A DNA stretch of 23,572 nt, taken from the IMG/VR virus record IMGVR_UViG_3300045016_000216. One strand, given 5' to 3'. Each line of letters opens with the position of its first letter. The first letter of the stretch is position 1. This document shows, piece after piece, positions 1-23,572 of the stretch. The notes beneath the pieces were generated by a model, which saw only the letters and a list, made by a program, of their open reading frames with translations, was not told the DNA's origin and searched no databases. This stretch comes from an uncultured virus (IMG/VR IMGVR_UViG_3300045016_000216). Its lineage: Duplodnaviria; Heunggongvirae; Uroviricota; Caudoviricetes. The translations under genes were made by a program, and so were the position numbers.

Positions 1-1486
1 TTCTAGTTGACATAAATAATCTCCATGGGGGCACAGAGAAAGAACCTCTAGGAATCAAGACCATTCCATATTTTCCATATTGAACCCATGAACTAGAATC
101 AACTGAATTACCTGTAACATAAATATGGTTATTACATTTTACAAAAAATGCTTCAGAAGGGACTTTCACACACCATAGTTTTCCTGAATAAATTTGTTCT
201 TCCTTTTTTAGTTTATTTACATAGATATGTTTTATAGAAGAAGACCTTAATCCTTTATAATTATTGTATTCATAAACAGAGGTGGGTATACCTAACAATA
301 AACACATTATCCTTATTACTTCTAAATTTTCCTTTTTAATTTCCTTTTTGACTTTAATCTCAAACCCTTTTATTCTTTTTAGACCTGAAATAGTCCCATC
401 TGCTAAAACGGAATTATTAATAAATAATTCCGTTTGTTCTTTTGTTAATTTATAGGGTAAATCAACGGGTAGTTTTTTATTAGGTGCAATAGATAATAAC
501 CAATCCGACATTTCCCCGTACAATTCAAAGGAAATAATATTTTCAGTTATACTTTCACAAAATATTTCTCCGCTCCTTATAAGGGCTTCCCTTATTATTT
601 TACACTTTTCAGGATTCGCTTTTTCTGATTGATATATTACTACATTATTTTTGGTATATCTTTTTCTTTTGTTTATAGTACCATCTGTCCAAAACCAAGA
701 TAAAATGATCACTTGTTCATTTGATATGTTAGATTCTGTGGGAAAATTGTAATCCATTCCTACACGGTTAATACAATCATTAAATGAAAGGGTTTTTGTT
801 GTTCTCCATTTATATTCTTCATCTCTATGTTGCCAATGAGACACTACCCAACGATGGTTTTCACTAACAATGGTTTTAAAATTCCTATTATATAATTTGT
901 ATAACTTTTCATTATGAACTTCAAATATAGGAATTTCTTCTATTTTCTGCCATTCTGTTTTCCCGTAATTGAAAGTCAGAATTTCATCTCCTACTTTTAA
1001 ATTTGATAAATTGTTCCATCCTGATCTAGTCAATATTGAATGGTCTTCTTCTGTCATACAATACCAAGGGTATCTTGCTATCAACTCAGGAGAAGTCAAA
1101 CCAAATCCATGTATCTTATTTTTAGGGATAAAGTCAGGAGCTTTACAGATAACTCTCCAACATTGATCTAACCAAGAGAGTAAGGATTCTTTTCTTCCCC
1201 CTACCATTCCCCCTAAAGCTACATACTCATAATTATCAAGGTAATATCTTAAATACTTTTCATCTTCATTGTAATGATAGCAAGGAAGAGGTTTTAATCC
1301 ACAATCTTCCATAACTTTTTGATTGATCAGAGTTTCTTCGGCGTTACCAATACAATCAAGATTGGTATAAACTTCTAAATATTCTAAATTAGCCTTGATA
1401 AATCTTATGTAATCGGTTAGATTAATAGTTGTGTTTTTGGTTAAGGCTGTATAAGCTCCAGAATCTAAAAAGATCCTAGTTTTCAT
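1..1486 (-). CDS. dpdA: DpdA/TGT-like 7-deazaguanine DNA transglycosylase, intein-containing, 3' end outside the window
   Basis: Hand translation from ATG at 1486 (overlaps the gat-queC stop): MKTRIFLDSGAYTALTK...NLDCIGN...PLPCYH...YVALGGMV...KIHGFGLT...RYPWY|intein|SVDSSSWVQYGKYG. DSG, LD, GG, HGFG and xDS are TGT-barrel motifs. The frame stays open to the left edge, which explains its absence from the ORF track. It lies directly downstream of folE/gat-queC. Confidence 0.8.
   Translation of the reverse strand, partial: MKTRIFLDSGAYTALTKNTTINLTDYIRFIKANLEYLEVYTNLDCIGNAEETLINQKVMEDCGLKPLPCYHYNEDEKYLRYYLDNYEYVALGGMVGGRKESLLSWLDQCWRVICKAPDFIPKNKIHGFGLTSPELIARYPWYCMTEEDHSILTRSGWNNLSNLKVGDEILTFNYGKTEWQKIEEIPIFEVHNEKLYKLYNRNFKTIVSENHRWVVSHWQHRDEEYKWRTTKTLSFNDCINRVGMDYNFPTESNISNEQVIILSWFWTDGTINKRKRYTKNNVVIYQSEKANPEKCKIIREALIRSGEIFCESITENIISFELYGEMSDWLLSIAPNKKLPVDLPYKLTKEQTELFINNSVLADGTISGLKRIKGFEIKVKKEIKKENLEVIRIMCLLLGIPTSVYEYNNYKGLRSSSIKHIYVNKLKKEEQIYSGKLWCVKVPSEAFFVKCNNHIYVTGNSVDSSSWVQYGKYGMVLIPRGSFSVPPWRLFMSTR
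107..1060 (-). mobile_element. Intein (318 aa) with LAGLIDADG homing endonuclease, inside the DpdA-like gene
   Basis: Block A CMTEEDHSILTRSGW, block B VSENHRW, LAGLIDADG-like blocks LSWFWTDG and NSVLADG, block F LWCVKVPSEAFFV, end YVTGN followed by Ser+1. Excision restores YPWY-SVDSSSW. Confidence 0.9.
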
Positions 1487-2813
1487 ATTTTATGCAATCT
1501 TCAACCTTATTCATTATAAAAGCCTTTTTTCTCATATAGCAAGGTCCGCACACCCCACAATGCAAATCTCTACCTTCATAACAAGACCAAGTTAGATGTA
1601 GAGGAGCCTTAAGTTCTAACCCCATTTTTACTATCTCATGTTTCATTAAGTTTCCAACAGGCTGTAACATTTCTACCCTGTTTTGTAGATTGGTAGCATA
1701 AGGTAGGATGTCATTGAATTTTTGAGCAAAGATCATCTCATTATCAGGATAGGCCCCGCTTTCTTCAAGATTATTTCCCAAAGCTATGTAAGTTACTCCT
1801 CTTGATTCTGCAAGTGCTGTAGCTATGGAATACATTATTAAATTTCTTGCAGGAACCCACTCCCAAGCAAGTTCAGCGGAAGCCTCTCCATCTGCTAATT
1901 GATCTTTTGTGTTTGTAAGTCTTGAATGTCCGATAACAGTTTTGAAGATGTCAAGAGGAACCAAAAGATAGGACATGTTAAGGTAATCTGAAACATCTTT
2001 TACAGCTTGAATTTCTTTTTTTTCTGCCCTGCATCCATAAACAAAATGGACTAAAGTAACATCATATCCTTGATCTTTTAAATAGGTTGCAGTTACTACA
2101 GAATCTAATCCACCTGAACATATTACTAATACCTTTTTATCTTTTTCAGGGGCAGGTCTCCAAAGAGAATGGGGTTGAATTAGTTGTCCTCCTTTCAATA
2201 CCAACAGAGAATAAGGGGGAACTTGCACTATTTTGTTATCATAGGTATTTAGATATTTTCTTAAAGAGGAAAAATAGATAGTATCTCCTTTAAATGTTAT
2301 AAATAAAGGTTTGTAATTCACCGCTAAATATAGAGTATGAGTTTTCTTATCCCATATTGCCATAGCATAGGATCCTACAATCTCATCTCTTAGTACCTCA
2401 ATAAGATGTTCTACAGTACCGTTCCAAATTTTTTCTAATAATGGAGCTATTACAGCAGAATCAATTTTGGATTCTGTTTTCAAGGAATATTTTTTAATTA
2501 GTTCCTTGTCATTTGCAATAGTACCATTATGAGCAACTACAAATCTCTTTGTAACGAAAGGTTGGACATCTTTATCAGTTTTGTTTTCTACATATTCTGT
2601 AGTAGGTTCGGCCCTATTATTATTTATAGCTATTTCATAAATACTAATCGGTATCTTAGGAATAACACCTTTTTCTATAGAGGAATAGAGAGTTCCATCA
2701 ATATAAATACCGCAAGAATCTCTACCTCTTTCTTGTGCTTTTTTGATAATGTCCCTTAAATAAAAGGAATCTATTTTTGCGGAATCTACTAAACATCCAC
2801 TTATAGAACACAT
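1476..2813 (-). CDS. queC: Gat-QueC fusion (class II glutamine amidotransferase + preQ0 synthase; archaeosine-forming type)
   Basis: N-terminal MCSISG (Ntn Cys), RGRDS, HNG and DS. C-terminal SGGLDS PP-loop, VPARN, YPDN and SCY...CGVCGPC zinc motif. Confidence 0.93.
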   Translation of the reverse strand: MCSISGCLVDSAKIDSFYLRDIIKKAQERGRDSCGIYIDGTLYSSIEKGVIPKIPISIYEIAINNNRAEPTTEYVENKTDKDVQPFVTKRFVVAHNGTIANDKELIKKYSLKTESKIDSAVIAPLLEKIWNGTVEHLIEVLRDEIVGSYAMAIWDKKTHTLYLAVNYKPLFITFKGDTIYFSSLRKYLNTYDNKIVQVPPYSLLVLKGGQLIQPHSLWRPAPEKDKKVLVICSGGLDSVVTATYLKDQGYDVTLVHFVYGCRAEKKEIQAVKDVSDYLNMSYLLVPLDIFKTVIGHSRLTNTKDQLADGEASAELAWEWVPARNLIMYSIATALAESRGVTYIALGNNLEESGAYPDNEMIFAQKFNDILPYATNLQNRVEMLQPVGNLMKHEIVKMGLELKAPLHLTWSCYEGRDLHCGVCGPCYMRKKAFIMNKVEDCIKYEN

Positions 2814-2816
2814 AAG

Positions 2817-3386
2817 TTATCCTTTCGAGATCCTTGCAAGGAATTCATCTTTACATCCCCCATCATTAGTCCTAAACAAACCTCTGGTAGCTATTGCTTC
2901 ATAGGGGGAATTGAATTTTTTCAATCCTCTCATCTCTTTGCAAAGATGTCTGGCACTCATTACAAGAATTTGACCTTGAGGTTTTAAGACTTCTTCAAAT
3001 TCATTTACAATTTGATTCACAAGTCTTTCAGCCACTTGAAGTCTGCCAGAATAATAATCTACCATTCTTCCTATTTTACTTGCTCCTAAAACTAATTGGT
3101 CAGGAATGTAAGAATAGTAGTATTCACCAAAGAAGGGAAGCATGTGGTGTTCACAAAGGGAGAAGAAGTAACCTTGATCTATGAGCATTTCATCATAAAG
3201 AATTCCATCTTCTCCATTTGGAACAGTCATGATCCTAGGTTTTTTGTCCTGTTGATACCCACAAAAAAGTTCCTCATACATTTCAGCCATCCTTTTTGGA
3301 GTATCAACAAGACCATTCCTGTTCAGATCCTCACCAATTTCCTTAAGAAAACCGGCAAATATTACCACCAAGGCATTTTTGTTCAT
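2817..3386 (-). CDS. folE: GTP cyclohydrolase I
   Basis: TPKR, SLCEHHMLPFFG, SKIGR, RLQVAERL, HLCKEMRG. Confidence 0.95.
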   Translation of the reverse strand: MNKNALVVIFAGFLKEIGEDLNRNGLVDTPKRMAEMYEELFCGYQQDKKPRIMTVPNGEDGILYDEMLIDQGYFFSLCEHHMLPFFGEYYYSYIPDQLVLGASKIGRMVDYYSGRLQVAERLVNQIVNEFEEVLKPQGQILVMSARHLCKEMRGLKKFNSPYEAIATRGLFRTNDGGCKDEFLARISKG

Positions 3387-4045
3387 TATTGAGCCTCAGC
3401 AGGAGCTTCAGCAGGAGCTTCAACAGGTTTAGGTTTAACAGGAGCCAATGTATCGAAACTCATAACTCCATCCCCATTGACAAGGATAAGTTTCTTGAAC
3501 CTGTCATATTTAGTTCCTAACTGATTGGGGTTTTTTCCATCTGCTAAAGCAGTAGCTGGAGTAAGTTTAGATCCTCCCCATTGTTCAAGATACATTTCCA
3601 CCAATTCTTTCTTGGTGTACTTAGCTTCAGCAATTTTGTTTTTTAGCCAAATTATCCTTTCTCCAGGACCTCTCTCTTTCTTTTCCTTGGGCTCTTTCGG
3701 AGGTTTAGGTTCTTTAGCTTTCTTTTCCTTTTTCGGAGCTTCAGCTTCTACCTTTTCTTGAGGTTCCGCAGCTTCTACTTTTTCTTTAGGTTCCGCAGGA
3801 GTAGATGGAGGAGCATCATCTGTACCATACATAAAATTCCACATATCAGCTACCATTTGAGGAATTTTGTCTGTCTTGTCTGGATGATTTTCAATCAAGT
3901 CATCCATCTTGTTGGTGAAGTCTTCGATTAGTTGTTCCTTAGTTTTCCCTACACTCTTGATTTTAGGATCAATAAGACCGGAATCGTTTAGGGATTTGAT
4001 TGCCTCTTTCAACTTTGTTAAGTCAATTAAACCAATTTCTTTCAT
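3386..4045 (-). CDS. Putative DNA-binding protein: SAP/Rho-N-like N-terminus, K/E/P/A-rich linker, shared C-terminal wHTH-like domain (paralog 1)
   Basis: RBS aaggagg. TAATG overlap with folE. C-terminal domain is about half identical by eye to that of 17173..17679. Confidence 0.6.
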   Translation of the reverse strand: MKEIGLIDLTKLKEAIKSLNDSGLIDPKIKSVGKTKEQLIEDFTNKMDDLIENHPDKTDKIPQMVADMWNFMYGTDDAPPSTPAEPKEKVEAAEPQEKVEAEAPKKEKKAKEPKPPKEPKEKKERGPGERIIWLKNKIAEAKYTKKELVEMYLEQWGGSKLTPATALADGKNPNQLGTKYDRFKKLILVNGDGVMSFDTLAPVKPKPVEAPAEAPAEAQ

Positions 4046-4097
4046 AAAGCCTCCTTGATTTTTTTTGTCTCTAAGGACATTTTTTTATTCTACTACT

Positions 4098-4134
4098 AAT
4101 ATAGCATATTTTTTGAAAAACCGAAAATTATTTT
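4098..4134 (-). promoter_or_regulatory. Putative class II (middle) promoter, copy 1
   Basis: AAAATAATTTTCGGTTTTTCAAAAAATATGCTATATT: extended -10 (TGnTATATT), no TTGACA. 31/37 ungapped identity with 13013..13049. Confidence 0.6.
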
Positions 4135-4163
4135 TCCTCGGAAATTCAAAAAATTTTTTTCCC

Positions 4164-4820
4164 TTATCTCTCATGTTTAGAACCTGACCAAAGATACTTG
4201 TGTAATGGAACATTTATTCCAAAATCAAACATTTTTATTTTTATTGCATCCTCAACTAGAGCTTGATCTGAATATTTAGGTTTAACTGCACTTAGGAAAA
4301 ATCTGGCTCTACACCCATAATCTATCAAACTCTTCCTCACCAATACAGCCTCAGCCAACTGTTTAAAATCTTCCACCGGAATTTTTACAAAATCATCTTT
4401 TGTTAAATTAGCAAAAGACCAATAATTCATCTTATTTTGGTAATCTAATTTATAATCCACAACCCAACATAAATCCTTAAACCATCTGAATATAGTAGGT
4501 ATAGGTTGAGTTCCATTAGTTTCCACACTTATTTTGTATTTAGCTGCGGAAAATCTATCAATTAAGGTGTATACTGCCCTTTCTTGCAGTAAAGGCTCTC
4601 CTCCAGTTATTGTGATTTTTTTACAGCCATAAAATTCTACTTGTCTAAAAATTTCCTCTACACTCATGTCCTTTCCAGAACTTTCTTCTTGGGCATATTT
4701 TGTGTCACAGTACCAGCACCTTAAATTACAATTTGAAAAACGTATGAAAGTGCTGAATGTTCCCTGTCCCCATAGATTACATTCCCCATCTATTGAGTGG
4801 AAAATACTGAAAATTTTCAT
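4164..4820 (-). CDS. queE: 7-carboxy-7-deazaguanine synthase (radical SAM)
   Basis: SIDGE, FIRFSNCNLRCWYCDT (CxxxCxxC), ITGGEP, ETNG. Confidence 0.95.
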   Translation of the reverse strand: MKIFSIFHSIDGECNLWGQGTFSTFIRFSNCNLRCWYCDTKYAQEESSGKDMSVEEIFRQVEFYGCKKITITGGEPLLQERAVYTLIDRFSAAKYKISVETNGTQPIPTIFRWFKDLCWVVDYKLDYQNKMNYWSFANLTKDDFVKIPVEDFKQLAEAVLVRKSLIDYGCRARFFLSAVKPKYSDQALVEDAIKIKMFDFGINVPLHKYLWSGSKHER

Positions 4821-5164
4821 TTTACCTCCAATTCAGCATAAGAATCGGGTGTTTCATACAACCTAAGCCTTTTTAGATCAGGTAGTAGGTTTTTAAGATC
4901 ATCAGCTATCCAAAATAATAAGTTTTCTGCTGTAGGGTTTTCTAGGATTTCATTTAACAAACAATGGTCTAATAATTGAATTATCCTACTATTTACTACT
5001 TCTTTCAGGTATGAGAAATCCATAACCATTCCTGTTAAAGGATTAACATGTCCCTCTACAACAACATCTAATCGGAATCTATGACCATGTAAAAATCTAC
5101 ATTTACCTTCATAATTCGGCAATTTATGTGCTGAATCAAAATAAAAAGTTTTAGCTATGATCAC
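4817..5164 (-). CDS. queD: 6-carboxytetrahydropterin synthase
   Basis: FDSAHKL, CRFLHGH, LDH, NPTAEN, YETP. Confidence 0.95.
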   Translation of the reverse strand: MIIAKTFYFDSAHKLPNYEGKCRFLHGHRFRLDVVVEGHVNPLTGMVMDFSYLKEVVNSRIIQLLDHCLLNEILENPTAENLLFWIADDLKNLLPDLKRLRLYETPDSYAELEVK

Positions 5165-5349
5165 TTCTTTACCCCTTTCTTTTTTGGTATATTTTCAAGT
5201 TCAAAAGGAAAAAAATATCGGGTAATATTTCTGGTATCTCTAACTTTATAAGTTTTATGTCCTGAATAACAAGAAGGTTTATCTAAAACTATTACCTTCT
5301 CTTTTGTCAATTTTACTCTGACAATTTCACCTTCACAAAATTCTTTCAT
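5161..5349 (-). CDS. Hypothetical protein (small SH3/KOW-like beta protein)
   Basis: Start/stop overlaps with both neighbours; F-x-x-G-E-I-V-R-V pattern. Confidence 0.55.
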   Translation of the reverse strand: MKEFCEGEIVRVKLTKEKVIVLDKPSCYSGHKTYKVRDTRNITRYFFPFELENIPKKKGVKK

Positions 5350-5546
5350 TTTCCTCTCCTTTTTTTAGAATAAGCCTTACATGAATGAATAATTTCTCTC
5401 TCCTGGGTAAATAAACGCCAACCTTTATCAGTTAGTTTCCAGTCAAAAGGACCTCTATGGCAGTATTTACAGAAGGTATCATGATCCGGACTGTTGAAAT
5501 CATCCCAATCAAAATCTTCATTTATCCAATCTGCCATATCCCCCAT
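5346..5546 (-). CDS. Hypothetical Cys/His zinc-binding phage protein
   Basis: CKYC...HSC; RBS ggag; coupled to neighbours. Confidence 0.6.
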   Translation of the reverse strand: MGDMADWINEDFDWDDFNSPDHDTFCKYCHRGPFDWKLTDKGWRLFTQEREIIHSCKAYSKKRRGK

Positions 5547-5737
5547 TATTTTTCTCCTTCCTTTGTTAGGATTGATATTTGCCCTGTTGCTAAAATAATA
5601 GCATTACCATTTTTGTCAAAAAAGAACCAAAGACCATCAGAATATTTGTAATTAGTTATCCTTTCAATCACTTTATTATGAATAATAACTCCATTAATAA
5701 TTAGGTCTTTTACGTCCACTAAGTCTCTTATCTCCAT
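5546..5737 (-). CDS. Hypothetical protein
   Basis: Start moved to ATG at 5737 (TAATG overlap with the helicase stop) instead of 5752. Confidence 0.55.
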   Translation of the reverse strand: MEIRDLVDVKDLIINGVIIHNKVIERITNYKYSDGLWFFFDKNGNAIILATGQISILTKEGEK

Positions 5738-7251
5738 TATGTAAAGTCCCATGTCCTTTCTGAGTCTAAATTAACTTGACCCAAGCTAAGTTGTTGTAAT
5801 ACTATGCAGTTTTCTTCCTCATTAAATTCCTTGTGTCTGTGACCTAATAATCCTATTCTGACCAAATGATGTCTTTTTTCCTCCTTTGTTTGGTTTATTG
5901 CTAAGAAAACATCAACATGACCTAAAATACCTATCCACTCAGACACACCTTCTTGATCCATCTGTTTCTTGTACAAAGCTCCTCTGTTAGCCTGCCATGC
6001 ACTAACTACTAAACAGTTCCTTTCTGAAGCTAATTGACCAAGAATCTTCCAAGTATCATCAATTTGTTCTCTTTTCTGCATTTTTGGATTTTCTGGTCTC
6101 AAAATACCAGCATAGTCAATTACAATAACATCTGGAATAAATTCATCATTTTGCTCTAAAAGATCCAAGTCCCTTTTTATGTCTTCTATATTTGCAGAAA
6201 ATTTAGGGTAACTCATAGCTCTGATATTTGAACCATATTGATATTTGAAGGATTTAATGTGATTTACAGTATTTGCCATAGTAAATTGAGGTCTTTCTAC
6301 AGCCTGAAACCATGTAGCTACCCTGTAATTTACTGTACCTCTGCACTCAGTACAAGGTCTGTAGGCTAAATCTTCAGAATAAGGGGGAATTTCTCCACTC
6401 TCTCCTATTAACCTCTCTCTGTTTTTTCTTCTAGGATCACCACATTCCCCTACTTGGTTGAAATGACAATCAAACACAGGGTAAATCCATTTAGTTGCCC
6501 CTTCTCCAAAAGCTGTCAATCTTTTATAAAATCTTGCGTTCATTGTTTCCTTATTCATTTCAAGGGATATAAATACTACTTTCAATCTCTGGAATAAAGC
6601 TAAAGTAGCAAGTTCTATCAGAACCCAGGTTTTCCCCCTTTTGAAGGCCCCCATCACCCCTATAACCCAACCTCTTTCCATAGGGCCTATCATTCTGCCC
6701 AGTTCCCCCGGAAATCTTAACAGTCCCTCTGGATTAGCATCAAAAACAGTCCTAACTTGTTTTTCATCAAATACATCATACCATCCTGTGGTAAGTTTTT
6801 CTACTTTTTTGTAGTTCCTTATTTGCTCCTCAGCCTCATCAACTTTACCTATTGATAATAATTTGGCAATATTATCCGCAATTATTTCAAGTTCTCTTTT
6901 TTTGAAATATTTTAGTGCGGAATCTAAAATATAATCTTCATTTATTCCTTGATCTTCCTCATACTGTTCTGATAAGTGAACAAGGAAAGCCTCTATGATG
7001 TCTGTTTCTTCCTGAGAAAGTTCACCTTTTTCAAGGTCAAAAATATTTTTTATGTTTGTTTTAGGAGATTTTCCATATTCCTCAAAGTATTGTAAACACC
7101 AATGACAGATTATTTTTACAAAACTGTTTTTTATGTAATTAGGATCATAGATTGGTAATATCTCCTGTAAAAATTTTTCAGAAATAATAGAAGCAGTGGC
7201 TATCTTTTTTTCTACGGTGACATCTAAATCCCTCTTTGCTAATATTGTCAT
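5737..7251 (-). CDS. dnaB: Replicative DnaB-like (SF4) helicase
   Basis: Walker A GAFKRGKT, ISLEM, Walker B VIVIDYA, SAWQANR. Confidence 0.88.
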   Translation of the reverse strand: MTILAKRDLDVTVEKKIATASIISEKFLQEILPIYDPNYIKNSFVKIICHWCLQYFEEYGKSPKTNIKNIFDLEKGELSQEETDIIEAFLVHLSEQYEEDQGINEDYILDSALKYFKKRELEIIADNIAKLLSIGKVDEAEEQIRNYKKVEKLTTGWYDVFDEKQVRTVFDANPEGLLRFPGELGRMIGPMERGWVIGVMGAFKRGKTWVLIELATLALFQRLKVVFISLEMNKETMNARFYKRLTAFGEGATKWIYPVFDCHFNQVGECGDPRRKNRERLIGESGEIPPYSEDLAYRPCTECRGTVNYRVATWFQAVERPQFTMANTVNHIKSFKYQYGSNIRAMSYPKFSANIEDIKRDLDLLEQNDEFIPDVIVIDYAGILRPENPKMQKREQIDDTWKILGQLASERNCLVVSAWQANRGALYKKQMDQEGVSEWIGILGHVDVFLAINQTKEEKRHHLVRIGLLGHRHKEFNEEENCIVLQQLSLGQVNLDSERTWDFT

Positions 7252-7874
7252 ATGGTTACCTCATTCAATACAGCAAATTCTCCATGTAATTCCTTAGCCT
7301 TTTCATTGTAAGCTAAAGCGGCTTCTTCTTTAGTAGAAAATGTCCCTATAAAAATAGGGATATAATCACACATTATAAAAGCTCCCCATTTTTTTATATC
7401 TTTGCAAAAGGAAACTCCCTTAAACCCTGATGTATTATTCTTTGAAATACCTCTATTTTTTATATTTTCCATTTGAGTGCAAATTCTTAAATTTTCTTTT
7501 CTGTTATCCAATTTATTTCTATTTTTATGATCCACTGTTGTTTCCTTTTCTTTGTGGAGATTCAGAATGAATTTTGTAAATGAAACAGGTCCTATTTCTT
7601 TGTTTGACATTACATATCCTGTATTTATTCTGTGCCATTTTATATTTTTAACCTTATTATAATCTTCCAAATCAAATATAGTTTCTGCAATTTCTTCACC
7701 TTTCCTATTATAAAGCTTCATCCTACAATGGTTATTATCAATGATAATTTCATTAGGATCAAATCTTGTCCTTTTAAGAATTTTTCCACATCTATTAATT
7801 TGCATATAATGGTTTACACACAATCCTTTTGCATAAAATTTGTTATTACACCCTTCAATGGAGCAAATTTTCAT
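7248..7874 (-). CDS. Free-standing HNH-AP2 homing endonuclease
   Basis: N-terminal CSIEGC...AKGLCVNHY; VDHKNRNKLDNRKENLR (HNH); NNTSGFKGVS...W.A.I...GTFSTKEEAALAYN...HGEFA (AP2). Confidence 0.9.
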   Translation of the reverse strand: MKICSIEGCNNKFYAKGLCVNHYMQINRCGKILKRTRFDPNEIIIDNNHCRMKLYNRKGEEIAETIFDLEDYNKVKNIKWHRINTGYVMSNKEIGPVSFTKFILNLHKEKETTVDHKNRNKLDNRKENLRICTQMENIKNRGISKNNTSGFKGVSFCKDIKKWGAFIMCDYIPIFIGTFSTKEEAALAYNEKAKELHGEFAVLNEVTI

Positions 7875-7903
7875 ATTTTCTACCTCTTATACAGGAATAG
7901 GTT

Positions 7904-8107
7904 TTAGAAACAAAGGTTAGGAGTTTTATAGAAGCTTTTATAATTATTAATAATCCTAAGTAATATAATCTTAAAAGGTATACCTTTAATATAGTTGGAG
8001 TCATAAACCGGTTTTATCTCCTGTAAGAATTTTTTGGATATAATGGCCGCAGTAGCAATTTTCTTTTCAATGGTAATATCAATATTCCTTTTTGCTAATA
8101 TTGTCAT
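7904..8107 (-). pseudogene. Truncated second copy of the DnaB-like helicase N-terminus
   Basis: MTILAKRNIDITIEKKIATAAIISKKFLQEIKPVYDSNYIK versus helicase MTILAKRDLDVTVEKKIATASIISEKFLQEILPIYDPNYIK. Confidence 0.85.
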
Positions 8108-8262
8108 TCACCTTTTTCCTCCTCTTTAGCAACAAATAACCTTTCCTCGCTTAGAAAATTCACTAAAAGATGAGTAGCTTTTGAGCCACATTTAGGACAA
8201 TCTTGATAAACATCTACCCATTCACAGTCTAGGCAAAGCCGTGCTTTTGATAGTTCCATCAT
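8104..8262 (-). CDS. Small zinc-ribbon protein (52 aa, not in ORF track)
   Basis: MMELSKARLCLDCEWVDVYQDCPKCGSKATH...; ATGA overlaps at both ends. Confidence 0.7.
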   Translation of the reverse strand: MMELSKARLCLDCEWVDVYQDCPKCGSKATHLLVNFLSEERLFVAKEEEKGE

Positions 8263-8654
8263 TCCTCCTCCTCATCATAGTGTTTTTCCCAATATCTCTC
8301 AATTATTTCGCAAACCTTTTCCCTAGCCTTTTTATCTAATTTTACCATACAGGCTTCAGAAACATTCCCATATGTTTCCTCGATTTCATTTTCCAAATCA
8401 TCCCATATCATGTGGTAATAATAGGAATCAAAGAAAGTATTCCTCATTGATAAACATGAAGAGCAGGTTTTTACAGTAAAAAGTTGACCATCTATTTTAC
8501 CCACTATCTTTTCATAATTTTCTCCAGGTAAAATATCTTCACCACATTCCTCACATTTGTGTGTTTTTACTGCCATTCTATGTTGTCTGGATATTAGTTT
8601 ACATCCTTCATAATTACTTACTAGATCCAAAGAAATGTTACATTCATCCTTCAT
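8259..8654 (-). CDS. Hypothetical zinc-finger phage protein
   Basis: CEECG...KTCSSC; coupled to neighbours. Confidence 0.7.
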   Translation of the reverse strand: MKDECNISLDLVSNYEGCKLISRQHRMAVKTHKCEECGEDILPGENYEKIVGKIDGQLFTVKTCSSCLSMRNTFFDSYYYHMIWDDLENEIEETYGNVSEACMVKLDKKAREKVCEIIERYWEKHYDEEEE

Positions 8655-8806
8655 TTTTTTTCCTTAGGTTTATAAAGATATTTACATGATTCCTCTTCTG
8701 TCCTTGTCAACATTATCCCTTTTGAGGTTGTGGTAACGAAACAGTACCCTTTTTCATATCTAACAGACTTTCGGTAATGTTTACAATTACCACATATTTT
8801 TTTCAT
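8651..8806 (-). CDS. Small Cys-rich protein (51 aa, not in ORF track)
   Basis: MKKICGNCKHY...GYC...SCKYLY; ATGA overlaps at both ends. Confidence 0.7.
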   Translation of the reverse strand: MKKICGNCKHYRKSVRYEKGYCFVTTTSKGIMLTRTEEESCKYLYKPKEKK

Positions 8807-9606
8807 TTCAATACTCCTTGGGAGTTAAGATAAAGTGGCAATCTTACCTCAAAGGTTTCTTTACTGCAAAAGAATCCCGGTTTTATTTTGTAGGCATCTT
8901 TTACATCTGCTAAAATAGCCTCATATAACCATCTAGCCATCTTCATTTCTGTAATAGATATTCCCATCCGCAACCTACTAACATTTTTGATAAAAAAGGT
9001 TTTTAATTGTGATGAGGCTTGGATAAATTTGTCCTTGTTATTGCTGCTTAGATCAGTAACAGTTTCGGAAGTCACCTCCTTTTTATAGATCGTTATAAGG
9101 TAACTTGTTAGTGTAGGATTATTGTCCATAACCCTTAATGTAGGTTCATTTTGAAGGTAATAGATAAACAGACTTTTTTGGAATTTTGAATAGGGATTGT
9201 AAAGGAAGTAATTAAGAGTAATACTTTTGTGGTAAGATTTATCCACAGGATAATAATCTGGATCATTGGTTGATATTGCAAATCTTTCTATGGATAAAAA
9301 CATATCTTCTTTAGGAAATTTATGATTAGCCCATTCAGGATAATCCGCTATTTTACCTGTAAAGAATTCTCCTTTTAGAATTTTCTCCACAGACTGTATG
9401 GCATTTTTGTAAGATACTGAGGTTTTACTAGGAAGTTTTTTTAGATTTAGACTGTACCAAAAATCAAAAATATCCTGAATGTGAGCGGGAGCTTCATATT
9501 CAGGTGGTTTTATTTTGTAAAGGCTTCTATCAAATGTTGGGGAAGGTAAAGGACGCCTGATTCTAATAAACAAGGGTTTTGTTTTGTCCCTTTTTACTAA
9601 ATCCAA
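8803..9606 (-). CDS. Hypothetical protein, possible replication initiator or helicase loader
   Basis: 267-aa ORF with TTG start and aagga RBS. Function inferred only from its position between primase and DnaB, next to a palindrome-rich gap. Confidence 0.5.
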   Translation of the reverse strand: MDLVKRDKTKPLFIRIRRPLPSPTFDRSLYKIKPPEYEAPAHIQDIFDFWYSLNLKKLPSKTSVSYKNAIQSVEKILKGEFFTGKIADYPEWANHKFPKEDMFLSIERFAISTNDPDYYPVDKSYHKSITLNYFLYNPYSKFQKSLFIYYLQNEPTLRVMDNNPTLTSYLITIYKKEVTSETVTDLSSNNKDKFIQASSQLKTFFIKNVSRLRMGISITEMKMARWLYEAILADVKDAYKIKPGFFCSKETFEVRLPLYLNSQGVLK

Positions 9607-9625
9607 TGGTTTTTCCTTTCAGACT

Positions 9626-9918
9626 GTCTTCACCTTTAGGTGAAGACTAATAGCATGGTGAAACATAAAATATTATAGTGCAACATCATGGTTTTTACAT
9701 CTCTTATACTACGTATAAGAGATAAAGAACCTTGAGGTGAAACGTTATAATTTTTGTGTTGAACCTTGCTATCAATTTTTTCTTTGTGTTACTTTCTTTT
9801 ACCTTGAGAAGCTACCATAGATACTAACCTCATCACCTTTTACCTAATAAAATAAGAACAGGGAGCAAGAAAAGAAAGGAAGGAAACTTGCTCCCTGTTA
9901 CTTGCTCTGAAAAGCAAG
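9626..9918. repeat. Cluster of four inverted repeats
   Basis: 9626-9647 gtcttcacct/aggtgaagac; 9699-9723 atctcttatac/gtataagagat; 9857-9899 aacagggagcaag/cttgctccctgtt; 9901-9918 cttgct/agcaag. Confidence 0.85.
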
Positions 9919-9954
9919 ATTGGTTAAAGGAGTGACACACGGCAGATTGTTTAT

Positions 9955-9983
9955 AGTATCTCATGATTCTGATTTTTTGTCAA
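9955..9983 (-). promoter_or_regulatory. sigma70-type promoter
   Basis: TTGACA-17-GATACT with TG extension; upstream context (tttctcTTGACA) matches the early promoters. Confidence 0.6.
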
Positions 9984-10146
9984 GAGAAATTTTCTAAAAT
10001 TTTTTATAGAAAACCATGCATCTATTTTGCAATATGAGCAATTCTTTTAAAAACGTGATAGAAACTATGTCTTTTTGAAGATCGTTTAAATCCATCAGCA
10101 AACCTTTTTAATTTCTGCTATGGTTAGAGTAGAGATTAATTAAAAA

Positions 10147-11034
10147 TCACAAAAACAAATCCGATCTGAGTTTTTTTACATCTTCCTCAGACAAATCAGC
10201 AGGATCACCTTCCGACAAAGTTAAAATTTCTACCTCTTTTACAATGGCTGAAAGATCATAAGCCAATTTATCAGCTTCTTTTTGGGCATCACTATCATAA
10301 AGGATAAAGGCTCTTTTTATTCCAGAAAAATGTACCAACTGATTTTTTGTGTACTTTTTACCAAATGTAGCTACTGCACCCTCTCCTATTCTCCATACAT
10401 CAGTAACACCTTCAACAATAACCACATTGTTTCTTACCGAATCTAGGTTATAAACTGCTGACTTTATGGGTATTACTGATTCTTCCACAGGTGCATTTTT
10501 ATAAGGTTCTTTTAATCCTTCAAAAATAGACCTTGCTAAGAAAGTTACCAATCTATTGTGAAGATAAACAGGTACTATTATTCTAAATTTGTAATCTCCA
10601 ACCTCTGCACAACCAAGCAAATCATATTTCTTTTCTAGGTAATCTGGATCAAATTTTCTTTTTATCAGATAATTTCTGTGCATTGATTGTAAAGGTGTTG
10701 CTAGGCTTGGTAACTTTACAAGATCAGAGGTTCTTCTTTCTTTCGGTACTTTTATGTTCCTATCTTGGTATTTATCTACAATTTTTTGAGCATAATTATA
10801 GGAACATTTCTCAACCTCTTGGATGTATTTTAGAACTGTTCCCTTAACGGAACATTTCCAACAAGATATTAATTTATCCGGAGAAATGCCCAGGTGTCGG
10901 GAAGGATCTGGACAAAATGGACAGTTAACTTCGACCCATCCTAGTGTTGTGTTTTTCCCCTCTGTTTGATAGTCTATCCTTTTATCCTCTAAATATCTTA
11001 TTATATCAAAATTTTGTAGTGGAAAACTTACCAT
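10147..11034 (-). CDS. DnaG-type DNA primase (zinc finger + TOPRIM)
   Basis: CPFC...H...CWKC; RIIVPV; IVEGVTD; LYDSD; GDPAD. Confidence 0.9.
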   Translation of the reverse strand: MVSFPLQNFDIIRYLEDKRIDYQTEGKNTTLGWVEVNCPFCPDPSRHLGISPDKLISCWKCSVKGTVLKYIQEVEKCSYNYAQKIVDKYQDRNIKVPKERRTSDLVKLPSLATPLQSMHRNYLIKRKFDPDYLEKKYDLLGCAEVGDYKFRIIVPVYLHNRLVTFLARSIFEGLKEPYKNAPVEESVIPIKSAVYNLDSVRNNVVIVEGVTDVWRIGEGAVATFGKKYTKNQLVHFSGIKRAFILYDSDAQKEADKLAYDLSAIVKEVEILTLSEGDPADLSEEDVKKLRSDLFL

Positions 11035-11620
11035 ATTGCTCTTTTTCCCCGATTATCCTTGCTTTTATAGCTTCTTCCTTAGAGTTAAAATATCCTAAAT
11101 GAATATGTTTCTTGTTTTTCCATAAACAAGCTGTCCATTTATTCGTTCTCTTATTAAGTCCTACTCCTTTATGCCCAGAAGTGTTGTTTGACGGGACTTT
11201 CCTATTTCTATTATTTTCTGAATAGGTAGATTCCCTTATATTTTTTCTCCTATTATCCCAAGGTTTTCTATTTTTATGATCAGGAAACTTATTTGCGGGT
11301 ATTTCCAATAAATAACGGGCCATATCCATACCTTTGTTATAAGATATTGTGTAACCTTTATAATCTTTCCACCACACTATGTCTTTCACCTTCTCATAAT
11401 CCTCAAAATCAAAATAAGTTTCTCCCACTTCTTCCCCTTCTATATTATAGAGTTTCATAATGCAGAAAAATCTACCAAAAATTATTTCATTCTTTTCCTT
11501 TATTATTCTATTTTTTATTCTTCCTTGATTTCTCATTTGAAAATAATGTCTGTGACAATATCCTTTTGCTAAGTGAGGAATTTGACAGTTTTCTATTTGA
11601 CATTTTTTTATTTTTCTCAT
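11006..11620 (-). CDS. Free-standing HNH-AP2 homing endonuclease (paralog of 7248..7874)
   Basis: CQIENC...AKGYCHRHY; PDHKNRKPWDNRRKNIR; NNTSGHKGV...HLGYFNSKEEAIKAR. Confidence 0.9.
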   Translation of the reverse strand: MRKIKKCQIENCQIPHLAKGYCHRHYFQMRNQGRIKNRIIKEKNEIIFGRFFCIMKLYNIEGEEVGETYFDFEDYEKVKDIVWWKDYKGYTISYNKGMDMARYLLEIPANKFPDHKNRKPWDNRRKNIRESTYSENNRNRKVPSNNTSGHKGVGLNKRTNKWTACLWKNKKHIHLGYFNSKEEAIKARIIGEKEQYGKFSTTKF

Positions 11621-11659
11621 GATTTTTCACCTTGTATAAAGATCCAGATAATAAGAGGT

Positions 11660-13003
11660 TCATAACCATCCTTCCTCGAAATAAAGACATAATCGGGTAC
11701 CAAAATGATCTACGAGGTAATAATGGCTAGGATCAAAGAAATCTATCAGGATAACCTCTTTTTTATCCTGAGTTGTCCTTAATCCTCTCCCTATGCTTTG
11801 CAGGGTAGCAATTTCAGACTTTCCTCCTGCGGCATTACATATTACATTTAAGGAAGGAATGTTTACTCCCTCTTTAAATACCACAGTAGCAATTACAAGT
11901 TTAATATCCTTGTTTTTAAAGGCTGATTTTATATCCTCTCTTTGTTCTGATTCGGTAGACCCTTGAACAAAATAAGGCTGTAGGCCTTTTTCTCTAGCTA
12001 TTCTTTTCAGGTTTTCCCCATGTTCTATTCTGGTTAGTAAAATCAGGACAGTTTTTCCCTCATCAATGTAAGGTTTTACCGTATTAATTACAGTTTCATT
12101 CCTTAATCTGTTATTAACAACTCCAGCATCATAAACATCTTGGTATCTTGTCAATTCCTTTACTCTGTAATTAATCGGAATCTTTATTAATTTTATGATT
12201 GGTTTAGCTAAAACCCCTTGACTGATACCTTCTTCTAAAGTGAAGGTATCAAGGTTAGGTCCAAGCAATCCCTCTATTGTCATTTTTGCTTCCTCAGTTG
12301 TCGGTAAAGTTGCAGTAAGTCCTATTCTTACTGTACAAGGTAATCTTCTTAGGACCCTAGCATAAGTTCCTGTGAAGGTGCTTATATGGTGACATTCATC
12401 AACTACCGCAACATCAAATTTTGATAGTAGGTGTGGTACTTTGTGAAAGGATTGTATTGTACCTACTACAATGTCACCTGATAAATCTTTCTCCTCACCT
12501 GTGTAGGAAGTAATGTTTTTCAGCCCAAACCTTTTGAATTCTTCCGCAGTTTGTCTAACCAAAGTTAGGGTGTGAACAATGAAAATTGTAGGTTTTCTGA
12601 ATGAATGGATTATGGACGCTGCTAAAACTGTTTTTCCTGTTCCCGTAGCTGCTTGTATTGTCCCTCTTTGCCCATCTAAAATGGACTGTACAAGTCTGAC
12701 TTGATCACCCCTAAGAGTGATGGGTTGAGGATAAACAGGAAGTTTAGGAATTGTCCCTTCTATAAAACAAGGAATTCCTCTACTTGCTAGTACACTTTTA
12801 ATCCTGTCCAAAAATCCTGTGTAGAAATAATAAATTGACCCATCTTTTGATTTGGTCATAGTAGATTTTTGGTATTCTACTCTCTCCTTTTTGTACAAAC
12901 CATCTCTGTAGAATACTGCTGGAAAAGATAGGATCGGTCTTATTATTCCTGCATCTCTAGCCGAGACTACACTTTCTACTGGATCTATTATTTTTATCAA
13001 CAT
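11660..13003 (-). CDS. Superfamily 2 DNA helicase (UvsW/XPB-like)
   Basis: LRGDQ, AATGTGKT, VVDECHH, GLTAT, EGVNIP, QSIGRGLR. Confidence 0.92.
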   Translation of the reverse strand: MLIKIIDPVESVVSARDAGIIRPILSFPAVFYRDGLYKKERVEYQKSTMTKSKDGSIYYFYTGFLDRIKSVLASRGIPCFIEGTIPKLPVYPQPITLRGDQVRLVQSILDGQRGTIQAATGTGKTVLAASIIHSFRKPTIFIVHTLTLVRQTAEEFKRFGLKNITSYTGEEKDLSGDIVVGTIQSFHKVPHLLSKFDVAVVDECHHISTFTGTYARVLRRLPCTVRIGLTATLPTTEEAKMTIEGLLGPNLDTFTLEEGISQGVLAKPIIKLIKIPINYRVKELTRYQDVYDAGVVNNRLRNETVINTVKPYIDEGKTVLILLTRIEHGENLKRIAREKGLQPYFVQGSTESEQREDIKSAFKNKDIKLVIATVVFKEGVNIPSLNVICNAAGGKSEIATLQSIGRGLRTTQDKKEVILIDFFDPSHYYLVDHFGTRLCLYFEEGWL

Positions 13004-13012
13004 TATGCTTAT

Positions 13013-13049
13013 ATTATATCATACTTTTCAAAAAACTGAAAATTATTTT
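13013..13049 (-). promoter_or_regulatory. Putative class II (middle) promoter, copy 2
   Basis: AAAATAATTTTCAGTTTTTTGAAAAGTATGATATAAT: TGnTATAAT, no TTGACA; only 9 nt from the helicase ATG. Confidence 0.65.
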
Positions 13050-13344
13050 ACAACCATTCCTGCAATTCTTTCCAAGTTAGTTTTATAGTCTCGAACTTCC
13101 ATTTGAATTCTTCCCGTAAAACTTTCACCAACTCATTCTTCTTTATTTTACCTGAAGTGGTGAACATTTCATCAGGTAGTTTTAAGACTAATTCTAATAG
13201 TTGTTTGGCTTCCTTGGAAAGATGATCTAGCCAATCCTGTGCTATTGCAAAAGATTCAGGATTTTCTTCTTCAATTATATCATCTTCCCAAGTTTTCCAA
13301 TCTCCCCATAAAACAGCCGCCGCACTTTCAATGTCCTCTTTCAT
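13048..13344 (-). CDS. Hypothetical helical protein, possibly sigma region-4-like HTH
   Basis: LSKEAKQLLELVL...ELVKVL...WKFETIKLTWKEL; weak resemblance by eye only. Confidence 0.45.
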   Translation of the reverse strand: MKEDIESAAAVLWGDWKTWEDDIIEEENPESFAIAQDWLDHLSKEAKQLLELVLKLPDEMFTTSGKIKKNELVKVLREEFKWKFETIKLTWKELQEWL

Positions 13345-13598
13345 TGGACAGTAACCTTTTTTCCCACGAATTCGGACAGATTGAACTTTAAAGGATTTTT
13401 CCTTCTTTCTATTTCTTGGGAAAATCTTTCTATCTCTTGTCTGAAACTGTCCCCCATTTTCATTATTTTTATCAGTTCTAAACAGCCTTGTGCTATTAAT
13501 ATTTGGAGTTCTTCTGTAGGAACTTCCTCTAAATGGTCTTGTAAGAAATTAATATATTCCTTTTCGGACATTTTATTCAATTCTTCTATTGTTTTCAT
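13341..13598 (-). CDS. Hypothetical protein
   Basis: RBS ggagg; ATGA overlap. Confidence 0.65.
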   Translation of the reverse strand: MKTIEELNKMSEKEYINFLQDHLEEVPTEELQILIAQGCLELIKIMKMGDSFRQEIERFSQEIERRKNPLKFNLSEFVGKKVTVQ

Positions 13599-13623
13599 TT
13601 ATCCTCCCTTTGTTTTAACCAAG

Positions 13624-13956
13624 TTAGATATTCTGTTCTTTTCTCCTTGCTACCAAAATTGGTTTTTCCCTGTTTCGGGATTTTCTTAGTTCCGATATAA
13701 TTGCTCCTTGCCTACATCTTTTACAACTATTTTGGTCTGTTACTCTTTTGTAGGAGCAAACTTCTAATACTACCCACCTTACTTCTTTTTTACACCATTG
13801 GTATCTGTTTAGAGCGAATCTGTTACAAGAATTGGTATTATTTTTTACAAGTTCCCCCATCATACTACACCATCTACTTTTTATCTTATCATTTTCTTCA
13901 AGAAAGATTCTCTTTGAGGAATTGATATAGTAGGAGCAATATTCACAGGTTCCCAT
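13624..13956 (-). CDS. Cys-rich hypothetical protein
   Basis: CEYC...WC...C...WC...C...CKRC; in operon. Confidence 0.65.
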   Translation of the reverse strand: MGTCEYCSYYINSSKRIFLEENDKIKSRWCSMMGELVKNNTNSCNRFALNRYQWCKKEVRWVVLEVCSYKRVTDQNSCKRCRQGAIISELRKSRNREKPILVARRKEQNI

Positions 13957-14191
13957 TTTTTTGTTCTTCTCCCTCCCATTCTCTGTTCTCTGCTCCGATT
14001 AAACAGTTCCAAATAGATAACAAGTCTTGTGCTTTTGGATCTTTTTGTTTTAAGATTAGGTAGTTATAAAGATCCACTAGAAGGGGTTTAAAGTGGGCAA
14101 ATTGTAGATGTAGACTTCTCATTTCCTGATTTTTTAAACCTAAAACTTTTTGTGGATTTGTCAGGATAACCCCACAAATTGGACAGACCAT
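13943..14191 (-). CDS. Hypothetical C2H2-like zinc-finger protein
   Basis: CPICG...HLQFAH; RBS aaaggag. Confidence 0.65.
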   Translation of the reverse strand: MVCPICGVILTNPQKVLGLKNQEMRSLHLQFAHFKPLLVDLYNYLILKQKDPKAQDLLSIWNCLIGAENREWEGEEQKNGNL

Positions 14192-14203
14192 ATTTTCTCC
14201 TTT

Positions 14204-14386
14204 CTAGGAATCTTCTTCAAGTGAATTCCTCTGTTTTTGGGTTTTTTCAAACTTCTCCAATAAGTCATTAAGAGCCATCCTTACCAAAGCACTTTGACTA
14301 ATTTGGTGCCTATCAGATTGGATTTGCATCCTCTCCCTCAAATCCGAATCCATCTTGATATAAAATGCGGTGTCCTTTTTACTCAT
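14204..14386 (-). CDS. Ribbon-helix-helix (CopG/Arc-like) DNA-binding protein
   Basis: TAFYIKMDSDLRERMQ...ISQSALVRMAL; RBS aaggag. Confidence 0.7.
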   Translation of the reverse strand: MSKKDTAFYIKMDSDLRERMQIQSDRHQISQSALVRMALNDLLEKFEKTQKQRNSLEEDS

Positions 14387-14537
14387 TTTCCTTCTCCTTT
14401 CGTAGATATTCCCTCACTTTAGGGTCAAACAAGATTGACCCTAAAGTTTGGATGTTGAACATTTTACATATTTCTATCTGCCGTTCCAAAGAAACAGACC
14501 TAGCCCAGTATTCTGCTATTTCATCTGTTGGGAACAT
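14379..14537 (-). CDS. Hypothetical protein (52 aa, not in ORF track)
   Basis: gaggt RBS; MFPTDEIAEYWARSVSLERQIEICKMF...; fills the gap in the operon. Confidence 0.6.
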   Translation of the reverse strand: MFPTDEIAEYWARSVSLERQIEICKMFNIQTLGSILFDPKVREYLRKEKENE

Positions 14538-14718
14538 ATATTTCTACCTCATCTTCCCTTACTGATTCAGGCCAACTCACCCCTTTGAATTTTACCAAAT
14601 ACATTCTGCAAGGATCTTCTTTTAGAAGCCTTGTTCCTAATACTTCTCCCTCGGTTCCTATTTTTATGTTTCTACTGGAAACATGTGAGAATAAAGGCAC
14701 TTTTGTTTTTATCAGCAT
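14521..14718 (-). CDS. Hypothetical SH3-like small protein
   Basis: IKIGTEGEV...YLVKF...VREDEVE; TAATG overlap. Confidence 0.55.
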   Translation of the reverse strand: MLIKTKVPLFSHVSSRNIKIGTEGEVLGTRLLKEDPCRMYLVKFKGVSWPESVREDEVEIYVPNR

Positions 14719-15545
14719 TAATGTATGGTCTCCATAACTCTTGCAATTTTTGGAGCGATGTTGATTCTTCTTTCTTCGGACTTCAATTCATGGGTCACAA
14801 ACTGGGTAAGTACATTGTTCAGGTCCCATACACTCAGATTGTCCTTCTGAACTGCATCAGGAAGCAATAGGCGGGTTTGTGTTTCGGGAAGCTTTTCGAT
14901 TTTCTCCCTCTCAGCAGTAGAGAAGGGAAGAACTTCCCAGATTTTCTCATATTTCTCTAAGGAAACTTTTGTCTCAACCCATCGTTTCCAAAGTCCTTGC
15001 TGTTCTGAAAACATAGTCATACCCACTTTCAAAGATTCTTCCATTTCCTCAAGATCAACGGAAAGCAGGTGTCTTTTTGAATACTTGGACAAAATCTCCC
15101 CGATCATAGCTCCGTTGCTGCAAATAACCCTAAAAACTCCCTGCCTAGAAAGCAACTTCTTCCCACAGTCAACAGAACTGAAGGCATCCATTGTAGGATT
15201 TAAAATGTCTCCCTTCCTAACTTCAAACTCTACATCAGGAAAGGTTGCTTTTACTGCAATCCTGGCCCCATCTTTGTACAGTCTTGGGGTTATGATTGCT
15301 TCACCATATTCAGGAAACTTTTTAACAGTCTCCTCAACCATTTTCACAATCTCCTCATGATGGACCAATTTGTACTGATCTGTACAGAAGGAGTAAAAAG
15401 AGTTATCCTTTTGGTTATAAATTGCATAACGACCACTGATTAATTCAGTAGGCCGTTTCCCCTTCCACACCGGTTCCAGAACAGGATCAGGGAAATCTAA
15501 CTTGGGATACCTGCTCTGAATCTCTAGTCTTTCTTCTTTTTCCAT
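14718..15545 (-). CDS. DUF932/DUF945-family phage/plasmid protein
   Basis: YKLVHH, GVFRVICSNG, H and WDLNNVLTQF motifs. Start placed at MEKEERL (aaagga RBS) because the longer start overlaps a promoter. Confidence 0.8.
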   Translation of the reverse strand: MEKEERLEIQSRYPKLDFPDPVLEPVWKGKRPTELISGRYAIYNQKDNSFYSFCTDQYKLVHHEEIVKMVEETVKKFPEYGEAIITPRLYKDGARIAVKATFPDVEFEVRKGDILNPTMDAFSSVDCGKKLLSRQGVFRVICSNGAMIGEILSKYSKRHLLSVDLEEMEESLKVGMTMFSEQQGLWKRWVETKVSLEKYEKIWEVLPFSTAEREKIEKLPETQTRLLLPDAVQKDNLSVWDLNNVLTQFVTHELKSEERRINIAPKIARVMETIH

Positions 15546-15580
15546 AACTCTATCCTTTCTTTTTGATTTTTGATAATACA

Positions 15581-15609
15581 ATTATATCACTTTTTATATA
15601 ATTTGTCAA
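15581..15609 (-). promoter_or_regulatory. Consensus sigma70 early promoter
   Basis: TTGACA-17-TATAAT with TG extension. Confidence 0.9.
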
Positions 15610-15794
15610 GATAATTTTTTTACCATCGTGTCCCAGTTCACTTTTTGCCTTGGAGTTAAAGCCCATTTATAAAAACGGCACTTGGGGCAATAATCGTGCA
15701 TTTCTATTTTTGTTTTATACCTTATCTCAAATTTTCTCCATGCGTTAAGCCACTCCGAATTACATTTACAATAGAGGTCTTTCTTCTTGGACAT
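15606..15794 (-). CDS. Hypothetical Cys-containing protein
   Basis: CKC...CPKC; RBS aaggag. Confidence 0.6.
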   Translation of the reverse strand: MSKKKDLYCKCNSEWLNAWRKFEIRYKTKIEMHDYCPKCRFYKWALTPRQKVNWDTMVKKLS

Positions 15795-15809
15795 TTGTTT
15801 TTTTCTCCT

Positions 15810-15965
15810 TTATCCCCTCACTTCCTTTTCACAAGTGAAGCAATAGAATATCCATCCTCTTTCATCAAAAAACTGGGTCAGCAGAATTACCCCACAAGTG
15901 GGGCAGGTTGCAGTTTCCCAGTAATTCAATCTGTACAATTTCCGAATTTCGGATTGTGTTTGCAT
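15810..15965 (-). CDS. Small zinc-ribbon protein (51 aa, not in ORF track)
   Basis: ggagggagt RBS; ...TCPTCG...YCFTCEKEV. Confidence 0.7.
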   Translation of the reverse strand: MQTQSEIRKLYRLNYWETATCPTCGVILLTQFFDERGWIFYCFTCEKEVRG

Positions 15966-15974
15966 ACTCCCTCC

Positions 15975-16055
15975 TTATTTATGACGGATTATCCATATTG
16001 TTACAAGGACCATCCAAATCATGAGAATAAATTCCCTAAATAAATAAAAATCCAT
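15975..16055 (-). CDS. 26-aa single-pass membrane peptide (not in ORF track)
   Basis: gaggt RBS; MDFYLFREFILMIWMVLVTIWIIRHK. Confidence 0.55.
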   Translation of the reverse strand: MDFYLFREFILMIWMVLVTIWIIRHK

Positions 16056-16068
16056 TTTACCTCTCAAT

Positions 16069-16257
16069 CTATTCGTTTAAGGATCTCAAAACCTTTCTAA
16101 GGGCTTCGGCACAATCTTGATAAGCTTTTGCCCTAGTATCGTACATGGCCTTGTACTCTTTGGAATCGGTACCATCAACAGCAGCCAAATTTCTCCTGGC
16201 TGATATTTCAAGTTCCTCAACCAAGTCGTTCAATCTTTGATACTCTTTTCCTGTCAT
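16069..16257 (-). CDS. Hypothetical helical-hairpin protein
   Basis: RBS gaggg; in operon. Confidence 0.6.
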   Translation of the reverse strand: MTGKEYQRLNDLVEELEISARRNLAAVDGTDSKEYKAMYDTRAKAYQDCAEALRKVLRSLNE

Positions 16258-16260
16258 TTT

Positions 16261-16992
16261 TTACCCCTCGATCTGGGCCGCTCTTGTGCCCTTGTCAGCA
16301 ATTGGTCTTAGCAAAGAGATACTCTTTGCATCTTCGTGCCCCTTAAACCATGCTTCTCTTGAACCCCCTAATTTTATATCACGGGATTTTGCATCAGGAA
16401 ACAGTTTCTTCAGCATATCCTCTGCTCCATTCTTCTTCACAATAACCAAAGCTTTTATTTCAGCAGAGGCATTTTCATTCCTGAGTTTGTACAGTTCCTC
16501 TAACCTCTTTCCTAATTCTATGCTCATACTCATGGCGTAAGTCGTTCTATCATCCTTTCTCATAAAAGCCGAATCAGCTTTTTTTCCTACAGTTCTGCGA
16601 AGGAATTTAAAGAAGTGAGTGGACAACTCCAGATCAGATTTAGTTCCGACAAAGAAGAAAGTTTGGGCTCTTTCAGATAATTTTACTCCATGAATGATCA
16701 GTCCTTTTGTTTGTGATACAACTACTCTGGAATCAAAGCAAAAAGCAATACTTTGAGCTAAAGTTCCTTCCCAATCTTCAAAAGTCATGCCTTTTACATC
16801 CATCCTGATAAAGACTTCATCAGGTACTTCAAAATTAAGGACTTCACTCATGGAGATAGCATAGTCCCCCATCAGCTTTGCCACTTTTCTTTTTGCCGCA
16901 TCAGCTTCAGGACCAAAGCTAGTTCCATTGCTGAGGTTCATCAGCTTTTGGATTTTTTCGATCAAGGAATTTTTGTCAAGTTTATCTTCCAT
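16261..16992 (-). CDS. DUF2786-domain protein
   Basis: KIQKLMNLS...EADAAKRKVAKLMGDY N-terminus; start MEDKL after ggagg. Confidence 0.75.
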   Translation of the reverse strand: MEDKLDKNSLIEKIQKLMNLSNGTSFGPEADAAKRKVAKLMGDYAISMSEVLNFEVPDEVFIRMDVKGMTFEDWEGTLAQSIAFCFDSRVVVSQTKGLIIHGVKLSERAQTFFFVGTKSDLELSTHFFKFLRRTVGKKADSAFMRKDDRTTYAMSMSIELGKRLEELYKLRNENASAEIKALVIVKKNGAEDMLKKLFPDAKSRDIKLGGSREAWFKGHEDAKSISLLRPIADKGTRAAQIEG

Positions 16993-17176
16993 GGTATCCT
17001 CCTTTTTGTTCAAATTCTAAAGGATCTACTTTTATTATACCTTGTTCATCCTCAATCACTTTTATACCGTGATCTACCTCCAGATGAGATAGGTGAAACA
17101 TAACTATCTCATCTGGATTATCTGTGAGGACACATGCCCGACAAATAGATGATTGGGGGTCAAAGCAGTCCCTCAT
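16982..17176 (-). CDS. Hypothetical protein with CFDPxSxxCxxC motif
   Basis: ATGA overlap; motif shared with the upstream gene. Confidence 0.6.
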   Translation of the reverse strand: MRDCFDPQSSICRACVLTDNPDEIVMFHLSHLEVDHGIKVIEDEQGIIKVDPLEFEQKGGYHGR

Positions 17177-17679
17177 GAGGCAAATCCTAAAACTTTACCC
17201 GTTTGAACAATGACTCTGCCGAAGGGATTGTAACGAGTTCCTAATTGTTTAGGATTCTTTCCATCAGATAGCAGAGTTTTAGGAGTTAGAGGAGATCCTC
17301 CCCACTTCTCTACATACATGTCCACAATCTGATCTCTTGTATAACATCCTTCCTCGATCAAATTTTCCATGTATCTGATCTTTTCCCCTTTTTTCCCTGG
17401 AACTTTTGTTCTTATCTCTGCGGTTTTCTTTGCCTCTCTCCTTGCTGCTTTGCTCGTAGTTCCTGATTTGCAGATTTCCCCTAGTTCAGGAAAATCTTCG
17501 CAACAGGAATTACAAGAATCCGAATTAGGATCAAAACAGCCGTAGATTCCTTTTGTCCATAAAGCCCGCAGTTCTTCGCAAGCTTCAGCGGGACATTCTT
17601 TAGAGGCTTCTTCAACGTGGATTTCTTCTTTGGTGGGTTCTTCAACGGGGGTTTCAGTTTGATGTTTCTTTTTACTCAT
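17173..17679 (-). CDS. Cys-rich N-terminus plus shared wHTH-like C-terminal domain (paralog 2)
   Basis: First gene after promoter 17719-17747; WGGSPLTPKTLLSDGKNPKQLGTRY. Confidence 0.65.
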   Translation of the reverse strand: MSKKKHQTETPVEEPTKEEIHVEEASKECPAEACEELRALWTKGIYGCFDPNSDSCNSCCEDFPELGEICKSGTTSKAARREAKKTAEIRTKVPGKKGEKIRYMENLIEEGCYTRDQIVDMYVEKWGGSPLTPKTLLSDGKNPKQLGTRYNPFGRVIVQTGKVLGFAS

Positions 17680-17718
17680 GGTAATTCTCCTTTCTTTTCT
17701 TTTTGATTTTATAAAAAC

Positions 17719-17747
17719 ATTATATCACAACCGATAGATAATGTCAA
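17719..17747 (-). promoter_or_regulatory. Consensus sigma70 early promoter
   Basis: TTGACA-17-TATAAT with TG extension; inside a 55-bp exact repeat (17700-17754 = 18988-19042). Confidence 0.92.
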
Positions 17748-17790
17748 GAGAAAATTATGCTCCAGTGCATTTTTTTAAGGTATGTTTTTA

Positions 17791-18192
17791 TCATGTTTTT
17801 ATGTTTCTCCATCTCACCAATTTTTCTAATTTTATGCTTCCAAACAATACTGTCCCTCTTGGGGGTTTGTAAAAAGGTTTATGTTTGCCTTCATAGAAAT
17901 CCTTAAAATCATCAATTCTTGAAGGAACAAAATTGGGCAATATTTTCCTATCATATCCTTTTACCTTAAATACTCTATCCCCTCTTCCAGACCGCATGAA
18001 AATTAAAGCTCCTTCTAGGCTATTGAAGCAGAATACTCCTAAAGTCCAGGGTTTTGCTTTGGTTATTTTTCCTTTTTCATACCATAGGGTATAATTTGCA
18101 TCATCAGAGTAATTTCCTTTATAAGCAAAGGCACTAAAATACTTTTGTTTGTCCTCTCTCCCGCGACAGGAATTTACCACTTTATAAAACAT
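17791..18192 (-). CDS. Hypothetical phage protein
   Basis: RBS aaaggag; 133 aa. Confidence 0.65.
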   Translation of the reverse strand: MFYKVVNSCRGREDKQKYFSAFAYKGNYSDDANYTLWYEKGKITKAKPWTLGVFCFNSLEGALIFMRSGRGDRVFKVKGYDRKILPNFVPSRIDDFKDFYEGKHKPFYKPPRGTVLFGSIKLEKLVRWRNIKT

Positions 18193-18207
18193 AGGTTTCT
18201 CCTTTCT

Positions 18208-18402
18208 TTATTTTCTTAACCAATCCCTTAAAACTCGGAAAAGAATGTCCACCTGATCGTATGTTAAGGAAATATGGTCAGTTTCAGGTGTGAAAAGTTG
18301 TATCATTTTTCCATTGATTTTTCCACCATAGAATGAGGTTACATACAAATTCCTTTCCCGTTCCCCATACCTTTCTGTTATTTCAAGTAATCTTTCGGAC
18401 AT
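18208..18402 (-). CDS. Hypothetical phage protein
   Basis: RBS aaaggag. Confidence 0.65.
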   Translation of the reverse strand: MSERLLEITERYGERERNLYVTSFYGGKINGKMIQLFTPETDHISLTYDQVDILFRVLRDWLRK

Positions 18403-18416
18403 TTTTTCTCCTTTCT

Positions 18417-18656
18417 TTATGTTACTTCATGAATGGGAATTCCTTTCATTGAAGGTCTCCTTAACCAAATTTTTAACAATTCATAACTTTCCCAATCTAC
18501 CATAAAAGTCCCGTTTTCTAGATAAACAACCATAGCCCCTCTTCCATATGATCTTTGGGAAATATGAATTTTGATCACTTCCTCTGTGTGTCTTAATAAC
18601 CATCCCAAATTTTTTATTTTTTTGCCTGGTTTTCCTTCTCTAAAAAGCATAGGCAT
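18417..18656 (-). CDS. Hypothetical phage protein
   Basis: RBS aaggag. Confidence 0.65.
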   Translation of the reverse strand: MPMLFREGKPGKKIKNLGWLLRHTEEVIKIHISQRSYGRGAMVVYLENGTFMVDWESYELLKIWLRRPSMKGIPIHEVT

Positions 18657-18753
18657 TACTATTCTCCTTATTGTAGAATATCATAAAGATATTCCTTAAT
18701 GTCTTGCCTTTTTCCGAAATTTCCCGTTATCGCTATTTTTAATCCTAATCCTC

Positions 18754-18858
18754 CTATGGAATAGCTCTATAAGCTAATTCGATCACAATCCCCCAAAAAG
18801 CAAAGAGGGAAATCCAAATGATCGGCCAACATATCCATCTGAAAGTTAAGTCTTTCAT
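18754..18858 (-). CDS. 34-aa membrane peptide overlapping 18767..18976 (not in ORF track)
   Basis: aaggagg...ATG; MKDLTFRWICWPIIWISLFAFWGIVIELAYRAIP. Confidence 0.5.
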   Translation of the reverse strand: MKDLTFRWICWPIIWISLFAFWGIVIELAYRAIP

Positions 18859-18976
18859 TCCTTTTCCTCCTTATTAATAATAGTAAATGGGCTTTTCTTT
18901 TTCGTTGACAAAATGGGCATTGATACTCATCTTCATCCATTACCACATCTAAGCATTTAGGACAAAGTTTAAGCAT
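18767..18976 (-). CDS. Small zinc-ribbon protein
   Basis: CPKC...CPFC; ggaggag RBS; first gene after a promoter. Confidence 0.55.
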   Translation of the reverse strand: MLKLCPKCLDVVMDEDEYQCPFCQRKRKAHLLLLIRRKRNERLNFQMDMLADHLDFPLCFLGDCDRISL

Positions 18977-19006
18977 CTTCTCCTCCTTTTTTGATTTTAT
19001 AAAAAC

Positions 19007-19035
19007 ATTATATCACAACCGATAGATAATGTCAA
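19007..19035 (-). promoter_or_regulatory. Consensus sigma70 early promoter
   Basis: TTGACA-17-TATAAT with TG extension. Confidence 0.92.
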
Positions 19036-19063
19036 GAGAAAAACTTCATTCCATAAAAATAGT

Positions 19064-19357
19064 TTAGGAGAAATAAGTTCCTATCATGTACTGTTCTCCA
19101 TCCTCGGACAGTCTGATAACTACTCCAGAAAAATAAGTATCCGAAGAATAACCATGCCACCCTTTTAAATCGGAGTTATGTTCAACCCGTAAAAAATCTA
19201 ATAGGGAATAAGCCCAGTTTCTATAAATTAGGAAACATCCTACCTCATACTCTTCATCATTCATCCAGTCAAATTCTTTCCTCCACTTTTTGGGCAATTC
19301 ATACCCATACTTGAAGTTCTTCCACTTGCGATCTGTTTTTATAATAATGTCGGCCAT
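19064..19357 (-). CDS. Hypothetical aromatic-rich early phage protein
   Basis: RBS aagga; WHGYSSDTYFSGVVI motif. Confidence 0.7.
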   Translation of the reverse strand: MADIIIKTDRKWKNFKYGYELPKKWRKEFDWMNDEEYEVGCFLIYRNWAYSLLDFLRVEHNSDLKGWHGYSSDTYFSGVVIRLSEDGEQYMIGTYFS

Positions 19358-19376
19358 TGTTCCTTACTCCTTTCTT

Positions 19377-19433
19377 TTAGTCTTTTAACTTGGAGCAGAA
19401 GCTATAAGTTTCTGCTCCAAGTTAAAAGACTAA
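19377..19433. repeat. Perfect 24-bp inverted repeat with 9-nt loop
   Basis: ttagtcttttaacttggagcagaa / ttctgctccaagttaaaagactaa. Confidence 0.95.
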
Positions 19434-19645
19434 CTTAGCAACCACTTCTGTGCTTCTTCTTCATTGGTAAAAAGGGTCTGATGACATTTTGGACATGCGA
19501 TTTCTATATTCCCTTCTACTGAGAAATCCACTTCATCATATTGGATTTCCCCATCTTCTCCTACATACATTCTGAAGTGTTTCCACCCTTGATCGAATTC
19601 ATTCACATAATCAATTTTTTGGTTACATTTAAAACAAGTTTTCAT
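19430..19645 (-). CDS. Zinc-ribbon hypothetical protein
   Basis: CFKC...CPKC; ggagg RBS. Confidence 0.7.
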   Translation of the reverse strand: MKTCFKCNQKIDYVNEFDQGWKHFRMYVGEDGEIQYDEVDFSVEGNIEIACPKCHQTLFTNEEEAQKWLLS

Positions 19646-19866
19646 ATCTTCCTCCTTTGGTCGATATAAGAGTAAGAATCATCATCTTGCCAAGCTGCTC
19701 TCCAAACACATTCTAAACCCCATCCGTTTACATCTTTCCAAGTTACAAAATACTTGTAGCCTTTCCTCAGATAGAATTTCAAAGCTTTTGACCTGTCCCA
19801 AGTAGTTTCGTACAGTCTCCAGATAGTCGGATTTTCTGTCTTTTTCTCCTGAATTATTTTTATCAT
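19642..19866 (-). CDS. Hypothetical protein
   Basis: aggagg RBS; ATGA overlap. Confidence 0.65.
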   Translation of the reverse strand: MIKIIQEKKTENPTIWRLYETTWDRSKALKFYLRKGYKYFVTWKDVNGWGLECVWRAAWQDDDSYSYIDQRRKI

Positions 19867-19892
19867 ACTTTTCCTCCTAATGGAAAGATTCT

Positions 19893-20162
19893 CTATCTGT
19901 TAAGTTTTAACAGATTCCAAACAGAAGATGATCCCAAGAATTTAAGCACTGCTCTATCTCTTACTCCTATTTTGTGAAAATAAAGATCTTTTTCCAACTC
20001 TTCCTTGTTATAGGCGAAAGATGAGTATTTGTAATCCTTGTTTCCAGTTCTAAATAAAACCGTTATACTATCTCCACATTCACAAGTATAAATGTCCGCC
20101 ATTCTCCCTAACTTTGAGTGGAGAATACATCTGGTGCAGGCATGCTTAAAGTTTGGTTTCAT
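19893..20162 (-). CDS. Hypothetical Cys/His protein flanked by 28-bp direct repeats
   Basis: HACTRC...CEC; aggagg RBS. Confidence 0.65.
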   Translation of the reverse strand: MKPNFKHACTRCILHSKLGRMADIYTCECGDSITVLFRTGNKDYKYSSFAYNKEELEKDLYFHKIGVRDRAVLKFLGSSSVWNLLKLNR

Positions 20163-20344
20163 ACTTTTCCTCCTAATGGAAAGATTAGTTTCTGCCTTAT
20201 TCCATTCTTATTGATTAAGTGGACTTCTACCTGTGCCCAATCATCAAAAGATAAAGGCGAATAAATTTTGTAATTCCACTCATCCCACTTCTTGTACTCT
20301 TGCGGGAACTTCTCTTTGATCTTATCTTCTAAATTTGGAATCAT
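20159..20344 (-). CDS. Hypothetical protein
   Basis: ggaggag RBS; ATGA overlaps. Confidence 0.6.
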   Translation of the reverse strand: MIPNLEDKIKEKFPQEYKKWDEWNYKIYSPLSFDDWAQVEVHLINKNGIRQKLIFPLGGKV

Positions 20345-20667
20345 AGTTCTCCTCCATTATTCATCATGATTTCCCGAATTTTAGCACTCTCCATCATTCT
20401 CTCGAACGTTTCCCGATCCTTCTTATTGAATCCTGTCTTGTAATGATAGAAAGAACTCCATAGTTTCAAGCATGGTGTTTTTCTTCTTGGTCTTGTGGGA
20501 TGTTCTATAAAATCACCATCTTCTGTGAAAATGAGATTTGGTCCAAAGTCAAAATAGTATTTCCTTTTTCCTGTTACTTCATCAAACGCCACGATTTGTA
20601 CGCCTTTAAAGTACCCGAATCCGTAATCTTTGCCAATGTATGATTCTGCTTTAAATCTTGTTCCCAT
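20341..20667 (-). CDS. Hypothetical protein
   Basis: aaagga RBS. Confidence 0.65.
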   Translation of the reverse strand: MGTRFKAESYIGKDYGFGYFKGVQIVAFDEVTGKRKYYFDFGPNLIFTEDGDFIEHPTRPRRKTPCLKLWSSFYHYKTGFNKKDRETFERMMESAKIREIMMNNGGEL

Positions 20668-20699
20668 AGTTTAGTTCCTTTCTGTTATTGATCTGCATA

Positions 20700-20954
20700 T
20701 CATTTCTTTGCCCCATACTTTACGAGCATAACAGCTTGAATGGGATTATAGTTGCAGTATTTTTGGAGCATTGAGATCAACTCATCATCCCATTTGCTCT
20801 CATTGAATGGTGCATCTTTTATGTAATGGAATTTAGACATTCTTGGTTTTTCTTTAGACTTGAAATTTGGTGGTGGGATTAAGTTTCTTTGATGATTTGG
20901 CTTGTTGTATCTGAATAAACGCTTGGAACTAATTTCTGCTTGGAAGTAAAACAT
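20700..20954 (-). CDS. Hypothetical protein
   Basis: First ORF after promoter 21002-21030; start uncertain. Confidence 0.5.
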   Translation of the reverse strand: MFYFQAEISSKRLFRYNKPNHQRNLIPPPNFKSKEKPRMSKFHYIKDAPFNESKWDDELISMLQKYCNYNPIQAVMLVKYGAKK

Positions 20955-21001
20955 CGTGATCTCACTTTCTTTTTTTGGAATTTTTCGATTTTCATAGTAG
21001 T

Positions 21002-21030
21002 ATTATATCACATTATATAGATAATGTCAA
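21002..21030 (-). promoter_or_regulatory. Consensus sigma70 early promoter
   Basis: TTGACA-17-TATAAT with TG extension; upstream flank similar to the 17719 promoter. Confidence 0.9.
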
Positions 21031-21066
21031 TAGAAAATTATGTTCCAGAAATTATTTTTTCGGTTT

Positions 21067-21417
21067 TTAGAATCTTCTAAACTGGACAAACTCAAAGATG
21101 GAAGTCTTTACGCCATCTTTCTCTAAAGATTTTCGTTGTGTAGTGGAATGGACACATCTTTGCCTTCCCAAGAGAACTACTAAAGCGAAGATAAAGCCAG
21201 TCTCTCCCATCACGTGAAACACATCTTCGGCAGACGCATTTATGATTTCTGGATTAGATTGGCAGAATGTCTTCGCCAGATTCTCCATTTCTACATCGTT
21301 AATGTGGGGATCAACGTTTGGGAAAGGTACATCTACCACTTCCCCAAACTTCTGAGCTTCTTCCAGTTGCTTTTTGCCCCACTGAGAAGTTGGATGATTG
21401 GAAATGTTGAAAAACAT
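21067..21417 (-). CDS. Csx20/Csx15-like CRISPR ring-nuclease family protein, phage-encoded
   Basis: FFNISNHPTSQW...Q...DVPFPNVDP...HVMGE...STTQR...KTSIFEFVQFRRF matches the remembered pattern of type III CRISPR ancillary Csx20-like proteins. Start MFFNI after gaaaggag. Confidence 0.65.
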   Translation of the reverse strand: MFFNISNHPTSQWGKKQLEEAQKFGEVVDVPFPNVDPHINDVEMENLAKTFCQSNPEIINASAEDVFHVMGETGFIFALVVLLGRQRCVHSTTQRKSLEKDGVKTSIFEFVQFRRF

Positions 21418-21431
21418 GTGAAACGCTCCTT

Positions 21432-21659
21432 TCATTTTATTTGGTAAAAGTCAGTGCCATTGATCTCATAAGCTTTTTCGAAAGTGCAGGGATAAAAGAT
21501 TGCTTTCTCACAAGTGCCAAGAGCAGATTCGAGTACCACGGACTGCTCGTTGACAAACCCATCAACAGATGAATGATGGAGTCTAAACATCTTGCCATCA
21601 TCATCTTTGAAGATGGAGTCAAGCTCTCTACTCCATCCTGCCACAGTTTTAACTTTCAT
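21432..21659 (-). CDS. Hypothetical protein, first gene of the leftward early operon
   Basis: gaaaggag RBS. Confidence 0.65.
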   Translation of the reverse strand: MKVKTVAGWSRELDSIFKDDDGKMFRLHHSSVDGFVNEQSVVLESALGTCEKAIFYPCTFEKAYEINGTDFYQIK

Positions 21660-21742
21660 AAGAACGCTCCTTTCTTTGGGTTTTGGAAGAAATCTCCCGC
21701 AAAATTGTTAAAAATCACTTTTTGTAGAAAAGTCTCTCAAAC

Positions 21743-21914
21743 TGTCAAAATCTTGACATGTCAAAAAAATGACATGTCAAAAAATTGACAGTAAAAAATA
21801 TTTACAAGTCAAAGAGCAATGTAAAAAATGTTTACACGTGTAAAAAATGTTTACAGTCAAATAAATGACAGTAAAGATTGTTTACAAGTCAACTGCTATC
21901 AAAAGAATAGCAGT
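21743..21914. repeat. Tandem array of palindromic operator-like boxes
   Basis: WGTCAA-N4-WTGACA at 21743, 21759, 21775 and 21855; WGTAAA-N5-TTTACA at 21790, 21820, 21839 and 21870; actgctat-N7-atagcagt at 21892. Confidence 0.85.
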
Positions 21915-21943
21915 AGTATAGCATAAAGACAGAAAAAAGTCAA
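21915..21943 (-). promoter_or_regulatory. sigma70 promoter for the first early operon
   Basis: TTGACT-17-TATACT with TG extension. Confidence 0.75.
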
Positions 21944-21958
21944 GCTTAAAATCAAAAT

Positions 21959-22219
21959 TTGGTATATACTTTGCATACTGTAAACTAAGTTCACAGTATT
22001 ACAAAATTGTAAGATTACAAAATTGTATAGTCAAAGGCTATAAAACTGCTATGCAATCTATATGCCAAATTACAAAATTGTAAAACTGTGAACTAAGTTC
22101 ACACTACAAAATTGTATAGTCAAAGGCTATAAAACTGCTATGCAATCTATATGCCAAATTACAAAATTGTAGTAAGAAAAAATTGGCCCTAAAATTGCTA
22201 TATGCAAGTTCTATACCAA
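21959..22219. promoter_or_regulatory. Cluster of seven sigma54-type (-24/-12) GG-N10-GC elements
   Basis: Plus strand: TTGGTATATACTTTGCA (21959), AAGGCTATAAAACTGCT (22034, 22123), TTGGCCCTAAAATTGCT (22183). Minus strand: TTGGCATATAGATTGCA (22052-22068, 22141-22157), TTGGTATAGAACTTGCA (22203-22219). Confidence 0.7.
22016..22171. repeat. 67-bp exact direct repeat, 2 copies, period 89
   Basis: 22016-22082 = 22105-22171; each copy is bounded by TACAAAATTGTA. Confidence 0.95.
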
Positions 22220-22441
22220 GTATAGATAAAGCAAATAAAACGGATATAAGAAAGTCAAGGGGAAAAACCTGATATAATAAAATCAATAGATTGTATATAC
22301 CCTTGATTATAACCCTAACAAAAAAAGATAATGTCTCATATTGTAAATATGGAATAATGATTAAAATACTAATGATAAAAACAAGTTAAGGCATAGATAG
22401 ACTAATGAAGTAAAAAAAATATATAAATGATAAAAAAAAGC

Positions 22442-22471
22442 TTGACAAAGTCTATGAAAAGAATATATGTT
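22442..22471 (+). promoter_or_regulatory. Rightward sigma70-type promoter
   Basis: TTGACA-18-TATGTT with an A-rich UP region. Confidence 0.5.
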
Positions 22472-22512
22472 GAAACTAAAAACTCAAAACTCAAAATTAA
22501 GGAGTATAAAAA

Positions 22513-22644
22513 ATGGAAATGTACTATTGCGTGAGAGTCTCGGTATATATTAAGAAAATTGGAATTTCCCCACATACAGCTTATCTGATAGTTGATACTT
22601 TACCATCTATCATTAGAAGCAAAATCCTTGCTTGCTTTCGATAA
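22513..22644 (+). CDS. Hypothetical protein (43 aa, not in ORF track)
   Basis: taaggag RBS; MEMYYCVRVSVYIKKIGISPH... Confidence 0.55.
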   Translation: MEMYYCVRVSVYIKKIGISPHTAYLIVDTLPSIIRSKILACFR

Positions 22645-22743
22645 TTGATTTTAACCCATGTTAGGTTAATCCCATACCGGAAAGGGATTAGGGCTCCAAC
22701 CCTTGATAATTGGTATATACCATCAAAAAGGAAGGAAAAGACC

Positions 22744-23172
22744 ATGATGAAGAAAACAGAGGTTATTAAAATGGACTATACCCAAAAAGAAATTATCCAA
22801 CTTATCCAAGGGGAAAAACCTGTGCAGGTGGTCCCCGTGTGGGAGATGAAAAACATAGATCACGAAACAAGGGTTAAGGAAAAACGGGTGTCCCAGGAAT
22901 ATGCTCCACCAAAGGTCGTGGGGGACACCAAAAAAGAGAGGATCGGATATCTTTTTGATAAAATTGCGAAGGGAGAATATACCCGCAACGACCTTGCTTC
23001 CTTGGTGTCTTCGGTATACCCCATTAAACCGAGTACCACAAAAACAGAATTAAGCGATCTTAAAAACCAGAGTTTCAAAGGGAGTAAATACGCTCCTTAT
23101 TGGCCGGAGAAATGGGTAGGGTATATGGTTATTGAGGTTAATAAGATCTTCTCTCTCAAAAAGCTTGTATAG
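22744..23172 (+). CDS. Protein with divergent shared wHTH-like domain (paralog 3)
   Basis: aaggaagga RBS before ATG 22744; ERIGYLFDKIAKGEYTRNDL...TTKTELSDLKN...GSKY. Confidence 0.65.
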   Translation: MMKKTEVIKMDYTQKEIIQLIQGEKPVQVVPVWEMKNIDHETRVKEKRVSQEYAPPKVVGDTKKERIGYLFDKIAKGEYTRNDLASLVSSVYPIKPSTTKTELSDLKNQSFKGSKYAPYWPEKWVGYMVIEVNKIFSLKKLV

Positions 23173-23192
23173 GGGAGGGGAGGGAAGATACC

Positions 23193-23357
23193 ATGTCAAA
23201 CAAAAGTTTAGAGTCCAAATTAATCAAGGTCAAAGCGGACCTGGAAAAACGGATAAAGGGGATTGAGAGGGTAATTGCTGTAAGCAAACAAGACATATCC
23301 TTCTTCCTTTGGCTCCAAGAAAACCTAATCAAGGAAAAGCAACTAATCAATAGCTAA
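23193..23357 (+). CDS. Hypothetical coiled-coil protein (54 aa, not in ORF track)
   Basis: ggaggg RBS; MSNKSLESKLIKVKADLEKRIKGIERV...; followed by a terminator. Confidence 0.65.
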   Translation: MSNKSLESKLIKVKADLEKRIKGIERVIAVSKQDISFFLWLQENLIKEKQLINS

Positions 23358-23363
23358 ACCCTT

Positions 23364-23410
23364 AAAACCCTTGTCTGATAGTATATACCGATTAGGCAAG
23401 GGTTTTTTAT
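23364..23410 (+). terminator. Rho-independent terminator
   Basis: cccttgtctgat / attaggcaaggg stem (2 G-U pairs) followed by TTTTTTAT. Confidence 0.8.
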
Positions 23411-23420
23411 TGCCTATAGT

Positions 23421-23572
23421 CCTGTAGCCTGTAGCCTGTCCTGGTCCTGTAGCCTGTCCTGGTCCTGTAGCCTGTCCTGGTCCTGTAGCCTGTCCTGGTC
23501 CTGTAGCCTGTCCTGGTCCTGTAGCCTGTCCTGGTCCTGTAGCCTGTCCTGGTCCTGTAGCCTGTCCTGGTC
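23421..23572. repeat. 18-bp tandem repeat (CCTGTAGCCTGTCCTGGT), 8 perfect copies, runs off the window
   Basis: Units start at 23428 and recur every 18 bp to 23571; preceded by a partial CCTGTAG. Confidence 0.97.

Follow-up and report, generated by a model that had tools for sequence, protein, structure and literature searches.

Three genes scattered over a window of 23,572 nucleotides (the whole stretch of DNA analysed, belonging to the 39,692-base record of the uncultured virus IMGVR_UViG_3300045016_000216) end in what looks like the same domain, and one of them is located amid genes for 7-deazaguanine modification. What is this domain, and why should three different proteins of one phage carry it?

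The three proteins and their common C-terminus

Gene A (P0002, 219 aa; 3386–4045, minus strand) consists of an N-terminal domain, a charged linker, a winged-helix domain and a short Pro/Ala/Glu tail; gene B (P0003, 168 aa; 17173–17679, minus) joins a Cys-rich head to a winged-helix domain, and gene C (P0001; 22744–23172, plus), located near the end of the record, a short basic head to a divergent one, its product being 142 aa long if translation starts at ATG 22744 and 175 aa if it starts at TTG 22645. The domain occupies residues 126–200 of A (3446–3670, minus), 96–168 of B (17176–17394, minus) and 61–142 of C (22924–23169, plus), and all three peptides on which the original prediction of a shared ~70-aa domain was based are encoded at these loci.

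BLASTP comparison of the whole proteins yields 51% identity over 70 aa for P0002 and P0003 (E 1e-24), 30% over 76 aa for P0003 and P0001 (E 2e-9) and 34% over 83 aa for P0002 and P0001 (E 3e-7), similarities that are far above the chance level; the alignments are confined to the C-terminal ~70 residues, so that the N-termini are indeed unrelated, as had been proposed. A six-frame profile search of the entire record detects exactly three copies, namely those of A, B and C. The genes of A and B are 72% identical over 90 nt (repeat family D6) and their domains pair on the domain tree (support 81/93), while a 5-residue insertion present in all three window copies is seen in just 3 of 140 aligned rows.

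A previously unnamed winged-helix family

Among 1.84 billion database sequences, 187 representatives were retrieved by profile search at E ≤ 1e-3. The domain ends at most 10 residues from the C-terminus in 137 of the 152 stored proteins, many of which have Lys/Glu/Pro-rich linkers, and it is also found fused to DNA-acting enzymes, i.e., an SprT-like protein (P0039) and a HerA/FtsK-like ATPase (P0118). The domain sequence matches no Pfam, PHROG or PDB family. Weak matches to DUF7669 (PF24706), a name not encountered in the literature searched, occur in 13 of 145 relatives, P0094 being the only one above the cut-off (24.3 vs 23 bits) with the other 12 below it; they cover helices 1 and 2 and the start of helix 3 (approximately positions 6–47 of the 75-position profile), and none of the three window copies is among them. 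Similarly weak matches to the Cac1_C winged helix are found in 6 of the 145. The ~70-aa region is a previously unnamed winged helix-turn-helix family.

The fold itself, predicted earlier to be a winged helix, is borne out by modelling. AlphaFold2 supplied with a 140-row alignment gives pLDDT 92.0 and pTM 0.79 with the order H-b-H-H-b-b (helices at positions 2–14, 20–31 and 36–45, strands at 19, 62–64 and 69–72), and the identical order is obtained from 3 rows at pLDDT 59.7. In A this corresponds to helix 1, a short strand, helices 2 and 3, a conserved loop and a β-hairpin. All of the 50 best VIA matches listed are winged helices, with Z scores of 6.1–7.6 that, being <8, indicate a common fold only. 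The list is headed by MecI (Z 7.6), the retron Ec86 effector (7.4) and the SAMD1 winged helix (7.2), includes cullin WHB, ArgR, Fur, MarR and Z-alpha, and also contains the protein-binding winged helices of cullin WHB (7.1), Stn1 (7.0), APC2 (7.0), Rpa2 (6.8) and the MCM C-terminus (6.7). Foldseek searches of PDB and BFVD with the domain model returned no match at E ≤ 1e-3, the weak top rows being mostly the same kinds of protein as the VIA matches.

In topology and size the domain is equivalent to the DNA-binding winged helices of MecI/BlaI, ArgR/AhrC (N-terminal domain), Fur, MarR, PadR, SAMD1 and KAT6A, on which 55–64 of its 75 residues can be superimposed at 2.0–3.0 Å (VIA, Z 6.1–7.6). Unlike these, it is C-terminal behind varied heads, and its helix 3 is separated from the hairpin by a long loop that hardly varies, D-G-K-N-P-K-Y-N-K-F. 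This loop contains the polar residues with the highest conservation (D44, K46, N47, K54, Y55 and N56); helix 3 has small or polar residues and a conserved Asp. The pattern is unusual for a base-reading recognition helix and could fit a protein or ligand site equally well. The median net charge across the family is +4.

The HARE-HTH domain (PF05066), which includes the N-terminal domain of the RNA polymerase delta subunit RpoE, is likewise a small winged helix and has been proposed to read modified DNA. The membership of A, B and C in this family, as originally put forward, finds no support: the PF05066 HMM (cut-off 25.9 bits) matches none of the three at E ≤ 10, none of the 145 relatives at E ≤ 0.01 and nothing in the record translated in six frames (E ≤ 10), and the RpoE-delta model 9a6y_A ranks 41st with Foldseek (E 3.3, TMq 0.43) and is absent from the 50 listed VIA rows.

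Gene A within the 7-deazaguanine cluster

That one of the copies lies inside the 7-deazaguanine cluster is confirmed by the position of A between QueE (4164–4820, minus) and FolE (2817–3386, minus). Downstream of A, and belonging to the unit that it leads, FolE is followed by Gat-QueC (1476–2813, minus) and by a DpdA-like transglycosylase containing a LAGLIDADG intein (2–1486, minus), which runs off the window; the upstream block (4164–7251, minus) comprises a DnaB-like helicase (5737–7251), three small ORFs, QueD (4817–5164) and QueE. FolE, QueD, QueE, Gat-QueC and the DpdA-like gene are features shared with the known dpdA/que clusters of phages, here with A among them; the passages of Hutinet et al. 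(2019, 2023) consulted describe no winged-helix or DNA-binding cluster member.

The N-terminal domain of A (residues 1–80; 3806–4045, minus) bears the motif LKxAxxxLN...VGxxKE...F...P..V..YN and is common to the proteins that occupy the same slot in related phages, irrespective of which C-terminal domain they carry. The SAP/Rho-N-like character once assigned to this head was not recovered, neither PF02037 nor PF07498 matching any of 23 such N-terminal domains at E ≤ 10, nor P0002 itself. In one relative, P0128, sub-threshold SAP/Rho_N matches are seen in the middle part of the protein. The Lys/Glu/Pro-rich, low-complexity linker of A (3671–3805, minus) is encoded by DNA containing 27-bp and 10-bp coding tandem repeats.

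Promoter contexts and the heads of B and C

The idea that each copy is placed behind a different promoter stands in so far as the contexts differ and the consensus σ70 element of B is perfect, but the match found for C is just 10/12. Upstream of A (4087–4141, minus) there is a terminator-like hairpin after queE (4141–4121) together with a TGnTATATT element, a stretch that over 48 nt is 79% identical to the one (13002–13049) preceding the SF2 helicase gene (family D9). The start of B is preceded at a distance of 40 nt by a 12/12 match to TTGACA-17-TATAAT with an upstream TG (17747–17719, minus), which belongs to a group of four sites of this kind with 55–75 nt of context in common (families D2 and D3). 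The 10/12 match of C (22442–22471) is separated from the gene by a 43-aa ORF.

The Cys-rich segment of B, with 7 Cys in residues 29–70 (17470–17595, minus), is seen again in B-type proteins from relatives as well as in P0004, in which the B head is joined to another C-terminal domain; this head is probably zinc-binding.

Copy number and C-terminal swapping in related phages

Near-complete relatives have three copies of the domain (G001, G003 and G004), two (G002) or one (G005 and G055). In G003 and G004 the head types of A, B and C are the same as in the window, and the domains of these two genomes form three well-supported orthologue pairs. In both, as in the window, B has a DUF2786/DUF7168 gene downstream and a DUF932 gene no more than a few kb away, the order of these two being different in G003.

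The proteins occupying the slot of A retain the N-terminal domain, but BLAST sorts their C-terminal domains into at least 20 clusters, so that the latter is a swappable module. One of these clusters, type 3, is remotely homologous to the winged helix (hhalign probability 71%, E 3.8e-5); no Pfam family is matched above cut-off by any of 27 representatives of the other C-terminal types, which may also be DNA-binding. The B-type proteins of G006 and G007 each have the same C-terminal type as the slot protein of their genome (BLASTP 4e-7 and 4e-6, respectively). A type different from that of A is common to B and a further protein in G010, and no paralogue of the C-terminus of A was found in G008, G049 and G051. 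Together with G055, these four genomes are exceptions to same-genome sharing of a C-terminal type.

A comparable layout is known from phage replication proteins with origin-binding or specificity modules, such as the N-terminal domain of lambda O and the C-terminal winged helix of P4 alpha. As in these cases, a helicase-adjoining gene encodes both a conserved part and a domain of DNA-binding type that differs between phages, the likeness being one of layout only; unlike in these cases, two proteins outside the replication module bear the same domain. Near gene A there are no non-coding iterons, the tandem repeats being coding.

Association with the que genes

The suggested check of co-occurrence with dpdA came out split: the winged-helix type was found in que-positive phages only, but a member of the protein family of A is encoded directly behind DnaB at 19 of 31 que-negative loci and follows DnaB at 33 of 37 que-positive ones. 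This argues that A is a replication-module gene that is not que-specific. As to the winged-helix type, every one of the 19 viral contigs retrieved with the domain motif carries a que cluster, none of 28 QueD-negative records (8 of them ≥90% complete) contains it and, in the DnaB-anchored sample, it is present at 5 of the 37 que-positive and 0 of the 31 que-negative loci, other C-terminal types being used at the remaining 32 que-positive ones. On the DnaB tree, along which the que status changes at least 11 times, the type appears in at least five separate places, all que-positive. Slot types 0, 1, 2, 4 and 7 are confined to que-positive phages and types 5, 6 and 8 to que-negative ones, while type 3 occurs in both.

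The domain gene is inside the que/dpdA cluster at 31 of 50 informative metagenome loci, and the A-type protein stays within the cluster despite a shuffled gene order (L018, L058, L073 and the window). Because of this location the C-terminal type and the cluster would be inherited together, so that the association with que is confounded by linkage and the que-only distribution may reflect nothing but physical proximity. The domain adjoins genes the size of a short QueC (about 225–260 aa) as well as of Gat-QueC (400–455 aa), a distinction that at the loci of relatives is based on gene length. A k-mer contrast for a DNA motif common to the genomes with the domain yielded AT-rich words only, and a palindrome array of the window (21743–21890) is not repeated in ten relatives.

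What could the shared domain do?

On balance we favor, as somewhat the better bet, the explanation that the domain is a common C-terminal anchoring or "address" module, most likely DNA-binding, mounted on three different heads. Since A, B and C share one binding module, all three would be expected to seek out a single target on the phage's DNA, with timing or partners differing between them. A would be the replication-module protein whose gene comes after that of the DnaB-like helicase in a large group of uncultured phages including this one, the gene being flanked on both sides by que genes in the que-positive members and here heading the folE, gat-queC and dpdA unit; B, with its Cys-rich head, would lead the genes behind a consensus early promoter, and C would contribute a short basic protein. 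What the data show is the homology of the copies, their fold and C-terminal position, the gene contexts, the conservation of the set of three copies in relatives and the modular swapping of C-termini; that the domain binds DNA, that the three proteins have one target and that they are connected in any way with the control of replication or transcription is inferred.

Winged helices such as those of cullin WHB, Rpa2, Stn1 and MCM bind proteins, and the domain might instead dock the heads on one conserved protein, for instance the helicase/primase or DpdA as a hub of the phage, or the RNA polymerase among the machinery of the host. This kind is represented several times among the best structural matches, the top-conserved residues form a loop patch instead of lying along the recognition helix and paralogues of one genome tend to share a domain type, as if co-evolving with one partner. 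We nevertheless consider such docking rather unlikely, in view of the positive charge, the fusions to SprT-like and HerA/FtsK-like DNA enzymes and the failure of any candidate partner to emerge. A generic module of the histone-H1 sort (a winged helix with a Lys-rich tail), architectural or binding DNA non-specifically, copied by duplication or gene conversion onto proteins that act independently, would account for the nucleotide identity and tree pairing of A and B, for the shared insertion, which fits recent copying or conversion, and for the frequent Lys/Glu/Pro-rich linkers; yet the orthologue pairs of G003 and G004 imply that the three copies have long been kept apart and each head type retains its own conserved neighbourhood, which makes ordinary paralogy very unlikely.

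We are distinctly doubtful, too, that the domain is a reader of 7-deazaguanine-modified DNA, the K-N-P-K-Y-N-K-F loop recognising dG+/dPreQ0 and sending the heads to phage rather than host DNA. The restriction to que-positive phages in each of the samples described above, the separate placements on the DnaB tree, the almost complete partition of slot types by que status, the persistence of the protein within shuffled clusters and a polar and aromatic loop that hardly varies, suggestive of a constant ligand, all speak for it. Against it are the possible effect of linkage, the protein family following DnaB in que-negative phages, the neighbourhood of both QueC and Gat-QueC-sized genes, which ties the domain to no single derivative, the occurrence of the remote homologue type 3 with and without que, the use of other types at most que-positive loci and the lack of a HARE-HTH sequence match.

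Within the address-module explanation, we give little credence to the further idea that the address domains of the three-protein set (A of the replication module, B as an early protein resembling zinc fingers and the small basic C) are selected to match the chemistry of the phage genome, the present type being specialised, through the invariant K-N-P-K-Y-N-K-F loop, for binding 7-deazaguanine-substituted DNA. If this were true, proteins of replication and early control would be directed to the phage's own modified genome and away from the DNA of the host.

A winged-helix domain common to three proteins

The three translations quoted in the original prediction are correct: protein A (P0002, 219 aa, 3386-4045) and protein B (P0003, 168 aa, 17173-17679), the latter with a Cys-rich head, are encoded on the minus strand, and protein C (P0001, 142 aa, 22744-23172), with a short basic head, on the plus strand. 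Pairwise BLASTP shows that the C-terminal ~70 aa said to be shared are indeed common to the three proteins and confines their likeness to this region, with E values of 1e-24 (51% identity) for P0002 and P0003, 2e-9 for P0003 and P0001 and 3e-7 for P0002 and P0001; at the nucleotide level A and B are 72% identical across 90 nt. The window corresponds, in reverse orientation, to bases 1-23,572 of a viral record that is 39,692 bases long and is estimated to be 40% complete, and a six-frame profile search finds exactly three copies of the domain in this record. The predicted location of one copy inside the 7-deazaguanine (que) cluster is borne out by Pfam, which places P0002 between FolE and QueE in the order DpdA-like (LAGLIDADG intein), Gat-QueC, FolE, P0002, QueE, QueD, DnaB-like helicase. 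The DpdA-like transglycosylase (2-1486, minus strand; complete gene at 9256-11073 of locus L090) bears a LAGLIDADG-type intein and is 605 aa long, versus about 270-370 aa for the intein-free orthologues of relatives.

Neither the whole proteins P0001, P0002 and P0003 nor their domains match Pfam or PHROGs. A three-domain profile run against 1.84 billion cluster representatives retrieves 187 proteins at E <= 1e-3, P0012 and P0112 being repeat artefacts among the matches listed, and in 137 of the 152 stored proteins the domain ends at most 10 residues from the C-terminus. The consensus is ER..FL..LI..GKYTKKELIEK...KFP..S.ST..T.L[ST]DGKNPKYNKF..LVV.D..G.LSF., with I13, T40, D44, K46, N47, K54, Y55, F58 and F72 conserved in >90% of the rows and a median net charge of +4; all three window copies have, after K-N-P, a 5-residue insertion that is present in only 3 of 140 aligned rows.

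AlphaFold2 yields a weak model with the three sequences (pLDDT 59.7) and, with the 140-row alignment, a model of pLDDT 92.0 and pTM 0.79 in which a helix, a short strand, two further helices, a long loop and a β-hairpin follow one another. Foldseek with the domain model finds nothing in PDB or BFVD at E <= 1e-3, and the best 50 entries listed by an exhaustive VIA search are all winged helices, with Z from 7.6 (MecI) to 6.1; the fold is therefore a winged helix, as had been proposed, at the level of the superfamily, with no one solved family outstanding. The more specific HARE-HTH label finds no backing, since the HMM of that family matches neither the window copies nor the relatives nor the record. 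Weak matches to DUF7669 occur in 13 of 145 relatives, a single one exceeding the cut-off, and weak matches to the Cac1_C winged helix in 6 of 145; a full-text literature search returned no mention of DUF7669. Sequence matches in PDB are designed coiled coils only and were discarded as spurious.

Word-index searches retrieve a single relative of P0003, namely P0004, the common part being the head only, and five proteins, all unnamed, with P0002; in the ESM Atlas, relatives occur only in unnamed viral clusters, and neither of these two sources names any relative. The domain is absent from isolate phages when P0003, P0026 and P0021 are compared by tblastn with 50,697 phage records, to which 12 kb of the window likewise show no megablast match, and the isolate-phage matches of the DnaB-like protein are all distant (<=35% identity). 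The winged-helix family defined by the domain has no annotation; it numbers about 190 sequence clusters, which come exclusively from uncultured viruses and metagenomes.

Domain copies in related viruses

A motif scan for the domain yielded 19 viral contigs, among which L013, L014, L016 and L017 are near-identical and L004 and L012 are one contig. In 18 of the 19 the gene lies within the que cluster, 17 being recognized from the ORF table and one (L020) by tblastn only, with a match between QueE and QueC in a gene missed by the ORF caller. The common gene order is primase, DnaB, QueD, QueE, X, QueC, FolE, DpdA, where X is the gene bearing the domain; L018 has QueE, FolE, X, QueC. Locus L024, the remaining one of the 19, has two copies without que genes, and its complete record adds a third copy adjoining QueC. 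Among 52 metagenome loci, 50 of which are informative, the gene directly adjoins a que gene in 31 and does not in 19, some of the latter having it at a divergent junction with terminase and portal genes.

Whole records contain three copies (G001, G003, G004), two (G002) or one (G005, G055). In G003 and G004 the three head types are identical in kind to those of the window, and the B-type protein immediately precedes a DUF2786/DUF7168 gene, a DUF932 gene being no more than a few kb away. In the domain tree the A, B and C domains of these two records form three supported orthologue pairs, and the A domain of the window pairs with its B domain (81/93). The three-protein set with a common domain is conserved.

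Some neighbouring genes may be recorded here. Downstream of the B-type protein of G004, between the DUF2786/DUF7168 and DUF932 genes, lies a pentapeptide-repeat protein (L035 9335-10249; Pfam E 2.6e-58), and the window has no pentapeptide-repeat gene in the matching position. In the metagenome loci L071 (902-1771) and L073 (5101-5970), a 289-aa protein follows the winged-helix protein and gives a weak match to sigma-70 region 2 (24.7 bits, cut-off 24); the que cluster of L073 has a FolE2-type cyclohydrolase, with the winged-helix gene after it.

Protein A as a modular protein encoded after DnaB

With the DnaB-like helicase as anchor, 463 relatives were found and 80 loci kept. The slot after QueE is nearly always filled by a protein of 150-250 aa consisting of the same N-terminal domain as P0002, in which L12, N20, F43 and N70 are near-invariant (alignment A7), a charged linker and a C-terminal domain that differs between phages, at least 20 BLAST clusters (types) being distinguishable. 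The SAP/Rho_N label originally given to the A head finds no support, since none of 23 N-terminal domains matches it and the domain is without any Pfam match. Where the sequence continues for 4 kb or more after DnaB, a protein with this N-terminal domain occurs in 33 of 37 que-positive and in 19 of 31 que-negative loci, and in que-negative loci it is encoded immediately 3' of DnaB; its presence after DnaB even without que genes indicates that it belongs to a replication-module family around which the que genes lie.

Type 3 (GPGVI..SIL..FPDR) shows remote homology to the winged helix, hhalign giving 71% and E 3.8e-5 with 58 columns aligned in register. For type 1 (RYGH..VRSHI.HL) such homology was ruled out, the hhalign probability being 2.8%, and the other types were rejected as known HTH families, all 27 representatives lacking a Pfam match above cut-off. 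Some slot proteins (L128 16024-16752 and L154 8153-8866) have the Cys-rich segment typical of the B head inside the linker, so that a single protein can unite the A head with that of B.

Proteins of one genome often have C-terminal domains of the same type, as in G000 (the record that holds the window), G001, G003, G004, the two copies of G002 and the A and B proteins of G006 and G007; in the last two records the Cys-rich B-type protein and the slot protein have homologous C-termini (BLASTP 4e-7 and 4e-6). In P0004 the B head is joined to an RYGH-like type, and in G010 the RYGH type is common to B and a third protein, A having another type. A strict rule of one type in all three proteins was rejected as universal: it fails in G010 and in the single-copy G055, and a paralogue of A's C-terminus was looked for and not seen in G008, G049 and G051. 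Type sharing inside a genome is common without being a rule.

Relation to the 7-deazaguanine genes

The N7 of guanine, which is replaced in 7-deazaguanine, faces the major groove, a side from which many proteins recognize DNA. To our knowledge, it has hardly been studied how phages with 7-deazaguanine genomes maintain the function of their own DNA-binding proteins. Passages on genes of unknown function in the 7-deazaguanine clusters of other phages (Hutinet 2019; Hutinet 2023) describe no DNA-binding or helix-turn-helix member, although the supplements may list some. For phage 9g, reconstitution of the modification in E. coli bearing the modification genes is reported (Hutinet 2019).

A minority hypothesis is that the winged-helix domain reads 7-deazaguanine-modified phage DNA. 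The predicted co-occurrence with dpdA and que genes stands for the domain type, which is que-positive in all 19 motif-found contigs, occurs in 5 of 37 que-positive and none of 31 que-negative loci of the DnaB sample, and is lacking in all 28 que-negative whole records also devoid of QueD, of which 8 have a completeness of 90% or more; it does not stand for the protein family, present as it is in phages without que genes. In a DnaB tree built with FastTree from 90 rows, in which some "que-negative" tips are short loci, que status changes at least 11 times and the winged-helix type appears in at least five separate places, all que-positive. The C-terminal types as a whole are almost wholly split by que status, type 3 alone being mixed (4 to 1), but the gene sits inside the cluster, so that linkage alone can account for this partition; the B and C copies lie 12-22 kb away from the cluster. 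Furthermore, most que-positive relatives use other C-terminal types, and the domain is found next to short QueC genes as well as next to genes of Gat-QueC size.

The most parsimonious reading is instead that the new winged-helix family constitutes a shared, putative anchoring module, whereby one domain would anchor three different protein heads, the cluster copy being a replication-module protein encoded after DnaB and having a swappable C-terminal domain. Comparisons may be drawn with λ O, P4 α, histone H1 and RpoE delta.

Repeats and candidate DNA targets in the window

Positions 21743-21890, situated between the leftward early operon, which starts at 21659, and the gene C region, contain a dense head-to-tail array of palindromic units with a period of 16 bp, comprising three exact TGTCA-N6-TGACA (chance expectation 0.10) and about five variant units, e.g., TGTAAAAAATGTTTACA; it looks like a candidate operator or iteron array. 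As a binding site of the domain it finds no parallel, such an array being absent from five domain-positive and five domain-negative genomes and from the matching regions of G003 and G004. Nor did a k-mer contrast of six genomes with and six without the domain reveal a DNA word common to the domain-bearing ones, the differences being of composition only; the two groups have overlapping GC ranges.

Two perfect 67-nt direct repeats (22016-22082 and 22105-22171), 89 nt apart, lie in non-coding sequence between the array and gene C, and the record stops inside an 18-bp tandem repeat (23428-23572; 8.1 perfect copies) whose minus-strand translation would read (PGQATG)n. Four sigma-70-type promoter matches, all perfect (12/12) and with a TG extension, are found on the minus strand at 15581-15609, 17719-17747, 19007-19035 and 21002-21030; the 55-75 nt of surrounding sequence that they have in common suggest that a cassette with a strong early promoter is repeated. 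Just upstream of the DnaB-like gene, in the region 7129-8107, lies a gene for an HNH-AP2 homing endonuclease (7248-7874); beyond it, a 67-aa ORF (7904-8107) repeats the N-terminus of DnaB (76% identity over 123 nt), apparently a scar left when the endonuclease gene was inserted. Another HNH-AP2 gene is at 11006-11620.

Implications

The analysis defines a modular replication-module protein with a C-terminal domain that is exchanged between phages, one domain type being correlated with the presence of the que cluster. Were this correlation due to linkage only, annotation would still gain a new domain of DNA-binding type and a gene conserved after DnaB across several hundred viral contigs.

Follow-up and report, generated by a model that had tools for sequence, protein, structure and literature searches.

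The csx20-like gene and its surroundings

The stretch of DNA that we analysed, referred to here as the window, is 23,572 nucleotides long and corresponds, in reverse-complemented form, to bases 1-23572 of an IMG/VR viral record of 39,692 bp (CheckV ~40% complete). It carries a two-gene unit, a short ORFan followed by a csx20-like gene, together with repeats and promoter-like sites:

21067..21417, minus strand: csx20-like gene, predicted stand-alone ring nuclease of 116 aa
21426..21432, minus strand: Shine-Dalgarno AAAGGAG, 8 nt upstream of the ATG at 21417, overlapping the stop codon of the upstream gene
21432..21659, minus strand: 75-aa ORFan, first gene of the unit, of no family and with only its own cluster as relative
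21754..21779, no strand assigned: two copies of the perfect palindrome TGACATGTCA, candidate operator pair
21790..21886, no strand assigned: 17-nt unit, TGTAAAAAATGTTTACA-like, present four times and containing TTTACA/TTGAC boxes (repeat analysis)
21915..21943, minus strand: promoter-like TTGACT-17-TATACT with TG (consensus scan only)
22006-22034: second promoter-like site (consensus scan)
21002..21030, minus strand: perfect TTGACA-17-TATAAT with TG extension, 12/12 consensus matches

The csx20-like gene is genuine, and its span includes the stop codon. The ORF spans 21067 to 21435 on the minus strand, but its real start codon is the ATG at 21417, the end coordinate given in the first-pass annotation; the homologues and a database copy (P0001, 116 aa) likewise begin at MFxNxSNHP, which fits this start. 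The first-pass annotation had singled out five motifs in the protein, and all of them were recovered: SNHP..W...Q as ISNHPTSQWGKKQ, and the other four as PFPNVDP, HVMGE, STTQR and FEFVQFRRF. They map to invariant or near-invariant columns in an alignment of 87 stand-alone relatives, where such columns comprise N4, S6, N7, H8, W13, Q17, D29, F32, P33, P37, H68, G71, E72, T92, R95, K104, F108, F110, F113 and R114. The motifs and the family matches described below are far beyond what chance would give.

The gene had also been described as the second of its operon, in agreement with our finding that the 75-aa ORF upstream (21432-21659) ends 14 nt before the csx20-like start. The same AAAGGAGCGTT box, a Shine-Dalgarno sequence, lies ahead of the ORFan and of the csx20-like gene. 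The ORFan cluster occurs on 11 contigs and has no other relatives, and searches with Pfam and PHROGs detected no Aca-type HTH or RHH regulator next to the csx20-like gene. The two TGACATGTCA copies are spaced 16 nt apart, start to start, and lie 95-120 nt upstream of the ORFan; the palindrome is matched twice against an expectation of 0 (100 shuffles) and is present only in copies of this phage. A scan of the region for consensus promoters gave 16 sites, against 9.4 ± 3.2 expected. The perfect consensus at 21002-21030 comes directly after the csx20-like stop codon, ahead of the next gene, and probably drives the genes that follow, and for this reason we regard the unit as two genes long.

Upstream of the unit, window positions 21650-23572 form a repeat-dense junction with roughly 1 kb of non-coding DNA, including a perfect 67-nt direct repeat present twice (22016-22082 and 22105-22171) and an 18-nt tandem array (23410-23572) at the contig break. 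Early promoters and operators might lie in this junction, or it might be a site where replication begins. We considered the 18-nt array as a genome terminus and rejected this, as a near-identical sister contig (L004) continues on both sides of it. No Rfam family matched the window at gathering thresholds, and no tRNA genes were found.

Setting in the phage genome

The record is viral, as it contains a replication module and a terminase gene is found on the sister contig, and the phage is uncultured and lytic. In contig orientation an ORF at 401-829 lies on the minus strand, and from 1914 to 39424 all 62 non-nested plus-strand ORFs of at least 60 aa form one gapless series. The sister contig runs past the window end and there encodes a large terminase subunit (phrog_9, E 3e-11) in the opposite direction, so that the csx20-like gene is the second after a divergent junction of roughly 1 kb that separates the packaging genes from the replication-side block. 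This block begins with the 75-aa ORFan and the csx20-like gene, followed by small genes of no assigned function and, further along, by DUF2786/DUF7168 and DUF932 proteins, an SF2 helicase, a primase zinc finger and a DnaB-like helicase. The replication module on the record comprises PolA with a UDG domain, clamp loader, gp32-like, RecA-like, FEN and SbcCD-like genes. Three paralogous HNH_3 endonuclease genes are scattered amid the replication genes (window 7248-7874 and 11006-11620; contig 25456-26085, equivalent to L111:2057-2686), and two of them also match the AP2 domain. The csx20-like gene lies near the head of this 37-kb co-oriented block; from its position and the consensus promoter-like sites, we reasonably infer that it is expressed early.

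At the other end of the window (2-5164, minus strand) lies a complete 7-deazaguanine set:

2-1486, minus strand: DpdA/TGT-like gene with a LAGLIDADG insertion (phrog_887, PF14528)
1476-2813, minus strand: GATase-QueC fusion
2817-3386, minus strand: FolE
4164-4820, minus strand: radical-SAM QueE-like gene
4817-5164, minus strand: QueD/PTPS

The combination of Gat-QueC and DpdA is a mark of phages with archaeosine-type bases in their DNA.

The absence of cas genes claimed in the first-pass annotation holds beyond the window: with Pfam, no cas family was found in the 33 window ORFs or in 15 ORFs of the remaining contig, and the Cas10 models TIGR02578 and TIGR02577 had no match in the 39,692-bp record. 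Like a viral ring-nuclease anti-CRISPR, the gene is thus virus-encoded and lies outside a CRISPR locus. A megablast search with window positions 18000-23572 gave no match in 50,697 deposited phage records.

Assignment to the Csx20 family

The protein matches the PADLOC Csx20 profile PDLC01397 over its full length (E 3.3e-28, 96.6 bits; residues 1-116 on profile positions 1-114 of 114). The C-terminal Csx20 part of the PADLOC model 'CARF2--CARF_HEPN_CSX20' matches it as well (E 3.4e-18), and Pfam PF27247 (MJ1673 in the Atlas) is a precomputed assignment for its cluster and for all six near relatives. In contrast, the match to NCBIfam NF040559 (CAS_Csx20), although it spans profile positions 4-124 of 124 (E 3e-7, 30.8-31.1 bits), does not reach the equivalog cut-off of 70 bits. 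The same holds across the 43 relatives compared with this profile: 40 match at 23-54 bits, three have no match and none reaches the cut-off. Neither PHROGs nor a Pfam set lacking PF27247 gave a match for the protein; in Pfam no family, DUF1874 (AcrIII-1/Crn2) included, matched at E ≤ 1. When the PDB was searched by sequence, first with the protein itself and also with the profile of its family, no solved relative was found. A phmmer search of 1.84 billion representatives identified 1752 relatives at E ≤ 1e-3, 671 of them at E ≤ 1e-10.

For reference we searched 401 Bacillota genomes, of which 21 hold Csx20 proteins scoring 138-166 bits on NF040559, and aligned nine of these proteins. The HHpred-type comparison proposed in the first-pass annotation was then made with hhalign; the 87-sequence family alignment matched the nine reference Csx20 proteins with a probability of 98.9% (E 2.1e-17, 103 columns). 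One reference protein scores 166 bits on PDLC01659/01384 but only 25 bits on PDLC01397. On these scores, Csx20 comprises two recognised subclades; the phage protein is placed in that of PDLC01397, and NF040559 describes the sister subclade. The phage protein is set apart from NF040559/PDLC01659 Csx20 proteins by its score (31 versus 138-166 bits on NF040559) and by the subclade-specific residues N4, W13, D29, FP32-33, H68 and K104. In other respects it resembles Csx20 in general (MJ1673; PDLC01397/01384/01659, PF27247, NF040559): both are about 115-125 aa long, share the same predicted five-stranded alpha/beta fold and carry motifs in the same order, namely (S/N)H after strand 1, Q, (Q/M)G(D/E), (S/A)TTxR and FxxV(R/Q)FRxY. 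The original suggestion of a Csx20-like protein is backed by the full-length PDLC01397 match and by the alignment to bona fide Csx20, and as judged from these comparisons the gene encodes an intact member of the family.

Conserved residues and predicted fold

Residue by residue, 78 cellular and 12 viral sequences were compared with five reference Csx20 proteins. H8, Q17, G71, E72 (D in the references), T92, T93, R95, F113 and R114 are common to all three groups, and A21, P37 and F108 are also among the residues shared by both subclades and the 12 viral copies; the phage protein has every one of them. H8, R95 and E72 are invariant in the 78 cellular and 12 viral sequences and align with H, R and D of the five references. 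A conserved His, Arg and Asp/Glu in Csx20 have been named as compatible with ring-nuclease function (PMC8284326), and the phage protein supplies these as H8, R95 and E72.

An AlphaFold2 model built from the 87-sequence alignment (pLDDT 97.5, pTM 0.87) has five strands and three helices in the order beta1-alpha1-beta2-alpha2-beta3-alpha3-beta4-beta5 (E2-6, H15-22, E27-31, H41-59, E66-69, H73-83, E88-100, E103-115). Models of Csx16 and Csx20 are described as having a core of a five-stranded sheet flanked by helices (PMC12409355), and the same arrangement is found here. Using Foldseek, no PDB match to the model was found at E ≤ 1e-3; its best structural neighbours were CARF/SAVED cyclic-oligonucleotide sensors, a tentative resemblance, and a search of BFVD gave a single viral match (E 2.7e-4). 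The first-pass annotation had made its proposal depend on a profile or structural match, and we found a full-length profile match, a profile-profile match and a model that seems CARF/SAVED-like.

Cellular and viral relatives

Cellular relatives of the protein are found in type III CRISPR loci or as fusions to Csx1-type effectors. All four plasmid matches are inside type III CRISPR loci; the Aureispira relative is directly downstream of cmr6, and those of Rhodothermus and Runella overlap or follow csx2 (TIGR02221). In species-representative genomes, 250 of 271 pattern matches encode relatives, and 70 of the best 80 cellular relatives are from Bacteroidota. We scanned ORFs of at least 500 aa around these genes with NCBIfam, counting 38 loci with such an ORF; the scan left out one antisense ORF, 28 ORFs from L082-L100 and, because L075 duplicates L074, the four ORFs of L075. 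In 24 of the 38 loci a match above cut-off lies within 8 kb, either to Cas10, to a TIGR03986 type III RAMP or to a TIGR02221 (Csx1-type)-Csx20 fusion. In eight of the 38, a TIGR02221-positive ORF of 567-623 aa has the Csx20-like domain as its C-terminus. The association with type III CRISPR holds for the relatives and not for the phage copy.

In IMG/VR we found the same phage again and 12 other viral contigs with full-length relatives. Genes for portal, RecT, ERF, methylase and homing-endonuclease proteins are among those nearby, and the 40 neighbouring ORFs scanned on the viral contigs gave no match to Cas10 or to a type III RAMP; one neighbouring PD-(D/E)XK nuclease also matched Cas4. The 90-kb contig L008 shares the DUF2786/DUF7168 and DUF932 genes with our phage at ~27% identity. 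Csx20 has been reported in 4 of 28,114 phage genomes (PMC12409355). Using tblastn, no relative of the protein was found in the 50,697 deposited phage records, and hence no culturable system is at hand.

Origin and host

The gene had been proposed to be captured from the host, which is conjectural: the closest cellular relative is only 49-51% identical, the closest relatives are mostly from Bacteroidota, and Shine-Dalgarno usage in the phage argues against such a host. In a quick tree the phage protein groups with a gene from a Bacteroidia MAG (51% identity) and with L008 (SH-aLRT 84), and the other viral copies are scattered among cellular ones. The tree is poorly resolved, with 42 of 93 inner branches open, and thus names no donor and does not tell one capture from several for the viral copies.

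Given that 70 of the best 80 cellular relatives are from Bacteroidota, we considered a host from that phylum. Bacteroidota rarely use Shine-Dalgarno sequences, and strong ones together with sigma-70-type boxes are atypical of the phylum. Shine-Dalgarno cores precede 46 of the 62 phage genes compared with 16.5% at random positions, and sigma-70-like boxes are present (consensus scan), so we rejected this host as unsupported. The gene donor and the phage host may belong to different phyla. Long AAAGGAGG boxes are frequent among the Shine-Dalgarno sites of the phage (contig 1914-39424).

Proposed function

Family membership, retention of the family-conserved residues, a confident fold, the viral setting and the type III linkage of the relatives together suggest that the protein is probably a cA4-degrading anti-type III CRISPR enzyme. 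The first-pass annotation had called it a candidate anti-type III CRISPR protein, and as a candidate it stands, on the Csx20 match and the viral setting. We envisage a small, stand-alone, CARF-like alpha/beta protein that is probably dimeric. When a type III CRISPR system recognises phage RNA, the host Cas10 would make cA4; the phage protein would bind this cA4 and cleave it to linear products, and cA4-activated effectors (Csx1/Csm6/Can2-type) would never be switched on. We infer cA4 binding and cleavage by this subclade, dimerisation, early expression and a cA4-signalling host; cA4 binding and cleavage appear the most likely activity because of the homology, the intact conserved residues and the logic of the Csx1 fusions. 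One representative Csx20 is described as degrading cA4 completely at an enzyme:substrate ratio of 1:100, and cA3 with ten-fold more enzyme (PMC12409355). The 7-deazaguanine modification of the DNA would not be expected to shield the phage from a type III system, which senses RNA, and this would, in our view, provide a rationale for a separate anti-type III gene.

The protein might instead be a cOA sponge that sequesters the signal by binding cA4 tightly, with slow turnover or none. Such behaviour is reported for Csx15, a CARF-like relative predicted to belong to the same group, which sponges cA4 well but is a very slow nuclease (PMC13148439). We think a sponge unlikely, as the phage protein retains the conserved His, Arg and Glu found in active Csx20, and Csx20 itself is described as catalytic (PMC12409355); moreover, according to the account of Csx15, type III systems make so much cA4 that sponging would be a poor way to counter them, and Csx15 was not seen in phages (PMC13148439). 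A wider substrate range is conceivable too, with cA3 and perhaps other cOA degraded as well as cA4, so that CBASS or cA3-type III effectors such as NucC would also be blunted. Csx20 is reported to degrade cA3 fully at 10 µM enzyme (PMC12409355), and SAVED domains binding cA3 and cyclic dinucleotides are among the best structural neighbours of the model, for which no PDB match reached E ≤ 1e-3. However, the cellular relatives of the subclade are fused or adjacent to Csx1-type (TIGR02221) proteins, and Csx1-type effectors are typically cA4-activated. As Csx20 is in addition described as essentially cA4-specific at 1 µM (PMC12409355), a broader nuclease of this kind seems doubtful to us.

A role outside counter-defence, either as a phage cOA sensor or regulator or as a neutral passenger gene, appears very improbable. 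The same domain does occur at the N-terminus of proteins of roughly 500 aa and fused to a PIF1/RecD-like helicase, as would suit a sensor, but the phage protein is a bare 116-aa domain with no output module. Every conserved residue is intact, and the fact that relatives recur across 12 or more unrelated viral contigs points to a function under selection. We also considered a more ambitious version of the counter-defence role, to which we give little credence. The two-gene unit would form a novel type of early module, self-contained and devoted to counter-defence, in which the ORFan would act as a second anti-defence protein or as a regulator working through the paired TGACATGTCA, and the Csx20 enzyme would have fast, broadened turnover (cA3, cA4, cA6) that disarms both type III CRISPR and cA3-based CBASS. 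Such a module, if real, would complement the 7-deazaguanine DNA modification, which would be protective only against DNA-targeting defences.

Comparison with known systems

The role that we favour, cA4 degradation against type III CRISPR, is that of AcrIII-1/Crn2 (DUF1874), likewise a small viral enzyme that destroys cA4 (PMC12409355, PMC12830947). AcrIII-1/Crn2 belongs to an unrelated family, and its role is experimentally proven whereas that of the phage Csx20-like protein is predicted. The locus also resembles the Aca14-regulated acr loci (NAR 2026, PMC13551039), in which a csx20 homologue similarly lies on a mobile element, in a short operon with promoter inverted repeats; csx20 in acr loci has been proposed to be a cas gene co-opted for counter-defence (PMC13551039). 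Unlike in those loci, the partner here is a 75-aa ORFan with no RHH/HTH match, and the palindrome TGACATGTCA is phage-specific. The C-terminal domain of Csx1-Csx20 fusions ('CARF2--CARF_HEPN_CSX20') is 37-48% identical to the phage protein, which in contrast to the fusions is the ring-nuclease domain alone; CRISPR-associated Csx20 genes differ from the phage copy in that the latter has no CRISPR locus nearby. Csx1-Csx20 fusions, already noted elsewhere (PMC8284326), have an analogue in the Csx1-Crn2 fusion, which is self-limiting.

Phages are known to defeat cyclic-oligoadenylate signalling mainly by means of viral ring nucleases, of which AcrIII-1 is the only one proven in a virus. That viruses encode ring nucleases as anti-CRISPRs has been stated in general terms (PMC13148439); the ring-nuclease activity of Csx20, phage Csx20 genes and csx20 in acr loci were all published in 2025-2026. 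Current understanding is therefore unchanged, since both the hypothesis and the occurrence of Csx20 in phages are already in print. We found no test of a viral Csx20 in the portions available to us of the literature on Csx20 as a ring nuclease, in phages or as an anti-CRISPR. The locus adds a clean and intact Csx20 from a lytic, DNA-hypermodifying phage; the protein represents PDLC01397, the less-studied subclade, and has relatives on at least 12 more viral contigs. It is a good candidate for asking if Csx20-type enzymes act as anti-CRISPRs and if viral copies work faster or more broadly than their cellular counterparts.

Other contexts of the Csx20-like domain

The domain was also seen at the N-terminus of proteins of ~480-550 aa, in which the remaining ~400 aa had no Pfam or NCBIfam match. 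Variant architectures are represented by P0099, P0106, P0117, P0118, P0128, P0139, P0152, P0093 and the ORF at L074:8001-9524; in P0152 the domain is fused to a PIF1/RecD-like helicase, and in P0093 it follows a PRiA4_ORF3 domain. Such multidomain proteins may be cOA-sensing effectors in which Csx20 serves as the sensor. The domains of Csx1-Csx20 fusions from L073, L089, L042 and L098 are near-identical (tree branch lengths 0-0.11), although their MAGs are assigned to a Methanomethylophilaceae archaeon, Firmicutes CAG:460, Spirochaetaceae and Paludibacteraceae; either the domains were transferred very recently or the bins are contaminated. Finally, the IMG/VR contig L012 encodes two Csx20-like paralogues ~3.8 kb apart (L012:5001-5363 and L012:9188-9538), which are 40% and 37% identical to the protein of the window.

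Follow-up and report, generated by a model that had tools for sequence, protein, structure and literature searches.

Why should an uncultured phage from lake water carry seven sigma-54-type promoter boxes within some 260 bp of its genome? The boxes (positions 21959-22219 of the window, by which we mean the whole stretch of 23,572 nucleotides analysed) belong to a 39,692-bp (39.7-kb) contig rated only 40% complete, and lie in a mostly non-coding gap of about 2.4 kb between a leftward early/replication arm and a rightward terminase/packaging arm. Our answer, which we hold tentatively and with slightly less than even confidence, is that this stretch is the core of a central transcription-control region, in which the boxes serve as conditional promoters for the host sigma-54 (RpoN) polymerase; RpoN binding, transcription start at the boxes and the mode of activation are inferred from the DNA sequence. 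The features of the region are collected in the table.

Table. Features of the control region and its flanks (positions are those of the window).
Feature	Position	Strand	Remarks
First gene of the leftward early/replication arm, 75 aa	21432..21659	-	all genes from here to position 2 on the - strand
Leftward sigma70-like promoter, TTGACT-17-TATACT with TG extension	21915..21943	-	faces the early arm
E1, strong sigma-54-type box TTGGTATATACTTTGCA	21959..21975	+	C(-12) at 21974; predicted rightward start ~21986
Palindrome B ACTGTAAACTAAGTTCACAGT	21977..21997		centred on the predicted start of E1; second copy 22085-22105
Palindrome C TACAAAATTGTA, five copies	22000, 22016, 22071, 22105, 22160 (span 22000..22171)		
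Leftward sigma70-like promoter, TTGACT-17-TACAAT	22006..22034	-	just downstream of E3, same direction
Two exact 67-nt copies	22016-22082 and 22105-22171		each: palindrome C, E2w or E4w, E3 or E5, palindrome C
E2w, weak look-alike AAGGCTATAAAACTGCT	22034..22050	+	faces E3, 3 nt between the GCs
E3, strong box TTGGCATATAGATTGCA, best consensus match	22052..22068	-	predicted leftward start ~22041
E4w, weak look-alike AAGGCTATAAAACTGCT, second copy	22123..22139	+	in the 67-nt duplication
E5, strong box TTGGCATATAGATTGCA, second copy of E3	22141..22157	-	in the 67-nt duplication; predicted start ~22130
E6, strong box TTGGCCCTAAAATTGCT	22183..22199	+	left half of the symmetric module; predicted rightward start ~22210
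E7, strong box TTGGTATAGAACTTGCA	22203..22219	-	right half of the symmetric module; predicted leftward start ~22192
Rightward sigma70-like promoter, TTGACA-18-TATGTT	22442..22471	+	downstream of E6, before the small rightward operon
Small rightward operon, 142-aa ORF (22744-23172) and 54-aa ORF (23193-23357)	22744..23357	+	

The stretch was recovered whole or in part in 14 DNA sequencing runs, all labelled lake water metagenome, and no RNA run was listed. A second, independently assembled contig matches it with 99.66% identity over 2349 bp and contains the same elements, both copies of the duplication included. The two contigs differ solely within an 18-bp tandem repeat at the end of the window, and these polymorphisms are uninformative on the boxes. 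Neither the 142-aa nor the 54-aa ORF has a family match, and their relatives are confined to the same phage; likewise, the flanking small proteins of 122 and 142 aa retrieved only the same phage when used as queries, and a search of the ESM Atlas with the 142-aa ORF returned nothing. Among cultured phages no near relative emerged, since the region has no match in blastn and the DNA polymerase reaches at most 26% identity in tblastn. As for the host, a scan of genome contigs for FolE gave only matches of 37-45% in assorted archaea and bacteria, and no tRNA gene was found as a clue.

The seven GG-N10-GC elements listed by the sequence-only reading are all present, and their sequences are those of sigma-54-type -24/-12 boxes, as it had proposed. 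The spacing from GG to GC is exactly 10 bp in each of them, five have the form TTGG-N8-TTGC, and the pattern TTGGYMY-N5-TTGCW occurs five times in the window, always inside the cluster. Three strong boxes point leftward (E3, E5, E7) and two rightward (E1, E6), while an eighth box, directed rightward toward the terminase genes, lies just past the window's end. Because of the 67-nt duplication, the strong boxes amount to four distinct sequences and not to five independent ones. The face-to-face arrangement also holds, the GCs being separated by 3 nt in 22034/22068 and 22123/22157 and by 5 nt in 22183/22219 (-12 cytosines 4-6 bp apart). Two copies of palindrome C directly adjoin the -24 boxes of E3 and E5, and those at 22000 and 22016 overlap the spacer and the -10 element of a leftward sigma70-like promoter.

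Textbook promoters of this type are glnAp2 and nifH. The consensus is TGGCAC-N5-7-TTGCT according to PMC12316311, which also holds a seed table of sigma-54 promoter sequences described as experimentally validated. From this table we took the preferences of sigma-54 as substring counts, which are not a numeric weight matrix. With respect to an extended consensus, TGGCAC/T(G/A)-N4-TTGC(A/T), E3 and E5 fit (TGGCATA...TTGCA); E1 and E7 read TGGTAT, E6 reads TGGCCC, and the weak E2w and E4w read AAGGCT...CTGC. Of these forms, TGGTAT has few instances among the seed promoters (13 substrings, versus 236 for TGGCAC and 117 for TGGCAT).

Enrichment was assessed against 2000 dinucleotide-preserving shuffles of a 301-bp stretch, which contained on average 0.39 GG-N10-GC, 0.11 TGG-N9-TGC and 0.01 TTGG-N8-TTGC. 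The observed counts of 7, 5 and 5, respectively, were matched by none of the shuffles; on these motif patterns, the density is far above chance. The whole window contains 58 GG-N10-GC, 7 of which fall within 21940-22240, and when the contig was scanned in 788 sliding windows of 300 bp, only 2 contained at least seven. For TTGG-N8-TTGC the concentration is stronger still, with five of the six occurrences in the contig inside the cluster. It is therefore highly improbable that the cluster is a functionless by-product of local duplications and AT-rich repeats, with some boxes being extended sigma70 -10 elements (TGnTATAnn). The exact duplication does account for two of the seven boxes, and two to three of the five strong ones, E1 and E7 included, read TGGTAT(A); TGGTATAGA or TGGTATATA might alternatively represent an extended sigma70 -10 element. 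On the other hand, the four distinct strong sequences retain GG, GC and their spacing while their spacers differ, and the boxes recur in unrelated phages, the reversed control being clean (see below).

That the flanking operons have sigma70-like promoters is borne out by the three identified around the cluster. The leftward boxes are positioned upstream of the leftward sigma70-like promoters and E6 upstream of the rightward one, the strong boxes having the same direction as the sigma70 promoters of the arm that they face. The weak copies (AAGGCT...CTGCT) adjoin sigma70 -35 boxes; for instance, the left end of E2w adjoins the -35 box (22034-22029) of a leftward promoter. The boxes are 380-560 bp away from the first early gene and the sigma70-like promoters are closer, which counts against a promoter role.

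If the boxes are nevertheless conditional promoters, the host sigma-54 holoenzyme would dock on them as a closed complex and would fire only once an activator ATPase, or a phage substitute, acted on this complex. Each arm would thereby gain a second, conditional set of promoters, upstream of its sigma70 promoters and with the same direction. The symmetric module E6/E7 would act as a compact two-way promoter accepting polymerase in either orientation, never both together; the weak pairs E2w/E3 and E4w/E5 would have the same layout in a less clear form. The earlier contention that the two sites of a pair could not each initiate in the normal way goes too far, since only simultaneous occupancy is excluded and the predicted transcripts diverge. 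Indeed, the predicted starts are 18-20 bp apart (22210/22192, 18 bp, for E6/E7; 22061/22041, 20 bp, for E2w/E3), and a pair with diverging transcripts and starts about 18 bp apart reads as a compact two-way promoter. Bidirectional sigma70 promoters are described in a preprint (10.1101/2020.01.31.928960) with starts 7-25 bp apart and a mode of 18 bp; the starts predicted here are likewise divergent, on opposite strands and within this range. The two systems (for the known one see also PMC12825309) are also alike in that core elements on opposite strands overlap and one polymerase excludes the other. They differ in that the sigma70 promoters rely on symmetry of the -10 element, whereas here -12 boxes face each other across an AT-rich centre of 4-8 bp. 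Sigma-54 does not occur in the text of the preprint.

Similar boxes are widespread in other viruses. Among 120 viral loci collected with TTGGYATANNNNTTGCATA, 33 have at least two relaxed boxes, and 207 relaxed boxes are found in their 244 kb compared with 2 for the reversed pattern. The face-to-face module itself (TGGYA-N6-TTGCW-N3-WGCAA-N6-TRCCA) occurs in at least 135 stretches of viral contigs, corresponding to at least 132 distinct sites, while its reversed control occurs in a single stretch of the entire collection. Furthermore, of 145 distinct sites with this face-to-face arrangement, 127 have an inner gap of 1-6 nt. Recurrence, tightly limited gap and clean control together support the suggestion that selection has acted on the arrangement. 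The positions that the search pattern leaves free are informative as well: over 264 half-sites among the matches listed, TGGCA is followed by C (50%) or T (46%) and then by G (57%) or A (37%), and is preceded by T in 54%. Judged from these frequencies, the module has the same preferences as the validated sigma-54 promoters in the seed table of PMC12316311, where the counts are 146 for TGGCACG, 61 for TGGCACA, 18 for TGGCACC and 11 for TGGCACT, besides those given above. The right half of the window's module is nearly identical to that of another locus (L055), a likeness that the search pattern can explain and to which we give no weight. The module is not a hairpin, because the spacers of its two halves are non-complementary (0-4 of 6 positions identical), and Rfam has no match in the locus that contains the window's control region or in 9 other carrier loci.

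These data bear on the possibility that a phage-encoded or other non-sigma-54 protein specific for symmetric sites uses the boxes as operators, their likeness to sigma-54 promoters being convergent or incidental. The recurrent unit is a 35-bp pseudo-palindrome, as expected for a dimeric binder; in one carrier, G413, each site has a partner half, and in the window palindromes B and C are interleaved with the boxes in the manner of operator regions. The module also looks phage-specific: it is absent from 401 Bacillota genomes and from E. coli K-12, and its neighbours in bulk metagenomes are phage-type or ORFan (a Pfam family in 22 of 141 ORFs, nearly all phage-associated). Moreover, sampling of loci with modules revealed ORFs with a Kyano_Gp96 domain close by in 5 of them (6 ORFs altogether). 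However, inner gaps of 1 to 6 nt rotate the halves relative to each other by up to about 170 degrees, which two independent overlapping sites could tolerate and a rigid dimer could not. Non-palindromic single boxes stand alone in one jumbo phage (G001), and the free positions of the pattern match the sigma-54 logo. Since the carriers span 28% to 61% G+C, a single conserved phage protein of unchanged specificity is unlikely. In addition, no protein family common to the neighbourhoods of the arrays was found across unrelated carrier groups, no gene for a sigma-54-like DNA-binding domain (Sigma54_DBD) in five carrier records, and the 142-aa ORF of the region itself is without relatives outside this phage. 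Taken together, we regard an operator role as unlikely.

The sequence-only reading had favoured something else, namely a decoy for sigma-54 polymerase or a roadblock similar to the injection-stop signal of phage T5. In a more general form, the boxes would bind sigma-54, as holoenzyme or free, and never fire, thus titrating it or blocking and occluding sigma70 promoters. Several observations are consistent with such a sink or brake. According to PMC4591121, sigma-54 holoenzyme is inactive at promoters until an activator acts. In the window, the boxes are distant from genes, and E3 and E5 are followed by a sigma70 -35 box about 18 bp downstream. Many of the tandem boxes in other phages are spaced by just 10-14 bp, and triple modules recur there with a period of 47 bp, too dense for simultaneous productive use. 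Lastly, crude ORF calls around 78 symmetric modules place 31 between co-directional ORFs, where one half faces backward, 24 inside ORFs and 15 between divergent ORFs. A plain promoter role leaves both the dense tandem boxes and these placements unexplained.

The placement in individual carriers gives a different picture. In the jumbo phage G001, each of the 8 single boxes lies between genes, faces the same way as the ORF that follows and precedes this ORF by 34-76 bp, that is, by promoter distance, and this favours promoter use over a decoy. Three arrays (L062, L079 and L081, with 4/4, 5/5 and 5/5 boxes, respectively) are directed entirely at the downstream operon and precede a canonical sigma70 promoter, a one-directional order that a pure sink would not need. 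A decoy calls for no fixed relation to genes or to their orientation, and in these four carriers such a relation is found. In G413, the sites are spread over 20 kb at roughly one per gene, instead of being massed. Finally, since a face-to-face pair can hold only one polymerase at once, pairing does not increase the capacity for titration. The complete 34-kb genome G002 has its 6 boxes all in the 1.3-kb gap between divergent arms. Overall, no positive evidence emerged for the decoy or the T5-like roadblock, the boxes elsewhere being promoter-like (G001) or distributed per gene (G413).

Nevertheless, we let the decoy or brake stand alongside as a rather unlikely alternative to conditional promoters, because no activator was found in the carriers searched. 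In the window's 40%-complete contig there is no gene for an enhancer-binding protein (EBP, PF00158), the sole match being a weak one to a clamp-loader-type AAA+ protein. The same search found no activator gene in nine other carrier records, four of which (G002, G410, G411 and G413) are rated 100% complete, and its only hit was a ClpB-like protein in G001. Nor could an enhancer site be recognised. The EBP for the boxes may come from the host.

Cultured phages distantly related to the carriers provided no anchor for the element, and they bear on the promoter reading in both directions. Two cultured cyanophages distantly related to G002 have no box, which is in its favour, as their hosts are not known to have sigma-54. 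In three cultured Brevundimonas/Caulobacter jumbo phages, distant from G413, the boxes are no more frequent than the reversed control, and since the hosts of these do have sigma-54, this null result counts against the promoter reading. The array of the L043 family and its 126-aa neighbour have no match among cultured phages.

The closeness of the region to the terminase genes raises a further possibility, that the boxes serve in packaging (cos/pac), as a replication origin or as an injection-stop signal near a genome end. The region is rich in repeats, with the 18-bp tandem array and an AT-rich stretch nearby, and a G-rich element, GGGCGGGGTAG, is found near the arrays both here and in the L043 family. 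We nonetheless consider this very improbable. The motif is present in unrelated phages with different terminases, and also in gene clusters far from any terminase; its elements are on both strands and without fixed period, whereas iterons or cos/pac sites would be repeats specific to one phage lineage and matched to its initiator or terminase. Conversely, terminase relatives are without the motif: in ten of them (54-84% identity), the available upstream DNA, 0.8-5 kb for each, contains no such box, nor was an alternative repeat array found there. Hence the lineage as a whole does not share the array, which counts against the promoter reading as well, and the paired geometry, expected in related phages, is instead met with in many unrelated viral contigs. 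Five jumbo records yielded no T4-type terminase. As a candidate cos site near the arrays, GGGCGGGG was rejected, as it is present in 8 of 122 loci (the window's locus, L005, and 7 of the 120), about chance overall. The T5 injection-stop signal is a non-coding, repeat-rich stretch near the genome end, and in this the stretch analysed here resembles it; the boxes, however, are found also deep inside other phage genomes, and there is no sign of two-step DNA entry.

Transcription by sigma-54 is regarded as bacterial and tightly gated. Compared with bacterial sigma-54 promoters, the phage boxes have GG and GC one helical turn apart, the same TTGGCAY(R)-N4-TTGCW context and the same preferences at free positions. 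They differ from them in being clustered and paired, not one per operon, in the lack of a recognisable activator gene or enhancer here, in the presence of the rare TGGTAT form, and in the symmetric module, which the bacterial genomes searched do not have. Sigma-54 sites that are not necessarily promoters, and where the holoenzyme is inactive, are known from E. coli, including intragenic ones (PMC4591121); there they are scattered chromosomal singles, in contrast to the arrays and symmetric modules of phage control regions. Phage use of sigma-54 is almost undocumented. The only precedent that we found is Pseudomonas phage YuA (GenBank AM749441), three promoter fragments of which are annotated 'high activity, -24/-12 consensus sequence', so that promoter activity in a phage was there too ascribed to sigma-54-type sequences. 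These fragments are single and intragenic or late, with neither arrays nor face-to-face pairs, and TGGYA-N6-TTGCW has no match in the 50 kb examined of this genome (64.5% G+C). A literature search found no account of sigma-54 arrays of the present kind in phages, in agreement with the earlier impression that they are undescribed.

Since the module occurs in many unrelated phages, phages may use the host sigma-54 polymerase far more than is recognised. A bolder version of the promoter reading would be that a large and diverse set of uncultured phages took over this polymerase as a private channel, with boxes wired into control regions and early-type gene clusters, often as the symmetric module, and fired or held shut without a canonical EBP by a phage factor that bypasses or replaces the activator, and with the window's cluster as the master switch between early and packaging genes; we think this doubtful. 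Should the boxes prove to be sigma-54 promoters, single, arrayed and symmetric forms would be common wiring of uncultured phages of lakes, seas and soils, and the module would be the first sigma-54 counterpart to the symmetric bidirectional promoters of sigma70. As no activator gene was found in complete carriers, this would imply either a new route of opening or closed complexes used as switches. The boxes would further serve as a host marker, because the host must have rpoN, and synthetic circuits could use the module as a compact part. Regarding its geometry, back-to-back pairs of boxes are likewise common, over a broad range of gaps; face-to-face is not the sole paired form.

A re-scan of the sequence placed all seven GG-N10-GC elements in 21959-22219, with the positions and face-to-face geometry that the sequence-only reading had given them. 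Their density also exceeds that of composition-matched sequence: the observed counts were reached in none of 2000 dinucleotide-preserving shuffles of a 301-bp stretch, a 300-bp window slid along the contig captured seven such elements at just 2 of 788 positions, and five of the six copies of TTGG-N8-TTGC in the whole contig lie in this cluster. An exact 67-nt duplication accounts for two of the strong boxes as copies (E3 and E5). The two AAGGCTATAAAACTGCT elements, considered weaker from the outset, are indeed poor matches to the box. Each begins at the base where an opposite-strand TTGACT begins, and for the first copy this hexamer is the -35 element of a sigma70-like promoter directed leftward; the AAGGCTATAAAACTGCT elements are treated here as weak partners and not as independent sites. 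The symmetric pair at 22183-22219 (E6/E7) has an inner gap of 3 nt, and its left half, TGGCC, deviates by one base from the pattern of the module scan described below. The same box arrangement is found in a second contig, 99.66% identical, all differences between the two being inside an 18-bp tandem repeat.

This second contig extends beyond the window end, where the tandem repeat is followed by an eighth box, an AT-rich stretch, a TTGACA-N16/17-TATATT promoter, and then two rightward genes, a 176-aa ORF and that of the large terminase subunit. Because of these rightward genes, the cluster can be placed in a mostly non-coding gap of ~2.4 kb that separates the leftward early/replication arm from the rightward packaging arm. 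The strong minus-strand boxes (22219, 22157 and 22068) are upstream of, and co-oriented with, two leftward sigma70-like promoters, and the plus-strand box at 22183 precedes a rightward TTGACA promoter (22442). Two copies of the palindrome TACAAAATTGTA directly adjoin the -24 boxes of E3 and E5, and two others overlap the leftward promoter without TG extension, at its spacer and -10; this palindrome is probably a repressor operator gating both promoter types.

Repeats, palindromes, promoters and the additional box in the region around the cluster
Feature	Position	Strand	Copies	Remark
18-bp tandem repeat ACAGGCTACAGGACCAGG	window 23400-23572; 1857-2016 in L005 (fetched locus holding the control region)		~8	terminates contig
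Eighth box TTGGTATAGATTTTGCA	beyond window end	+		facing a degenerate partner
Leftward sigma70-like promoter	22034-22006	-
Leftward sigma70-like promoter with TG extension	21943-21915	-
Palindrome TACAAAATTGTA	window 22000-22171		5
Palindrome ACTGTRAACTAAGTTCACAGT			2	interleaved with boxes; one centred on predicted start of strong box E1

Other elements flank the cluster. At window 21740-21900, TGACATGTCA/TTTACA repeats recur about every 16 bp (TRF on the second contig: 4.4 copies of TTTGACATGTCAATTT). The TG-extended leftward promoter lies on one side of this run and the first early gene on the other, a position in the early leader that suggests an operator or roadblock array. Just 3′ of a 54-aa ORF, at window 23364-23410, a terminator-like hairpin (CCCTTG...CAAGGG, then TTTTTT) would close a small rightward operon ahead of the tandem repeat. 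Finally, the G-rich GGGCGGGG(T/G) occurs at L005 1567-1577 and in three other fetched loci (L043 1643 and 1661, L012 1298, L076 1722), 25-220 bp away from sigma-54-type arrays in the window phage and in loci of the L043 family. It is a possible cohesive-end or packaging site; taken over all loci, it is no more frequent than chance predicts.

The sequence-only reading had held that paired boxes could not both initiate normally. This does not follow from the geometry: with the -12 cytosines at p on the plus strand and p+6 on the minus strand, the rightward start is predicted at p+12 and the leftward one at p-6, a separation of 18 bp, with transcripts that diverge instead of meeting head-on. Judged by this spacing, a pair would thus form an interlocked two-way promoter, at which one bound polymerase excludes the other. 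For sigma70 promoters, divergent starts 7-25 bp apart with a mode of 18 bp have been described, arising from overlapping -10 elements (10.1101/2020.01.31.928960). The mode equals the spacing predicted for the face-to-face pair; sigma-54 is unmentioned in that preprint.

Other phages carry the motif as well. Scanning viral contigs with TTGGYATANNNNTTGCATA gave at least 120 stretches; 33 of the 120 listed loci have two or more relaxed boxes (TGG[CT]A-N6-TTGC[AT]), mostly within 100-300 bp, and many neighbouring boxes are canonical TGGCACG-N4-TTGCA. Over 244 kb of listed loci, relaxed boxes number 207 against 2 for the reversed pattern, with two control matches in no locus. As judged from flanking ORFs, the carriers are unrelated groups, for instance a seven-locus family with a common 126-aa protein and an endolysin, and a locus pair adjoining a large terminase gene; other carriers are unrelated to these and to each other. 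The arrays typically lie in ~1-kb gaps separating divergent operons. Two negative results limit the sigma-54 reading for the window: ten terminase relatives of its phage have no box in the 0.8-5 kb of upstream DNA examined in each, and three cultured phages of sigma-54-bearing Caulobacterales hosts showed no box excess over the reversed control. In favor of that reading, two cultured cyanophages, whose hosts are not known to have sigma-54, had no box.

The symmetric face-to-face module, TGGYA-N6-TTGCW-NNN-WGCAA-N6-TRCCA, was found in at least 135 viral stretches (132 distinct sites listed), on contigs of 4 kb to 480 kb, whereas the reversed pattern matched one stretch across the entire collection. 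The proposal that the arrangement is under selection is thereby strongly borne out: contigs carrying a phage-associated symmetric sigma-54-type module number well above a hundred, and the control is clean. When the inner gap was allowed to float from 0 to 16 nt, 145 distinct sites were obtained, 127 with a gap of 1-6 nt (7, 34, 26, 19, 35 and 6 sites, respectively) and 18 with a longer one; back-to-back pairs are also frequent, their gaps spread broadly. The module is not a hairpin, since the spacers of its two halves are not complementary. It was absent from 401 Bacillota genomes and from E. coli K-12, and occurred in at least 138 stretches of bulk metagenome contigs. Among 141 ORFs flanking it in 28 longer metagenome loci, 119 have no Pfam family; the other 22 are nearly all phage-type (large terminase x3, Kyano_Gp96 x6, GP88 x3, DUF932, DUF2786/DUF7168, endonuclease VII, homing endonuclease, S-adenosylmethionine lyase), with one TauE exporter. 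Several of these loci share the window layout, the module lying in a gap between small early-type genes and a terminase operon. Small Kyano_Gp96-domain ORFs recur within 2.5 kb of the module (L442, L446, L457, L459, L465), and GP88 in other loci; neither was found in the window.

In the 264 half-sites, T precedes TGG in 54%, the free positions after TGGCA prefer Y (C 50%, T 46%) and then R (G 57%, A 37%), and the module centre is AT-rich. These free-position preferences are those of a sigma-54 promoter seed table described as experimentally validated (PMC12316311), where TGGCAC occurs 236 times, TGGCAT 117, TGGCACG 146, TGGCACA 61, TGGCACC 18 and TGGCACT 11, counted as substrings anywhere in the listed sequences and not as aligned boxes. 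Three of the five strong window boxes read TGGTAT, a rare form in that table, which limits the sigma-54 reading.

Several carriers point to a promoter role. In the 222-kb record G001, a strict-plus-relaxed scan gave 10 forward and no reverse matches, and in the 13 kb examined each of the eight boxes lies between genes, 34-76 bp ahead of the next ORF and in its orientation. TATAAAT directly follows the boxes at 2597 and 3141 of its locus L425 (2597-3175), so a -10-like or T4-late-like element appears fused to the -12 box; looser A+T-rich stretches follow the other six. The complete 335-kb record G413 has 24 strict boxes against one for the control, all inside 20 kb, about one per small gene and each with a partner half. 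The complete 34-kb G002 has its six boxes in a single 1.3-kb gap, where replication and structural arms diverge; five are directed at the replication arm. The arrays of L062, L079 and L081 are wholly one-directional and, as judged by eye, precede a canonical sigma70 promoter and gene by 150-400 bp. Three observations speak against a simple promoter role: the gap between tandem boxes is often just 10-14 bp, some phages carry three modules at a 47-bp period, and, by crude ORF calls, 24 of 78 modules are inside an ORF and 31 between co-directional ORFs (15 between divergent, 7 between convergent ones). We tentatively favor sigma-54-type promoter modules, tandem and two-way, in the central control region of the phage; a brake or sink that does not fire and a symmetric binder other than sigma-54 are less probable but serious alternatives. 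Downstream of two plus-strand boxes in L032 (record G005), a repeated structured element (TTGACGTAAG...hairpins; 540-640 and 1560-1690), one copy of which terminates in a clear terminator, had no Rfam match and is a candidate for a box-driven small RNA.

A sigma-54 activator domain was searched for in the carriers. The contig of the window phage gave only a weak P-loop match in a clamp-loader-type protein, and none was found in G002, G003, G004, G005 or five jumbo records (three with a completeness rating of 100%); the lone match, in G001, is a ClpB-like chaperone. A search of five carrier records for a Sigma54_DBD-like gene found none. Either a host activator or some phage factor is used, or the complexes remain closed and exert their effect by occupying the DNA.

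As the sequence-only reading had supposed, full-text literature searches returned no description of arrayed or paired sigma-54 sites in phages and, to our knowledge from these searches, the phage-associated symmetric sigma-54-type module has not been described previously. The record of Pseudomonas phage YuA annotates three '-24/-12 consensus' promoter fragments with reporter activity; the 50 kb of its sequence examined has no TGGYA-N6-TTGCW match.

The window, with a G+C of ~33%, corresponds to bases 1-23572 (minus strand) of a 39,692-bp IMG/VR virus record that is 40% complete by CheckV. Sequencing runs containing it are DNA only, with no RNA run, and all are labelled lake water metagenome. 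Between window positions 2 and 21659 every gene is on the minus strand; among these are two helicases (one DnaB-type), a primase, a queuosine/7-deazaguanine cluster and numerous small ORFans. Shine-Dalgarno sequences precede genes, and promoters of the TTGACA/TATAAT type are present. Outside the window, the record also encodes a UDG-domain family-A DNA polymerase (identity to any cultured phage no higher than 26%), a clamp-loader-type AAA+ protein, and gp32-like, RecA/UvsX-like, flap nuclease and SbcCD-like proteins. The 7-deazaguanine/queuosine set (window 2-5164) looks complete, with a DpdA-like transglycosylase, an amidotransferase-QueC fusion, FolE, QueE and QueD, and suggests modification of the phage DNA. 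Three HNH homing-endonuclease genes (window 7248-7874 and 11006-11620; L004 2057-2686) adjoin or separate the helicase, primase and polymerase genes.
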